From positions 1,888,001-1,952,000 of the forward strand of contig CAXXLQ010000004.1 of NCBI GenBank assembly GCA_963668695.2: DNA of 64,000 nucleotides, given 5' to 3'. Below, one piece after another: positions 1 through 64,000 of the stretch. The stretch is from Vicinamibacteria bacterium (GTDB lineage: Bacteria; Acidobacteriota; Vicinamibacteria; Marinacidobacterales; Marinacidobacteraceae). The position numbers and the translations under genes are program-made. Within the stretch, counting starts at the first letter, position 1. Each line of letters opens with the position of its first letter. The notes beneath the pieces are model-generated. The model did no database searches, was not told where the DNA came from, and saw nothing but the letters and a program-made list of their open reading frames with translations.

Positions 1-37
1 CGGGAGAACTGGGCCGCGAGACTTTGTCCACAGGCTG
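1..37 (-). mobile_element. Family A MITE-like repeat, one end (cut by window edge)
   Basis: Ends GACTTTGTCCACAGGCTG followed by CTAG (38-41); nearly identical to the end at 46251-46272; carries the 18-nt unit at 1-12. Confidence 0.85.
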
Positions 38-271
38 CTAGCAGTCTGCGCCGCAGGAAGTTCTTGCGACTGAGTGGGTTGAGGGATTGTCAAGTTGTGG
101 GAAGTGTGTTCTGGTACGGGTAGGAGGTTGAGGATGCCGACGAGATTTCGTGCGTATCAGCCGGGACAGATTCTGTTGAGGCCCCCCAATCTGAACGACT
201 GGGTTGCAGAAATCCTCACTAACCCCACTGTCCAGGAATCGGGGTCCACCTCACTGGATCGCTTCTCATGA
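38..271 (+). pseudogene. IS1182-like left end plus truncated transposase N-terminus (ORF 134-271)
   Basis: CTAGCAGTCTGCGCCGCAG end, GGAGG RBS, then MPTRFRAYQPGQILLRPPNLNDWVAE, resembling the FRxYxxxQxxLxPPxLxDW start of IS1182/DUF772 transposases; similarity ends after about 26 codons. Confidence 0.65.
219..253 (-). mobile_element. Isolated IS3-family-like terminal inverted repeat
   Basis: Reverse complement reads TGAGGTGGACCCCGATTCCTGGACAGTGGGGTTAG, a TG-starting end of IS3-type appearance, located where the IS1182-like ORF loses similarity. Confidence 0.5.
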
Positions 272-672
272 GATTGCGCGGAAACAACCTCTTTCGCCTG
301 ACGCTATTCGGGCACAAGGCAGTGGAAGCTGGCGGCGTCTGCCTGCTGCTGATGGTGCAGGGCAACCTGACCGGGCTCACCCTGGGGCATGTCGGAATCG
401 CCAGCCAGACGGGCTTGCTCGCAGTCATCCCCCTGGTTGGGGTGACCCTCACCAGATACGCCCGGCATTTGGCCAACCGGTGGACCTCGTCAGGACTGAT
501 CGCGGTCTGCACGTTCGTCGCGGACGCAGCGATTCACGGATCGCACTATCCGGGCGCCTATACCGAAGCAGCGTTGACCGCCGCCGGCGCGTTCGTCTTT
601 TCGGTCGTCGTCTCCTTCACACCGATTGGCAGGCGTATCGAAAGACTCGCCGAGACCCATCTGCGCCGGTAA
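268..672 (+). CDS. Hypothetical membrane protein
   Basis: 134-aa ORF with about four hydrophobic segments. Confidence 0.7.
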   Translation: MRLRGNNLFRLTLFGHKAVEAGGVCLLLMVQGNLTGLTLGHVGIASQTGLLAVIPLVGVTLTRYARHLANRWTSSGLIAVCTFVADAAIHGSHYPGAYTEAALTAAGAFVFSVVVSFTPIGRRIERLAETHLRR

Positions 673-779
673 CGGACTGGTAGCCCTGGACTCGTCGGCG
701 CCAGGTTTCGTCCGCCGTCAGGGTCGAGGACGACAGTGGCCGCGAGAGTCGGCTCCCTGCCGGGTGTGACTTGACGTGG

Positions 780-1634
780 TCATCCCCGACCGACGATGAG
801 CGTGACCGCGAGGGCCGCGCACGCCACCCCGGTGACCTGCCAGCCATTGAGGCGCTCGCCGAGCACGACCCGCGCGAGGATCACGGTGCTCGCGGGGTAC
901 AGCGACAAGAGGGTGACGACGACGCTGAGCGGCCCGTAACGGGAGGCCAACAGGTACAGGGCGGTGGCGCCCACATCCACGGCGCCGCCGACGAGAGCGA
1001 TCCTGGCGACGGGCGCCGCCAGGCGCAACGGCCGCCCGCTGACCAGTGCGATGACGGTGAACAGCGTCACCGAGGCGGCGCGCGCCGCCACCAGAGGCCA
1101 CATACCTGCCCCGGCGTCCGTTTCGGCCAGGGCAAGAAAGAACAGGCCGATCGCCACGCCCGACACCAGCGCGAGGCCGACACCGGGCGGCAGCGCCCCG
1201 GCGCGGACCGAGACGGCCCCCGCCGCCGCCCGCTGCTGACTGACCAGCACGATGGCCACGATCGCCAGCGCGACCCCGAGCATGGTCAGCGATCCAAGCC
1301 GTTCCCCGCGCAAGACGCCGGTGGCGACCGCAATCAGCACGGCGCACACGGCCGTCGTCGGAGCCACGACCGCCATCCTCCCCACCGCAAGCGCCCGATA
1401 CAGCAGCGCCAACCCGACGCCGCCGATGAGTCCGGCCGCGCCGCCCCAGACCAGATCGCGCGCCGCCGGTGTGGCCTCGGGCAACAGCGGCAGACTAAGG
1501 AGCAGCAGCGTCAGGCCGCAGCCCTGCGACGTCACGACGACGGCGAGGGTGTTCGCTCGACGCGCGGCGAGGCCGCCAAGGAAATCGGCGGTGCCGTACA
1601 GCGCCGCCGCACTGAGAGCGAGTAGATAGGCCAT
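780..1634 (-). CDS. DMT/EamA family transporter
   Basis: 284 aa, about 10 TM segments, two EamA-like halves (YGTADFLGG; LYPASTVILARVVLGERL). Confidence 0.9.
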   Translation of the reverse strand: MAYLLALSAAALYGTADFLGGLAARRANTLAVVVTSQGCGLTLLLLSLPLLPEATPAARDLVWGGAAGLIGGVGLALLYRALAVGRMAVVAPTTAVCAVLIAVATGVLRGERLGSLTMLGVALAIVAIVLVSQQRAAAGAVSVRAGALPPGVGLALVSGVAIGLFFLALAETDAGAGMWPLVAARAASVTLFTVIALVSGRPLRLAAPVARIALVGGAVDVGATALYLLASRYGPLSVVVTLLSLYPASTVILARVVLGERLNGWQVTGVACAALAVTLIVGRG

Positions 1635-1885
1635 GGAGACTCTGTGGCGGATCCCGCGCGTAGCAGGCGAGTGCCGTTCGAGGGCGAGAGCACCGACGGG
1701 AACGCACCCCGCCGCGTGCCGGCGGCTCGTCCGTGCTCATCGAAGCCCCACCCACGCCGGCACGCGAGGGCCGGGAAGATACACCCACGACGACCTTGGA
1801 TCGAGATGGAGGCAGCGCGGAATCGGCGACATTGGAGGGCGGGGCGAGCGCTTCTCGAGTATCAGCCGGCGCCCGAGGCCTCGAA

Positions 1886-1956
1886 ATGACCGTGAGCGCA
1901 CAACCTCCGATCGACTACAGCAGGTTTCGGCTCTCGCTAAAGCGCCTCCGGGAGCA
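1886..1956 (+). pseudogene. N-terminal remnant of HI0074-type nucleotidyltransferase substrate-binding (HEPN) protein
   Basis: MTVSAQPPIDYSRFRLSLKRLRE resembles the IDYxKFxxSLKRLEE start of that family; it breaks off at a family C repeat. Confidence 0.4.
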
Positions 1957-1965
1957 TGGCGGCTG

Positions 1966-2042
1966 CCCGCGGTTTCGCCGCGCTCTGCGCGGCGGTGCCG
2001 GTGTGAAGCCCCCACCGGGAGAACTGGCCGGCGGTCCCGGGG
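1966..2042 (-). repeat. Family C REP-like repeat with 18-nt insertion (2010-2027)
   Basis: Reverse complement GGGACCGCCGG[CCAGTTCTCCCGGTGGGG]GCTTCACACCGGCACCGCCGCGCAGAGCGCGGCGAAACCGCG; compare the empty form at 24802. Confidence 0.8.
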
Positions 2043-2057
2043 ACGCCCCGTTCCTCC

Positions 2058-4256
2058 CTATGGCACTTCCTCATCCCCGTAGCTCATGCCGAGCTGCATC
2101 ATCAGGAAGGCCGTCTCCATGGCCCGGTCGGGTACCCGGCTGCGGCCCCCGGCGTGGCCCGCGCGGGGCGCGTAGCGAAGGATCACCGGTAGCCCGGAGG
2201 AGGACGCGGCCTGGACCCGCGCCGCCATTCTACGGGCCTGGAGCGGCGGCACCCGGGTGTCGAGATCGCCCTGGGTGAACATCACCGCCGGGTAGTCGGT
2301 CCCGTCGCGCACCGCCTGGTAAGGCGAGTACTGGCGGAGGAACTCGAACTGCTCCGGGATCCCGGCGTTCCCGTACTCGAGCAGCGCCGGCATGTTGTTC
2401 GCGTGGGTGAACGTGTAGAACCGGACCATGTCGAGGTCGGGGAACCCGCAGAACACCGCGCGGTAGAGATCGGGCCGCTGGGTGAAGGAACTCGCCACCA
2501 GCAGGCCGCCGTTGCTCGTCCCCGTGATCGCGAGGCGATCCGGGTTCGTGTAGCCGTTTTCGATGAGCCATTCGGCGGCGGAGATGAAGTCGTCGAAAAC
2601 GTTTTGCTTGTTCTCCAGCATTCCGCCGCGGTGCCAGTCCTCCCCGAACTCGCCGCCGCCCCGGAGGGTCGCCACCGCGAAGACGCCCCCCGCTTCCACC
2701 CAGACCGCCGCCTGCGCGCGGAAGGACGGCGCGAGGCTCGAGTTGAAGCCGCCGTAGCCGTGGAGCAGGGTGGGCAGGTTGCCGTCCGGTTCCACCCCGC
2801 GCTGCCGCATGAGGTACATCGGCGCCTCGGTGCCGTCCTTCGAGGTGTACCAGACCTGCTCGACGACGATGTCGCTGCCGTCGTATTCCGGCCGGGACGG
2901 CGCGATCTGCTCCCGTTCGAACGTCTCGAGGTCCAGCCGGTAGCGGGTCTGCGGCACCGCGAAGGAGGACAGGGTGAGCATCGCGCCGTCCTCGCCCAGC
3001 TTGCTCAGGGAGGCGGTGTGATGGGGGGGCAGGGGGACCTCGTCCACCGCCTGGAGCGGCGCGCCCGCCTCTCCGACTTCGAACACCAGGACACGGGAGG
3101 CGACGTCCGCGAGCAGATTCACGTAGGTCCGCTCGCCGATGGTGGTGTAGCCCTGGAGCAGGTGCTCCTGCTCGGGAATCCAATCCCTCCAGCGCGAGCG
3201 GTCCGACCAGCGCGACGGGTCCACGCCCTCGGTGGGGATCGCGACCACCCGGTAAAGCGGGGCGTCAAGGTTGGTCGTGAGGAGCAGCCGGTCCTCCTCG
3301 TAGCGGGCGGTGGCGTGGGCGCGTCCGCCTTCGAGCACGGGATGGACCTCCCCGCTCCGCTGGTCCATGACGAAGATCTCGTTCCGCATCCAGCCGTGCT
3401 GGACGCCGAGCAGCAGTAGGCGTCCGTCCTCGATTTCCTCCAACCGGAGGAAGGTCTCCGGTCCGTATCCTTCCCCGAAAATCTCTTGGTCTTCGCTCAT
3501 CTCCGTCCCGAGGCGGTGGTAGCGCGCCCGCGGGCCGTCCTCCCGCGAGCGGTGGACGTAGAAGAAGCCCTCGCCCTTCCCGTCGAACGCGATGGTCCCG
3601 TAGAGCGCCTCCGGCAGCCGGTCGGGCCGCTCTTCGAGGGTTTCGAGATCGAGGAGGCGCACGCTGATCTCGTCGAGCCCCCCGTCCCGGATGCGGTAGA
3701 GCAGGAGCGATCCGTCGGGAGCGATGTCCACGATGTCGAGGCTCGCGAACTCGTCGAACCCGAGCTCCATGGCATCGAGGAGCAGTTCGTACTCGCCGCC
3801 GGGGTCCGGCCGCTCTCCGGTGTCTCCGTCCTCGCTCTTTTGCCGACGGTAGATGCGCGCCTGCGACTCCCCGGCGCGGCGTAGGGTGAAGATCTCGTGG
3901 TCGCCGGCTTCCCGCGGAGCCGAAACCGCCGGGACTTCCATGAGCTCCGCGAGGCGGGCCGCGATCCGGGCTTCGAGTCCGGTGTCGGACACGATCCGGC
4001 GCGCGTATTCGTTCTGGGCGTCGATCCACGCCCGCGTCTCCGGACTCTCCTGATCCTCGAGCCAGCGGTAGGGGTCAAGGATCTCGACGCCGTGGATCGT
4101 GTCGGTGACCACCTCCACCCGGGTTTCGGGCGGGGGCGGCCAGAGCCCCGAGCATCCGGAGGCCAGCAGGACCGCGGCCGATGCGGCCAACAGCCGCCAT
4201 GGACGCAGGGAAAAAGGAATGGATGAACGCACGGCGATCCCCCCTCGGCGGTTCAC
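2058..4256 (-). CDS. Prolyl oligopeptidase (S9A), probable lipoprotein
   Basis: DPYRWLED, YGGF, RGGGEFG, GTSNGG nucleophile, DTRV, AGH; lipobox LASGC. Confidence 0.95.
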   Translation of the reverse strand: MNRRGGIAVRSSIPFSLRPWRLLAASAAVLLASGCSGLWPPPPETRVEVVTDTIHGVEILDPYRWLEDQESPETRAWIDAQNEYARRIVSDTGLEARIAARLAELMEVPAVSAPREAGDHEIFTLRRAGESQARIYRRQKSEDGDTGERPDPGGEYELLLDAMELGFDEFASLDIVDIAPDGSLLLYRIRDGGLDEISVRLLDLETLEERPDRLPEALYGTIAFDGKGEGFFYVHRSREDGPRARYHRLGTEMSEDQEIFGEGYGPETFLRLEEIEDGRLLLLGVQHGWMRNEIFVMDQRSGEVHPVLEGGRAHATARYEEDRLLLTTNLDAPLYRVVAIPTEGVDPSRWSDRSRWRDWIPEQEHLLQGYTTIGERTYVNLLADVASRVLVFEVGEAGAPLQAVDEVPLPPHHTASLSKLGEDGAMLTLSSFAVPQTRYRLDLETFEREQIAPSRPEYDGSDIVVEQVWYTSKDGTEAPMYLMRQRGVEPDGNLPTLLHGYGGFNSSLAPSFRAQAAVWVEAGGVFAVATLRGGGEFGEDWHRGGMLENKQNVFDDFISAAEWLIENGYTNPDRLAITGTSNGGLLVASSFTQRPDLYRAVFCGFPDLDMVRFYTFTHANNMPALLEYGNAGIPEQFEFLRQYSPYQAVRDGTDYPAVMFTQGDLDTRVPPLQARRMAARVQAASSSGLPVILRYAPRAGHAGGRSRVPDRAMETAFLMMQLGMSYGDEEVP

Positions 4257-4335
4257 CCTAACCGATCAATCCCGAGTCCCGGTGCCCTCCGCCGGAACCC
4301 GGCACCACGTTCACGTAATCTACCGGGTCACCGTC

Positions 4336-4899
4336 ATGCCGTTCCGCCTGCCTTCCGATCTGGTTCTCGATCCCGAGCGGGGATTTCGCATCTACGAGGG
4401 CGTCGTCGTCCCCGACTGGACCGACCGGAACGGGCACATGAATGTCGTGTACTATCGGAGGGCTTTCGATCAGGCTACGCAACACATGCTGAGTCGTATT
4501 GGACTCTGGGATAACGACAACGATTACGGGTCCACTTTTGCACTTGAAGACCATGTGACTTACCAGCGCGAGTTACATCCGGGCCGCCCGTTTTTCGTCA
4601 CCTACCAGCTTCTCGACTTCAGCGACAAACTGATCCACGCCTTTCTCCGTCTCTTCGGCGAGCCGGAGGGCGAGGGTGACGAACCGGTGCTGGCCGCCAC
4701 CTGCGAGCACATCGGCGTCTATGTGGACATGCGAACCCGGCGGTCCGCCTCCATGCCGGCCGAGTACTACGAACTCCTTCAGGAGATCTCACGCCGCCTC
4801 GAGGGAACGCCGCAGCCCCCCGAGAAAGGCCGCGTCATCGGCATTCGCCACCGCGCTCCCGCGAAACCCATTCCCAGGCGCATCCCGGTGAGCGTCTGA
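4336..4899 (+). CDS. Thioesterase family protein (hotdog fold)
   Basis: DWTDRNGHMNVVYY motif; start set at ATG 4336. Confidence 0.88.
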   Translation: MPFRLPSDLVLDPERGFRIYEGVVVPDWTDRNGHMNVVYYRRAFDQATQHMLSRIGLWDNDNDYGSTFALEDHVTYQRELHPGRPFFVTYQLLDFSDKLIHAFLRLFGEPEGEGDEPVLAATCEHIGVYVDMRTRRSASMPAEYYELLQEISRRLEGTPQPPEKGRVIGIRHRAPAKPIPRRIPVSV

Positions 4900-5084
4900 C
4901 CGTTGCCATGCGTTCAACCATCCAACCGGGAGTTTCCATGAAAACCCGCTCTCTGCGAGACCATCCTGATGGCGATGTTCACCGCCGGATAGACGGAGGG
5001 CCGCAAAGCCCCGACACTTTTTCGTTCCGGTCCGGTCACCTGACCGGGCCTCAGTCTGTCGCTTCCACAAGGAGGAACCCAGAC

Positions 5085-8015
5085 ATGGCCAGCAAGACCG
5101 CATTCAGCAGATTTGAGCGATTCCGGAGGTGTTCGGTCGCCCGGGTCTGTTCGGGGGCGGCGGTCCTGGTGGCCGCCCTCCTCTTCCTCGCGACGCCGGC
5201 CCTCGCCCAGTACGGGCAGATTGAGGGCCAGGTCATTGATGCGACGGGCGCCGTCCTTCCGGGCGCCACCGTCACCGCCGTGAACGAGGGCACCGGGGTT
5301 CCCCGGAGTTCGGTCTCCGACGCGGGCGGCGACTACCGCCTGCCGGGGCTGCAGCCGGGGACCTATACGGTCACCGCCGCACTCACCGGCTTCCAGACGG
5401 TACAGACGACCGGAGTCATCCTGACGATCCAGCAGACGATCGTCATGGACCAGTCACTGTCGCTCGCGCAGGTCGAGGAGACCGTCACGGTCACCGGGAC
5501 GGCGCCGCTGCTCGACACGCGGCGTTCGGACATCTCGACATCGGTTTCCGATCTGCAGATCCAGGATCTCCCGGTGGCCTCCCGCCGCTGGGTGGACCTC
5601 GCGCTGCTCACTCCGGGGACGAGCCAGGACGCGATCCGCGGCTTCTACTACCGCGGCAACGTGAACATGGGCGCCGGGGGCCGCTACTACGCGAACGCCT
5701 TCATCGTGGACGGGGTGAACAACACCTGGGCCGAGATGGGCGAGGCGCGCCAGAACTTCCCGATGGACGCCATCGGCGAGTTCCAGGTCACCACCAGCAA
5801 CTTCAAGGCGGAGTACGGGCTCGCCACCGGCGGCCTCATGACCGTGGTGACGAAGTCGGGCACCAACAACTTCGCGGGAAGCGCCTTCTGGTTCTTCCGC
5901 GACAAATCGTTGACCGAACTGACCTACCAGCAGAAGGAATTCGCGGAGAATGACCCGAGCTTCGAGAAGCCCGCGTACCGCCGGCACCAGTTCGGCGGCT
6001 CCTTCGGCGGCCCCATCGTGGAAGACCGCACCCACTTCTTCTTCGCCTACGAGCGAACGATTGAGGAACTCTTCTACGACATCAACACCAACGGAGTACA
6101 CCCGCAGTTTGAGGGAAGCTTCCCGAAGGACGAGTGGCGCTACATGTGGCTGGGCCGGTTGAACCACCAGCTCAGCGAAGACCACTCCGTCTGGCTGCGG
6201 ATCGCCTGGGAGAACGAGTACCGGCCGAACCTCACCGCCGGCGGCAGCCGGATCGACGGCTTCGACTTCGCGGTGCCGCGGAACGCCGAGGTGTTAGGGA
6301 TCACGTCGGTGACCGGCGCCAACTCCCTGAACGAGTTCCGCTTCCAGCGGGCCTTCTCCAAGTACGAAGTGAGCGAGGCATTCAGCCACGGCTCTTGGGA
6401 TCCCGGCGACTTCAACGCCGAGCGACTCGCGCTCTGTGAACAGGACATCCGCCGGCCCACCCTCCGGATGGGCTCCTGCAACGACCAGATGGGACCGGAG
6501 ACCCGCTGGCAGTTCAAGGACGACTTCACCTGGTTCACCCAGGGGATGGGCGGCGATCACCAGGTCAAGTTCGGGGTGGACTACAACTGGATCGATTTCG
6601 CGGCGGACAGCGTCGGCGGATATTCCGGCCGGTTCAACTTCGACACCGACGAGCCCTTCGATCCCAACAACCCGGACACCCACCCGATCCAGTACACCCA
6701 GAGGCAACCGGTGTTTGACCGCGTTCCGGTGCACCACTTCTCGATCTACACCCAGGACGACTGGACCAGCGAGCGCCTTACCCTGAACCTGGGGCTCCGC
6801 TATGACCTCCAGGTGGGCCCCATGAACGAGGACATCGGGGACATCCAGTTCCCGCTGCCGATCCCCTGGCACGAGGGTGCTGACGCCCGGGGCGACAAGA
6901 ACAACTTTGGTCCGCGGATCGGCTTCGTGTACGACCTCTCCAGGGACAACACCGGCCGAACCACCGTCAAAGGCGGCTACGGCAAGTTCTTCGAGAACAT
7001 CCGGACACTCACGAACTTCGGGGAGCGCTGGTGGCACCAGGGGCAGTCGATCGTCATCAACAACCCCGACTTCCTGGATCCGCTCGGCGGGCGTTCCCGC
7101 GAGGAATACCTCTCCTCGGCGCCGCCGAACATCACGGTCCTCGACAACGACTACGAGCAGCCCTACGCCCACCACTTCAACCTGGGCGTCGCGCATCAAT
7201 TCCGGGATGACATGGCGCTCTCGCTCGACTTGACCCGGGTGGCCACGAGAGCCGACGCGCAGCGGAACATCAACCTCAACTACGCGGTGGACGGCGTGCG
7301 CCCCTGGTCCCAGTTCCGGAATGTGAACGCCACGTATTCGCTCCTCGATCACGACTACCAGGCGTTCTACGCCAAGTTCGAGAAGCGCTATGCGGGCGGC
7401 TGGCAGTTCCTGGTCAGCTACACGCTGGCGAAGAGCGACACGACGGAGTTCTGGACCCGGAACGTCGATCCCTCGGGTTGGGACAGCCGTTTCCCTGGAT
7501 ACACGCGGGTGACGCATCCGGGCGGCACCGACCGCCGCCATCGGCTGGTGAGCAGCGCGATCCTGGTGCTGCCCGGCGACATTCGGGTCTCCGCGATCCT
7601 GGACTACCGCTCGCCGCTTCCCGTGCGGGTGACCTCCGGAACGAACCTGAACGGCGATGACTACTCCGGTGACCTGGCTCCGGGATTCAACGCGTCGAAC
7701 ACCTATGGGTGCCGCGGTCTGGATCTGGGTGTCGGGAACGCCTACCGCCAGTCCACGGGCCGGGCTCCGGTGACCGATTTCGCCTGCTCGAACTTCCTGA
7801 ACTTTGACTTCCGTGCTTCGAAGAACTTCTACCTGAGCGGAACCCACGGGATCGAGCTGGTTTTCCAGGTGCTGAACGCCTTCGACCGGGCCAACTTGGG
7901 GAATGCGAACGCCAACCTGCGTTCCGGCGCCTTCGGCAAGAACGACAGCTCCCTGGCGGCGAACATCAACGCCCCCTCCCGCCAGATCGAGTTCGCCCTC
8001 CGCTACTCCTTCTAG
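5085..8015 (+). CDS. TonB-dependent receptor, Oar-like, with carboxypeptidase-regulatory-like N-domain
   Basis: AAGGAGG RBS before ATG 5085; GQVIDATGAVLPGATVT, TKSGTN, LNLGLRYD, NNFGPRIGF, C-terminal RQIEFALRYSF. Confidence 0.93.
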   Translation: MASKTAFSRFERFRRCSVARVCSGAAVLVAALLFLATPALAQYGQIEGQVIDATGAVLPGATVTAVNEGTGVPRSSVSDAGGDYRLPGLQPGTYTVTAALTGFQTVQTTGVILTIQQTIVMDQSLSLAQVEETVTVTGTAPLLDTRRSDISTSVSDLQIQDLPVASRRWVDLALLTPGTSQDAIRGFYYRGNVNMGAGGRYYANAFIVDGVNNTWAEMGEARQNFPMDAIGEFQVTTSNFKAEYGLATGGLMTVVTKSGTNNFAGSAFWFFRDKSLTELTYQQKEFAENDPSFEKPAYRRHQFGGSFGGPIVEDRTHFFFAYERTIEELFYDINTNGVHPQFEGSFPKDEWRYMWLGRLNHQLSEDHSVWLRIAWENEYRPNLTAGGSRIDGFDFAVPRNAEVLGITSVTGANSLNEFRFQRAFSKYEVSEAFSHGSWDPGDFNAERLALCEQDIRRPTLRMGSCNDQMGPETRWQFKDDFTWFTQGMGGDHQVKFGVDYNWIDFAADSVGGYSGRFNFDTDEPFDPNNPDTHPIQYTQRQPVFDRVPVHHFSIYTQDDWTSERLTLNLGLRYDLQVGPMNEDIGDIQFPLPIPWHEGADARGDKNNFGPRIGFVYDLSRDNTGRTTVKGGYGKFFENIRTLTNFGERWWHQGQSIVINNPDFLDPLGGRSREEYLSSAPPNITVLDNDYEQPYAHHFNLGVAHQFRDDMALSLDLTRVATRADAQRNINLNYAVDGVRPWSQFRNVNATYSLLDHDYQAFYAKFEKRYAGGWQFLVSYTLAKSDTTEFWTRNVDPSGWDSRFPGYTRVTHPGGTDRRHRLVSSAILVLPGDIRVSAILDYRSPLPVRVTSGTNLNGDDYSGDLAPGFNASNTYGCRGLDLGVGNAYRQSTGRAPVTDFACSNFLNFDFRASKNFYLSGTHGIELVFQVLNAFDRANLGNANANLRSGAFGKNDSSLAANINAPSRQIEFALRYSF

Positions 8016-8024
8016 CTACGCAAC

Positions 8025-8067
8025 TTCCCTTCCGGGCAGGGACTCCGGTCCCTGCCCGGTCAGGGAA
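8025..8067 (+). terminator. Strong hairpin after TonB receptor gene
   Basis: CCGGGCAGGGAC-TCCG-GTCCCTGCCCGG 12-bp stem extended by TTCCCT/AGGGAA; no clear U tract. Confidence 0.55.
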
Positions 8068-8111
8068 TACGCAATGCGCAGGACTAACCTGCGTCAAGCG
8101 CGCGCGACAGC

Positions 8112-8262
8112 GGAGCGCCGGCCAGTTCTCCCGGTGGGGGCCTCCGACCGGCATCGCGGCCCACCGGGCCGCGAAACCGCGTACTGCTGCTCAGCCAGAC
8201 GGTGTCGCCCGCAAGGGAACGCCGACCTCCGGTCGGCACAGCCCGCCGGCAGGCGGGCGGAA
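8112..8262 (+). repeat. Two family C REP-like repeats (first filled with the 18-nt unit at 8122-8139, second empty)
   Basis: GGAGCGCCGG[18]GCCTCCGACCGGCATCGCGGCCCACCGGGCCGCGAAACCGCG and GGGAACGCCGACCTCCGGTCGGCACAGCCCGCC...GGCGGGC. Confidence 0.75.
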
Positions 8263-8264
8263 CT

Positions 8265-8680
8265 GCGTACGGCCGATCCGCGTGAACCGCGCCTCCACCG
8301 GACCCATCCCCTACTCCGTCCGGAACCCCGCCGCCTTGTGACTCCCGTCGCAGAACGGCGTCGTTCTCCGAGTCGCCGCAGCGGCAAGACGCTACCCGTG
8401 TATCGCAAAGGGCGATCTCCTTTCCCTCGGCGACTTCGATCTCCCCCGCCACGTAAAGCGGCCCGTTCGCCTGGACGATCGCCGTGTTGATCGGCGGTGT
8501 CTTCTCCACCGCGCCGTCCTTTCGCTCGAAATGGAGCGACCCGGTGGGACATGCCACGACGGTCTTGGCCAGCTCGTCGACTCCTCCGGCCCGATCGGGC
8601 AGGATCCACGGCCGCCGCTCCGGGTCGCAGACCGCCGGAAGGCGCTTCACGCACTCGGCCGCGTGGATGCAGCGTGGGAT
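8265..8680 (-). pseudogene. Degraded (4Fe-4S)-binding/CDGSH iron-sulfur protein
   Basis: RCIHAAECVKRLPAV...ACPTGSLHF, NGPLYVAG, CRCGDSEN, then a frameshift to PFCDGSH near 8360; no intact start seen. Confidence 0.8.
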
Positions 8681-8734
8681 GGTTCGATCCGATGGGAGGC
8701 GAGCCCCACTGACTTCCGCCCAGTGTCTGGGACC

Positions 8735-9484
8735 TCAGGAAGTCGACGCTCGGACTACCACCACCGTCGCGTTGTCCTGGTACGGATGCCCCAGCTCTTC
8801 GATCCGGCCGATGATGGCTCCAGCGATCCTCCCGGCGTGCCCGTCGCAGACGGACGCAATCCCGTCCTCGCCCAGCGTCTCGACCCCGTCGGTCGCCAGG
8901 ATGACGAGATCGTCCGGTTGCAGCGGCAGGCTGCCTTCCGCCACTTCGTCGAGCGGGCCGCCCATGATTGCGCTGGTGATGATCGCCCGTCCCGGATCCT
9001 CGGCCGCCTCGTCGTGCGTGATCTCCCCGCGTCGCGCCATCTCGTCCAGCTCGGCCCCGAAGGTGTGGAGCGGGTTGATGCGTCGGATCCGGCCGCTCCG
9101 GTAGTGGAAAAGAAAGGAGTCGCCGACGCTCACCCAGTCGCAGCCACCGGAGTGGAAGAGGACCGCCACCAGCGTCGTGCCCATGTTGAAGAGTTCGGGA
9201 TGGGCCAAGACTGCCGCGCGAACCTGACGGTTGGCCGCATCGAGAGCGTGACGAAGTCGCTTCCGGGGCGGCCCGGCGGCGGCGGTGCAGATCTCCACGA
9301 AGGCGCCGCAGGCAATCCGGCTCGCTTCGTCGCCGGCGGGATGTCCTCCCATCCCATCGGCGACCACCGCAAGGAGCCGCGCGCCGGGTTCGTCGGGCGG
9401 GAGAACCTGGGTCGCCCACGCGTCCTCCTGACGTAGTCGCGCACCGATGGTCGCCGCGCCGCCGAATTGGAGGTCCGCAGGCAA
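8735..9484 (-). CDS. PP2C-family Ser/Thr protein phosphatase
   Basis: RQED, VADGMGG, MGTT, SVGDS, ATDG, QDNAT motifs. Confidence 0.93.
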   Translation of the reverse strand: MPADLQFGGAATIGARLRQEDAWATQVLPPDEPGARLLAVVADGMGGHPAGDEASRIACGAFVEICTAAAGPPRKRLRHALDAANRQVRAAVLAHPELFNMGTTLVAVLFHSGGCDWVSVGDSFLFHYRSGRIRRINPLHTFGAELDEMARRGEITHDEAAEDPGRAIITSAIMGGPLDEVAEGSLPLQPDDLVILATDGVETLGEDGIASVCDGHAGRIAGAIIGRIEELGHPYQDNATVVVVRASTS

Positions 9485-9494
9485 CGGGGTCGGC

Positions 9495-9893
9495 CTAGAG
9501 CAACCGAGCGCCCGGAAGCGAGGCCATCCGGCGATCCAGCGTCAACACCTCAAGGCCGCCGCTCGCGTAGTCGTGGACGATCAGACGATCCATCAGACCG
9601 GGCGGGGTCGAAGCTTCGATCGAAGTCAGCACCTGCCGCCCGTTCAAGGGCGCGATCAGTCCGCTTTGCAGCACACTGAGCAGACCCGCGCGAGCGTCGG
9701 CCCGCGACACGCCGTAGTGGCGCTGCACAGCGGTGTACGCCTCGCCGATAACTTGATTTGAGGCCAGGATCAGCGCGTCCTCTGCCTTGATCAGGTGACC
9801 GAGAGCCTCCGCGCATCGGTCGAACTCTGCTGGCGGGTCGCCGGTCAGCAGCCGCAGGAGGACGGAAGTGTCAATCCCGAAGCGACGGATCAT
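9495..9893 (-). CDS. PIN-domain (VapC-like) toxin
   Basis: IDTSVLLRLL...D..I...LTLDR PIN pattern; overlaps upstream antitoxin. Confidence 0.88.
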   Translation of the reverse strand: MIRRFGIDTSVLLRLLTGDPPAEFDRCAEALGHLIKAEDALILASNQVIGEAYTAVQRHYGVSRADARAGLLSVLQSGLIAPLNGRQVLTSIEASTPPGLMDRLIVHDYASGGLEVLTLDRRMASLPGARLL

Positions 9894-10113
9894 GGGTTTG
9901 TTCGCGAAAGGCGTCGATGTCGAAACTCCCCTGGCCGCGCCGAAGCTTGTGACGCAGTGGCGCCAGACGGTCGGGATCTATGCGCCGCGGGCAAAGGAGA
10001 AACCCTTCCGGAGTCTCTTCAAGCAGGAGTCGGTCTCCCGGCTTCGCGCCCAATGCGTCGAGCACGCGCGCCGGGAAGGTCACCTGACGCTTTGATGTGA
10101 CTTTCACCAGCAT
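9871..10113 (-). CDS. AbrB/MazE-family antitoxin
   Basis: VKVTSKRQVTFPARVLDALGAKPGD swapped-hairpin motif. Confidence 0.9.
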   Translation of the reverse strand: MLVKVTSKRQVTFPARVLDALGAKPGDRLLLEETPEGFLLCPRRIDPDRLAPLRHKLRRGQGSFDIDAFREQTHDPSLRD

Positions 10114-10128
10114 TCGAAGTCGTATTCT

Positions 10129-10155
10129 CCTTACTCAAAGTCTATTAAAGTAAGG
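10129..10155. promoter_or_regulatory. Probable TA operator palindrome
   Basis: CCTTACT-N13-AGTAAGG in an AT-rich patch just upstream of the antitoxin start. Confidence 0.6.
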
Positions 10156-10227
10156 TTCATTCCGGATAGGGAGTCACGGGTCCGTTTCGCCCGCCGCTGA
10201 CCGACGATGCTGTGCCCCTACCGCGAC

Positions 10228-10276
10228 AGCGGACGCCGGCGCCAGTTCTCCCGGTGGGGCCCCTGCCTGCGGCGCT
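10228..10276 (+). repeat. Degenerate family C repeat with 18-nt unit (10242-10259)
   Basis: GCGGACGCCGGCG[CCAGTTCTCCCGGTGGGG]CCCCTG; shares the CGCGACAGCGGA lead with the 8112 copy. Confidence 0.65.
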
Positions 10277-10293
10277 ATCCGGGTTGGCTGGCG

Positions 10294-12006
10294 TTACCCG
10301 CCCCGCTTGATGACGACTCCCGCGAGCGCCCCGGTGGACTGGCCGTCCTCGATGGCGATCTGCCCGTTGATGAGCACCCAGGGTATCCCCTTCGGCGCGC
10401 CGTCCGGGTTCATGATCGTGGAGTTGTCTTCGACCTTGTCGTAGTCGAACGCCACGATGTCGGCCTTGCAGCCGACCCGCAGGCAGCCGCGGTCCGTCAT
10501 CCCCACGATCGCCGCCGGCAGGCTGGACGAGGAGCGGACCATGAACGGCAGGCTGATGAGCCCCCGGTCCCTGGCGTAGTGGGCGATCTTGCGCGTATAG
10601 CTGCCCCAATAGCGCGGGTGCCGGCCGGGCGTCGCCTCGAGCGCGATGCCGGCATCGGTCGAGGTGGCGGTGAAGTCCTGCACCATGTAGGTCTCCACGT
10701 CGAACCGGTCCCCCGCGATCGGACGGATCAACACTCCGTGGAGTAGTTCCTCGTTGCCGGTGCGCGCGAAGTCGATCAGGGTCTCGGCGACGCTCTGGCC
10801 GCTGTCGCCCGCCACGGTGGCCACCGTCTGGCCGACCAAGGACGGATCCTCCGGGAAGAGCACGATGATCAGCCGGTCGGCGCCGCCGAAGAGGTCGATC
10901 TGCTGTTCGAGGTCGCGCATCAACTCGGCGCGGGTCGTGTCGTCAGCCAGGTTCGCCTCCAGGTTCTCGAGACTCAGGAGCCCGGGAGTCCGCCACATCG
11001 GATCGTCGAGCCCTCCGGAACGGTCGGTGCCCGGCGGTGCGAATCCCCAGATCGGGATCACCCCGACCGGCCCGCCGCCGAAGGTCTCGAAGGGGTACTG
11101 GTCCAGATAGACCTGAACCCCCCGCGCCCGGGCCTGGTTGATCGCGTGCACGTCCTTCGCCGAGTGCCCCCAGCTTGACGGCCCCTTCGCCTTGATGTGG
11201 GTTCCGACCACCCGGATCCCGGTCTCGCGGCCGATCCGGATCGTCTCCGCCATTCCGTCCGTCCCCGTCAGGGTCGGCCCGTCCACGATGCTCGGGACCT
11301 GCCAGCGCGGCATCGGGGACTGGCTGCGCTGGTGCGAGTAGTAGAAGCCGTCGTAGTCGGCGACCACGTGGGCCAGGGCAACGATCTCGCTGGTTTCCGA
11401 GAAGCGGGCCGGGCGGTATTCGGGACCGGCGCCGAGGCCCCAGGCTCCGTCCTCCATCCCCTCGCGCACCAGTTCGGCCATCCGGGCGACCTCATCTTCG
11501 GTGGCGGGCCGCTCATTGTCGTCTCCCATTACCTGGAGACGCACCGTCGAGTGGCCCACTACGGGCACCACGTTGAGTCCGACCCCGCGGCTCTCGTAGG
11601 CGGCGATCTCGTCGCGGATCGGCCAGACCGGGTTCCGCCCGTCCGCTCCCATCACCACGGTGGTGATCCCCTGGGCGACCAGGTTCAGGGCCTTCCGCTC
11701 TTCCATGTTGTCGCCGGCGAGCGACCGGTCGGCGTGCGAGTGGAGATCCACCCAGCCGGGCGCCAGGTACAAGCCGGCCACGTCGATCGTGCGGGCGGCA
11801 TCGTGACCCTCCTTCCCGGCCAGACGTCCGATGGCGACCACCTCGTCACCGCGAATGCCGACATCCGCCCGAACGGCCGGGTTGCCACTCCCGTCGAACA
11901 CCAGACCCCCGGCGAGCAACAGGTCGTAGGCGGGCTGCGCCAGACCCGGGACGGCCAGGAGGCAGGCCGCCGCCGTCAGGAGTGCTATTCCGGTGAATCT
12001 CTTCAT
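10294..12006 (-). CDS. N-acyl-D-amino-acid deacylase family amidohydrolase (exported)
   Basis: Signal peptide MKRFTG..., APGWVDLHSH, QGITT, HPRYWGSY, KADIVAFD. Confidence 0.88.
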   Translation of the reverse strand: MKRFTGIALLTAAACLLAVPGLAQPAYDLLLAGGLVFDGSGNPAVRADVGIRGDEVVAIGRLAGKEGHDAARTIDVAGLYLAPGWVDLHSHADRSLAGDNMEERKALNLVAQGITTVVMGADGRNPVWPIRDEIAAYESRGVGLNVVPVVGHSTVRLQVMGDDNERPATEDEVARMAELVREGMEDGAWGLGAGPEYRPARFSETSEIVALAHVVADYDGFYYSHQRSQSPMPRWQVPSIVDGPTLTGTDGMAETIRIGRETGIRVVGTHIKAKGPSSWGHSAKDVHAINQARARGVQVYLDQYPFETFGGGPVGVIPIWGFAPPGTDRSGGLDDPMWRTPGLLSLENLEANLADDTTRAELMRDLEQQIDLFGGADRLIIVLFPEDPSLVGQTVATVAGDSGQSVAETLIDFARTGNEELLHGVLIRPIAGDRFDVETYMVQDFTATSTDAGIALEATPGRHPRYWGSYTRKIAHYARDRGLISLPFMVRSSSSLPAAIVGMTDRGCLRVGCKADIVAFDYDKVEDNSTIMNPDGAPKGIPWVLINGQIAIEDGQSTGALAGVVIKRGG

Positions 12007-12120
12007 GGCTTCCCTCCACCAGCGTGGTGTGCCCATCCTACCCGGAGGGGGGCCGGCCCCTTCGTTTCGCGACTTCCTCGACGGAGAAACGCGCGCCCGA
12101 CACCGCTTGGGAGGCTGGGA

Positions 12121-13161
12121 TCAAGTTCCATTGATGCGTTCCTCGACGGATCGGAGTTGATCCACGATCCATTCGAACTCAGGGGCGTCTCCGAAGAGCA
12201 TGCTCTCCATTGCCCGATAGTCGCGTCCAATCACCGTCTGCAACTCCCCGTTCGGCACCAGCTTCAGCGACCCGGGGACCGCTTCCTCGAAGCGCTTCCA
12301 TGCCTGACGGAATGCCGCCAGATTGTGATTTCGCACCAATTCCAGGATGTCCAGTCGCGCCAGCGCGGACCTGCCGACATCCGAAACGGTAAGCATCGCC
12401 GCATCGTAGTAGTGGCGTGAAATCCGATTTTTTTCCTTCGGGAGCCTCTCTTCGTCCCGGAAGCCGCAGTAGCGACCGTGAAGAATCAGAAGCTTCTCCC
12501 AGTACGTGCGCTCCGCGGAGATCACACGGATCTCACCCAATTCGGGGGCCATATCGCCGAGTTCGAGCGCGATGTAGGGAGCGACCGTGCGGAGGACACT
12601 CGGCTCTGTCGCTGAACGGGCTCCCCCCTCGATTTTCACTGTGGGAGACACGTAGGACTGCCCGGTTGGATACAGCGTTGGGTACGCGATCAGGAGCGTT
12701 TGCGAATCGGGGTCGTCTGGGTCCATGGAGACGGTGCAGCCCTCGGCCACTCCCGCAATGAGGTGGGCCAGTGCTGTCCGGAGCTCGCCCCCCATGTACG
12801 AGCTGCAACGGCTCCGCAGCTCCTTGAGAAGCGACTCCCGCTTTTTCTTCGTCATGCCCTCAGGCGGGAACGGATCCCGATCCCCGGTGAAATCCAGGTC
12901 ACGACGGTCGACTACCAGATCGATGTCCTCGGACAGCCGGTCGATCAGACCGAAGGCCTTGGACAGAGACGTTCCACCCTTCAAGAAGAAACCGGGATGA
13001 CCGTCCGGCAATCCCCCGAACACCAAGTCGAGAACGAGACAGACCCAGAAATCCTTTTCCACGTGGGACGGGAGGGTGTCGAGCCGACTCGCAGCGGCGC
13101 CGAAGACGTCACGGCGGTCCCGCTGCGGGAGTTGGAGGAAACCCCGGAAACTGCCAGTCAC
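12121..13161 (-). CDS. AbiEii-family nucleotidyltransferase toxin (type IV TA)
   Basis: VEKDFWV, KGGTSLSK, RLSEDIDL, ERTYWEK, SRHYYD. Confidence 0.92.
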   Translation of the reverse strand: MTGSFRGFLQLPQRDRRDVFGAAASRLDTLPSHVEKDFWVCLVLDLVFGGLPDGHPGFFLKGGTSLSKAFGLIDRLSEDIDLVVDRRDLDFTGDRDPFPPEGMTKKKRESLLKELRSRCSSYMGGELRTALAHLIAGVAEGCTVSMDPDDPDSQTLLIAYPTLYPTGQSYVSPTVKIEGGARSATEPSVLRTVAPYIALELGDMAPELGEIRVISAERTYWEKLLILHGRYCGFRDEERLPKEKNRISRHYYDAAMLTVSDVGRSALARLDILELVRNHNLAAFRQAWKRFEEAVPGSLKLVPNGELQTVIGRDYRAMESMLFGDAPEFEWIVDQLRSVEERINGT

Positions 13162-13790
13162 CGGGTCGGCGTCGAGTCCGCCGTGATGTGCCGCGCGATC
13201 GGGACCATCCAGCCCGGCAGATGCTGACGTTCCCGTGCAAGGCTACGCTTGACGGCGTCAGGGAGTCGGCGCATCAACGTAAGGGCCACGCGTGGGTCGC
13301 TTGCGGCATCCGGCCCGAGCCACTGCAGGGCCAGTACCACCGGTGCAGCGGGCTTCCCTGACCAACGCATCTTGCGCGGAGACGCGTGACGTAGCCGGAC
13401 TGTATGACCGCCGATTCTCAGGGTCCTTGACGTCCCGTCCGTCAGGTAGTGCGGTCTGGCAGGAACGGCGTTGGTCAGACCGAGTTGATTCGCTGCAACA
13501 CTTCCGTCGGGGACGACCTTCACACCGTCACGCCGGGCCAGTGCGGCGATCGCGACATCGAGATCAGCGGGTGCCGGTCGGTTCAGAATCCAGCTCCACC
13601 GGGGGAAATCGTAGAGCCCGTGCCCGACCCGCCGGAGCTGGCCCGCCTTGACGAGACGGCTCAGAGCCTGATTCACGGCGTCGGGGCTCCCTAGATCGAC
13701 GAAGTCTCCGGGAATGCAGATCCACTGTCCCGCCTTCCGGCTTCGGACTCTTGCCATGATCCTGTCGGCGACGCTTTTCCCCTGGAGCAT
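13158..13790 (-). CDS. AbiEi-like/DUF6088 antitoxin
   Basis: DFVDLGSPDAVNQALSRLV..G.LRRVGHGLY winged helix, ANQLGLTNAVP, YLTDG; 4-bp overlap with the toxin. Confidence 0.88.
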   Translation of the reverse strand: MLQGKSVADRIMARVRSRKAGQWICIPGDFVDLGSPDAVNQALSRLVKAGQLRRVGHGLYDFPRWSWILNRPAPADLDVAIAALARRDGVKVVPDGSVAANQLGLTNAVPARPHYLTDGTSRTLRIGGHTVRLRHASPRKMRWSGKPAAPVVLALQWLGPDAASDPRVALTLMRRLPDAVKRSLARERQHLPGWMVPIARHITADSTPTR

Positions 13791-13793
13791 GGC

Positions 13794-13820
13794 GTCAGGA
13801 ATTCTATCAGAAACACTGAC
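13794..13820. promoter_or_regulatory. Imperfect palindrome upstream of AbiEi-like gene
   Basis: GTCAGgaaTTCT-atc-AGAAacaCTGAC (9 of 12 pairs). Confidence 0.4.
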
Positions 13821-14052
13821 TCGCGGTTGTCGGGCGCACTGCGCGGTACTGCGCCCCCGTTTCCTCATTCGCCGCCCTCGGCAGCGATCCCGGCCGAAGG
13901 CCGGCAGTCCCCTGGCAACGCCCTCCGGGTGGGTTGCCCCGCTATCCACTGGATCCTCGGGGCGGACGGATGGAGGTCTCTTCCAACTCCCGTCCGTGAC
14001 GACTCGCTACGCTACGCGCCGTCGGTCGGCGCGCTGCTAACGTCCACCGGAC

Positions 14053-17000
14053 ATGCCGGATCGATACCCCACCCGTCTCGCTCTCTGGCTGGCCCTGGGC
14101 CTCCTGCCGCTGGTCCCGGAGGCCGTCCCCGCGCAGCCGGTTACCCCGGACCCCGCGCACCTGAGTGGTCTCCAGTGGCGCACCATCGGCCCCGACGGGA
14201 ACCGGCTGAGCGCCGCCACCGGGGAATGGGGCAACCCCGATGTCATCTACTTCGGGGCGGCTTCGGGCGGCATCTGGAAGAGCAGCGACCGCGGGATCAA
14301 CTGGGAGCCGGTCTTCGACGACCAGGATGCCGCCTCGATCAGCGCCCTGGCCGTGTCCCCTTCGCACTCCGGCCACGTGTGGGCCGGCACCGGGGAGACG
14401 TTCATCATCCGTCCGGCGCTCGCCATGGGGAACGGCGTCTACCGCTCCACCGACGGCGGCCGCTCCTTCCATCATCGGGGCCTCGAGGCCACCGGACGCA
14501 TCGCCCGCATCCTGGTCCATCCGGAAGATCCGGATCTGGTGTACGCCTGCGCGCTCGGCCACTCCTACGCGCCGCAGCCGGAGCGCGGCGTCTATCGCAC
14601 CCGGGACGGCGGGGCGAACTGGGAGTTGGTCCTTCACGTGGACGAGAACACCGGCTGTTCCGACCTGGCGATGGACCTCCGTCACCCCGAGCGGCTGCTC
14701 GCCGGGATGTGGCAGCTCCAGATCAACACCGGCGGCCTGCGAAGCGGCGGCCCGGGAAGCGGCGTGTACCGCTCCCGAGACGGCGGCGATACGTGGGAAC
14801 GGCTCTCCGGCGCGAAATCGAACGAGGAGGGCGCCACTGGCGGGGGTAGGGCACTGCCGGGCGGAGAGGCGCACCCCGTCGGCAAGGTCGCGGTGGGGAT
14901 CGCCCCGAGCGACCCCGACCGCTGGTACGCCCTGATCGAGGACGAGAGTCCCGGCTTCTACCGTTCCGATGACGGCGGCGACGCCTGGCGGCTCATGATC
15001 ACCCACCACGACCTCGCCGAACGCGCTCCCTACTACGTCCGGCTCGCGGTGGACTCGGCGGACGCCGACCGCGTCTACTTCGCCTCTGTGCTCTTCAGCA
15101 TCACGGTGGATGGGGGCCGCACCCTGGTCGAGACGTCATACCGCGCCGGCGGCGACAACCACGACGTCTGGGTGGATCCGTGGATGCCGGAGCGCATCCT
15201 GGTCGGCCACGATGGCGGCGGCAGCATCTCCGAGAACCGCGGGGAAAGCTGGCGCCGGGTGGTTCCGCCGGTCGCCCAGATGTACCACGTCACGGTCGAT
15301 GACCGGATCCCCTACCGGGTGTACGGAAACCGCCAGGACGGCTACTCCTACCGGGGGCCGAGCCGCACGAGCGGCGGCGGGATCCCGCTTGGGCTCTGGG
15401 AGGGGGTCGGCGGCTGCGAGAGCGGTTGGGCTACCCCGGAACCCCACGACGACAACGTCGTCTGGTCCGGCTGCTACGACGGTGGGCTGGAGGTGTACGA
15501 CGACCGCACCGGCCACGTCCGCGACGTGCGGGTGTGGCCGGAAGCCGGGTACGGCTGGGCGCCCGCGGACCTGAAAGTCCGCTGGCACTGGAACTTTCCG
15601 ATGGTCCTCTCGCGCCACGAGCCCGGAACGACCTGGGTCGGAAGTCAGTTCGTGCACGAGAGCAGCAATCGCGGCCAGTCGTGGAACACCATCAGCCCCG
15701 ATCTCACCACGAACGACAAGGCCCGCCAGCAGGACTCCGGCGGCGTCACCGTGGACAACCTGTACACCTTTGACGGTTCGGTGCTCTTCGCCCTCGCGGA
15801 GTCTCCCGGGCAGGCCGGTCGGCTCTGGGCCGGAAGCGTGGACGGGAAGGTTCACGTGACGACCGACGGAGGCGAGACCTGGCTCGACCGGAGCGGGAAC
15901 GTGCCGGGGCTCGACCAGGACGGTTGGATCAAGTTCATCGAGCCCTCCCACCACGATCCGGAAAAGGCCTACGTGGCGGTGAGCTGGCACCAGTCCGGCG
16001 ACTTCCGCCCGCACATCTTCCGCACCCGGGATCTCGGCGAGAGCTGGGAACGGATCAGCGGCGGGATCCCCGAGTCGCCCTTCTCGTTCGTCCACGTGGT
16101 CCGGGAGGACCGCGCACGGGCGGGTGTCTTGTTCGCCGGCACCGACAATCGGGTCTGGGCCAGCCTCGACGACGGAGCTTCCTGGTTCTCGCTCCAACTT
16201 GACATGCCTCCGGCCCCGATCTACGGAATCGTCATCCAGGAACGCTTCGACGACCTGGTGGTCGCGACCTACGGCCGGGGCTTTTTCATCCTCGACGGCA
16301 TCGGGCCGCTCCGGGGCCTTGCCGAGGCCTCCGGCGAAAAGCTCCGGGTTTTCGATTCGCCGGTTGCGTGGAGGTTCCTGCCCCGTCAGTCCATCAAGTC
16401 CGAACCCGGCAGCCTGGTGACCGGCCGAAACCCTCCCTATGGCGCCGCGATTTCCTGGTGGCTCGATGAGGATGCCGCGGCGGCCAGCGCCGAGGTGGCC
16501 ATTGTGGACGGCGAAGGCGAGGTGGTGCGCACCCTCCAGGGCCCCGGTGAAACCGGTCTCTCGCGGGTCACCTGGGATCTCCGCGGCGAGACTCCCGAAC
16601 GAGCGGTGCTTCGTACCCGGCCCCCCGACCGGGATTGGGTGGAACTCGGCGAGGACGGCGAGCGCCGGATACGGACCTGGGACCTCGATATCTTCCCCGG
16701 CTACCGCGGGCTGCTGCTGCCCCCCGGGTCCTACACCGCCCGGGTCACGGCGGGGGACCACACGGCCGAAACCACGCTGCAGGTGGAAGCCGATCCGGCG
16801 TCCGCCGCGACCCCCGACGACATCCTGGCCAAGTACGAGTTTCTGGACGCCATCCACGCCCAGTTGAACGAACTGGCGGAGATGGTGGACGAACTCGAGT
16901 GGGTGCGCCGGGAGATCGAGGGACTCCAGGAGCGCCACGCCGGCGATGAACGGTTCCGGGCCGTGCTCGAGAGCGCCGGGGAGATCGCGGGAACGGCCAT

Positions 17001-17274
17001 CGCCATCGAAGGGCGATTCTTCGACGTGGGGCTCACCGGGGCCCGCGAGGACGCCTTCCGGGCGCCGATGCGTCTCTTCGGGCGCCTCGGCGCCCTCGCG
17101 AACGACGCCGGCTGGGACGGCGCCGATTTCGCACCGACCGACCAGCAGCGGGAAGTCCACGAGATCCTCAGCGAGCGCTTCGAGACTGCCCGCGCGGAGT
17201 ACCGCCGGTTGATGGCGACGCAACTGCCACCCTTCTGGCAGGCGCTTGCCGAGGCGCGGGGAAGCAGCCCGTGA
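14053..17274 (+). CDS. VPS10/sortilin-like BNR-repeat glycosyl hydrolase-like protein
   Basis: Signal peptide, WRTIGP, repeated SxDGGxTW Asp-boxes, GDNHDVWVDP, VATYGRG; the stop codon lies inside a family A end. Confidence 0.9.
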   Translation: MPDRYPTRLALWLALGLLPLVPEAVPAQPVTPDPAHLSGLQWRTIGPDGNRLSAATGEWGNPDVIYFGAASGGIWKSSDRGINWEPVFDDQDAASISALAVSPSHSGHVWAGTGETFIIRPALAMGNGVYRSTDGGRSFHHRGLEATGRIARILVHPEDPDLVYACALGHSYAPQPERGVYRTRDGGANWELVLHVDENTGCSDLAMDLRHPERLLAGMWQLQINTGGLRSGGPGSGVYRSRDGGDTWERLSGAKSNEEGATGGGRALPGGEAHPVGKVAVGIAPSDPDRWYALIEDESPGFYRSDDGGDAWRLMITHHDLAERAPYYVRLAVDSADADRVYFASVLFSITVDGGRTLVETSYRAGGDNHDVWVDPWMPERILVGHDGGGSISENRGESWRRVVPPVAQMYHVTVDDRIPYRVYGNRQDGYSYRGPSRTSGGGIPLGLWEGVGGCESGWATPEPHDDNVVWSGCYDGGLEVYDDRTGHVRDVRVWPEAGYGWAPADLKVRWHWNFPMVLSRHEPGTTWVGSQFVHESSNRGQSWNTISPDLTTNDKARQQDSGGVTVDNLYTFDGSVLFALAESPGQAGRLWAGSVDGKVHVTTDGGETWLDRSGNVPGLDQDGWIKFIEPSHHDPEKAYVAVSWHQSGDFRPHIFRTRDLGESWERISGGIPESPFSFVHVVREDRARAGVLFAGTDNRVWASLDDGASWFSLQLDMPPAPIYGIVIQERFDDLVVATYGRGFFILDGIGPLRGLAEASGEKLRVFDSPVAWRFLPRQSIKSEPGSLVTGRNPPYGAAISWWLDEDAAAASAEVAIVDGEGEVVRTLQGPGETGLSRVTWDLRGETPERAVLRTRPPDRDWVELGEDGERRIRTWDLDIFPGYRGLLLPPGSYTARVTAGDHTAETTLQVEADPASAATPDDILAKYEFLDAIHAQLNELAEMVDELEWVRREIEGLQERHAGDERFRAVLESAGEIAGTAIAIEGRFFDVGLTGAREDAFRAPMRLFGRLGALANDAGWDGADFAPTDQQREVHEILSERFETARAEYRRLMATQLPPFWQALAEARGSSP

Positions 17275-17479
17275 ACAAAGTCACGCGGCCCAGTTCTCCC
17301 GGTGGGGGCTCGAGCGGCGATCCATCCCGGCTGAACCGCCCCGCTTCGCGGGGCTCTGCGTTGCGCTTCGGTCGAAATACGCTCGGGCCAGTTCTCCCGG
17401 TGGGGGCTCCTCCCTCGCGCGCCTTGTCAGCCCGGCGCCTCGCCACTCTCGGCGCTCACGCGACTCTATCCACAGGCTG
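17265..17479 (+). mobile_element. Family A MITE-like element with two 18-nt insertions (17290, 17388)
   Basis: Ends CAGCCCGTGAACAAAGTC / GACTCTATCCACAGGCTG; conserved core CGTTGCGCTTCGGTCGAAATAC...CCTCCCTCGCGCGCCTTG. Confidence 0.88.
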
Positions 17480-17507
17480 CAGAGGAGGCGCCTCGCGCTG
17501 AGTCCCG

Positions 17508-19244
17508 ATGGCGGAAGAGCGCTCCCGTTTCGGGGTCTACAACCTGGCGGCGGCGGCCGCTCTTCTCGGTTACGGCTGGTTCGCCGCCGCCTACGGCCCC
17601 GATGGTTCCTTCCCCGGATCGGACTTCGGCTCGCTCGCCTACGGGCTCTCCCGGCAGGGACTCTGGCTGGTTCCGGTCGGGATCCTGATTCCCCTGGTTC
17701 TCCCCCGGGTGCGGAGCGTGATCACCGGGTTCTTCCTGGTCCTGCTCCCCTCGCTCGCGATCGGAGCCGTGCTGACCGCCCTGGTGGTGGCCGCACCGGA
17801 CGCCGCTCCCTGGCGGGTGCTGGAGAGCTTCGTGGTTCCGGACCTGGCGGCGCTCCTCGCGCCGCTGACCGGGATGTTCGTCGGCGTGCTGTTCGGCGCC
17901 GTCGTCGCCCGGGGACTCGGTTCGGCGCTGCTGCTGATCCCGGCGCTCATCGCGATCGCCGCCGTCCTTCTCGCGAGTGTCGCCGTGCTGCTCCTGGTGC
18001 TCACCGATCGGGTCGCGGTGACGGACCCCATCGGGCCCCCGGGATCGCCGGACGGGCAGTACCAGGATGCGTTCGCCGACTTCTATCGGCAGGGAGCGCC
18101 CGGCGCCGAGGCGACCCTGGGCGCCGCCACCTTCGCGGCCGGTTTCCGATTGGCGCTCGCGGCCGTTGGGGTGGAACCCGGAATGCGGCTCCGGGCGGCG
18201 CCGGCCGGCGATTCGATGGAAATCTCCGGGTCCATTCCGGTTTCGGTTCCGGTGTTCGGCGAACGCTTCCTGAACATCGCGGCGACGGCTCAGCCCACCG
18301 TCCAGGACGGGGAGTTCCGGGCCGGTTTCCGTTCCCTGCGGATTGGGGGGATCGAAGCGCCGTCGGTGCTCGTCCGACCCTCTTCGCGGATCCTGTCGCA
18401 CTGGCTTCGGCGTAGTGCCGCGGTGGCGGCCCTCCTCGCGCCCTTCGATGAGGTCCGGGTAGCGGATTCGACGATCGTCGTGCGCTGGAGCGAAGGGGCG
18501 GATACCACCGCGGGCGTCCAGTCCCGGGTGGGCAGCTACCTCACGCTGCTCGCCCGCGACGCTGACCTCCTGCGCAAACAGCCGGACCCGACGGCGGCGG
18601 TGTTGCGGCGCACGTTCGCCCTCGCCGCGGTCCGTTCGGTGGGAGGTAATGCGGCGGTCGAAAACCGTGCGGCGCTTCTCGCCCTCGGGGGTGCGTTCGG
18701 GCATCCCTCGCTGCTTGACCTCGCCCGGGTCCCCGGTGGCGGGGAAGAAGCCCGCGGGCTGTTGGACCGCCTCCCACTCAGCCTGCACGGGCGCCGGGAC
18801 TGGGCGCGGCATTTCTTCCTGAGCGCCGGAATCGTGCAGGTGGCGCCCGACGGGGTTTCCGGTGGGGCCGGACTCCTGAAGGAGCAACTCGACGCCGCGG
18901 CCGGGGGCACCGGGTTCTCGTTCGCCGATCTGCTCATGGATGCGGCGGGGACCCGCTTCGGGCTCGCCGCCACCGGCGACGCGGCTGGCGCCCGCTGGAT
19001 TCAGGTCCGGCTCGCCAACGGGGTCCGGGAAGACGACCTCGCGCCAGGCGACGCGGGCCTGCCCGAGGGGCTGAGCGCCGCCCGGCTGGAAGCCGAATTC
19101 GGCGGGGTAGGGGGAGAAGGCTTCCGGGTCGTCGAGGCGGAGATTTCCCGCCGGGTGGACGCGCTCCCGCTCTATCGAATGCGGCTTCCCGAGGCGGCGG
19201 ACGGCGTAGGCATCCCATCGGGTACGCTGCCCGGGACTCCATGA
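17508..19244 (+). CDS. Hypothetical membrane protein with conserved-looking C-terminal domain
   Basis: About 5 N-terminal TM segments; RRDWARHFFLSAG...KEQLD...GFSFADLLMDAAG. Confidence 0.75.
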   Translation: MAEERSRFGVYNLAAAAALLGYGWFAAAYGPDGSFPGSDFGSLAYGLSRQGLWLVPVGILIPLVLPRVRSVITGFFLVLLPSLAIGAVLTALVVAAPDAAPWRVLESFVVPDLAALLAPLTGMFVGVLFGAVVARGLGSALLLIPALIAIAAVLLASVAVLLLVLTDRVAVTDPIGPPGSPDGQYQDAFADFYRQGAPGAEATLGAATFAAGFRLALAAVGVEPGMRLRAAPAGDSMEISGSIPVSVPVFGERFLNIAATAQPTVQDGEFRAGFRSLRIGGIEAPSVLVRPSSRILSHWLRRSAAVAALLAPFDEVRVADSTIVVRWSEGADTTAGVQSRVGSYLTLLARDADLLRKQPDPTAAVLRRTFALAAVRSVGGNAAVENRAALLALGGAFGHPSLLDLARVPGGGEEARGLLDRLPLSLHGRRDWARHFFLSAGIVQVAPDGVSGGAGLLKEQLDAAAGGTGFSFADLLMDAAGTRFGLAATGDAAGARWIQVRLANGVREDDLAPGDAGLPEGLSAARLEAEFGGVGGEGFRVVEAEISRRVDALPLYRMRLPEAADGVGIPSGTLPGTP

Positions 19245-19312
19245 GGCTGATCCGTCGAGCGCGCTGCCCGAACGAGAGTCGGGCGTATTCCCGTGCGGAG
19301 TAGGGTTGGGTG

Positions 19313-20419
19313 ATGGCAGACAACACGGTGTCGCTGCTCGACAGTTGGGAGAGCGAAGTCCAGGCGGCGTGGCTCTACCTGGTTCTCGCTGAGGTCGAGA
19401 CCGGCGAGAACAAGCGCCTCTTCCAAGCGCTCTCGGTGGACGCGCTCGAGCAGAGCAAGGCGTGGGTCAAGGCGATCGAGGAGGCGGGCGGTTCGCCCCC
19501 GGGCCCCTACGAGGCGACTTTCCGGGTGCGGCTCGTGGGAACGCTGATTCGGCGCATCGGTCCGCGGTCCCTGCTGCCGGCGCTCGCCGCTCTCAAGGTT
19601 CGCGGTCTCTCGGTGTATCGCTCTGCGCCGTCCAGCCTCGAGGTGCTGCTCGCGCGCGAAACCGGCTCACCCGGGCGGGCGGAGTCCCGCGACCACCTGC
19701 TCGGCGAGGAGCAGCGCCACCTTTACACGCGCGGGGCGGTGGCGCTCCACGCGGCGATCTTCGGGGTCAATGACGGGCTGGTCTCGAACACGGCGCTGAT
19801 CCTGGCGGCCAGCGGGGCCGGCGCCGCTCCCGGGACCGCGTTGCTCATCGGCGCCGCCGGAATGCTGGCGGGGGCAGTGTCCATGGCGGCCGGGGAGTAC
19901 CTGGGAGTCCGTTCCCGTATCGAGCTCTTTGAGCGCCAGATCGCCCTCGAGGAAGAGGAGCTGCGGCTCTACCCGGACGACGAGGCCGAGGAACTGGCCA
20001 TGATCTTCGAGGCGCGCGGGCTTGAACGCGACACGGCGCGGGAGCTCGGGAAGCGTCTCATCAGCGAACCGGCGCGGGCGCTCGACCTCCTGACGCGCGA
20101 GGAGCTCGGGCTGAACCCGGATGACCTCGGCTCGCCCTGGGCGTCGGCGCTGGCCTCGCTCCTCAGCTTCGGGGGCGGAGCGCTGGTCCCGCTTCTCCCG
20201 CTTGCCCTGCTTCCGGCAGCCGGTCTGGGGAGCGGCGCTGCGCTGGCAGGCGCCGTGGCCCTGAGCGGGGTGGCGCTCTTCGTGTCGGGGGCCGCGACCA
20301 GTCTCTTCACCGGACGTTCCGGACTCCGCAGCGGGCTTCGGCTCGCATTGGTGGGTCTCGTGCTGTCGGGCGTTCTCTACGGCCTCGGGCTTGTCGCCAG
20401 GGCGAGCCTCGGCGCCTGA
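19313..20419 (+). CDS. VIT1/CCC1 transporter with rubrerythrin-like N-terminus
   Basis: IFGVNDGLVSN, AGAVSMAAGEY, REELGL. Confidence 0.92.
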   Translation: MADNTVSLLDSWESEVQAAWLYLVLAEVETGENKRLFQALSVDALEQSKAWVKAIEEAGGSPPGPYEATFRVRLVGTLIRRIGPRSLLPALAALKVRGLSVYRSAPSSLEVLLARETGSPGRAESRDHLLGEEQRHLYTRGAVALHAAIFGVNDGLVSNTALILAASGAGAAPGTALLIGAAGMLAGAVSMAAGEYLGVRSRIELFERQIALEEEELRLYPDDEAEELAMIFEARGLERDTARELGKRLISEPARALDLLTREELGLNPDDLGSPWASALASLLSFGGGALVPLLPLALLPAAGLGSGAALAGAVALSGVALFVSGAATSLFTGRSGLRSGLRLALVGLVLSGVLYGLGLVARASLGA

Positions 20420-20432
20420 CCCGGAGTCAGCC

Positions 20433-21329
20433 ATGGTTCGCGGTTCGCGGCGCGATTTCGGCCGCGCGGCGCTGCGGTGCGGTCTGGCGCCTCTCCTCCT
20501 GCTTGCGGTGGCGGCGGGGTGCGGGTCGGACGCCGATCCGGCCCCCACCATCCCGCCGCCTCCAGAGCCACCTCCGGTCGGGCCACCGCCGGACACGCTG
20601 GACCTTCCCGATGACCCCGGAGTGTTTTTTCTCGAGATCTGGGAGGGTCCGGGTTTCGTCCCCATCGAGTACCGGTGGGGGCGGCCGCCCCGCTACGCGC
20701 TGACCGTCGGAGGCGATTTCTTCTACGAGAGGCCGACGATCGAGATCTTTCCCGGTCCGCTCCTCCCGAACATTCAGCGTGGACAACTGACCGACGAAGA
20801 TCTCGGCTCGGTCATCGAAGCGACGGCAGCAACCGGGATTTCCGTGGTTGGGGAAGAGAACATTCAGCAACCCACCACCGGTCCCTTCATCGCCGATGCG
20901 CCGACCTACGAGATTCTGCTGCGCGACCGGCGGGGTTCGCACCTTCTGCGCATCGAGGCGCTCGGTTCCGAAGCGCACACCGATCCCCGGGTAGCTTCCG
21001 TCAAGGAACTGATGCAGCGGCTCGACCTCGCGACCGCGGAGACCGCCGCTGAGACCTATGACGGAGAGCGCCTGCAGGTGTACGCGAGCGCGACCCCGAT
21101 GCTGCCCGACCCGTCAGTGCTCGACGAGCGACCCTGGCCGCTCCCGGATCCGCCTCCCGCCGACGATGTGGAAGATTTCGAGTGCCGGGTGTACGAGGGG
21201 CAGGTCGCCGCCGGTCTGCTCGAAACCTTCAGCGACGCCAACCACGGAACGCGGTGGGAGTTCCAGGGAACCCTCCGTCAGCTCCTCGCCCGCTCCCTCC
21301 TCCCGCGCGAAGAACCCTGCGTCCGCTAG
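20433..21329 (+). CDS. Hypothetical lipoprotein
   Basis: Lipobox VAAGC, Pro-rich linker, IYPGP-like and IADAP motifs. Confidence 0.75.
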   Translation: MVRGSRRDFGRAALRCGLAPLLLLAVAAGCGSDADPAPTIPPPPEPPPVGPPPDTLDLPDDPGVFFLEIWEGPGFVPIEYRWGRPPRYALTVGGDFFYERPTIEIFPGPLLPNIQRGQLTDEDLGSVIEATAATGISVVGEENIQQPTTGPFIADAPTYEILLRDRRGSHLLRIEALGSEAHTDPRVASVKELMQRLDLATAETAAETYDGERLQVYASATPMLPDPSVLDERPWPLPDPPPADDVEDFECRVYEGQVAAGLLETFSDANHGTRWEFQGTLRQLLARSLLPREEPCVR

Positions 21330-21694
21330 CCACGGTCGAGCGGATCGGAGGCGGCGTGGCGCCGCCGACGCCGTCCATGCTCCTTGGCTCCCGGTTCACG
21401 ATCACGGCGGGTGGCTCCTCTCATCGACCTCTACCAACTACTCGACCGCCTCGCCCAGCACGGAGAGAGCGAGCCCCACGCCGGCGAACGGATCGAGGTC
21501 TTCGTGGTGGGATATGCGGGCCCGCCGGCTCGGGGGGCCATACCTGCGACACTTACGAAGGCGAATCGGCTGCCAACCTGCGGTCGACTTTCGAAGAGGA
21601 GTTCAACAGCGCCCGATGGAACTACGAAGGAATCTGGTATCAGATCCTCGCGCGCTCGCTGTTGCCCGGGGAGGCGGGGTGCGGGCAGTGGTGA
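21330..21694 (+). pseudogene. Collapsed, frameshifted paralog of the upstream lipoprotein
   Basis: Three collinear blocks in two frames match 20433-21329, e.g. CDTYEGESAANL...RWNYEGIWYQILARSLLPGEAGC vs CRVYEGQVAAGL...RWEFQGTLRQLLARSLLPREEPC. Confidence 0.7.
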
Positions 21695-23226
21695 CGTCCG
21701 GCGATCGCGTCCGGGTCTCAGCGGCGGTCCCGCTGCTCCTCGCGGCGGCCCTTTCCGCGGCGCCGCCCGTCTCGGGGGAGGAGACGTTCGACGCCGAAGC
21801 GTTCCACCGCTATGTCGAGCAGGCGGTCTCCGACTGGAAGGCCACGGGGCTGGCGGTCGCGGTAGTGCGGGGGCAGGAACTCCTCTTTGCGCGCGGCTAC
21901 GGCGTTGTCGAACTCGGGGAACCGTCAGCCGTGGACGAGGACACCCTGTTCGCGATCGGCTCAACCACCAAGGCGATGACCGCGGCCGCGCTCGGCATCC
22001 TGGTGGACGAGGGGAAACTGGACTGGGACGACCCGGTGCGCCGGCACATTCCCGAGTTCGAAGTCGGAGATCCCTGGGTGAGCGAGGCGATGACGGTGCG
22101 GGATCTCCTGACCCACCGGGGCGGCCTGCCGAACACCGACGTCTTCTGGTACGGCCAGCAGACCGACGTGGACGAGATGCTGTCGCGGCTGCGTCACGTC
22201 GAGCCGGCCTACTCGATGCGGTCGGGTTTCATCTACCAAAACGTCATGTACGCGACCGCCGGCGAGGTGGTGAAGCGCGTGTCGGGGATGCCGTGGCACG
22301 ACTTCGTGGACTCCCGCATCTTCGACCGGTTGGGGATGGATCGGACGGTGCCGCTGATTTCCCTTACCCGGGGCCGTGACAACGTCGCCTCGCCCCACCA
22401 CGTCGTGGACGGTGAAACCGTAGTCATCGAGAACGCTCCGGTGGACTCGGTCGCCGCGGCGGGATCGGTATGGAGTTCGGTCCGCGAGATGTCCCTCTGG
22501 TTGCGGATGCTGCTCGCCTCGGGAGTGGCGGCCGACGGAACCCGGATCCTGAGCGAAGACGTCGTCGAGGAGATGTTCCGCCCGCAGTCGCTCGTGGACC
22601 GTGCCGGGTTCTATCCGACCCAGCGCCTCACGAAGCCCAAGTGGGTGACCTACGGATTCGGCTGGTTCCAGCAGGATTACGACGGACACGCCGTGGACTT
22701 CCACACCGGGAGCATTGACGGGATGGTGGCCATCGCCGGACTCATCCGCGACGAGGGGGTCGGGGTCTATGTCCTCGGGAACCGCGACCATGTGGAGGTT
22801 CGGCACGCGCTCATGCTGCGGGCCTTCGATGCGCTCCTCGGATCCCCGTCCCGCGATTGGAGCGCCGAACTTCGCGAGCTCTACGACGGCCTCGCCGCAG
22901 CCCAGCAGAAGGCCCTGGAGGGGCTGCGCGCGGCGCGGGTCGAGGGCACCCGTCCTCATCTCGATCCGGCGGGCTACGCCGGAACCTACCGCCACGAGGT
23001 CGGGGGCGAGATCGTCGTGAAGGCGGACGGTGAGGGTCTCCGGCTCGATTACGGCCCGGGCCTTCGGGGCCCGCTCACCCACTGGAGCCACGAGACGTTC
23101 CGGGTCGCCTGGGACGCCCGCTGGCGGGGCGAGGCGCTGATCACGTTTCATCTCGACCCCGCGGGAAACCCGGCGGCCCTTTCCCTCGGGGAAACGCGCT
23201 TCCGGCGGATAGCCGATGCGCCTTGA
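21691..23226 (+). CDS. Serine hydrolase (beta-lactamase/AmpC-like) with DUF3471-like C-terminus
   Basis: GSTTK (SxxK), DLLTHRGG, FIYQN, FHTGS; the GTG start is approximate. Confidence 0.9.
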   Translation: MTSGDRVRVSAAVPLLLAAALSAAPPVSGEETFDAEAFHRYVEQAVSDWKATGLAVAVVRGQELLFARGYGVVELGEPSAVDEDTLFAIGSTTKAMTAAALGILVDEGKLDWDDPVRRHIPEFEVGDPWVSEAMTVRDLLTHRGGLPNTDVFWYGQQTDVDEMLSRLRHVEPAYSMRSGFIYQNVMYATAGEVVKRVSGMPWHDFVDSRIFDRLGMDRTVPLISLTRGRDNVASPHHVVDGETVVIENAPVDSVAAAGSVWSSVREMSLWLRMLLASGVAADGTRILSEDVVEEMFRPQSLVDRAGFYPTQRLTKPKWVTYGFGWFQQDYDGHAVDFHTGSIDGMVAIAGLIRDEGVGVYVLGNRDHVEVRHALMLRAFDALLGSPSRDWSAELRELYDGLAAAQQKALEGLRAARVEGTRPHLDPAGYAGTYRHEVGGEIVVKADGEGLRLDYGPGLRGPLTHWSHETFRVAWDARWRGEALITFHLDPAGNPAALSLGETRFRRIADAP

Positions 23227-23263
23227 TCGGGGTGCCACCTGGAAATAAGCTCCCGGGAAGAAC

Positions 23264-23416
23264 ATGGAATCCGATACCAGCTTTTGGCAGCGTTTGCCCG
23301 GCGCGGACAGCCGCATCGTGCAGCGATTGGCCGGCGCGGCCTTCTTCTTCTTCCTCATCAAGGGTCTGATCTGGCTCGGCATCGTGGCCGTCGCGGCATG
23401 GGCTGTCATCCGGTGA
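23264..23416 (+). CDS. Small membrane protein (50 aa), absent from the ORF track
   Basis: MESDTSFWQRLPGADSRIVQRLAGAAFFFFLIKGLIWLGIVAVAAWAVIR; purine-rich RBS; stops 5 nt before the next ATG. Confidence 0.65.
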   Translation: MESDTSFWQRLPGADSRIVQRLAGAAFFFFLIKGLIWLGIVAVAAWAVIR

Positions 23417-23421
23417 GCGTC

Positions 23422-24063
23422 ATGGCGGACGGGCTGGCGGACGGGCTGGCGGACGGGTTGGCGGACCGGCTCAAGGCGGCCACCGCGGACCAGCACGCCG
23501 CGGCGGAAAACCACGTGTTCCAGCGCGGCTTGGTTCGCGGGCAGGTCTCCCGCACGGCGCTCGCCGAGCACCAGTGCGGGCTGCTCGGGCTCGTTCGCCT
23601 TATCCAGGCGCAGCTCCTCGCTCAGGGGCCCGACTGGCTCTGCTTCGCCGACGCGATGGGCGGCCACGCCGAAAGGCTGGCGCTCGATCTGAAGAGTCTC
23701 GGCGCCGGTCTCCCGCGGTCCCCCTCCCGGGCGGTTCTCCGCTTCGCGGAGGCGCTGGGCGCGTCCTGGAGTCCGGAAGCCGCCCTCGGCGCCTTCTACG
23801 TGATCGAAGGCTCGATGAACGGCAACCGTTTCATCGGGCGGGCGGTGGCCGAAGAGCGCCCGGACCTGGCGGAGAGTCTTCGCTACTTCGACCCCTACGG
23901 TAAGGACCAGCGGGCGCGCTGGCGCGAGTTCCGGAGCGCCATCGACCGCATCGGGCGCACGCTCCGCTTCCCGGACGAAGCCGTTCGTGCCGCCCGGCAG
24001 ACTTTTATCGTGGCGGGAGAGCTGGCGGGCGAAGCCCAGGCCGCCGAGGTGGCGGCTGCCTGA
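23422..24063 (+). CDS. Biliverdin-producing heme oxygenase family protein
   Basis: LKAATADQHAAAE, LGAFYVIEGSMNG, YFDPYG. Confidence 0.85.
   Translation: MADGLADGLADGLADRLKAATADQHAAAENHVFQRGLVRGQVSRTALAEHQCGLLGLVRLIQAQLLAQGPDWLCFADAMGGHAERLALDLKSLGAGLPRSPSRAVLRFAEALGASWSPEAALGAFYVIEGSMNGNRFIGRAVAEERPDLAESLRYFDPYGKDQRARWREFRSAIDRIGRTLRFPDEAVRAARQTFIVAGELAGEAQAAEVAAA
23423..23466 (+). repeat. 12-bp tandem repeat (ADGL)x3.6
   Basis: TGGCGGACGGGC repeated at the start of the heme oxygenase gene. Confidence 0.85.
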
Positions 24064-24092
24064 GCCGGCGGGGAACTGCGGGCAGGCCGGCG

Positions 24093-24461
24093 ATGGCCGA
24101 TTGCTGGATTGCCCTGACAACGCTCGCGACCCGCGACGAGGGCGAACGTCTCGCCGCGATCCTCGTCGAGGAGTGCCTCGCTGCCTGCGTCAACGTGATC
24201 GGTCCGATGATCTCCATCTACCAGTGGGAAGGCAAGGTCGAACGGGACACGGAGGTCCTCCTCCTCATCAAGACCACCGCGGCGGGCGTCGAGCCTCTCA
24301 AAGAGCGGGTTCTCGATCTCCATCCCTACGACACCCCCGAATTCCTCGCTTTCGAGGTGGGCGCCGGATCGTCCGGCTACCTCGACTGGGTGGTGGATTC
24401 GGTGGCGCCGGCAGGCCCCGATGGAACCCCCGATGGAACCCCCGATGGAACCCCCGTCTGA
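24093..24461 (+). CDS. cutA: Divalent-cation tolerance protein CutA
   Basis: LAACVN, SIYQWEGK, IKT, HPYDTPE. Confidence 0.93.
   Translation: MADCWIALTTLATRDEGERLAAILVEECLAACVNVIGPMISIYQWEGKVERDTEVLLLIKTTAAGVEPLKERVLDLHPYDTPEFLAFEVGAGSSGYLDWVVDSVAPAGPDGTPDGTPDGTPV
24416..24456 (+). repeat. 12-bp tandem repeat (PDGT)x3
   Basis: CCCCGATGGAAC x3 at the 3' end of cutA. Confidence 0.85.
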
Positions 24462-24555
24462 CTGCTCTCGCCGGATCTGATCGGCGAAACCCGTAGCCGG
24501 GCGGGCATCCGTCGTCGACGCCCGACAGCCGAGCCCGGTAGCGTCGGCCGGTTGC

Positions 24556-24798
24556 CGGACCACCTCAAAGGACCCTCGCCTCTCCGCGGCGCTCACCACC
24601 TTCAAGGTGGGCGACGTGCCGGTGGACAACATCGCGAAGGGCGTTATGGACCTTGAGCGCATCTTCATCCGCACGGTGGAGAAGCCCGATCTCTCCGCGG
24701 CTCGTTCTTCGGTCCACTTCTGCAACATGCCGGGCGAGGTGGACGGCCTCCTCCGGGCTATCCGCGACATCGCGGCCCACCAGTCCGACTACCTGTAG
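24556..24798 (+). pseudogene. C-terminal fragment of a class V aminotransferase-like protein
   Basis: SKDPRLSAALTTFKVG...IFIRTV...ARSSVHFCNMPGEVDGLLRAI; no N-terminal part. Confidence 0.55.
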
Positions 24799-24799
24799 C

Positions 24800-25003
24800 C
24801 TGGGACCGCCGGCCTTCAGGCCGGCATCGCTCCCCGCAGGGGAGCGAGAAGCGTGTTTTGGCTACCCGTGTGAAGCGCGCGGCGTAAAGAAGGGCGTATC
24901 GCCGGTCTGCTCGAAGAGCGCAGCGGGCAGGGAACGCCGACCTCTGGGCAGTTCTCCCGGCGGGGCCCGGCATCGCTCCCCGCAGGGGAGCGAGAAGCGT
25001 GTT
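24800..25003 (+). repeat. Two family C repeats (empty at 24802; 18-nt variant at 24948-24965)
   Basis: GGGACCGCCGGCCTTCAGGCCGGCATCGCTCCCCGCAGGGGAGCGAGAAGCGTGTT, and a second copy with the same second hairpin. Confidence 0.85.
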
Positions 25004-25096
25004 CTGCGGACCCGCGTGACGGGCGGATGCCCCCAGGGACACAGTTGCGGCAAACCGCCGCCCGCCCCCACAGTGTTGGCACTGGAGGCGATGGGA

Positions 25097-27979
25097 ATGA
25101 AGCACAGGAACTGGTGCGCTCTTTTGTTGTTTTCCGCGGGTCTCGGTTGCGCGCTCTGGACGGCGCCTGGGTGCGCCCCGCCGGGCGACGGCCCGAGGAC
25201 CCGGCTGCTCATGGACGAGGGGTGGCGCTTCTTCCGCGGCCGGGCGGAAGGGTTCATTCCGTTACCCCGCGGCAACACCATCGAAACCTGGCGCTGGAAG
25301 ATGAGCGCGACCGGCGAGGAGGAAGCGGAAGCGATGGCGGCGCCCGGGCTCGACGTGTCCGGCTGGGAGGAGACGGCGGCGGGCAGGGACGTGTTCGATG
25401 GGCAGGCAGGACTGGCCTGGTTCCGTGCGGAACTCGGAGCTTTGCCGCCTGGTCCGACCGGGAGACCCCGGATCTACTTCCAGTCCGTGGATGACAACGC
25501 CACCGTCTTTCTCAACGGGACCAGGCTCGTGTACCACGAGGGAACTGACGTTCCGTTCGAGGTCTCTCTGGATTCGAGCGGCGCCTGGAACCTGGGCGGG
25601 CCGAACGCCCTGGCCGTGCTCGTGGAGAACACCGGCGGCCCCGGGGGAATCGCCGGTGCGTCCGTCTACAACCGGCCGGCACTCTGGCAAGACGATCCGG
25701 GAATGCGCTCCGTCGAGACGGCGGCGGTGGATTTCGACGACAGCGGCTGGGAGGAGATCCGGGTCCCCCACGACTTCGTGGTGGGGGGAGAGTTCGATCC
25801 CAAGGGAGCCGACAAGCCCGGTGGGAAGAGGCCCGGTTTCAACGAACTCTGGTACGACCGCGACCACGGCTACAAGCCCAAGGGCGTCGGCTGGTACCGC
25901 CGCACCTTCGAGCTTCCGGCCGCCGACCGGGGCAAACGGATCTGGCTGGAGTTCGACGGGGTCTACCGGAACAGCGACGTATGGATCAACGGTCAGTGGC
26001 TGGGGCACCACTGGAGTGGCTACACCGGCTTCCACTACGACATCACCGACGCTGCGAACTTCGGTGGAAGGAACGTGGTGACGGTGCGCGCCGACGCCGA
26101 CTGGGACGAGGGCTGGTGGTACGAGGGAGGGGGCATCTACCGCCACGTCTGGCTCACGAAACTCGATTCCCCGCACGTCGGTCATTGGGGAACGTTCGTG
26201 ACCACGCCCGAGGTCTCCGGGGAGGTGGCCGAGGTGAACGTTGAGACGACGGTCGTCAATGAAGGCGGGGAGCCGGCGGAGTGCACCCTGACGAGCGCCG
26301 TCATCGATCGGGAAGGGAACCGGGTCGCGGCCGCCGCCGCCACCGAGAGCATTCCGGCGGGTCAGGAATTCGCATTCAGCCAGAGCATCGAGATTTCGGC
26401 CCCGACCCTGTGGTCCCTGGAAGATCCTTATCTGTACACGGTGGAGACCATGGTCGAAACCGGCGGACGGGTTACCGACCGCTACGAGACGCCCTTCGGG
26501 GTGCGTTCCTTCCGCTTCGACGGGAGTGGGTTCTCGCTGAACGGGACGCGCGTGAAGATCAACGGGGCCAACCTCCATCACGATTTCGCCGGCGTGGGGG
26601 TGGCCCTTCCGGACCGGGTCAACACCTACCGGCTCGAAAAGCTCAAGGAGATGGGAGCGAACGCCATCCGCACCTCGCACAACCCACCCACGGCCGAGGT
26701 CCTGGACGCGGCGGACCGTCTCGGGATACTGGTTCTCGTCGAAAACCGCCACCTGGGCACCTCGCAAGACGTGCTCGGCACGGTCGAGAGCATGGTCCGG
26801 CGCGACCGCAACCATCCGAGCGTCATCGGGTGGAGCATGAACAACGAGGGGCTGCGGCAGGGTTACGAGGAGGCCGGCCGTCAGTTGCGCGCGATGCACA
26901 GCACGATCAAACGGCTGGACCCCGCCCGGCCCACGACCGGGAACGTGGGCCCGCTGACCGGCGCCACCTCTCCCGGCGAGATTTCCACGGTGCGGGATCT
27001 CATCACTCTGGCGGACGTGATCGACGTGAGGGGATTCGATCCCCGGAATTACGACGCGTATCACGCCGCAAATCCGGACCGGCCCATGCTGGCGCTCGAG
27101 ACCGGCTACGACCTTACGACGCGCGGCGTCTATGTGGACGACGAGGAGAAGGGCTACCACAGCTCGTATGACACCTCGGCCGCGGAGACCTGGCGCCGGA
27201 TCGCCGAAACCGACTATGTCGCGGGCGGCTTTGTCTGGAACGGAATCGACTACCGGGGTGAGCCGTTCCCCTTCGACTGGCCGGTCATCACCGCCCAGTA
27301 CGGCTTCATGGATACCTGCGCCTTCCCCAAGGACAACTACTACTACTACCAGTCGAGCTGGAGCGACGAGACCGTGCTCCATCTGTTCCCGCACTGGAAC
27401 GAGCCACCGCTCACCGAAGACGGGACGGTCGAGGTCCGGTCCTTTACCAACTGCGAGAGCGTGGAGCTGTTCCTGAACGGAGCAAGCCAGGGACGAAAGG
27501 ATCGGGAGCCGTACGCCGGCCTTTCCTGGCAGGTTCCGTGGGAGCCGGGAGTCCTGGAAGCCAAGTGCCACCGCGACGGTGAGGTCGTTGCGGAGACCAG
27601 GCGAGAGACGACCGGAGTGCCGTCCGGCATCGCTTTGGCGCCGGATCGGTCGAGCGTCCACGCGGACGGGGAGGCCGTTTCCCTGGTCAGGGTGTCCATC
27701 GTGGACGCGGCGGGACGAACGGTACCCACCGCCACGAACGAGGTGCAGTTCCGCCTGGAGGGGCCGGGAGAGATCATCGGGGTGGGGAACGGCGATCCCT
27801 CGAGCCGCGAAGCGGACCACGGAGAGCGGCGCCGCGCCTTTGGAGGCTTGGCACTCGTCATCGTCCAGGCCGGGAAGCAGCCGGGTGCGATCACGCTGAC
27901 CGCCGAGTCTCCGGGCCTCGCGACAGCCGTCGTGGAAATCACCGCCGAGCCGGCAGACATCCGGCCGCGAGTTCCCTGA
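25097..27979 (+). CDS. GH2 beta-galactosidase-like glycosidase (probable lipoprotein)
   Basis: GWYRRTF, LEFDGVY, WWYEGGGIYRHVWL, MGANAIRTSHNP, RDRNHPSVIGWSMNNE, DYRGEP; extra sugar-binding module near the N-terminus. Confidence 0.93.
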   Translation: MKHRNWCALLLFSAGLGCALWTAPGCAPPGDGPRTRLLMDEGWRFFRGRAEGFIPLPRGNTIETWRWKMSATGEEEAEAMAAPGLDVSGWEETAAGRDVFDGQAGLAWFRAELGALPPGPTGRPRIYFQSVDDNATVFLNGTRLVYHEGTDVPFEVSLDSSGAWNLGGPNALAVLVENTGGPGGIAGASVYNRPALWQDDPGMRSVETAAVDFDDSGWEEIRVPHDFVVGGEFDPKGADKPGGKRPGFNELWYDRDHGYKPKGVGWYRRTFELPAADRGKRIWLEFDGVYRNSDVWINGQWLGHHWSGYTGFHYDITDAANFGGRNVVTVRADADWDEGWWYEGGGIYRHVWLTKLDSPHVGHWGTFVTTPEVSGEVAEVNVETTVVNEGGEPAECTLTSAVIDREGNRVAAAAATESIPAGQEFAFSQSIEISAPTLWSLEDPYLYTVETMVETGGRVTDRYETPFGVRSFRFDGSGFSLNGTRVKINGANLHHDFAGVGVALPDRVNTYRLEKLKEMGANAIRTSHNPPTAEVLDAADRLGILVLVENRHLGTSQDVLGTVESMVRRDRNHPSVIGWSMNNEGLRQGYEEAGRQLRAMHSTIKRLDPARPTTGNVGPLTGATSPGEISTVRDLITLADVIDVRGFDPRNYDAYHAANPDRPMLALETGYDLTTRGVYVDDEEKGYHSSYDTSAAETWRRIAETDYVAGGFVWNGIDYRGEPFPFDWPVITAQYGFMDTCAFPKDNYYYYQSSWSDETVLHLFPHWNEPPLTEDGTVEVRSFTNCESVELFLNGASQGRKDREPYAGLSWQVPWEPGVLEAKCHRDGEVVAETRRETTGVPSGIALAPDRSSVHADGEAVSLVRVSIVDAAGRTVPTATNEVQFRLEGPGEIIGVGNGDPSSREADHGERRRAFGGLALVIVQAGKQPGAITLTAESPGLATAVVEITAEPADIRPRVP

Positions 27980-28028
27980 CGTCCGCGGAGCACACCTCCG
28001 CGGACGCCGGCCAGCGGGAGAGCGCCCT

Positions 28029-28994
28029 CTACTCGGCCACCCGTACCGCCGCCAGTTGGGCTCTCAACTCCTCGTTCCCGGGTGCCTCGATAAACGTGTC
28101 GAACTCCAGGAAGTAGTTGCCCGGGTCGTAACCGACGAAAACCTGTACCCGGTCGCTCTCGCTGACGATTTCGGTGCGCGAGCGATAGCCCTCGGATGCC
28201 TCGAGATGTTGGTACCACGGCTCCACGTCATCCACGAAGAAGCTCACCGTGACCGCCTTGTCCTCGGTGAAGGAGTGCATGCCGCGGGTCGAATCCACGA
28301 GGCCGACGAAGCCGGCGTACGAAGTGCGGAGGACCTTCACCCATCCCTGATCCAGGGTCTCGGGAAACCCGAACGTCGTCTGCCAGAAGTCGAGCATCTC
28401 CGGGATGTTGGGGTAGTAGAGCCAGACGATCATGGCCTCGAACCCCATCCCGGGCCCCGCCGCCGCATCATCCCCGCCGAGCGGCTCGGTGGTGTCCAGG
28501 ATCGGCATGAGATCGACGTTCTCCGCGTGGGGCAGGAACCGTTCGAACTCCAGGATGTAGCCCCCGGGGTCGAAGACCGTGAAGCCGTGGTGGGGGGCTT
28601 CCGGATCGGCGGCGTCGGGATCGAAGCGACTCCGGAAGTTCGCGCCCGCCGCGTCGAGGCGCTCCTGCCAGGCGGCGAGGTGATCGGTGATCAGCGCGAA
28701 GGCGACCGTCTTCGGTTCGTCGGCGCTGTGCATCCCCTCGGCCTCGTCCACCAGGGTCAGATACGCCGACTCGGCGACCTGGAACATCTTGGCGAAACCG
28801 AAGTCGGCGGCGAGCGGCAGCCCGAGCGTGTCGGCGTAGAAGGTCTCCGCCTCGGCCAGATCGCTGTAGTACAGGAAGGCGTTCTGCGCCAGGATGGGTG
28901 GCAGGTCGCCGGCCGGTTCCGCCGCCATTTCCGGGGTCTCGGGAGGCGGCGAGCAGGCGGCGGCAAGCAACAGGGCGAGAACGGTGCGGCGCAT
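28029..28994 (-). CDS. VOC/glyoxalase family lipoprotein with two domains
   Basis: Lipobox LAAAC; duplicated FY...LG...DPG.Y.LEF units. Confidence 0.85.
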   Translation of the reverse strand: MRRTVLALLLAAACSPPPETPEMAAEPAGDLPPILAQNAFLYYSDLAEAETFYADTLGLPLAADFGFAKMFQVAESAYLTLVDEAEGMHSADEPKTVAFALITDHLAAWQERLDAAGANFRSRFDPDAADPEAPHHGFTVFDPGGYILEFERFLPHAENVDLMPILDTTEPLGGDDAAAGPGMGFEAMIVWLYYPNIPEMLDFWQTTFGFPETLDQGWVKVLRTSYAGFVGLVDSTRGMHSFTEDKAVTVSFFVDDVEPWYQHLEASEGYRSRTEIVSESDRVQVFVGYDPGNYFLEFDTFIEAPGNEELRAQLAAVRVAE

Positions 28995-29050
28995 GGACCG
29001 GAAGGTACCACCGCCGGAGAGCGGCGTCGGGAGCGCCGCGCCTCGAAGGT

Positions 29051-30724
29051 TCAGGACCCCTTCTCGTAGAGGACGCGGCCCCCCACGATCGTCATCTCCA
29101 CTTCGACGCCCAGCAGCGCTGCCGGCGCGACCGTGCGGGGATCGTCCGAAAGGACCACCACGTCGGCGAGCATCCCGGGCGCAAGTGTCCCCTTGATTCC
29201 CTCCTCGCGGGTCACGAAGGCTCCGTTCCTCGTGTAGCCGACGAGCGCCTCCTCCATGGAGATGGCTTCCTCCGCCCCGTAGACCTCTCCGGACATCCCT
29301 TTCCGGGTGGTCGCGGCGTAGAGCCCCACGAACGGCCCGATGGGCAGGATGTCGCTCGAGAGGACGACGAATACCCCGCGGTCCATCGCCGAGCGGACCG
29401 GGTTGTTCCGCTCCACCCGGTAGCCGTCCAGGTATTCGCGGTAGCGGCCCTCGAGCGTGTAGGTGAAGTTCGGCTGCTGGATGACGAGGATCCCGAGTTC
29501 AGCCATCCGGTCCATGGTCTCGTCGGACGGTGGCACCGTGAAATGGTTCAGGGCGTGGCGGTGGTCCGGCCGGGGCTCCTCGGCCAGCGCTTCGGCGAAG
29601 GCGTCCACCGTGAGTTCGATCGCTGCGTCCCCGATGGCGTGGAAGGCGAACTGCCAGCCCATCCGGTGCGCCTCGCCGACGATGGCCCGGAACTCCTCCT
29701 CGGGACGGACCAGACTCCCGCGATAGGACTCTTCCCCCCGGTAGGGGGCTTTGGTGTAGGCCGCCGGCCCCGTGAACCCGCCGTCCACGAAAACCTTGAG
29801 CGGTCCCACCCGGAGGCGTTCGTCGCCCTCGCCGCTCAGGCGTCCGAACGCCTCCATGGCGTCCGTCCCCGCCCAGCGGATCTGCACCGCGGCGCGGGGC
29901 AGTTCCTCCCCGAACTCGGCATACACGGACTCCCATTCACCGAATCCATCCGGCGAAACGCCCGCGTGGACGATGCTCGTGATCCCGAGCCGCAGGAGAT
30001 CCCGGAGGGCGATGACGAAACTCTCCCGCAGTTCTTCGCGCGTAGCGTCGGGGACCAGGCGCGAGACGAGATCCTGCCGTTCCCGGATGACCCCGTTCAG
30101 TTGCCCGTCCGGGCCGCGCTCGATCACCCCGCCGTCCGGTTGCGGCGTGTTCCGGTCCACCCCGGCGAGCGAGAGCGCGAGGCTCGAGGCCACCGCGCTG
30201 TGGCCGCCAGCCCGGGTGAGAATCACCGGGTTCTCGGGAGCGGCCGCGTCGAGATCGGCGCGGAGCGGTCGCCGCTCTTCCCGGACCTCGTCTTCGGACC
30301 ACCCATAGCCGGTGATCCATTCCCCCGGGCCGAGTTCTTCCGCCTTCGCGGTCACCAGATCCTGGAGCTCCTCGATGGACGCGATGCCGGCCAGGGGGAT
30401 GTGACGCCGCGCCCGGCCGCGGATGTGGATGTGGGCGTCGTTGAAGCCGGGCATCGCCGTCCGTCCGGCGAGGTCCACCTCCCGCTCCGCGGCGTAGCGA
30501 TCCCGCAACTCGTCGCCGCCTACCGCAACCACCTTGCCCTCCCGAATCACGAGCGCGGTCCCGGTGGTTCCGGCTTCATCGAGCGCCAGGACGACGCCGG
30601 AGTGCAGCAGCAGGTCTACCGGTTCCGGGGTGCTGCAGGCGGCGGCCAGAGCGAATCCGGCGGCGACGCAGGCTAGACCGGAACGCCAGAGGGCGGCCCG
30701 GCCGGCCGGCGCGACCCGACTCAT
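29051..30724 (-). CDS. Amidohydrolase_3 (YtcJ-like) protein
   Basis: PGFNDAHIH, KVFVDG, FHAIGD, GTLAPGMLADVVVL. Confidence 0.92.
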   Translation of the reverse strand: MSRVAPAGRAALWRSGLACVAAGFALAAACSTPEPVDLLLHSGVVLALDEAGTTGTALVIREGKVVAVGGDELRDRYAAEREVDLAGRTAMPGFNDAHIHIRGRARRHIPLAGIASIEELQDLVTAKAEELGPGEWITGYGWSEDEVREERRPLRADLDAAAPENPVILTRAGGHSAVASSLALSLAGVDRNTPQPDGGVIERGPDGQLNGVIRERQDLVSRLVPDATREELRESFVIALRDLLRLGITSIVHAGVSPDGFGEWESVYAEFGEELPRAAVQIRWAGTDAMEAFGRLSGEGDERLRVGPLKVFVDGGFTGPAAYTKAPYRGEESYRGSLVRPEEEFRAIVGEAHRMGWQFAFHAIGDAAIELTVDAFAEALAEEPRPDHRHALNHFTVPPSDETMDRMAELGILVIQQPNFTYTLEGRYREYLDGYRVERNNPVRSAMDRGVFVVLSSDILPIGPFVGLYAATTRKGMSGEVYGAEEAISMEEALVGYTRNGAFVTREEGIKGTLAPGMLADVVVLSDDPRTVAPAALLGVEVEMTIVGGRVLYEKGS

Positions 30725-31338
30725 CGCTGTATTTCGACCTCGGCGGCCTCGCCGAGCCCGAGGTAGATCCGGACCCGGACGAGTTCGCCGCCCCGCACCC
30801 GCAAAAACGCGGCTCCCGGGATGTGCCAGCGGGTTTCGTCGTCGCGGCGCGTGCCCGCGATCGTGAACTGCACGGCGATAAGCGGCCCTCCCCAGGGCCC
30901 TTCTGCTTCCGTCCACACCGTCTCGGATACCTCGCCGGCGGTCGCCACCTCGGGAAAGACGGAGTGGTCCTTCCATTCGCCGAAAAGCCGGTCCAGGAGG
31001 AGCCCGACCTTCTCCCGCCCCCAGTAGGTCGCGGTTCCGCGCTGGTAGTCGCCCGTAGGCCCCTGGATGTGGAGCGCGTCCTCGGCGTAGAGGGCGAGGA
31101 ACGCCGCCCGGCTCTCGTCGCTCCCGTCGAGATCGTCGAGCAGCCGGAACCACCTTTCCGCGATGTGCCGTCCTGTGACTTCCGCTTCGGCTTCCTGCGC
31201 GACTCCGGAACCGCTGGGGGCCGCCCACGCTGACCCGATGACGGCGAGCCCGATCGCCAGTACGAGGAACACGCGACGCCCGGGACTCACGGGTTCGGAG
31301 CATATCCCCGGAAGGATCATCCGCGTGCGAAAGCTCAC
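30721..31338 (-). CDS. Exported SnoaL/NTF2-like protein
   Basis: Signal-like segment; FLALYAEDA, GREKV, FLRVRGGELV; 4-bp overlaps on both sides. Confidence 0.65.
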   Translation of the reverse strand: MSFRTRMILPGICSEPVSPGRRVFLVLAIGLAVIGSAWAAPSGSGVAQEAEAEVTGRHIAERWFRLLDDLDGSDESRAAFLALYAEDALHIQGPTGDYQRGTATYWGREKVGLLLDRLFGEWKDHSVFPEVATAGEVSETVWTEAEGPWGGPLIAVQFTIAGTRRDDETRWHIPGAAFLRVRGGELVRVRIYLGLGEAAEVEIQR

Positions 31339-31365
31339 AGCACTAGCGGCGATGGTCTCACGTCC

Positions 31366-34302
31366 CTACCGCGCTGCCGCACAACGGGCGATGAAGTGTT
31401 CCTGCTCGTCGCTGAGCGGCGCGTTTTCGGCGCAGCGCGCGAGGGCCACGGCAGCTTCGTCGAAACGGTCGAGGGCGGTGAGCGCCTCGGCGCGGTACCA
31501 GTGCGCCCGCGCCTCATGGGCCCGATGCGGACGTCCGACGCCGAGATTCTCGGGATAGGTGAGCGCCCGGTCGAGGTGGGTGAGAGCCGTTGCCGCATCA
31601 CCCTCAGCCAGCGCCCTGCGGCCCAGTTCCACCTCGGCCCGCGAGAAGAGGCTCCATACCGTCGCGTCCCCCTCCCGGAAGTTGATTCGGGTGGCCTGCA
31701 GCATCGCGATGGTCTCATCGAAACGACCGGTGGCGTTGAGCGCCCGGGCCAGTTCGATCGTCACGTCGTGGCGCCGGCGAGCGTCGGCCGGAACCATCCC
31801 GAGCGCGTCCACGGCGTCTGCGGGCCGCCCCTCCGCGAGCAGCAACCGGGCAAGGTCGCGGTAGAGGGTCTGGTCGGCGGGCCGGGCCGCGATCGCCTGG
31901 CGCAGGCGGCTTTCAGCCTCCGCCGACCGGCCGGCGATCTTCCAGTGGACCATCGCGAGGGCCCGATGGGCGGTCGAGAGCTGGGGATCCAGTGCAGTCG
32001 CAGCCTCCCAGGTGGCGGTCGCCTCCTCGTAACGGCCGAGGCCCCCGAGCAGGTTGCCGAGGAGCAGGCGGGGGGCCGCCGACGCCGGGAGCATCTCGGC
32101 CGCCGACCGCAACACCGGTAGCGACTCGGGACGCGACGGGAACGCGTAGTCGAGCGGCGCCCCGAGCGCCTCATCCCGGTAGCGTGCGGCCCGCTCGCCG
32201 CGCGCCCACTCCGCCGCATGGAAGAGGAGCACCGGTCCGGGCTCGAACCCGCCGTCCGTTCGGAGTCCTTCGAGGACGTCGAGCGACACCTCGGACAGTC
32301 CGAGTTCCGCGAGCTTCACCAGCAGTTCGGTGAACGCGAACTCCGGCTCACCGGCGAGCGCCGTCATCGCCCGTGCAGCCTCGGCCCGTCCTTGGCCGTC
32401 CGCGGTATGGAGGCGGACCGCCCAGGGGATCAGCTCGACGGTCCCCCGTTCGATCATTCGATTGGCGAGCTCCGCGGCCCTCTCGGTGGCCCCCGCGCTG
32501 AGGAGGGCGAGCGGCAGCAGGTCGGGTCCGGCACGCCTGAGCGCCGCGATCGCCCTCCGGGCCTCGCCCTGCCGGACCTGCGCCCGGCCGATCAATCGCC
32601 AGGCCGGGGTGTCCACGCCGGCCAGCTTCGTGGCCAGGTAGGCCGAGTCGAGCGCGCCCTCATCGTCGCCCAGCCGATAGCGGGCGACCGCGTGGAGGAA
32701 ACGGGCGAACCCGTGCTCGGGATCAGCGGCCGCGACCCCCGCGAGCCGGTCGGATGCCTCCTCGTCCAACCCGGCCTTCAGATCCAGCACCGCGAGTCCC
32801 ATCGCGGCGTCCACATGACCCGGGGCGATCGCCAGGGCGCGCTCATAGAGCCGGCGCGCCACCGCCCGATTGAGATCCTTGTCGGCGCGCTCGGCGGCCT
32901 GAAACGCCTCCTCCGCGTTCGCCGGCTCAGTCGCCTCGGCGAGCGGCGGGGGCTCCTCGACAGGCACCTCGAGCGGAGACCGGTACGAAAGGACACGCCT
33001 CTCGCCAGCGGTCACCGCCACTTCGATCGATCCCTCCGGCGCGCCCGGCCATTCGACGGTTGCGACCGCTTCCGGGGTCAGGTCCAGCGTTTCGGAGTGT
33101 TCGGCCCCACTGCCGCTGAGCCGGACAGTCGCCCCGGGCAGCGCCCTGGTGGCGAGGAAGAGGAAACTGGTCCCGCCGTCATCCGCGATCCGTTCCGCGA
33201 CCAGCTCGGGAGTTGCATATTCGAAGCCTTCCCCGAGCCCGAAGATCGGCGTCCACTGCTCGCGCCAGAAGACCTCCTGGCTCGGGTACACCCAGGCGTA
33301 GTCGGACTGGGTGGGCAGCGGCCCGCTCTGGACCTCGATGTAGGGGCCGTCCTCGTCGGTCAGCGCCCGCTGGTTCATCATTCCGTCGTCGCCCTGTCCC
33401 CAGGTCCAGCCCTTCTTGCCGGGAAGCTCCCGGTGGTCGGCGGTTTGCACAATTCCTCGGTCGTCCCCGGAGTCGTAGGCCCCGAAGAAGTCGTGGACCG
33501 CGCGGTAGGCGAAGATGGAAGTCGGCTCGGGATAGTTGGGGAGGCGGGTCATGTCCACCCCGTTGTCCTCCGGGAAGCGGTAGAAGGTGGTACCGAAGTG
33601 ATCGGAGGCGAGCGACATCGGGTAGATGAAGCGCGTGCCGTCCCGCTGCGGGAAGGCGGTGTTGTTCCAGAAGTAGTAGGGGTAGGGGAGATCGGTCGGG
33701 TTGAAAATGCGGATCTCCTGGTCGAGCCGCGCCACCCCCGGCCTGAGCGTCAGGCGAACCTCCCAGCCGGTCCGGAAGGTCTGCTCCACCTCGCCGATCA
33801 CCAGGGTTGCCGAACCGTCCTCGTTCTGAACGCCGGTGACGTTGACGGGGGAGTAGCTGGTGACGGTGTGTCCCTGGGGTCCCCGGTTCCACTCGATCCC
33901 GCCCGAGACCCAGGCGCCGCGAAGCGCGATCAGGCCGGGGCGGATGACCCGGTTGTTGTAGAACATCTGCTCGTTCTCGCGCTTGTCGAGGACCCACTGG
34001 ATGCGTCCCCCGATCTCCGGGAGGCAGGCGACCTTGAGGTACTCGTTCTCGAGGAAGAAGGCGCGCCAGGTGTGGTCCGCCCGCTCCGAGCCGAGGTTGT
34101 CCTGCATCGTGTAGGGATAGACGATGGAATCGTCGGTCTCGCGGAACTGCGGGTTCGGGTCGTCGGGCAGGAGCGCGTAGCTCGGGAGCGTCAGTTCTCC
34201 TTCCCAGACACGAACCGCTTCCTGGGCCGCCGCGGGAACCGAAACGGCAAGCGAGAACAGGAGAACTGCGGTCCGCAGGGTCTTCGTCTTGCGGGGGAAC
34301 AT
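31366..34302 (-). CDS. DUF5107 domain plus TPR-repeat protein
   Basis: LENEYLKV..LPEIGGRI, GAWVSGGIEWN, PGKKGWTWG, GPYIEVQSG, YPENLGVG. Confidence 0.9.
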   Translation of the reverse strand: MFPRKTKTLRTAVLLFSLAVSVPAAAQEAVRVWEGELTLPSYALLPDDPNPQFRETDDSIVYPYTMQDNLGSERADHTWRAFFLENEYLKVACLPEIGGRIQWVLDKRENEQMFYNNRVIRPGLIALRGAWVSGGIEWNRGPQGHTVTSYSPVNVTGVQNEDGSATLVIGEVEQTFRTGWEVRLTLRPGVARLDQEIRIFNPTDLPYPYYFWNNTAFPQRDGTRFIYPMSLASDHFGTTFYRFPEDNGVDMTRLPNYPEPTSIFAYRAVHDFFGAYDSGDDRGIVQTADHRELPGKKGWTWGQGDDGMMNQRALTDEDGPYIEVQSGPLPTQSDYAWVYPSQEVFWREQWTPIFGLGEGFEYATPELVAERIADDGGTSFLFLATRALPGATVRLSGSGAEHSETLDLTPEAVATVEWPGAPEGSIEVAVTAGERRVLSYRSPLEVPVEEPPPLAEATEPANAEEAFQAAERADKDLNRAVARRLYERALAIAPGHVDAAMGLAVLDLKAGLDEEASDRLAGVAAADPEHGFARFLHAVARYRLGDDEGALDSAYLATKLAGVDTPAWRLIGRAQVRQGEARRAIAALRRAGPDLLPLALLSAGATERAAELANRMIERGTVELIPWAVRLHTADGQGRAEAARAMTALAGEPEFAFTELLVKLAELGLSEVSLDVLEGLRTDGGFEPGPVLLFHAAEWARGERAARYRDEALGAPLDYAFPSRPESLPVLRSAAEMLPASAAPRLLLGNLLGGLGRYEEATATWEAATALDPQLSTAHRALAMVHWKIAGRSAEAESRLRQAIAARPADQTLYRDLARLLLAEGRPADAVDALGMVPADARRRHDVTIELARALNATGRFDETIAMLQATRINFREGDATVWSLFSRAEVELGRRALAEGDAATALTHLDRALTYPENLGVGRPHRAHEARAHWYRAEALTALDRFDEAAVALARCAENAPLSDEQEHFIARCAAAR

Positions 34303-34542
34303 GGTGGTCACCTCACCTGGGTTGGGGGAGGCTACACGGCCTGGATCGACTCCCGGGCGAGGTTGCTCCGAAGGGACCGCCTGCCTCTGGCCGGCATCGT
34401 CCGCCGGAGGCTGGCGAAACGAGCGATGTTCCCGTTTCGGTGGCGCTACTGCGATGCTGCCAATCCCTCCCCAGGACCAGGAAGTACGGATTGGCGACGC
34501 GCCTGGCATCCCGGGCGGTAGGCTGAGGTGGCGATTGGACGC

Positions 34543-34941
34543 TCAGTTCAGCGTGTCGGCTAACCCCGAGGCGATGATGCGGTGGTCCTGGGTAAGGAGA
34601 GTGGCTCCGAGCACCCGTGCCGTCGCGACCAGAATCCTGTCCGCCGGGTCCCGATGAAAGGTGTCCGGCAGCGCCGCCAGTTCTGCTGCGATCGCCGGCG
34701 TGACACCCTGCCGCCGGACCAGGGGAGGAGCCACGGCTTTCTCCAGCCACTGCCGTAGAGGCATCGAGATGCGGATGCGTCCGAGGTCGTACAAGGTCGC
34801 CACTTCCCAGAGCGAGATGTCGGACACCAGGAGCGGTGCGTCGGCGCCGGCCGCCGTTACCACGTTCCGTTGCGCAGCGGATAGCCGACTCGGATCCGTC
34901 AGCCACCAGATGAGGACATGGGTATCGAGCAGCGCGTTCAC
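34543..34941 (-). CDS. PIN-domain VapC toxin
   Basis: LLDTHVLIWW, ISLWEV, HRDPADRILVATA. Confidence 0.93.
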   Translation of the reverse strand: MNALLDTHVLIWWLTDPSRLSAAQRNVVTAAGADAPLLVSDISLWEVATLYDLGRIRISMPLRQWLEKAVAPPLVRRQGVTPAIAAELAALPDTFHRDPADRILVATARVLGATLLTQDHRIIASGLADTLN

Positions 34942-35177
34942 CGTGCGAGGCTCTCCCAGTGATCCTCCGGAACGGCCGGCCCCAAGATGTCGCCGGTGAC
35001 GGTAACCGTTCCCTTCAACTCCGACTGGGGATATCCAGCGCGATCCCGGGTCACGGGGCCGAGTTCGGCCACCGGCTGGCCACGCTTCAGAATGACGAGG
35101 CGCTCACCGGTCGCGCACACATGGTCCAGAATCGCCAGGCAACGGGCCTTGAAGTCGGAAGCACGGATAGTTTCCAT
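34938..35177 (-). CDS. Phd/YefM antitoxin
   Basis: IRASDFKARCLAILD.V..TGE..VI.KRGQPVAEL. Confidence 0.92.
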   Translation of the reverse strand: METIRASDFKARCLAILDHVCATGERLVILKRGQPVAELGPVTRDRAGYPQSELKGTVTVTGDILGPAVPEDHWESLAR

Positions 35178-35178
35178 A

Positions 35179-35201
35179 TGACCAGTATTCACGACTGGTC
35201 A
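35179..35201. promoter_or_regulatory. Probable TA operator palindrome
   Basis: TGACCAGT-N7-ACTGGTCA immediately upstream of the antitoxin ATG. Confidence 0.7.
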
Positions 35202-35249
35202 CATATTGTCAAGGCATGAGCGTTCGCCACGGGAATGCGTTCGCTGGAC

Positions 35250-35327
35250 CGCGCTCCGCGCGGAGCGCGCGATGCGTGGTTTCGCCAACGTTCGGCTGGC
35301 GACTCCGGCCAGAGGCCGGCGTCCCCT
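35250..35327 (-). repeat. Family C repeat, empty allele
   Basis: Reverse complement GGGGACGCCGGCCTCTGGCCGGAGTCGCCAGCCGAACGTTGGCGAAACCACG. Confidence 0.65.
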
Positions 35328-35363
35328 GACCGGCACCCTCACGGGCAGTCGGCTATCCGCGCT

Positions 35364-36032
35364 CTACGGAACGAATCGGAGGGGACGGAAGACCTCTGGT
35401 ACGTGGAAGCTGGGGCTGCCGGTCGGGGACCAGGCGGCGAAGACGGCGCCTTCTTCCGGCGCTTCGGGGCCGCCGGGCCGCTTGATGCGGAAGATGTTGA
35501 AGGGGAATTCGGAACCTGGAGCCGGCGGACCGGGCAGGTCGAGCCCCTCCCAGGGGAAGAACAGCGTGCCGATCCAGGCCCCGTCCGCATCCGAAACCGC
35601 GGTCTGCATCCCGGTGACCGAGAACCCCCGGTCCATGCGCCCGATCGGGTCGGAAGCGACTTCCCCCGGCCCGAGCTTCCGCAGATCGCAGACCACGTTC
35701 GCCGGGTTCAGCTCCACCTCGACGTAGCGCCCGTCACTCAGCGGGTCGAGGAAGATTTCGACCACTTCCTCCTCCCAGAGCGGATCGTCGCGGTTCGTCA
35801 TGGTGAACCACGGCCCGTCGTCCTCGGACTCGAATCGAAGGTGGAGTCCCCTCTCGCTCCAGAGCGCCCGGAACCGGGTGCGGTAGGGCGCGGCCCCCCA
35901 GACCACTTCCCGGGCGTCCTCCCATGCCGCAGCACCCGGGGACAGCAGGGCGGCCGGATCGGCCGAGGTCCGTTGGGCTTCGTAGGCGGGGGAGGTCTGC
36001 AACATGAGGGCGGCGAGGATCAGCGAAGGCAT
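35364..36032 (-). CDS. CBM9-like/DOMON carbohydrate-binding protein
   Basis: RDDPLWEEEVVEIFLDP, YVEVELNP, AWSPTG..SFHVP. Confidence 0.85.
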   Translation of the reverse strand: MPSLILAALMLQTSPAYEAQRTSADPAALLSPGAAAWEDAREVVWGAAPYRTRFRALWSERGLHLRFESEDDGPWFTMTNRDDPLWEEEVVEIFLDPLSDGRYVEVELNPANVVCDLRKLGPGEVASDPIGRMDRGFSVTGMQTAVSDADGAWIGTLFFPWEGLDLPGPPAPGSEFPFNIFRIKRPGGPEAPEEGAVFAAWSPTGSPSFHVPEVFRPLRFVP

Positions 36033-36340
36033 CGGTCCGGGGAATCCTTACGCACTTCCTGCGGGTCCTCATGATGGAGCAAGCGCCCGTCCGGGGCCCA
36101 CGGCCTGCCCATCTTCTCCAGCGGACGTTTGCACCAGTCCATCTTGGCCGGAATCCTTGCGCCCGGTCGAGTTGGCGGCGAGGGACCACTTCCGACGGGC
36201 TCCGGCGCGGAGCGCCGCACGCGGTTTCCCGGGGAGGCCTCGGACCGGCGCTCCGCGGCTGTCCGTGCGCGGTGCGTATCATCCAAGAATCCGCCGGCCG
36301 CGCGACGACTGGCCGGCGCCTATCGACAGGAGGCGGATGG

Positions 36341-38050
36341 ATGCGCAGGAAACGACTCTTCCTGACCCTGGCGGCTGCGGGGCTGGGACTCGAGCTGTTG
36401 CTCGGTCCAGCGCTCCGCGGACCGGCCGAAGGCGCTGGTATGAGCGTCAACGGCATGGTGGTGACTTCTCACCCGCTCGCCGCACAGGCCGGGCTCCGGA
36501 TGCTGCAGGCGGGAGGCAACGCCTTCGACGCGGCGGTGGCGAGCGCGGCGGTGCTCGCCGTAGTGGAGCCGCTCATGTCCGGGCTGGGCGGCGTCGGCGG
36601 CTACGCGCTGATCTACGACGCCGAGAAAGCGGAAGTCCGGTCGGTGGATTTCATCGGCGCCGCGCCCGCCGCTGCGGACCCCGAAGCGTTCACGGCGGGA
36701 AGCCGCCTCTGGGATCGGAGCCACCCCGCCCGTGACAGCTTCATGGCGCCGCTCGTCCCCGGGAACCTCGCGGGTTGGGCGGCTCTGCTCGAGGAGTACG
36801 GCTCGATGTCCTGGGCGGAGGTGCTGGCGCCGGCGATCGAGTACGCCGAAGGGGGTTTCGCCGTCAGCCCGGCGGTCCATGGACCCTTCGGGACCAGCGG
36901 TTTCGGCGCCGATGTGGCCCGCTATCCCTATGGCGCGAGCATCTTCTTCAAGGGCGGGAAGCCCTGGCCGGTGGGCGAGGTGCTGAAGCAGCCCGACCTG
37001 GCGAAGACCTTCCAGGCCATCGCGGAGAGCGGACCCGAGGTCCTCTACGGCGGGGCGGTTGCGGAAACCGTGGTGGACTTCTTCCAAAGCAACGGCGGCA
37101 TCCTCACCGTGGAGGACTTTGCGAACTACCGGGCGCGCTGGAGCGAGCCGCTCTCGATCACCTACCGCGGCTACACGGTGTACAGCCAGCCTCCGGGCGG
37201 TTCGGGACTGACCGTGCTGCAGACGCTCAAAATCCTCGAGCAGTTCGACGTGGCGGCGCTCGAACACAACTCCGAGGAGTTCATCCACCTGGTCGCCGAG
37301 GCGATGAAGCTCGCCTTCGTGGACGAGGACACCTACAACACCGGGAAGGACTACGCCGACATCCCGCTCGACCGGCTGCTCTCGAAGGAGTACGCGGCGC
37401 AGCAGGCGGAACGGATCGATCTGTCGCGGGCGCAGTTCCACGCGGCCGTACGCCCCGCGAGCGACGCGCCCACCGCAGTGGAGCACACCACCCACCACAC
37501 CGTGGTGGACAAGGACCACAACGTGGTGACGATCACCCAGACACTGATGCTGCCTGCAGGCGTGGTGGTCCCGGAGACCGGCATCATCTTCAACAACGGC
37601 ATGTCCTACTTCAGCCTCGATCCGGAGAGCGTGAACCTCATCGAGGGCGGCCAGCGACCGCGCTTCGTCATGAGCCCCACGATCGTGACCCGCTACGACA
37701 AGCCCTATTTCGCCCTCGGGTCGGCGGGCGGCTGGACGATTCCCCAGACCATTCTGCAGGTGCTGGTACGGGCGCTCGATTACGAGATGGACGCTCCGGC
37801 GGCAGTGACCGCTCCGCGTTTCGTGGTGCGCTACCTCGCGAACTCGATTCCCTATATGGACGGAACGGACCTCGTACTCGAGAAGGACTTCTCTGACGAG
37901 GTGAGGGAAGCCCTGAATGCGAAAGGGCATCGCCTCCGGGAACCCCCGAGCCGCATCGGGATGCTGAACGCGATCAAGATCTATCCGGGTTCCGGAGTCC
38001 TTTCGGGGGGCCCGGACAAGCGCCGCGAGGGGCACGCGGCCGGCTGGTGA
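36341..38050 (+). CDS. Gamma-glutamyltransferase-family Ntn hydrolase
   Basis: GGNAFDAAVA, VVEP.MSGLGG, EHTTHHTVVD nucleophile, FNNGMSYF, DKRREG. Confidence 0.9.
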   Translation: MRRKRLFLTLAAAGLGLELLLGPALRGPAEGAGMSVNGMVVTSHPLAAQAGLRMLQAGGNAFDAAVASAAVLAVVEPLMSGLGGVGGYALIYDAEKAEVRSVDFIGAAPAAADPEAFTAGSRLWDRSHPARDSFMAPLVPGNLAGWAALLEEYGSMSWAEVLAPAIEYAEGGFAVSPAVHGPFGTSGFGADVARYPYGASIFFKGGKPWPVGEVLKQPDLAKTFQAIAESGPEVLYGGAVAETVVDFFQSNGGILTVEDFANYRARWSEPLSITYRGYTVYSQPPGGSGLTVLQTLKILEQFDVAALEHNSEEFIHLVAEAMKLAFVDEDTYNTGKDYADIPLDRLLSKEYAAQQAERIDLSRAQFHAAVRPASDAPTAVEHTTHHTVVDKDHNVVTITQTLMLPAGVVVPETGIIFNNGMSYFSLDPESVNLIEGGQRPRFVMSPTIVTRYDKPYFALGSAGGWTIPQTILQVLVRALDYEMDAPAAVTAPRFVVRYLANSIPYMDGTDLVLEKDFSDEVREALNAKGHRLREPPSRIGMLNAIKIYPGSGVLSGGPDKRREGHAAGW

Positions 38051-39750
38051 ACCTGCGTTTTCTCGTCGTCGCCGGTTTCCTCGGGTTCGCCGCCTGCGCT
38101 CCGGAGGTGCCCGAAACCCGCATCGAGGTCTCCTTCCCTGCCGAACTCCACGAAGGGCGGATCACCGGCCGCGCCTATGTGGTTATCGGCACCGAGCCCG
38201 ACATCGCAGCGATCCGGCAGCGGAGCCTGGGACACCAGCCGGTTTCGAACGCGGGCGGGGTTCCCTTCTTCGCTGTGGATGTGGAGGGACTTGAGCCGGG
38301 AGAACCCGCGGTCCTTGACGCCTCCACGCTCGGATACCCGGTAGAAAGCCTCGCCGAGCTCCCTGCCGGCGACTACTACCTCCAGGCGCTCCTCGCCGTC
38401 TATACCGAGTTTCGCCGCGCCGACGGCCACGTGATCCGGGCTCATCGGGACGAGTGGGAGGGGCAGCACTTCAACTGGGCCCCCGGCACCCTGCTCAGCG
38501 ATGCGCAGCGAGTGCGGCTCGACGCCGCGAGCGGATTTTCGGTCCGGCTGCGACTCGTCGAAGAGTTGCCGGCGGTGGTGGTCCCGCCCGATGACGAATG
38601 GGTGCGGCGGGTGAAGATCGAGAGCCCGCTGCTGAGTGAGTTCTGGGGCCAGCCGGTCTTTTTGGGCGCGACGGTGCTGCTCCCCGACGGCTACGACGCC
38701 CACCCGGAAACCTTCTACCCCACGGTGTACCAACAGGGCCACTTCAGCCTGGCGCCGGCCTTCGGTTTTGCGACCGAGCCGGTGGAGGAATCGTCTGCCG
38801 CGCGCGCCGCGCGGCAAGCGCGCGGGGTCGAAAACGGCTTCGAGTTCTTCGAGTCATGGCGCTCACCGGGCTTCCCGCGGATGATCGGCGTCACTTTCCA
38901 GCACCCGACCCCTTACTTCGACGACTCCTACGCGGTGAACTCGGCGAACAACGGGCCGTACCAGGACGCCCTCATGACCGAGCTGATCCCGCATCTCGAG
39001 GAGCAGTTCCGCATGATTCCCAAAGGGTGGGCGCGCCTGCTGACCGGAGGTTCGACCGGGGGATACGAGGCGCTCGCGCTGCAGGCCCACCGACCCACCG
39101 ATTTCGGCGGCGCCTGGGTCTTCTACCCGGACCCCATCGATTTCCGGCGGCTCTTCCTGGTCAACATCTACGAGGACGAAAACGCGTTCCACGCTCCCGG
39201 CTGGAGTGAAGGCCAGCTTGCTCCGGAGCGCACCGCGTTCCGGTCGGACGAGGGGCAACCCCTCCAGAGCATCCGCGAACTGAGCCTGCTGGCGGCGGTG
39301 CTCGGCAGCCGGGGCAGGTCCACCGACTACCTGGAAGCCTGGGAGGCGTCCTTCGGGCCGGTGGGCGAGGACGGCTATCCGCGGCCGCTCTGGAACAAAC
39401 GGACCGGCGCCATCGACCACGAGGTCGCACGTTACTGGCGGGAAAACGGGTACGACCTGCGTTACTACCTGGAGGCGAACTGGACGGAGATCGGCCCCGA
39501 CCTGGTGGGCAAGCTGCACTTCCTCTGCGGGGACATGGACAACTACTACTTCAACCACCCCGTAAACCTCATGGAGGAGTTTCTCGAGGCCACCGACAAC
39601 CCCGCCTACGGAGGTTCTTTCCGCTACGGCCGGCCGAACAAGGGACACGGTTGGACGCCGATCACGAACGCCGAACTCCTGCGGGAGATGGCGGCGCACG
39701 TCACGGAGAACGTGCCGGCCGGCGCCGACACCCGCAGGTGGAAGTACTGA
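38047..39750 (+). CDS. Alpha/beta-hydrolase (esterase-like) lipoprotein
   Basis: Lipobox FAAC; DDSYAVNSANNGPY, GGSTGG, PDPIDF, GDMDNYY. Confidence 0.82.
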   Translation: MNLRFLVVAGFLGFAACAPEVPETRIEVSFPAELHEGRITGRAYVVIGTEPDIAAIRQRSLGHQPVSNAGGVPFFAVDVEGLEPGEPAVLDASTLGYPVESLAELPAGDYYLQALLAVYTEFRRADGHVIRAHRDEWEGQHFNWAPGTLLSDAQRVRLDAASGFSVRLRLVEELPAVVVPPDDEWVRRVKIESPLLSEFWGQPVFLGATVLLPDGYDAHPETFYPTVYQQGHFSLAPAFGFATEPVEESSAARAARQARGVENGFEFFESWRSPGFPRMIGVTFQHPTPYFDDSYAVNSANNGPYQDALMTELIPHLEEQFRMIPKGWARLLTGGSTGGYEALALQAHRPTDFGGAWVFYPDPIDFRRLFLVNIYEDENAFHAPGWSEGQLAPERTAFRSDEGQPLQSIRELSLLAAVLGSRGRSTDYLEAWEASFGPVGEDGYPRPLWNKRTGAIDHEVARYWRENGYDLRYYLEANWTEIGPDLVGKLHFLCGDMDNYYFNHPVNLMEEFLEATDNPAYGGSFRYGRPNKGHGWTPITNAELLREMAAHVTENVPAGADTRRWKY

Positions 39751-39812
39751 TCGGCCCTGCCAGGTTGATTTGTTGCTAACGCCGCGGGCGGCGCCGGAAT
39801 CGGCTCGGAAAC

Positions 39813-41069
39813 GTGCCTGACACGGAGGCACTCCGCGGCTTCCACCGACAGCGGCTGCTGCTGACGGCGCTCCTTTTCGTCGGCTACGCCGGCTACTACC
39901 TCGGCCGGGTAACCGTTCCGGTGGCGTTGCCGGCGATCGGCGACGCCTTCGACTATTCGAACACCCAGACCGGCCTGATCCTGTCCGTGTACTTCGCGGC
40001 GTACGCGGCTTCGAAGCTCCTGAACGGCTTCCTCGGCGACCGGGTCGGCGGGAAGGCGATGTTCTTCGTCGGCGTTTTCGGCTCCGCCCTGATGAACGCG
40101 GTGTTCGGGTTCGGCCAGGAACTCCTGTTCTTCGTGGTGATCTGGGGGATCAACGCGTACTTCCAGACCATGGGCTGGCTGGCCATCATGCCCATCCTGG
40201 CCCGCTGGTACCCCAGCCGCGAGAGCGGCCGGGTGACTGGATTCATGTCGATCAGCTACCAGCTCGGGGACTTCCTGGCCCGCGCGTCCGCTGCGGTCGT
40301 GATCGTGGCGCTTGGCTGGTCCGGACTCTTCTGGGCGCACGCCGCGCTACTGGCGCTCCTTGGGGTGGCGCTCTACCGTTTCGTGAGGCCGCAGCCGCCG
40401 GCCGCGTCCCGGCACAAGGCGCCGGTGACGACGGCGCCGGCTCCTTCCGAAAACGCGGGGGCCGGATGGTGGCGCCGCCGGATGCTCTCCAGCCCTGCGT
40501 TCTGGATCATGTGCACGAGCTACCTGTTCCTCTCCATCATCCGCTACAGCTTCTGGGGCTGGTCGGTGGGCTATCTCGTCCAGGCTGGCGCCGGCATCGG
40601 CGCGGCGGCAGCCGCCTCCGCGGTCTTCCCGCTACTCGGCTCGGCCGGGTCGATCACCGCCGGGTGGGTTTCGGACCGTCTCGGCGCCCGGCGAGGTCCC
40701 GTCCTCGCGGTCCTGTGCGCCGCCCTGACTCTTTCGATCTACGGGTTCAGCCGCTTGCCGGCCGACGAGACACTGTGGATTGCGGCGGCGCTCGGCCTCG
40801 TCGGCTTCACGCTCTATGGCCCGTATTCGCTGATGTCCGGAGCGATGGTGATGGACTTCGGGGGGAAGGAAGCCGCGGCTTCCGCTTCCGGGATCGTGGA
40901 CATGATCGGGGCGGCGGGCGCCATCTTCACGGGGGTTGGAATGGGGTACATGATCGAGACCTACGGTTGGAACGGCGCGTTTGGCATCATCGTGGCGATG
41001 GCTGCCGTCGCAACCTTCCTGAGCTTCTTGCTCTGGAACCACAAACCGCTGCGCGCCGACGGCGGCTGA
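39813..41069 (+). CDS. MFS transporter (GlpT/UhpC-like)
   Basis: GYAGYYLGR, GFLGDRVG, ARWYPSRE.GR, GWVSDRLG; about 12 TM. Confidence 0.9.
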   Translation: MPDTEALRGFHRQRLLLTALLFVGYAGYYLGRVTVPVALPAIGDAFDYSNTQTGLILSVYFAAYAASKLLNGFLGDRVGGKAMFFVGVFGSALMNAVFGFGQELLFFVVIWGINAYFQTMGWLAIMPILARWYPSRESGRVTGFMSISYQLGDFLARASAAVVIVALGWSGLFWAHAALLALLGVALYRFVRPQPPAASRHKAPVTTAPAPSENAGAGWWRRRMLSSPAFWIMCTSYLFLSIIRYSFWGWSVGYLVQAGAGIGAAAAASAVFPLLGSAGSITAGWVSDRLGARRGPVLAVLCAALTLSIYGFSRLPADETLWIAAALGLVGFTLYGPYSLMSGAMVMDFGGKEAAASASGIVDMIGAAGAIFTGVGMGYMIETYGWNGAFGIIVAMAAVATFLSFLLWNHKPLRADGG

Positions 41070-41080
41070 TCCGGAGGGGC

Positions 41081-41281
41081 AACAGCCTGTGGACAAGGTC
41101 ATGCGGCCCAGTTCTCCCGGTGGGGGCTCGAGCGGCGATCCATCCCGGCTGAAGCACTTCGCTTCGCTTCGTTCGTCGTTGCGCTTCGGTCGAAATACAC
41201 TCGGTATTCCTCCCTCGCGCGCCTTGTCACCCGGGCGCCTCGCCGCTCTCGGCGCTCACGTCACCTTGTCCACAGGCTGTT
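41081..41281 (+). mobile_element. Family A MITE-like element with perfect 19-bp terminal inverted repeats
   Basis: AACAGCCTGTGGACAAGGT (41081-41099) / ACCTTGTCCACAGGCTGTT (41263-41281); one 18-nt unit at 41108. Confidence 0.9.
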
Positions 41282-41285
41282 AACG

Positions 41286-42299
41286 ATGCACGCGTCACGC
41301 TGGCTAAATACGGTGGACACCCATACGGAGGGGGAGCCCACCCGGATCATTACCGGCGGGATCGGCCATCTGGCCGGCGAAACAATCTCCGAAAAGCGGG
41401 ATTCCTTCCGTCGCCAGCTGGATCATCTCCGCACCGCGCTGGTCGCGGAACCCCGGGGGCACAAGGACATGTTCGGCTGCGTGTTGACCGAACCGGCGGG
41501 GCCGGATGCCCAGTTCGGCATGTTCTTCATGGACAACGGCGGCTACCTGGACATGTGCGGGCACGCCACCATCGGAGTCTCGACGGTGCTGGTCGAGCTG
41601 GGAATGGCGCCCGGCGAGGGATCCCGCCGCCGCATCCGGCTCGAGACGCCGGCCGGCATGGTGGAATCGGTGGTGCAGGTGAAAGACGGACGCGCAGTGT
41701 CGGTCACCTTCCGCGGCGTGCCTTCCTTCGTAGAGCACCTGGATGCAACGCTTCCCGTACCCGGGATCGGCGAGTTGAAGGTTGACGTCGCATACGGGGG
41801 CAACTGGTTCGTCTACGTGGATGCCGATGCGCTGGGAATCGAAGTGTCGCTGCGCAACATCCGGGAGGTGGTGGACCTCGGGATGCGGGCGCGGGAGGCG
41901 GCGAACCGGCATCTGCCTGTCCGCCATCCCGAGATCCCGGGAAGCGACCACATCAATATCGCCACCGTGCTGGCGCGGGCCGAAGATCCCGCCGCAACGT
42001 ATCGGAACGTGCATGTGTTCGGCCCGGGTCAGTTCGACCGCTCCCCGGGCGGGACGGGAAACTGCGCGCGCCTTGCGGTGCTGCACCGGAAGGGAGCGTT
42101 GGGCCCGGACGCCACGGTGCGAATCGAGAGCGTGACCGGCGGAATGTTCCGCGCGCGGGTCGTCGAAGAAACCGAGGTTGGCGGCCGGAAAGCCATCGTT
42201 CCGGAGATCACCGGTTCCGCGCACATCACCGGGTTCCACCAGTTCCCGCTTGATCCCCATGACCGGCTGGGTCACGGGTTCTCAACCGAGTGGGCGTGA
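41286..42299 (+). CDS. Proline racemase family protein with atypical second catalytic motif
   Basis: DTHTEGEPTR, EPRGH, MCGH, YGG, DRSPGGTG. Confidence 0.92.
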   Translation: MHASRWLNTVDTHTEGEPTRIITGGIGHLAGETISEKRDSFRRQLDHLRTALVAEPRGHKDMFGCVLTEPAGPDAQFGMFFMDNGGYLDMCGHATIGVSTVLVELGMAPGEGSRRRIRLETPAGMVESVVQVKDGRAVSVTFRGVPSFVEHLDATLPVPGIGELKVDVAYGGNWFVYVDADALGIEVSLRNIREVVDLGMRAREAANRHLPVRHPEIPGSDHINIATVLARAEDPAATYRNVHVFGPGQFDRSPGGTGNCARLAVLHRKGALGPDATVRIESVTGGMFRARVVEETEVGGRKAIVPEITGSAHITGFHQFPLDPHDRLGHGFSTEWA

Positions 42300-42394
42300 C
42301 TGCGCGGTCTACTGGCGGCCCGCGTTCTCCCTCGACGTCTTTGTTGTGCCCGATGCCGTAGTTGTCCGGGAACTGATCGAGCCAAAGGACTGAT

Positions 42395-42550
42395 GGCAGC
42401 GAACTCTGTTCGCTGCCCGCGAGTTCGGGGGAAAGTGTGAAAGGGGGGATTCTCCCCTTTCACAAGACGGTAACGACGAATCGGAACTCGCCGCCGTGCG
42501 CCGGAGGCGCGCAAGGGAGTTTCGATTCGCGGCGCGAAGCGCCGGGCGGT
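42395..42550. repeat. Family B multi-hairpin repeat
   Basis: GGCAGCGAAC-TCT-GTTCGCTGCC, GGGGGAAAGT, GTGAAAGGGG..CCCCTTTCAC, GGGAGTTTCGATT, GGCGCGAAGCGCCGGGCGGT. Confidence 0.88.
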
Positions 42551-42626
42551 TTCTGGGCGGGGCCAGGGCGATCAGCGCCGATGATCCGGATCTGCTACAA
42601 CTCTTACGGCCCCGCCCAGGAACCGC

Positions 42627-44576
42627 TCACCGAATTAGGAACGCGAGTTCTCCCACCGCAGAGCGGTTCTGGCTGTCGTCGGTGACCCGGATGACTGCCG
42701 TGTAGCGCCCGGCTCGCAGGGCCGCGGTCTGCAGCGACAGCATGATGGGTGTGCCGTCCGGCCGCCGCGGGTCGAGATCCAAACGTCCCGGCCGCTCCGC
42801 TTCCACGGCGATCTCCCCCGCGGCGTTCCGGATCTCGTAGGCAACCCGTACCTGGGCAACCGGATCCTCGCGTCCCGGGAAGATGAAGAAGGCGACGCGT
42901 GCGTCCTCCGCCCGCGAGAAGGCGGCTACCGGCCTCACCGGCGGCCCGGCCGCTTCCGGTCCGTGTTCCTCGCTGACGAACGGGAAGACGCTGGACAGCG
43001 AAAAGGTTTCCCCGAATCCGGTGGGAATGACCAATGCCGATGACCCGGCGTGGATCTGCCTCCCGCCCCGCTCGACGACCAACTCGAGCTGGAGTGCTCC
43101 CGAGGGCAGCTCGGCCGGCGTCGAGATCCAGAAACGCCGGATGTCCACCGGGCCCGACGCCTCGGTCAGCACCGTCCCCCCGGGGCCCACCACCCGTAGC
43201 CGCAGTTCGGCCGGCTCTTCCAGCGACGATTCGGGAAGCGCCGCGGCGAGCACTCCGAAAGCGCCGTGAGGACGGGGATTCAGGAGGTAGGCGTAGGTGT
43301 TCACGTCCTCCGGGAACGCGTACCCATAGTCGCCGCGAGCGGCTGCTTCGATGACCTCGCCACGACGCCGTGCGAAATAGCCGGGCCGGGCGATGACCCG
43401 GAGGTCCGGCCGGTCGCGGACCCGCACCGCGATCTGCCGATACTCGCCGTCCAGTTCCGTCTTGGTGGGAGAGAAGGACAGGAGGTAGTAGAGCTGGTTC
43501 TGGATGCCGATGCGGTTCAGCGCAACCGCGAAGTTCGTCTGGTTCGGGAAGTACGTTCCTCCGGTGGCGATCGCCAGGGACGCGGCGCCGCCTTCGGCGG
43601 GGATGTTGGCCGCGATCTCCATCCGGGTGAGTGGGTGATCGTTGGGCTCGACGGGCAGCGGGTTCCCGAGGACGTCGAAGGCGTTCAGGCTGGGGTTCAG
43701 GATGTTGTTCTCGTTGCCGTACACGCCTGTCAGGTCAACCATGTAGAGGGTGGCGTTCGCGTGATTCAACTGGAGGATCGCCTCCCGGAGACTTCGCGTC
43801 ATGTCAAGCGCCTTCCGCCCGGGGAATTGGTCCACCTCGGTGCCGGCGATCTCGCCGACGAGCTGCCGGGGGTCGGCGAAGGTCTGGAGGTTCATGGAGA
43901 GGAAGACGACGATCTTGCGCCCCTCCACCGACTCGAGCGCGTCCGCGAGCGCAAAGAGCATCTCGTAGGAGTCGCGGGCGTCGATCTCCGGCCCGACGGG
44001 GCTCTGGTAGGTTCCGGGCACGATCCGGCGGATGTTCGCGAGCGTCTGCTCCTTGCCCGAGTAGAACTCCTGGAGCACCCGGACGGTGTGGGCGAACTCC
44101 AGGATCATGGTTTCGTCCCCGTCCACCATGTGCTCGATCACGAACTCCTCGAGCCCGCGCTTGCCGCGCCGGAGGTTCACCGGGTCGGCGCCGCGACGGT
44201 TGAACACGATCACGAACCGGCGGGGAGAAGTGTTGCCCGTGGCGGCGGCCTCCGGATCGGGTAGTGCCAGGGCTTCTTCCGGGACGGACTCTCCCAGTTC
44301 ATAGCGCTGCCAATCCACCACGTCGAGGCTCGCCACCCGCTGGGGCTCCTCATCCTCGAATAGTTCGAAGTCGTCGGCGGTGAGACCTGGGATCGGGTTT
44401 CCGTCGTCGTCGAGCACCAGCACGTCCACGATGACCCGGGTGGCGGCGGCGCGGAACCGGAACGTCTGGCCGGCGGCCAGAGCGGCGATTCCGACCGCCG
44501 AAAGCGCGAGGGCGGTCAGTGCCAAGGCGAGTGGGGTTCGTGAGAAGCGGCGCGGCGGACGGGGATCCTTGAGCAT
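42627..44576 (-). CDS. VWA domain protein, Acidobacterial type
   Basis: VDVLVLDDDGNPIPGLTADDFELFED, GRKIVVFLS, LAIATGG, YYLLSF, ARPGYFA. Confidence 0.9.
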   Translation of the reverse strand: MLKDPRPPRRFSRTPLALALTALALSAVGIAALAAGQTFRFRAAATRVIVDVLVLDDDGNPIPGLTADDFELFEDEEPQRVASLDVVDWQRYELGESVPEEALALPDPEAAATGNTSPRRFVIVFNRRGADPVNLRRGKRGLEEFVIEHMVDGDETMILEFAHTVRVLQEFYSGKEQTLANIRRIVPGTYQSPVGPEIDARDSYEMLFALADALESVEGRKIVVFLSMNLQTFADPRQLVGEIAGTEVDQFPGRKALDMTRSLREAILQLNHANATLYMVDLTGVYGNENNILNPSLNAFDVLGNPLPVEPNDHPLTRMEIAANIPAEGGAASLAIATGGTYFPNQTNFAVALNRIGIQNQLYYLLSFSPTKTELDGEYRQIAVRVRDRPDLRVIARPGYFARRRGEVIEAAARGDYGYAFPEDVNTYAYLLNPRPHGAFGVLAAALPESSLEEPAELRLRVVGPGGTVLTEASGPVDIRRFWISTPAELPSGALQLELVVERGGRQIHAGSSALVIPTGFGETFSLSSVFPFVSEEHGPEAAGPPVRPVAAFSRAEDARVAFFIFPGREDPVAQVRVAYEIRNAAGEIAVEAERPGRLDLDPRRPDGTPIMLSLQTAALRAGRYTAVIRVTDDSQNRSAVGELAFLIR

Positions 44577-44595
44577 GAAGTCCCTTCCCGCGCCC

Positions 44596-45660
44596 TCATT
44601 CCGGGTTTGTTGCCGGCAGTACCGTGCAGTCGCTACACCCCGGAACGCGAACCTGCGGGACACCGGATTGTCTCTCGGCCGCAGCGTCTTCTCCAACAAG
44701 ACTTAGTCGGTACCAGCGTTCGTTCCGGGCCGCGATGCGATCGAGCGGCTTCCGGAACCCTTGGCGCGGGCGAAGTAAGCTGGACAGGATGTCGTCCGCA
44801 CTGCGGGGTGAGACCGCACGCTGACGACCCTCGCGGGTGGTTGAGGAAAAGATGGTTCCATGAACGCCGGCTTCGTCGACGCTCAGCTCGCCGCGGTTCG
44901 CGGTCAGGATCCTCTCCTCGAGTTCCTGCACGCCGGCAAGATGGAGAACGTGAACCGTCGCTTGCGCGGCGCCGAGCCGCTGGGTGATCGGCGCCAGCCC
45001 GGCATCCAGCTGGCCGCGTGGGTCGGAACGGATTCGCGGGAGGTCGGCCTTCCGGATCGTGCCCGGCTGCTCGGCAGTCCACGAAAAGCTGCTGAGGCTG
45101 CCCGAGAACGGGATCACCATTTTCCGCCCGGGAACCTCGACGAGCCGCTCGGCCAGAGCATGGAGCATGAAGGCCGCGTCGGCGGCATCCTGGGCGGCCC
45201 CGACCGGACTCCGGAAACCCATCGGGGTGATGTTGTGGACCTCCGGAAGAGCCTCGCCCGATCCCGTCCGCCACCCGCGGGTGATCCGTGGCACCTCGGC
45301 GAAGTCCACGAAGAGCGCCTCGTCAAGATCCCCGAAGCGAGAAGACACGAACTCCGCGAGACCACGCTGCGCCCGCTTGAGTTGCGCCGGGAGCGCGCCC
45401 CTCCGGTTGAAGACGAAGACGAAGCGGCGCGGCGCGGTTTCGGCCGCAACCATTCGTACCCCGGCGACCGGACGGATGCGGTCGCCGACGATGACCTCGA
45501 AATCGCCTCGGTTCAGTCCGGCGACCGGATTCCCCGCGTGGTCGAGCACCAGGGCGTCCACCATGACTCCGGTGTCTTCGCCCGGAGTGACGGCGGGGGC
45601 GGCCGAAGCGGTGAGCAACACCGCCGCCAGGGAACTGAGCGCCAGCAGTTTCTTCGGCAT
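44596..45660 (-). CDS. Second, shorter VWA-like protein (possibly eroded paralog)
   Basis: VDALVLDHAGNPVAGLNRGDFEV, PRRFVFVFNRRGA, SPVG, GRKMVI match the neighbour; the TGG segment is missing. Confidence 0.7.
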   Translation of the reverse strand: MPKKLLALSSLAAVLLTASAAPAVTPGEDTGVMVDALVLDHAGNPVAGLNRGDFEVIVGDRIRPVAGVRMVAAETAPRRFVFVFNRRGALPAQLKRAQRGLAEFVSSRFGDLDEALFVDFAEVPRITRGWRTGSGEALPEVHNITPMGFRSPVGAAQDAADAAFMLHALAERLVEVPGRKMVIPFSGSLSSFSWTAEQPGTIRKADLPRIRSDPRGQLDAGLAPITQRLGAAQATVHVLHLAGVQELEERILTANRGELSVDEAGVHGTIFSSTTREGRQRAVSPRSADDILSSLLRPRQGFRKPLDRIAARNERWYRLSLVGEDAAAERQSGVPQVRVPGCSDCTVLPATNPE

Positions 45661-45762
45661 GGGAGGAACCTCCATCCGGATCGTGATGCGAAGAGCACGT
45701 CCAGACCTGGAGTCCGGGCGTAATGCAATGTCACATCCTGCAATTTCGTTGCCAGCACCTGG

Positions 45763-46268
45763 CAGCCTGTGGATAAAGTGGTGTGAGCGCCGAGAGCGGC
45801 CAGTCCTCCCGGTGGGGGCGAGGCCCAGTTCTCCCGGTGGGGGTCCGGCTGACAAGGCGCGCGAGGGAGGAGCCCCCACCGGGAGAACTGGCCCGGGTGT
45901 ATTTCGACCGAAGCGCAACGATGAGTGACGCGAAGCGGCGCGGTGAACAGCCGGTGGTGGAACCCGGGTGAGCGCCGAGGCCGGCGAGGCCCAGTTCTCC
46001 CGGTGGGGCCAGTTCTCCCGGTGGGGGCCCGGCTGGCAAGGCGCGTGAGGGAGGAGCCCCCACCGGGAGAACTGGCCCGGGTGTATTTCGACCGAAACGC
46101 AACGATGAGCGGCGCGCAGCGACGCGGGCAGCCGGGATGGCTCGCCGGCCGAGCCCCCACCGGGAGAACTGGGCCGCGCGGGTTTCATCACAGGCTGTTT
46201 GGCCGGGATGGATCGCCGCTCGAGCCCCCACCGGGAGAACTGGGCCGCGTGACTTTGTCCACAGGCTG
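45763..46268 (-). mobile_element. Family A outer copy interrupted by a nested copy
   Basis: Ends CAGCCTGTGGATAAAGT / ACTTTGTCCACAGGCTG+CTAG; body split at about 45947/46200. Confidence 0.85.
45948..46197 (-). mobile_element. Family A inner (nested) copy with four 18-nt units
   Basis: Ends CAGCCGGTGGTGGAACCCG / CGGGTTTCATCACAGGCTG; units at 45991, 46009, 46058, 46155. Confidence 0.85.
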
Positions 46269-46374
46269 CTAGGGCGGAATTGCATGGTGCGGGTTTCCCT
46301 ACGCCGCGGTGCCGGTTCCCACCGGGATAGCCGGGCAGGTGAGAGGCGAATGGCCCAGGGAGAAGAAAACTGAC

Positions 46375-46629
46375 GGCAGCGAACGCTGTTCGCTGCCCGC
46401 GAGATCGGGGGAAAGTGTGAAAGGGGGGCATCCCCGGGGCATCCCCCTTTCACCAGAAGAAAGGATCGATGCATCGCAACTCGCCGCCGCGCTAGCCGAA
46501 CAGCGCGGTGTGATCCAAGCGTACTGATTTGCGCGTTTCGCCCGCCTCCGGCGGGCGATGCCGGTCTGGAGACCGGCGCTCCCAGGCGCGCAAGGGAATT
46601 TCGATGCCCGGCGCGAAGCGCCGGGCGGT
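46375..46629. repeat. Family B repeat (long variant)
   Basis: Same conserved blocks as 42395 with an expanded middle. Confidence 0.82.
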
Positions 46630-46704
46630 CCGGAAGGGGGGCTTGTCTTCCGGAGGCATGGCAGCTCGACGTTATTCCGGCGGAGTGCCCCCCTGCCGGA
46701 CCGC

Positions 46705-49047
46705 TCAGATTCGGAAGAGGTAGTTGAGTTTGACCGAGAGGCTGCGGTTCCGGACGAAGAACAGGTCCGACCACTCGTCGAGTTCGGTATAGACGAGGAA
46801 GAAGTCGGTACCCGGTTTCGGGATCCAGTTGAAACGGATGTTCGAGGCCAGGTCGCCGGTTGCGTTGTTGTACTGGAAAAGACCCAGGAGAATGAGATCG
46901 TTCCGGAAGGCGAGCTGCATCCGGGTGGAGACCAGGTGCGTGTCCAGATCTCCCCCGGGGAGACGAATCCGGTTGTAGGCGTAGTTGCCGCGCAGCCCGA
47001 AGTTCTTGTTGATCCGGTAGTTCGTCCCGACCGTCCAGAGGTCGCGGGTGCCGCCCCAGAAACCGCCGAATTCGTAGCTGGCGCGGATCGAGGCGTAACG
47101 GCGGCGGTAGGTGTTCAGGGAAACCTGGGCCCGCCGGAAGGGATACTCGCCCGCCGGGATCAGCACGCCGCTGATCGAATAGTCGGCGGTGGTCAACTCG
47201 TACTGGTCGGTGAGCTCGAAGGAGATTTGATCCCCGCTCTCGAAGGCGGCGCGGCCGGTCAAAGTGCCGCTCCGTGTCTCCAGCACGTTCTCGAGGTTCA
47301 GGGTGTTGTTCAGGCTCGCCTGCAGGTGAACCTGCCGGAGCCATGAAGAATCGGGACGTGGCGAGACCCGCGCCTGCAGGTAGGTCTTGCGCATGCCGGT
47401 GCGCTGCACGAAACCGATTCCCGGATGGAAGTTCTCGCCGATCTCGATGAACTTCACCGTCCCGCCGAGCAGGTCGTCCTCGTACATCAACCGCCCGCTG
47501 GCGAGACCCGTGCTGCTTTGCCCGGTTTCCTCGAACACCCGGGCCCAGATGCCCTCGAAGCTCCACGCGTCACGGAAGTGCAGGTTGGTATCCAGACCCG
47601 CCACCCGGTTGAACGTCCCGTCGCTGCTCCGGTCGGTGAAGACGGCGCCGATCGAGGAGCGGGAGAACAGGTCGCGGCGCACCCTGGCCACCGCGAGTTG
47701 TTCCCCCGCCGCGTTGTCGGTGGCCGCGGTTGCCATCCCCATGAGGCCCACGGTGTAAGCGCCCTGCCGCCCGGAGAGTCGGCCTCCACCCAAAATGGGG
47801 ACGGCGCGGCCCTCGTCCGAGAGCCCGATACGCCGGGTGAAGACGATGTCGGCGTCCCGGCGCTCGCCGAACTGGAAATTGCTCTGCCCCTCCAGGAAGA
47901 TCTGCCGCTTTTCGGGAAACCGCAACGAGAAACGGGTGAAGTTGATCTGGAGATCGTCCACCTCCTCCTGGGCGAAGTCGGTGTTCCAGGTGAAGTCCGC
48001 GGTGAGTCCCGGGGTGACGCCCCATTTGACGTCGAGGCCGCCGTCGGCCTGTCCCCGATCGCCCGTCCATTCGCCGCCCCCGTTTACCTGACCGAGTGCG
48101 TAGGGCCGGATCTCCAGGTTGCGGCCGGGCTGGATGCCCTCGAGTCCGCGCAACTTGCCGAGCTCTGCGGGGCGATACCAGGTCGAATCATTGGAGACGA
48201 ACGGCCAGTAGACCTCCTCGGTTTTCATGGGGATGTTCCGTTTGAAACCGACGCCGAATACCACCGGCTGACCCGACGGCGGCCTTTCGAAACGGAGTGA
48301 CTTGAACGGAATCTGGACCTCGGCGGTCCAGCCGCCCGGAACCAGTTGTCCCTGAGACGCCCACACCATGTCCCAGTTGAGGTTCCGGGTTTCGGGTCCC
48401 TGCCCGTTCTGGCTCATGTCGAAGAGGATGCCGTTCGCGTTGGTGGCGAGGAAAACGGCGCTGCGCTGGTCGTTGAAGGCGTCCAGCATGATCGCCACCG
48501 CGTCGTCGCTGCCGATGTTCTCGTCCCGGAACATCGTGCGCGGACGGCTCTCCTCGGCGCGCCGCTCCGCGTGGGGCGACGCGTGGCCTTCGTCGGTGTT
48601 CTCGCCCACCGTGCAGAAGAACCCGAAGTAGAGGTTTTCGTCGTCATAGACGACCCGAACGATGGTCTTTTCGGTGGAGGGCAGGCCCTCGTCGGTCTGC
48701 TGCTCGTAGAAGTCACCGATGGGGCGAGCGCGTTCCCAGGCCGCCTCGTCCAGCCAACCGTCCAGCTCGATAGGCTCCCGAATCCGCTCGGCGTGGATTT
48801 CCCAGGTTCTGGCCTTCAGCGCCCGGACCCGTTCCTCCCGGGTCATGCGGACGAGCTCGGCGGCGCTCGGCGAGGTTGCGGGAGGAGCGGGCAACCGCAG
48901 CGTGGCCGATGAGCGGCGCGAGGCGATTCCGCTCTGGAGCTGATCGCCCGGCGTCCGGTCCCGATCGTCCTGGGCGGCGCCCGCTGCCGCCAAGCCGAGC
49001 GCCGCCAATGTGAACGCGGCGACACGCCACCTGTGCACCGTCAACAA
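46705..49047 (-). CDS. DUF5916/CBM9-domain outer-membrane protein
   Basis: IELDGWLDEAAW, GWTAEVQIPFKSLRF, NTDFAQEEVD, FPEKRQIFLEG, C-terminal KLNYLFRI. Confidence 0.9.
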   Translation of the reverse strand: MLTVHRWRVAAFTLAALGLAAAGAAQDDRDRTPGDQLQSGIASRRSSATLRLPAPPATSPSAAELVRMTREERVRALKARTWEIHAERIREPIELDGWLDEAAWERARPIGDFYEQQTDEGLPSTEKTIVRVVYDDENLYFGFFCTVGENTDEGHASPHAERRAEESRPRTMFRDENIGSDDAVAIMLDAFNDQRSAVFLATNANGILFDMSQNGQGPETRNLNWDMVWASQGQLVPGGWTAEVQIPFKSLRFERPPSGQPVVFGVGFKRNIPMKTEEVYWPFVSNDSTWYRPAELGKLRGLEGIQPGRNLEIRPYALGQVNGGGEWTGDRGQADGGLDVKWGVTPGLTADFTWNTDFAQEEVDDLQINFTRFSLRFPEKRQIFLEGQSNFQFGERRDADIVFTRRIGLSDEGRAVPILGGGRLSGRQGAYTVGLMGMATAATDNAAGEQLAVARVRRDLFSRSSIGAVFTDRSSDGTFNRVAGLDTNLHFRDAWSFEGIWARVFEETGQSSTGLASGRLMYEDDLLGGTVKFIEIGENFHPGIGFVQRTGMRKTYLQARVSPRPDSSWLRQVHLQASLNNTLNLENVLETRSGTLTGRAAFESGDQISFELTDQYELTTADYSISGVLIPAGEYPFRRAQVSLNTYRRRYASIRASYEFGGFWGGTRDLWTVGTNYRINKNFGLRGNYAYNRIRLPGGDLDTHLVSTRMQLAFRNDLILLGLFQYNNATGDLASNIRFNWIPKPGTDFFLVYTELDEWSDLFFVRNRSLSVKLNYLFRI

Positions 49048-49095
49048 ACGTTCCTCAAGCGGAATTTACCCGTGCAGTCACGCGCCGCACCTGAA

Positions 49096-49317
49096 AGCCT
49101 GCGGACAGAGTTGGCCATCGAGCGCTCGCGGCGCAGAGCGCCGCAGGGGTGGGGTGTGGGGAGGGGTGTCCCCTCCCCGCAGGAAAAGGTGGGGAGAATC
49201 GCGTAGCGATTTTCCCCACCATCCCGTGGGGAAAGCGCCCCGCATCCGAAGAATTCCCACAGACTCCCCGGGTTTCCTCGCCGGGGGTGCAGTGCGGGGT
49301 GCTTTCTCCACGGGCTG
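49096..49317. mobile_element. Family D MITE-like element
   Basis: A-type ends (AGCCTGCGGACAGAGT / CTTTCTCCACGGGCTG+CTAG) with a different body (GGGGTGGGGTGTGGGAGGGG..., GAATCGCGTAGCGATT); second copy at 62985. Confidence 0.8.
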
Positions 49318-50345
49318 CTAGCCGCTGCTCGCGAACTGGGTGGCTATCTCGGTGAGCCAGGGCTGGATCGCGCGGTAGAGGCGGTTGCGGCAATGGAAGC
49401 GGTACAGGTAGGTCCGGTCGTCCACCAGGTTGTAGATCACCCATTCCAGATAGTCGGCCAACTGGGTCTCTACCGAGTAGAGCACGGCGATCCCGCGGCC
49501 GTCCTCGAGGATGTCGTGGCGGAGCATCCGGTAGCTCTCCCCGAGACTCTCCGCGGCGGCGCTGTAGAAGCCCTCGAGTGTCACTCCCGGTTCGGCGTTG
49601 CTGACCGTGACCTCAAGCGTCGCGTGGACGGTGGTGCCGTCGGCGTCCACCGCCAGCGGGCCGCTGCGGAAGCCCACGAAGAGCGTTTCGCCGGGTTCCC
49701 GGAGGAAGTGGGAACGGGTCCAACTCTGCGGATACCGCAGGGTGAGATCAAAGTCCGGGTCCTCGTACACGTCGAAGTAGTCCGCGGCCTCGATCGAAAA
49801 CCCCTCGTACATGCGGTCGAGGGTGGGTCCGTAGGCAAGGACGCTTCGCGCCTCTCCGGTGGCGAACACTCCGTAGAGGATCCCCTCTCTCTCGATCAAG
49901 AGCAGACGGCCCGCTTGCGGGCGCCGGTCCCATTCGAAGGTCCAGACGAGACCCTCGTTGGCGCCGAGTGGGAATGGCTCTTCGGAAAGCACGATCTGCT
50001 CACCGATGTAGAAGCGGTCAGCGACCTCCCGAAGCGTCTGGTCCGGGGGCGCCGGACCGGCCATTACCTGCACCTGGATCCCGTCCCGCTCGGGAACGTC
50101 CACCGACGGACCGGTGAAGGTCGTCATTCGGTAGCCGCCCTGCTGGTTCGAGGCGGAGGTCCATCCCTGGGGAAGTGGCAGGGACACGGCGATGTCCGGC
50201 ACGTACACGGTGATCAGCCGCGGTTGGCCGGTCTGGCGGCAGGAGAGCGAGAGAGCGATCCCGAGTACGGCGATCAGGCCGGTCGCGACCGCGCCCCGGT
50301 TGCGCAAGCCGGTCCGCAGACGGCGGGATCCGGAGGCAGTGACCA

Positions 50346-50346
<1 letters not shown>
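49318..50346 (-). CDS. Hypothetical lipoprotein with two PsbP-like repeats
   Basis: Lipobox LSLSC; SLPLPQGW and TLRYPQSW repeats; start overlaps the guaB stop. Confidence 0.7.
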
Positions 50347-54820
<4,474 letters not shown>

Positions 54821-54851
54821 TCGTCGGAGCCGGGTAAACCCGTCAATTTAG

Positions 54852-54950
54852 CAGCCTGTGGGCGAAGTGACGTGAGCGCCGTGGCCGGGGCGGAGGGTGG
54901 CGGACAAAGCCGTGCGAGGGAGGACCGGCCGACGTTCTGAGTGTCCACCA
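54852..54950 (-). repeat. Partial, diverged family A-like element
   Basis: TTAG+CAGCCTGTGGGCGAAGTGACGTGAGCGCCG, as at 51815, then diverging. Confidence 0.65.
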
Positions 54951-55037
54951 ACACGTACGGTGGCTCTGTATCCCGACGAATGGTCACTGTCGCGTGTCCC
55001 ACCGGAGATGTCGACTCCCTGAACGAGCGAAAACAAC

Positions 55038-55739
55038 GGCAGCGAACTTTGTTCGCGGCCCGCGTGATCGGGGGGAAAGTGTGAAAGGGGGGCCACCGCC
55101 CCCCTTTCACAAGAAGACAACCAGGAATCGGAACTCGCCGTAGCGCGCCACAGGCGCGCGAGGGAGTTTCGATTCCCGAGCCAGGAGCGGCTGGGAGTCG
55201 GGTCCCCCGACCCCAACCCCTCCTGCTCCGGGGTCTCCGTGCGGCTCTCGCCGCACTTCGGAAGTCCGGCGCGAAGCGCCGGGCGGTTCCCGGACGGGGC
55301 CCCGACACAATCGGAACTGACGTATCAGATCGCCAGCGTTAGTGGCCCCGTGGTAGGTGCGTAGCAGCGGGGAACCTGTCCGCGAGAAAATAACTGATGG
55401 GCTCGAACCCTGTGGGTTCGAGCCCCACGCAGCGGGGGAAAGTGTGAAAGGGGTCCTCCCCTTTCACAAGACGGTAACGACGAATCGAGACTCGCCGCCG
55501 CCAAGTTTTCCCCGGCTAGGTGGCAGGTCTGGAGTCGAGTTCGCGCGGCGGGAGTTTCGATTCCCGAGCCAGGAGCGGCTGGGAGTCGGGTTCCCCGACC
55601 CCAACCCCTCCCGCTCCGGGGTCTCCGTGCGGCTCTCGCCGCACTTCGGAAGCGCGGCGCGAAGCGCCGGGCGGTTCCCGGACGGGGCCCCGACACAATC
55701 GGAACTGACGTATCAGATCGCCAGCGTTAGTGGCCCCGT
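55038..55739. repeat. Two tandem family B repeats sharing a 190-bp near-identical segment
   Basis: 55162-55351 and 55550-55739 differ at about 4 positions. Confidence 0.9.
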
Positions 55740-55789
55740 CCGGGAACCGCCCGACGGCCAGCGGCTCGCGGACAGAGTGGCGCGAGCGC

Positions 55790-55951
55790 AGAGAGCGGCG
55801 AGGCGCCCGGCTGACAAGGCGCGCGAGGGAGGAATACCGAGTGTATTTCGACCGAAGCGCAACGATGAGCGCCGCGAAGCGCCAGTTCTCCCGGTGGGGG
55901 GGCGGTTCAGCCGGGATGGATCGCTGGTTGAACGCCGCGCGACTCTGTCTG
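55790..55951 (-). repeat. Family A body without intact ends; 18-nt unit at a unique site (55882-55899)
   Basis: GAGAGCGGCGAGGCGCCCGGCTGACAAGG...GAAGCG[18]GGGCGGTTCAGCCGGG. Confidence 0.82.
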
Positions 55952-55959
55952 GGGGCCGC

Positions 55960-56898
55960 TCAGGGCGTGTAGTCCACGATGTAATTCAGCGGGTTCTGGG
56001 CTCGCTCGTTGATCCACACTTCATAGTGGAGGTGGGGAGCGCGGCTGCGCCCGGTGTTCCCCACGAGTCCCAGTACCTGGCCGCGGCGGAGCCGCTGGCT
56101 GCGTCGAACGTCAATCCGGGAAAGGTGCGCGTAACGGGTCACCGCGCCGAAACCATGGGAAACCACGACGTTCTTCCCGTAGGTTGGCGAGGTCGATGTC
56201 TCGATGACGAGACCATCCGCGGTGACGCGTATCGGGGTTCCCGTGCCCGCATTGAGATCCAGCCCGTAGTGCCTTTCGATTTCTCCGGTAAACGGATCGT
56301 TGCGCTGCCCGAATCCGGATGACATGTATCCGCGGATCGGCCAGATGGACGGGGTTGACGCGAGCAGCCTGCTCTTCTCCCGCATGGTCCGTTCGAGCGC
56401 AACGCCTTGCTGATCGAGGGAGGCGATTCTGCCGGACAGATCCTCAAGCCGATTGCTCACGTAGTCGTACCCCGCCGGCGTTCCCACGGCGCCGCCGATG
56501 CCACCGATCGGAATGGGGACCGGTTCGGCGCCGGCGATTACCGCCAGCTTGCGCATCCGCATTTCGAGGGACTCGATCCGGCTGGCCATCCGCTCCGTAT
56601 CCTCGGCGTAGTCGCGATTCAACTGACGAAGAGCGTCGCGCTCTTCCTCCAGGGTCGCCGAACCAGGCCCGGGACTGACGAGCAGCCAACCGTAGTGCCC
56701 GACAATGCCAAGGGAAAGGAGCGCGGCGCAGGCAGCCGCCCGTCGGGTTCGGGAACTGATCCGAACCTCGCGCGGCGTGTGGTTCCGCGCACCGAAGACA
56801 ATGATTCTGGTGGGAATCCTGACCGAATCTACTGAGTTTCCCCGGGAAGGGGCGCGTCCGAAGAGCCGCCGACGCAAGGGTATGTTCCGCCCAAACAT
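55960..56898 (-). CDS. M23 family metallopeptidase
   Basis: TPSIWP, HYGLD, TRYAHL, PHLHYEV; TM segment plus coiled coil; start uncertain. Confidence 0.92.
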   Translation of the reverse strand: MFGRNIPLRRRLFGRAPSRGNSVDSVRIPTRIIVFGARNHTPREVRISSRTRRAAACAALLSLGIVGHYGWLLVSPGPGSATLEEERDALRQLNRDYAEDTERMASRIESLEMRMRKLAVIAGAEPVPIPIGGIGGAVGTPAGYDYVSNRLEDLSGRIASLDQQGVALERTMREKSRLLASTPSIWPIRGYMSSGFGQRNDPFTGEIERHYGLDLNAGTGTPIRVTADGLVIETSTSPTYGKNVVVSHGFGAVTRYAHLSRIDVRRSQRLRRGQVLGLVGNTGRSRAPHLHYEVWINERAQNPLNYIVDYTP

Positions 56899-56954
56899 AG
56901 AGTTACGACCAGATTGTGACCGCTGCCGCTCGGGAATTCAACTCCTTGGGCGGA

Positions 56955-57383
56955 TCAGCGTTCCGACACCGAAGGGCGGTGCGCCGATTTGTGAGACAGC
57001 ACGATGAACCGGGGGAGATCGTTTTCCTGCCACGTGACGGTTCCGCCGGATTTCAGAGTGCGGATCTTCTGAAGACAGCGCCGGATCGGATCCTGAAGGG
57101 GGTCGATCTCAACGAGAATCGCCTCCGGCGGCAAGGCATCCAGCGCCGCCAGACCGTCCGAGAGCAGGCTCTCGGCGCCCTGGAATCCGGAAGTCTGCAA
57201 GTGGTACATCCCGGCGGCAAGCTTCACCAGAGCCTTCAGGGACTCGCGCCGCACTCCCCGGGTCGCGGCCCACTCCTCTTCGAGAACATCGTGGCTTTCG
57301 TAGTATGCCCGCTCGTTGAAGAGCCCGGCGGCCTCTGCCAGTGCGGAGGAATGCCCTTCGGCGGGTCCGGTGATTCCGGTCAC
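56955..57383 (-). CDS. DUF309 domain protein
   Basis: LFNERAYYESHDVLEEEW...LVKLAAGMYH. Confidence 0.88.
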   Translation of the reverse strand: MTGITGPAEGHSSALAEAAGLFNERAYYESHDVLEEEWAATRGVRRESLKALVKLAAGMYHLQTSGFQGAESLLSDGLAALDALPPEAILVEIDPLQDPIRRCLQKIRTLKSGGTVTWQENDLPRFIVLSHKSAHRPSVSER

Positions 57384-59029
57384 GCGTTCCCCCTGAGCGC
57401 CTTGGCGTCGGGGTTCGCGCCGGTCGGTGTGATCCCGGCGGAACCCGGTTCGCTCAGTTCGGCGGCCGCCCGGAACTGAATCGCTTCCTCAAAGTGCAAC
57501 GGCTCAATGTTGTCGCTCCCCGCGAGGTCGGCGATGGTCCGGGCCACCCGGAAGGCGCGGGTGATGCCGCGCGTGGACATACCGAGGCCATCCATCGCCC
57601 AGGAAACCAGCGATCGAAACGGGCCGGAGAGCGATGCCTGTTTCACTTCGGCGATCGACGTGCGAGCTGGCGTCGTTGCTGTCCGGAACCTCTCGTCCCG
57701 TCGGCGACGGGCCAGGTGCACCCGCTCCCGCACGGGGGCAGTGGACTCGCCGGAGGCCGGGCCCAATACATCTCCGGAGGTTACCGGGCGGACTGTCAGG
57801 TGGATGTCCATACGGTCGAGTAGCGGGCCGGAAATGCGTGAGCGGTAGCGCGCGACGGAGGCGGGAGGACAGCGGCAGGGTCGCCCTCCCTCGCCGTGGA
57901 AGCCGCAGGGACACGGATTCATGGCTGCCACCAGTTGGAACTGCGCCGGGAAGCGGACGGAGTGGCGGACGCGCCCGATGTGAATGTCCCCGCTCTCGAG
58001 CGGCTGGCGCAAGCACTCCAGAACCGGGCGCTGGAATTCGGAAAGTTCGTCCAGGAACAGCACCCCGTGATGCGCGAGGGTCATTTCCCCCGGCCGGGGT
58101 CCCGATCCTCCGCCGGCCATGCCGGCATAGGAGATCGTGTGGTGCGGCGCCCGGAACGGAGGCCGCTGCGGCGGGCCGGAGAGCGGCTGGCCGATGGCCG
58201 AACGGATGCGAGCCACCTCCATGGCCTGTTCCGGGGAGAGTTGGGGAAGCAGATCCGGAAGGATGCCGACGAGCAGGGTCTTCCCGCTTCCGGGCGGACC
58301 GACAAAGAGGAGGTTGTGGGAACCGGCCGCGGCGATCTCGAGGGCCCGCCGCGCGCGTGGCTGTCCGCATACTTGAGCGAGGTCTACTCCGGAGCGGGAT
58401 GCCACGGGCGGCCGGGGGGAGGGCTGATGGGGCGGGGGAAGCGACGGAGCGGTCAGCAGATCGGCGGCGGCGCGGAGACTGGAAGCGGGATACACCCGAA
58501 CCCCGGCGGCCATGGCGGTCTCGTCCGCGTTTTCGGGGGGCACGATGGCTGTTTGCATACCGGCGGCTGCTGCTTCCCAGGCGATCGGCAGCCCGCCGGG
58601 TGCCGGCCGTATCGAGCCGTCGAGGGCCAGCTCACCGAGCAGCAGGGTGTCCGCCAACCGGTGGCGAGGCACCACCCCGGTAGCGGCGAGCACACCGAGC
58701 GCAACCGCCAGATCAAAGCCCGCTCCTTCCTTGCGAACCCCGGCCGGAGCCAGATTGACCACGACGTGTCCGTTCGGGACGTGGAATCCGCTGTTGCGCA
58801 GCGCCGCCTTGACCCGGAGTTGTGCTTCGCGGACTACGGCGTCCGGGAGACCCACGGTGCGAAACGAGGATTGGTCCGCGCGCTGCAGGTCTACTTCGAC
58901 ACGAATCAACAGCCCCTCGACTCCCCGGACGGTCCCGGTCCGGGTGACTGCAAGCAGCCGTCCCGTGCCGGTGCCCCGGCCGGCGGTGGGATCGGTATCG
59001 GAAGCTGGAGCCGGTCGCACAAAAAGCAC
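57380..59029 (-). CDS. comM: YifB/ComM Mg-chelatase-like AAA+ ATPase
   Basis: VGLPD, NLAPA, GELALDG, GPPGSGKT, PFRAPHHT, LFLDEL, MNPCPCG, SGPLLDR; true start may be about 75 nt further in. Confidence 0.92.
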   Translation of the reverse strand: MLFVRPAPASDTDPTAGRGTGTGRLLAVTRTGTVRGVEGLLIRVEVDLQRADQSSFRTVGLPDAVVREAQLRVKAALRNSGFHVPNGHVVVNLAPAGVRKEGAGFDLAVALGVLAATGVVPRHRLADTLLLGELALDGSIRPAPGGLPIAWEAAAAGMQTAIVPPENADETAMAAGVRVYPASSLRAAADLLTAPSLPPPHQPSPRPPVASRSGVDLAQVCGQPRARRALEIAAAGSHNLLFVGPPGSGKTLLVGILPDLLPQLSPEQAMEVARIRSAIGQPLSGPPQRPPFRAPHHTISYAGMAGGGSGPRPGEMTLAHHGVLFLDELSEFQRPVLECLRQPLESGDIHIGRVRHSVRFPAQFQLVAAMNPCPCGFHGEGGRPCRCPPASVARYRSRISGPLLDRMDIHLTVRPVTSGDVLGPASGESTAPVRERVHLARRRRDERFRTATTPARTSIAEVKQASLSGPFRSLVSWAMDGLGMSTRGITRAFRVARTIADLAGSDNIEPLHFEEAIQFRAAAELSEPGSAGITPTGANPDAKALRGNA

Positions 59030-59070
59030 AGACGGAATTCCCGGCGTTTTCTTCCCGCTTCGGCATCGAT

Positions 59071-59079
59071 TGTGGATAA
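59071..59079 (-). promoter_or_regulatory. Single consensus DnaA box
   Basis: TGTGGATAA (TTATCCACA) between the divergent comM and ccdA genes. Confidence 0.35.
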
Positions 59080-59164
59080 GTCATCGTGGAGGCGCCGTTT
59101 TGCGGGGTATCGCCGCCTCAGCGATCCGCACGGGATACGATTCGGGCTCGGCGGGGCTTCGCCG

Positions 59165-59236
59165 GGCCGTCTCGGGTACAAGTCACCCGATCCGGGGCCC
59201 CTCCGGGAGAACTGGCAGAGGCCGGTTCTCCGGCCG
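59165..59236 (-). repeat. Degenerate family C repeat with 18-nt variant (59198-59215)
   Basis: Reverse complement GGAGAACCGGCCTCTG[CCAGTTCTCCCGGAGGGG]CCCCGGATC. Confidence 0.6.
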
Positions 59237-59259
59237 CTTCCCGCCTTCTCCTTCGCTTC

Positions 59260-59991
59260 ATGGATTTCTTCACGCTGCTCACCGCCTTCGGGGCCGGAGT
59301 GCTGTCGTTCCTGTCGCCCTGCGTGTTGCCCCTCGTGCCGGGATATATCTCCTTCGTCTCGGGGGCCTCGTTGAGCGAACTGGCGGACGGGGCGCTCACC
59401 GGGGATGCGGTAGCCCGCCGGCGCCGGGTCATCGTGAACACCGTCGCCTTCGTGCTGGGCTTTTCGATCGTGTTCGTGGCGATGGGCGCCTCGGCAACCT
59501 ATGCCGGGCAGTGGCTCGCCGGAAACCGGATCATGCTCGGCCGGATCGCGGGGACGGTCATCGTGGTGTTCGGCCTGCACGTGATGGGGGTTCTGAAGAT
59601 CCCCTTCCTGAACGTGGAAAAACGCTTCCATTCGAGCCGCGAGCCCGTCAGCCTGCTCGGCTCGTTCGGGATCGGTCTCGCGTTCGCGTTTGGGTGGTCG
59701 CCCTGTATCGGACCGATCCTCGCCGGCGTTCTGGTTCTGGCCGCGAACTATGAGACGGTGACCCAGGGCATCATCCTGCTGAGCGCGTACTCGCTTGGAC
59801 TCGGGGTCCCCTTCCTGCTTACCGGGATCGCGGTGGATCGCTTCTTCGCGCTCTCCAAGAAAGTAAAGCGGCACATGCGGGTGGTGGAAATCGTCGCGGG
59901 CGTGCTTCTCGTAGTCATCGGAGTGCTGGTGTTCACCGACAGCCTCCAGGCGCTCTCGCAGTACCTCACTTTCCTTCCGGTGCTTGGCTGA
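59260..59991 (+). CDS. ccdA: Cytochrome c biogenesis protein CcdA
   Basis: AGVLSFLSPCVLPLVPGY, FAFGWSPCIGPIL, YSLGLGVPF. Confidence 0.93.
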   Translation: MDFFTLLTAFGAGVLSFLSPCVLPLVPGYISFVSGASLSELADGALTGDAVARRRRVIVNTVAFVLGFSIVFVAMGASATYAGQWLAGNRIMLGRIAGTVIVVFGLHVMGVLKIPFLNVEKRFHSSREPVSLLGSFGIGLAFAFGWSPCIGPILAGVLVLAANYETVTQGIILLSAYSLGLGVPFLLTGIAVDRFFALSKKVKRHMRVVEIVAGVLLVVIGVLVFTDSLQALSQYLTFLPVLG

Positions 59992-60013
59992 CCTTTCCTT
60001 AGCGGGGTACCCC

Positions 60014-60400
60014 ATGCCGACGTGGCTCTTGTTTTCGATGTTGCTGGCTATCAGTTCTGGCGGCCAAGAGGTTTGGGTCGTTCCGGACGAGGCCCGGAAC
60101 CTGGAGAGCCCGGTTCCCCTCACCGATGCTGCGCTGACGGCCGGCGAGAAGGCCTACGGTGCGCGGTGCGCCTCCTGCCACGGCGACTCGGGCAAGGGCG
60201 ACGGCAAGGCCACCCGGTTTATCCGCCCGGCGCCCGCCGACATCTCGACTGCGGAAGCGCGGGATCGGATGACGGACGGCGAGATGTTCTACAAGATCAC
60301 CGAGGGGAAGAAGCCGATGCCGGGTATGGCCCGGACGCTCAGCGACGAGGAACGCTGGCAGGTGGTGCACTACGTGAGGACGCTCCAGCCGGCGCGCTAG
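60014..60400 (+). CDS. Monoheme c-type cytochrome
   Basis: CASCHG, GKGDG, TDGEMFYKITEG, PMP. Confidence 0.92.
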   Translation: MPTWLLFSMLLAISSGGQEVWVVPDEARNLESPVPLTDAALTAGEKAYGARCASCHGDSGKGDGKATRFIRPAPADISTAEARDRMTDGEMFYKITEGKKPMPGMARTLSDEERWQVVHYVRTLQPAR

Positions 60401-60597
60401 CAGCCTGTGGTGAAACCCAAGCGGCGTTCGACCGGCGATGCATCCCGGCTGAACCACTCCGCTGCGCTCCGTTCTGCGTTGCGTTTCGGTCGAAATACAC
60501 GCGGTATTCCTCCCTCACGCGCCTTGTCAGCCGGACCCCCACCGGGAGAACTGGGCCTCGCCGCTCTCGGCGCTCACCCGGGTTCCACCACCGGCTG
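60401..60597 (+). mobile_element. Family A element, site 1 empty, reversed 18-nt unit at 60537-60554
   Basis: CTAG (gene stop)+CAGCCTGTGGTGAAACCC ... GGGTTCCACCACCGGCTG. Confidence 0.88.
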
Positions 60598-60624
60598 CCA
60601 ACCAGACGACGGAGGATGACCATC

Positions 60625-61185
60625 ATGCCCGCTCCCAGGAATCTACCCGCACCGAACATCGCGTCCGGCTTTGCCCTCCTGCTTGCAGGTCTGCTCGTCC
60701 TGTCCTCGTGTGGTGCTCCCCCGCCAGGGGCCGGAGGCGGCGCCGGTGGAATGGCCGAAGTGGCGCCGGATCTCACCCTGGCGCGGATCGAGCGCGACGG
60801 CGAGGTGAGTCTGCGGGGCGATGGGGCTGGCAAGGTGGTGCTGGTGGACCTCTGGGCCACCTGGTGCGTCCCCTGCGTGGCCGAGCTGCCGCACCTGCAG
60901 GAATTGTCCGAGACCCTTTCCGAGGATGACTTTCTGATGCTCGGAATCGTTCTGGATTCCGGTGACGCGGAGAAAGTCGCACCGTTCCTGGCGGAAAAGG
61001 GCCTCACCTATCCGAACGTGATGGGTTCCAACGAAGCCCGCGATTCGTTCGGTCCGTTCCTCGGCTATCCCACGAAGTACCTCATCGATCGCGACGGCAA
61101 GCTCGTCAAGCGCTACCTCGGCGCCGTCGGCGAACTCCTGAACGAGGAAATCGGCAAGCTGATCGAGACCGGCACCCTCAACTGA
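60625..61185 (+). CDS. TlpA-family thiol:disulfide oxidoreductase lipoprotein
   Basis: Lipobox LSSC, DLWATWCVPC, GYPTKYLIDRDG. Confidence 0.92.
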   Translation: MPAPRNLPAPNIASGFALLLAGLLVLSSCGAPPPGAGGGAGGMAEVAPDLTLARIERDGEVSLRGDGAGKVVLVDLWATWCVPCVAELPHLQELSETLSEDDFLMLGIVLDSGDAEKVAPFLAEKGLTYPNVMGSNEARDSFGPFLGYPTKYLIDRDGKLVKRYLGAVGELLNEEIGKLIETGTLN

Positions 61186-61236
61186 GGGAGCGCCGGCCGC
61201 CGGCCGGCATCGTCCGCCGCACGCGGACGAAAGCCT
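61186..61236 (+). repeat. Family C repeat, empty allele
   Basis: GGGAGCGCCGGCCGCCGGCCGGCATCGTCCGCCGCACGCGGACGAAAGCC directly after the stop codon. Confidence 0.7.
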
Positions 61237-61331
61237 CGCTGCTCACTCTCACGGCCGGCACAACGCTGCCATCCCTGCGGTTCAACCTCTCACGGGGAAG
61301 GGATGACGGATTGACCAACGAGCAGACTCAT

Positions 61332-61487
61332 GGCAGCGAACTCTGTTCGCTGCCCGCGATTTCGGGGGAAAGTGTGAAAGGGGGGATTCCCCCCTTTCAC
61401 AAGAAGACAACGACGAATCGCGGCTCGCCGCCGCTCGCCAACGGCGCGCAAGGGAGTTGTGATTCGCGGCGCGAAGCGCCGGGCGGT
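61332..61487. repeat. Family B repeat
   Basis: Highly similar to 42395-42550. Confidence 0.88.
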
Positions 61488-61543
61488 CTGGGGGCGGGGC
61501 GTGCGGGCCGATCCACCTTTGACGTATCTGTGCTGGCCAAGAA

Positions 61544-62863
61544 TTACGCCCCGCCCCCAGTCCGCCCGACGTCCAACTGGCCTTCAGACGCCGCCACCGC
61601 AGACGCGACCGCGAGGTCGCCGGTGACGTTCGTCGCGGTCCGCAGCATGTCCAGAATCCGGTCCACACCGAGGATGAGCGCCACGCCCTCGGTGGGCACT
61701 CCGATCGCCTGCAGGATGATGACGAGCATGATGATGCCGGCTCCGGGCACCGCCGCCGTACCGATCGAGACGAGCACCGCGGTGAGCACGATGGTGAGCT
61801 GGCCCTCGAGGCCAATGGACATGCCGAGTGATTGGGCGATGAAGAGGGCTGCCGCCGCCTGATAGAGGGCGGTGCCGTCCATGTTGATGGTCGCTCCCAG
61901 CGGCAGCACGAACGACGAGACCTCCTCCGAGACCCCGAGATCACGCTGGGCGCAGTCCATGGTCACCGGCAGGGTTGCGCCGCTCGAACTGGTCGAAAAC
62001 GCCACCAGTTGGACCCGCGCCGCCGCCGGGAAGAAACGACCCCAGCGAATCGGCGTGAGGAACTTGAGGATCAGTGGATAGACGACCAGCATCTGGGTGG
62101 CGAGTCCGGCGACCACCACGAGGCAGTAGAACCCGAGCGCCCCAAGGAGCTGCACCACCTCCTGCGGATCGTCCCCGGCCATTCCGGTGATTGCCCTGGC
62201 AATCAGCGCGAAAACGCCGAGCGGCGCAATCCGCATCACGATCCCGACGAACTCGACGACCACCGCCTCGAGCCCCTTGAAGAACGCGAGCAGTGGAGCG
62301 CCCTTGTCCTTCGGAATGCGTAGCAGCGCGATCCCGAACATGAGCGCCAGGAACACCACCTGGAGCATGTTCCGGTTGCTTGACGTCGAGGAGACGATGT
62401 TCGACGGCACGATGTCCTCGAGAATGCTCAAGGGGCCGCGCTCCTCCATCATCTGCTCCGCGGCTCCCTGGCGGGTGGAGGCTGCCTCCTCGTACTGCTG
62501 CGCCAGTTCCCGCCGGAGGGATTCCGGCACGTAGTCGCCGGGCCGCAGCAGGTTGGCGTACCCGAGGCCGATCGCCACCGCGATCGCCGTCGTTGTCAAA
62601 TAGATGGCGATCGTTTTCCCACCGATCCGGCTGACCTTGCGCATATCGCTGAGCGAGGCCACGCCGATGATCAGCGAGGCCAGGACCAGCGGTATCGCGA
62701 TGAGCTGCAGGCCGTTGAAGAAGACGTCCCCGAACGGCGAGATGTAGTCGTCAGTGAACTCCGTCCAGCCGAACGCTGCGGCCGTCACGCCATAGACGAT
62801 GCCGAGGGCGAGACCGAGAACGATCTGAACCCAGAGTTTCCGATACCAGGGAGTGTTCTTCAT
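61544..62863 (-). CDS. Dicarboxylate/amino acid:cation symporter (GltP/DAACS)
   Basis: AFSTSSSGATLP, LPLGATINMDGT, GVDRILDMLRTATNVTGD. Confidence 0.95.
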   Translation of the reverse strand: MKNTPWYRKLWVQIVLGLALGIVYGVTAAAFGWTEFTDDYISPFGDVFFNGLQLIAIPLVLASLIIGVASLSDMRKVSRIGGKTIAIYLTTTAIAVAIGLGYANLLRPGDYVPESLRRELAQQYEEAASTRQGAAEQMMEERGPLSILEDIVPSNIVSSTSSNRNMLQVVFLALMFGIALLRIPKDKGAPLLAFFKGLEAVVVEFVGIVMRIAPLGVFALIARAITGMAGDDPQEVVQLLGALGFYCLVVVAGLATQMLVVYPLILKFLTPIRWGRFFPAAARVQLVAFSTSSSGATLPVTMDCAQRDLGVSEEVSSFVLPLGATINMDGTALYQAAAALFIAQSLGMSIGLEGQLTIVLTAVLVSIGTAAVPGAGIIMLVIILQAIGVPTEGVALILGVDRILDMLRTATNVTGDLAVASAVAASEGQLDVGRTGGGA

Positions 62864-62984
62864 GGGAGAGTGGCGTTCGGTCGCCGTGCCGGCGAGTGCT
62901 GGGTTGCGGAAAGGGAGCCGGATTCGAGGCCCGGCTGAGTCGGGATCGCGGACTCTACCCGGAGCATGCCAGCCGGAGGGCCAA

Positions 62985-63205
62985 TAGCCGGTGGTGAAAC
63001 TCTGAGGGCAGCCATTCGCGGCGCGCAGCGCCGCGGGGGTGGGGTGTGGGGAGGGGTTTCCCCTCCCCACGAAAGAAGGTGGAGTGAATCGCGTAGCGAT
63101 TCGCACCACCAACCCGTGGGGAAAGCGCCCCGCACGCACACAAACCGTCGGATTCGGCGCGCGGGGCCTCCCGGGGCTCGGTGCGGGGTGCTTTCACCAC
63201 GGCTG
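62985..63205. mobile_element. Family D MITE-like element
   Basis: TAGCCGGTGGTGAAAC / CTTTCACCACGGCTG+CTAG (rnd stop); body matches 49096. Confidence 0.82.
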
Positions 63206-64000
63206 CTAGGGGCGTGAATCCCGGAGGATGAACCGCCCCAGCCGGCCGAGGCGGGCGAGCCGGATGGGGGGCTGGCCGCCCTCCTGCTGTGGCCCGCTCG
63301 CTCCCACCTGGATGACGGCTTGGCCCGAGAGGATCAGCAGGAGGTCCTCTCCCAGGATGCGCCGGCGGTACCCCTTGAGGGGGCGGGCGTCGGGCGCCTC
63401 ATTCGGGTAGGCGGCGACGATCGCGCGGAGTTCTTCCTGCGTGGCGAGTAGTTCGGGCGCCACGCCGTGCTCGTTGGCGCGCAGCTTGAGCCAGGTCTCC
63501 AGCAGGAGCGCCAGTGATTCCGGGGCCGGCCGCCGCTCTCGCTTGCCCTTCCCGGTGAAGGGAATCGGCTTCCGGGCGCCGGCGGCGAGCAACCGCAGCA
63601 CGGTGTCCGTGTTCTTCAGCAGCACCGCACGGGTCTGCTGGATGGTCTTCGGATCGCCCTTCGGGGGACGCCCGGCAACCGACTCATACGGGGCAAGAAG
63701 TTCGTCCGGGTTTCGAGGCTGGCGCCGGGACAGATCGCGCGCCGCGCCGTCCTTCAGGATCCAGCCACGGGGACGGTTGGAAGAACGAGCCCGGCGCTCC
63801 CTCCAGGCGGCCAGTTCCCGGAGCGAGCCACGTTGCGAAGGCGTCAGCGCCGGGGCGTCAAGGGCGCGATAGCACTCCTCGGCGGGCGGCATTCGGTAGG
63901 CTGCTTCTTCGGTGAGCGGAATCATCTCTTCCCGCAGCCAATCCAGACGTCCGAGGGTCTTCGCACGCTCGGTCAGTTTGTGCCGCAGCGGAATCAGGTA
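63206..64000 (-). CDS. rnd: Ribonuclease D (partial, HRDC-containing C-terminal part)
   Basis: Frame open to the window edge: YLIPL...GRLDWLREE, LRELAAWRERRARSSNRPRGWILKD, GVAPELLA, LKGYRRRILGE. Confidence 0.88.
   Translation of the reverse strand, partial: YLIPLRHKLTERAKTLGRLDWLREEMIPLTEEAAYRMPPAEECYRALDAPALTPSQRGSLRELAAWRERRARSSNRPRGWILKDGAARDLSRRQPRNPDELLAPYESVAGRPPKGDPKTIQQTRAVLLKNTDTVLRLLAAGARKPIPFTGKGKRERRPAPESLALLLETWLKLRANEHGVAPELLATQEELRAIVAAYPNEAPDARPLKGYRRRILGEDLLLILSGQAVIQVGASGPQQEGGQPPIRLARLGRLGRFILRDSRP

Follow-up and report, generated by a model that had tools for sequence, protein, structure and literature searches.

A short non-palindromic word gained and lost as a block at intergenic repeats of a sponge-associated acidobacterium

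How does an 18-nucleotide word come to stand at about 1,600 places in a 4.1-Mb genome, most of them at defined sites of hairpin repeats? The word, CCAGTTCTCCCGGTGGGG (hereafter U), belongs to a sponge-associated acidobacterium; it is non-palindromic and has no inverted ends. In the 64,000-nt stretch of this genome analyzed here (the window), a sequence-only reading had described U as a precise micro-insertion and suggested that a fixed template may be copied into nicked or broken hairpins by reverse transcriptase (RT)- or telomerase-like addition, retron-type cDNA capture or HUH-mediated insertion. The insertion behavior stands, whereas the proposed template is not supported. Together with a following GC, U forms the smallest unit in a mosaic of intergenic repeats found throughout the family, and no known mobile-element class explains its gain and loss.

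The word and its carriers

The window holds 20 matches to U with at most two mismatches, 12 on the plus strand and eight on the minus strand, at exactly the starts listed in the sequence-only reading, and the 21st listed copy is a 12-base remnant cut by the window's start (Table 1). Sixteen of the 20 are exact, those at 45800, 51852 and 59198 carry one mismatch and that at 24948 carries two; 100 dinucleotide-preserving shuffles of the window gave no match. Genome-wide, the same threshold yields 1,631 copies at 601 loci, at a density of ~0.4 per kb across all larger contigs. The two strands are used equally (791/775), no replichore strand bias was found (plus, 422/372; minus, 428/343), and inverted pairs are frequent (148 at a spacing of 49 nt). 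U does not fold on itself (folding z-score of +0.6). All window copies lie between long open reading frames (ORFs) and syntenic coding blocks, as had been claimed, but this does not extend to the whole genome, in which one gene of the AcrB family, present twice, carries the only verified coding U.

Across 1,565 copies, conservation reaches at least 98% at 17 of the 18 positions; position 6 is T in 90% and C in 10% (the T6C variant). Conservation includes G at −2 (92%), G at +1 (87%) and C at +2 (88%) and falls sharply beyond U and GC, with mixed flanks past +2; the conserved unit is closer to 20–22 nt than to 18. U occurs in all 15 genomes searched within the genus and in five of 16 genera (41 genomes), but not in sister families (0/16). 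In genera with a clearly diverged carrier backbone it is identical (18/18) and sits in different carriers. Orthologous shared copies differ at 9 of 396 nt, as opposed to 68 of 1,100 nt in their 25-nt flanks, in pairs that are not independent of one another. This constancy suggests something beyond passive copying alone and points to a sequence-specific reader. U is not an adapter or assembly artifact, because it recurs across congeneric genomes and other genera, decays at an orthologous locus and lies inside short-read contigs from other studies, one of which (4.5 kb) covers 55896–60000 with a single different letter.

The 1,480 runs of U fall into 97 context clusters, seven of which contain 1,336 runs. 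The contexts comprise five main sites of a repeat that we call carrier A, REP-like hairpins and 70 one-off contexts, and the flanks across the 97 clusters have no general likeness to U. Carrier A, a ~200-nt hairpin repeat (about 180–260 nt; 748 matches in the genome) with inverted ends CAGCCTGTGG...CCACAGGCTG, accounts for three quarters of the runs (1,106 of 1,480). It is itself mobile, with presence or absence varying at orthologous places, and no autonomous parent was found. Site 26 is filled in 236 of 537 copies, site 60 in 63 of 636, site 106 in 316 of 653, site 137 in 233 of 660 and site 144 in 211 of 665; the 440 full-length carriers show 40 occupancy patterns, and 109 are wholly empty. 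Family C, previously described as an unrelated hairpin repeat, does bear U but is better described as a REP-type hairpin. It flanks a RAYT gene in relatives, so that a true REP–RAYT system exists alongside U.

Table 1. Copies of U and carrier loci in the window, with their state at orthologous places in relatives (the ends of the carriers that start at 17264, 41081 and 51815 are approximate)
Feature	Position	Strand	Context and units	Orthologous places and remarks
U cut by window start	1..12	-	Final 12 bases of U in reverse complement, CGGGAGAACTGG; site 26 of carrier A end	
U, exact	2010..2027	-	REP-like (family C), downstream of gene	
U, exact	8122..8139	+	Family C hairpin, GCGCCGG[U]GCCTCCGACCGGCATCGC	
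U, exact	10242..10259	+	One-off context	REP hairpin without U in G8, with U in G4
Carrier A	17264..17480	+	U at site 26 (17290-17307) and site 106 (17388-17405)	Carrier missing in G1, G4, G8
U, two mismatches	24948..24965	+	Family C	
Carrier A	41081..41282	+	U at site 26 only (41108-41125)	G4 ortholog without U; carrier missing in G1, G8
Array of carrier A pieces, eight U	45760..46290	.	Plus: 45800 (T6C, site 144), 45825, 45991 and 46009 (tandem doublet, site 137). Minus: 45874, 46058, 46155, 46226	Inverted pairs 45825/45874 and 46009/46058 fold into 19-20 bp stems
Carrier A	51815..52032	-	T6C at site 144 (51852-51869, +); U at site 26 (51988-52005, -)	G4 has two carriers that are occupied differently; carrier missing in G1, G8
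Carrier A, diverged ends	55765..55950	-	U at site 60 (55882-55899, +)	G8 carrier empty at site 60
Old U, one mismatch	59198..59215	-	Orthologous in W, G1, G4, G8	Separate point mutation in each of the four
Carrier A, reference copy	60401..60598	+	One U at site 137 (60537-60554, -); GGGC>GGAC adjoining it	G4 identical but empty; no carrier in G8; in G1, sites 26 and 106 are filled and a further carrier is nested

Turnover of U and the junction rule

Orthologous carriers in relatives and on second haplotype contigs differ by the presence or absence of U, and in carriers that share private backbone variants U is the sole difference. Between haplotype contigs C1 and C4 (~99.5% identical), one of 42 sites differs, and between C3 and C4, four of 16 rows do (three distinct). 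The fraction is 13 of 26 sites for W and G4 (~92% identical), 13 of 17 aligned sites for W and G8, and 14 of 20 for G4 and G8. Polarized three-genome patterns, a small sample, comprise one gain, one loss and one ambiguous case. Site 106 is filled in W but empty in G4 and G8, and the site-144 unit kept by G4 and G8 is gone from W, a gain and a loss on a single carrier in the same lineage. Occupancy thus turns over fast and in both directions; the gains proposed in the sequence-only reading occur, but insertion is not the only direction of change.

The five filled/empty pairs in carrier A that were quoted in that reading are all present as described. U is indeed inserted as a discrete small unit that can face either way, and it recurs at set positions in hairpin repeats unrelated to one another. 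None of the 41 distinct filled/empty pairs has a target duplication. In 32 of them U is followed by GC, and in 26 of these 32 the empty allele has another dinucleotide (AT in 13, GT in nine, TT in one, AC in one and T- in two). One or two target bases are replaced, usually two, exchanged for U and GC with a net gain of 18, which refines the earlier observation of altered neighboring bases; the reported +19 cases are U plus G. The start of U at CC is invariant across all contexts. No flanking differences beyond ~3 nt were dragged in with U, even with a private variant 2 nt away, and the only backbone columns associated with the presence or absence of U lie no more than 3 nt from it.

The same rule applies in unrelated carriers and at two unique protein-coding sites, in the AcrB-family gene and at the N-terminus of an oxidoreductase; U is gained de novo in unique DNA as well. 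Both insertions are in frame, as the length of 18 nt ensures. Alignment of the AcrB-family gene shows U in G000 and G001 but an empty site in G004 and G018, and the match spans 882 nt in G008 and G014, as in G004, versus 900 nt here. Neither insertion has a homologous donor, and microhomology is only 3–6 nt; in both, CCGGC directly follows the replaced bases, as at site 137. Site 42, a rare one, corresponds paralogously to site 137 on the opposite arm, and its filled form adopts the GC of site 137.

U also varies by site. T6C is found in at most one of 353 units at site 26, in two of 321 at site 106 and in 41 of 198 at site 144; in site-137 doublets, it is found in at most one of 136 first units but in 82 of 136 second units. 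The bases after U are GT for a single U at site 137, GC for doublets and GG at site 60. These site-specific alleles imply descent from same-site copies, and one template pool cannot produce the T6C pattern.

How the unit may move

We tentatively favor the view that U is a non-autonomous ~20-nt cassette spread by homology- or microhomology-guided short-patch copying from existing copies and amplified by hitch-hiking on its carriers. The donor would usually be the U at the same site of another carrier, and the route could be ectopic gene conversion, single-strand annealing or a template switch where repeats tend to form hairpins. Transfer would include the 18-nt heterology with its directly adjoining bases, but not flanking mismatches. 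MutS-type repair acts on single mismatches in the flanks and leaves a large loop uncorrected, which may explain why U moves without them. Rare events at places sharing only GG..CC(GG) with the usual flanks would found new sites; copy number would then rise mainly through insertion and loss of carriers, and the word may be kept constant across genera by re-copying, by some host factor that reads it, or by both. Several observations count against copying. Flanking differences would often be expected to travel with an ordinary conversion tract, the unique-DNA insertions have no homologous donor, the flanks across the 97 context clusters are not generally like U, the word is identical across genera and slower than its flanks, and its invariant CC start also fits an enzyme-defined end.

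Such an end would be expected if a dedicated sequence-specific enzyme, a recombinase or a nuclease with a ligase, recognized U and moved or copied the 20-nt unit into GG/NN/CC-type targets. We regard this as possible but less probable than copying; U would then be a 'nano-transposon', little more than the recognition site of its enzyme. The invariant ends and sharp conservation drop agree with it, as do the single junction rule in unrelated carriers and two coding sites, the paired loss and gain on one carrier, the identity of the 18-mer in different carriers of at least five genera and its slow evolution relative to its flanks. The Ssn/NTS system, as far as its published account was consulted, offers a precedent for short genomic repeats with cognate small nucleases (PMC11893778).

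A search covering a handful of Pfam families gave no candidate. This genome has no RVT_1 match (and no first-look candidate) for an RT and no Prim-Pol. Y1 transposase/RAYT is absent here and from G004, both rich in U, yet U still differs among the haplotype contigs of this RAYT-less assembly. The Cas1 gene is that of a canonical type I-E CRISPR system, with an unrelated repeat in the adjoining array, and the only IS110 element has the REP hairpin rather than U as its target. No small GIY-YIG nuclease was found in this genome, the sole match being a 664-aa ORF that is probably UvrC, judging by its size. The Y2_Tnp search matched no control genome and is hence uninformative. In addition, if one enzyme drew on a single pool of units, neither site-specific variants nor the GT or GG after U would be expected.

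Less likely still, U could be a word with a function, recognized by a host protein in DNA uptake (as for DUS/USS) or in nucleoid or repair binding, and spread by selection or uptake-biased recombination, with the insertion route incidental. Its non-palindromic form, strand balance, even density, frequent inverted pairs, slow evolution and conservation within the family but not in sister families fit this account, and ComEC is present, although it is so widespread as to be permissive only. Known uptake words, however, measure 9–12 nt, arise by substitution and are common within genes. U measures 18–20 nt, clusters at 601 loci with three quarters of its runs in one carrier, is verified as coding only in the twice-present gene and decays freely at the old orthologous copy, and the account leaves the block insertion rule unexplained.

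It is very improbable that no insertion takes place, that is, that filled carriers are ancestral and empty ones are deletions, or that a few masters amplified as subfamilies. Losses such as that at site 144 are real and the contexts are stereotyped, but the gains at site 106 and in the AcrB-family gene, the 40 patterns in 440 carriers, which a few masters cannot have produced, and the orthologous carriers differing by U alone speak against it; as a sole explanation it is refuted by the occupancy patterns and the two gains. Least credible of all is the copying of a fixed template, RNA or DNA, into hairpins with nicks, whether by an RT, by a telomerase-like enzyme or through capture of retron cDNA. 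Although constant length and the lack of target duplication suit it, RVT_1 matches only four of 28 genomes of the family and none of the U-bearing G004, G008, G018 and G019, the site-specific variants contradict a single template, no unique structured source copy was seen, and Rfam gave no match either in the window or at four loci of family D.

Likeness to known repeats

In keeping with the earlier remark that no such system was known, the motif was not found in the literature searched. U and DUS/USS are both non-palindromic, family-specific words found on both strands at ~0.4–1 per kb, often in inverted pairs, but U is longer than the 9–12-nt uptake cores, is inserted as a block and stands mostly in carriers. 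The likeness to MITEs lies in carrier A, with its inverted ends, its length of ~180–260 nt, its variable presence at orthologous sites and no autonomous parent found, whereas U has neither inverted ends nor target duplication and is several times shorter than any MITE. Pneumococcal BOX elements have the structure boxA–boxB(n)–boxC, with a boxB of ~45 nt repeated in tandem in one place. U, by contrast, measures 18 nt and enters at least five sites in either orientation, as well as other carriers and unique DNA. What the two share, in the part of the BOX literature consulted, is a short module that varies in copy number within a constant hairpin-forming element, and elements that insert into one another (PMC10969869).

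To the extent that the sources consulted describe them, REP/BIME and REPIN–RAYT systems resemble U as a short word with hundreds to thousands of intergenic copies, which occur singly, as inverted doublets or in clusters interspersed with other short motifs and persist vertically within a lineage (Bertels & Rainey 2011, PMC3116915; PMC3337134). U differs in its 18–20 nt without a palindrome, in sitting inside REP hairpins and other carriers and in its continued turnover in a genome without RAYT. In the intergenic mosaics of Neisseria, dRS3/NTS repeats separate RS modules and have a cognate single-stranded DNA nuclease, SsnA; in the excerpt consulted, a perfectly conserved ~20-nt repeat punctuates arrays of variable modules, much as at 45760–46290, but it is a hairpin with inverted termini, and no block gain or loss with two-base replacement is given (PMC11893778). 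Nor was a small GIY-YIG gene found in this genome. Rickettsia palindromic elements, in the portion of their description consulted, likewise insert in frame without destroying the gene, as U does in the AcrB-family gene and the oxidoreductase, but they are palindromic, ~150 nt long and often intragenic (PMC10969869), whereas U measures 18 nt and is almost always intergenic.

Copy number, boundaries and carriers of the 18-mer

Searched with up to two mismatches, the window contains 20 copies of the fixed 18-mer CCAGTTCTCCCGGTGGGG (hereafter U), 12 on the forward and 8 on the reverse strand; 16 are exact, three carry one mismatch and one carries two. The first 12 bases of the window are the end of a 21st copy. 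No match arises in 100 shuffles of the window, the G+C content of which is 64–71%. The start positions listed in an earlier, sequence-only reading are those recovered by this search, and each of the five empty/filled pairs that it quoted from carrier A, a hairpin repeat, is found as quoted. The window spans C4:1888001–1952000 of the source genome (G000; 4.10 Mb in four contigs, C1–C4). Across this genome, U totals 1,631 copies (1,288 exact, 278 with one mismatch and 65 with two), while the reversed word, our control, has no match genome-wide at the same tolerance. The observation on U stands and is stronger than first stated. The copies in G000 lie at 601 loci, 259 with a lone copy and others with clusters of up to 15; 620 neighbouring pairs share a strand. 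Strand counts are 791 forward and 775 reverse, with no replichore strand bias (replichores inferred from GC skew).

Aligning 1,565 copies shows conservation of 98% or more throughout U, with the exception of position 6 (T in 90%, C in 10%; the latter variant is T6C). The flanks are G at −2 (92%), G at +1 (87%) and C at +2 (88%), with mixtures farther out. Because these conserved bases adjoin U, the true unit is about 20–22 nt. U alone does not fold (DNA fold −1.9 kcal/mol, z-score +0.6, 150 of 200 shuffles folding at least as well), and inverted pairs do, as stems of 19–20 bp (z about −6.5). Neighbour pairs on opposite strands no more than 400 nt apart number 302, with 148 at 49 nt, 63 at 56 nt and 28 at 52 nt, and spacings are stereotyped across the genome. 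The reverse complement of U contains GGGAG, which raised the idea of a ribosome-binding (Shine–Dalgarno) site; the two window copies examined both lie far from start codons.

With U removed from the genome, the copies resolve into 1,480 runs (1,336 single units, 140 doublets and 4 longer) in 97 context clusters, of which seven hold 1,336 runs and 70 are singletons. The main context is carrier A, a repeat of about 180–260 nt with inverted ends and a long-hairpin fold. Using a U-less version of window positions 60400–60600 as the search reference, we found 748 copies or pieces genome-wide, which contain 1,106 of the 1,480 runs. U occupies five sites in this carrier (Table), and rare extra sites are 42, 54, 70 and 146. 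In the fold, the paired units are those of sites 26 and 144 and those of sites 106 and 137. An array in the window has 8 U between modules of 7, 31, about 80 and about 53 nt. A search for an autonomous parent, a longer element that combines the ends of carrier A with a transposase, found none; at the five places where its ends lie 450–6,000 nt apart, ORF translations inspected by eye gave ordinary-looking genes and no transposase-like ORF.

Sites of U and coordinates of associated features in the source genome. T6C values are units with C at position 6; C1–C4 are contigs, and L203 is an extracted locus.
Feature	Position	Orientation	Filled/covering copies	T6C
Carrier A site	26	+	236/537	outside the six commonest variants, at most 1/353
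Carrier A site	60	−	63/636	1/69
Carrier A site	106	+	316/653	2/321
Carrier A site	137	−	233/660 (93 single, 140 double)	
Single units	137			at most 1/81
Doublets, first unit	137			at most 1/136
Doublets, second unit	137			82/136
Carrier A site	144	−	211/665	41/198
One family C context				15/85
Array with 8 U	window 45760–46290			
Family C copies	window about 8100–8170, 24790–24850, 24930–25000			
Carrier A copies that come and go	window 41077–41281, 51807–52034, 60398–60601, 17262–17503			
Tandem of CCCCGATGGAAC	window 24430–24470			
IS110-family element	C4:~482,100–483,900			
CRISPR array	C4:~3,280,900–3,284,700 (L203:6876–10739)			
Arrays of CAGCGTGGAGTTCC-containing units	C4:~3,276,700–3,278,100 (L203:2749–4102), and genome-wide			
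Second version in C1 (99.3–99.9%)	C4:304–421 kb			
Second version in C2 (91.6%)	C4:3408–3412 kb			
Second version in C3 (97.6–99.7%)	C4:3505–3538 kb			

Family C, which also bears U, consists of REP-type hairpins in which GCCGGTCTTCAGACCGGC is followed by a second hairpin. Family D, a repeat of ~140 nt at ~29 places in G000 (for example, the loci L199–L202), begins with a REP, and contains the hairpin TCATGACGGG...CCCGATCATGA; its end, GGGTTTCTCCCGGTGGGG, is an 18-mer that agrees with U in the last 14 nt and has similar right flanks. Rfam matched neither the window at gathering score nor four family D loci at E up to 1.

Whole copies of carrier A come and go at orthologous places in relatives; their junctions resemble the element ends (TTAAC/CTG), and no clear target duplication is visible. 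The backbone at window 60400–60600 has 0 differences over about 180 nt from that of the relative G004, and the flanking genes differ by ~8%; at window 55765–55950, there are ~7 differences per 190 nt from the relative G008 inside a block of 83% identity. In these alignments, the carrier A backbone changes far less than its surroundings.

Junctions, turnover and descent

We collected 41 distinct orthologous filled/empty pairs, some of which represent one event in two comparisons. None of the 41 shows a target duplication, in agreement with the sequence-only reading. U precedes GC in 32 pairs and GT in 3, each of the latter a single unit at site 137; GG follows in 4 (those at site 60 plus a similar one), and 2 have CC or CG. 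Of the 32 GC pairs, 26 have another dinucleotide at this position in the empty allele (AT 13, GT 9, TT 1, AC 1, T- 2). Because GC follows U in 32 of 41 pairs and is mostly new relative to the empty allele, the typical event is best described as an exchange of two target bases for U+GC, which lengthens the site by 18 nt. The base preceding U is also altered at site 106, from T to G; at site 144 and in family C, U+G or U+GC takes the place of one base or none, and the site is 19 nt longer. The gain of +18 (sometimes +19) with altered neighbouring bases, noted earlier in paralogous repeats, is also seen in orthologous pairs. CC follows the replaced pair in about half of the 97 contexts, and CCGG(C) follows it at both unique-DNA sites and at sites 137 and 42. 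Apart from the CC after GC, the flanks of the 97 contexts have no likeness to U that would mark proto-sites or decayed tandem units.

The occupancy of the five main sites forms 40 patterns among 440 full-length carriers, 109 of which are empty throughout, with pairwise odds ratios between sites of 0.9 to 5.5. The state of a site associates with backbone polymorphism only within 3 nt of the junction (Cramér's V at most 0.2 in columns 4–7 nt off). Amplification of a few carrier subfamilies is ruled out as the source of the pattern by the 40 occupancy patterns and this short-range linkage.

Three relatives, G001, G004 and G008, are syntenic with the window at ~95%, ~92% and ~87% identity, respectively. 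At window 60400–60600, the carrier is missing in G008; that of G004 is identical to the window's without U; G000 has one U at site 137; and in G001, sites 26 and 106 are filled and a second carrier is nested. The carrier at window 55765–55950 is common to G000 and G008 and differs by a site-60 unit. All four genomes have an orthologous U at 59198, with a point mutation private to each.

We counted such differences over 472 kb per relative, defining orthology by BLAST blocks of at least 700 nt plus 25-nt local windows; the counts come from one 0.5-Mb region, and the genome pairs are mutually dependent. Between G000 and G004, 13 of 26 evaluable sites are shared, 7 are filled only in G000 and 6 only in G004. 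Between G000 and G008, 4 of 18 are shared (1 unaligned), with 7 and 6 specific to each, respectively; between G004 and G008, 6 of 20 are shared, with 9 and 5 specific to each. For G001, of which only 41 kb of an extra 400 kb is syntenic, the 4 evaluable sites comprise 1 shared, 1 filled only in G000 and 2 only in G001. The other 165 of 192 U sites of the G000 stretch fall outside the comparison, because the other genome has no carrier there or is not syntenic.

Closer comparisons come from within the assembly. Three contigs repeat stretches of C4 at high identity (Table); these matches led us to reject the idea that C1, C2 and C3 are plasmids, and they probably represent strain haplotypes assembled together, which would account for the 9% 'contamination' figure of the assembly. 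C1 and C4 agree at 41 of 42 evaluable sites, the exception being a single U followed by GT versus a doublet followed by GC. C3 and C4 agree in 12 of 16 evaluable rows; of the 4 that differ, one lies in a badly aligned stretch, two read alike and one is a separate row, which makes 2–3 real differences. From the haplotype and relative counts, the chance of a site difference is about 2% at 0.5% divergence and grows to about 50% at 8%, and the state of U changes per site at several times the per-base substitution rate. The window stretch is contained in 20 short-read runs from 7 studies, with contigs that break at repeats. Read-derived contigs end inside U at about 41127, 51878 and 55896, and one joint omits a tandem doublet (45989 to 46027), with sides shorter than 30 nt that may come from paralogous carriers.

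The direction of change was assessed in three genomes, with G008 as outgroup by identity levels only. One site is filled only in G000, one is empty only in G000 and one is filled only in G008. The two changes specific to G000 share one carrier: its site-144 unit is missing in G000 and present in G004 and G008, and site 106 has U (the T6C variant) in G000 and is empty in both others. The U specific to G008 is an insertion into unique DNA, in the first codons of a predicted GxGxxG oxidoreductase gene (read from the translation), where G000 and G004 have ...CGG AT CCGGCGC and G008 has ...CGG[U]GC CCGGCGC.

Gene calls in this analysis are ORF-based. The claim that U is intergenic holds for the window, where all copies lie between the long ORFs and the coding blocks aligned with relatives, and fails for the genome, in which U lies in a gene of the AcrB/AcrD/AcrF family (Pfam E = 7e-241) that is found on C4 and again on C1. 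The protein reads HGGEP-GPHRENW-RDAA in G000 and G001 and HGGEP-V-RDAA in G004, and G018, a further family genome, is without the segment. By match lengths only, not alignment, G008 and the congeneric G014 resemble G004 (882 nt versus 900 nt in G000). Judging from the alleles, this U is an in-frame gain of six residues in the common ancestor of G000 and G001. In-frame insertions are a route by which repeats can add peptide segments to proteins.

T6C is very unevenly spread over the sites (Table). Together with the site-specific GT and GG after U, this unevenness means that most units descend from same-site units of other carriers, with no common pool or template. The proposal that a single fixed template is copied into nicked hairpins is contradicted by these site-specific variants. 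Site 42 in the left arm is paralogous to site 137 in the right arm, and a filled site 42 bears the GC of site 137.

Distribution and candidate enzymes

U occurs in all 15 other genus genomes searched, at 8 to 776 copies (short-read assemblies probably undercount), and in four further genera of the family. The count is 20 of 24 for other genomes of the family and 0 of 16 for two sister families. Other holders, by record title, are metagenome-assembled genomes of Acidobacteriota, Vicinamibacteria and 'Candidatus Marinacidobacterium'. In the other genera, the carriers are different or strongly diverged, and U is still identical at 18 of 18 positions and framed by GG and GC. At orthologous shared copies, 9 of 396 nt differ in U versus 68 of 1,100 nt in the 25-nt flanks (a small sample with overlapping pairs). 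U+GC has no exact match in viral contigs.

A route through a reverse transcriptase, retron or telomerase-like enzyme is unsupported, as G000 has 0 matches to RVT_1 (PF00078), a domain found in 4 of 28 family genomes. Nor does a search for the other enzymes suggested earlier yield a RAYT or a Prim-Pol in G000, and the one Cas1 gene adjoins a type I-E-like CRISPR array of about 40 units (period 61) with the repeat GGTCCATCCCCGCGCGTGCGGGGGAAGC. This repeat is unrelated to U, and we rejected Cas1 integration as the source of U. A TnpB zinc-ribbon search gave a sub-threshold hit only.

For Y1/RAYT transposases, G000 has no PF01797 match and no tblastn match better than E = 0.16. The gene is present in 13 of 15 genus genomes and missing in the U-rich G004 and in two further family genomes, G018 and G019. 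In two loci inspected (L181 and L182, from the congeneric G013 and G014), the protein has the RAYT-like motifs HVHVL ... YVRNNP, and family C double hairpins lie on either side of the gene, one of them containing U. As the RAYT gene of relatives is flanked by family C and the gene is missing in G000, family C is a REP family that has lost its transposase here. The only IS110-family element of G000 lies inside a family C hairpin; insertion into REP hairpins is typical of IS110/IS1111 elements that target REPs.

Comparison with known elements and possible origins

U lacks the features that define MITEs, REPs and dRS3, namely palindromy, inverted ends, duplication and a cognate gene. MITEs are defined by terminal inverted repeats and a target site duplication, whereas U has no self-complementarity and replaces one or two target bases instead. 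A REP or REPIN is an imperfect palindrome of about 20–40 nt with a cognate RAYT flanked by the repeat; U, in contrast, is non-palindromic, only its inverted pairs fold, and G000 has no RAYT. U resembles NIME/dRS3-like mosaics as a short conserved repeat between variable modules in arrays, and its architecture is like that of REP/BIME and Neisseria dRS3/NTS mosaics. However, dRS3 has an inverted-terminus hairpin and a cognate small GIY-YIG nuclease, and U lacks the hairpin; the sole GIY-YIG match (PF01541) in G000 is in a 664-aa ORF. U is like DNA uptake sequences in being a family-specific, non-palindromic word on both strands at a density in keeping with their about 1 per kb; ComEC, found in G000, is only permissive for uptake. 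It shares a module of variable number with BOX and coding insertions with Rickettsia palindromic elements. Likeness to a simple tandem repeat is partial (the 140 doublets and 4 longer runs among 1,480, and one haplotype difference of n = 1 versus n = 2), and slippage, which changes head-to-tail copy number only, was rejected as the source of a first unit. A limited literature search, which did not cover every element name, found no description of an 18–20-nt non-palindromic block gained and lost in this way; the U motif appeared only in two unrelated eukaryote papers, and 'Marinacidobacterium' appeared in none. Short interspersed repeats such as REP, BIME, NIME and BOX are common in bacteria. 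To our knowledge, the origin of such repeat mosaics is still largely unexplained.

Our leading, tentative explanation is that U is copied from existing copies in short-patch events guided by homology or microhomology. The carriers would provide both homology and amplification for such copying. This explanation accounts poorly for how tightly the transferred tract is bounded, for insertion into unique DNA and for a word that stays constant from genus to genus. Because of these three points, two further readings, both compatible with short-patch copying, stay alive. In one, which we consider unlikely, dedicated sequence-specific insertion/excision machinery conserved in this family of sponge-associated Acidobacteriota would act on U. 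U would then be a 20-nt 'nano-transposon', little beyond a recognition site, that replaces two target bases and can add six codons. In the other, still less probable, U is a functional word read by a protein.

Were the enzyme reading true, U would be the smallest discrete mobile DNA unit known, and the enzyme class would be new to transposition; a DNA-inserting activity with an 18–20-nt cargo would also be of interest as a tool. Short-patch copying, if that is the mechanism, would make the system a gauge of the speed at which intergenic DNA is reshaped by ectopic conversion. The read-out is unusually clean, in that an invariant 18-mer marks every event and the junction rule is simple, and events can be counted and polarized from the thousands of copies, the several complete genomes of relatives and the haplotype contigs.

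G000 contains other abundant short repeats. These include units with CAGCGTGGAGTTCC, arrayed at periods of 21, 32 and 53 nt, and a GAACATGTCGC..TAGCGGGATC family of about 100 copies. In the window, three tandem copies of CCCCGATGGAAC lie at a gene end, and the orthologous place in G001, G004 and G008 is without the tandem.
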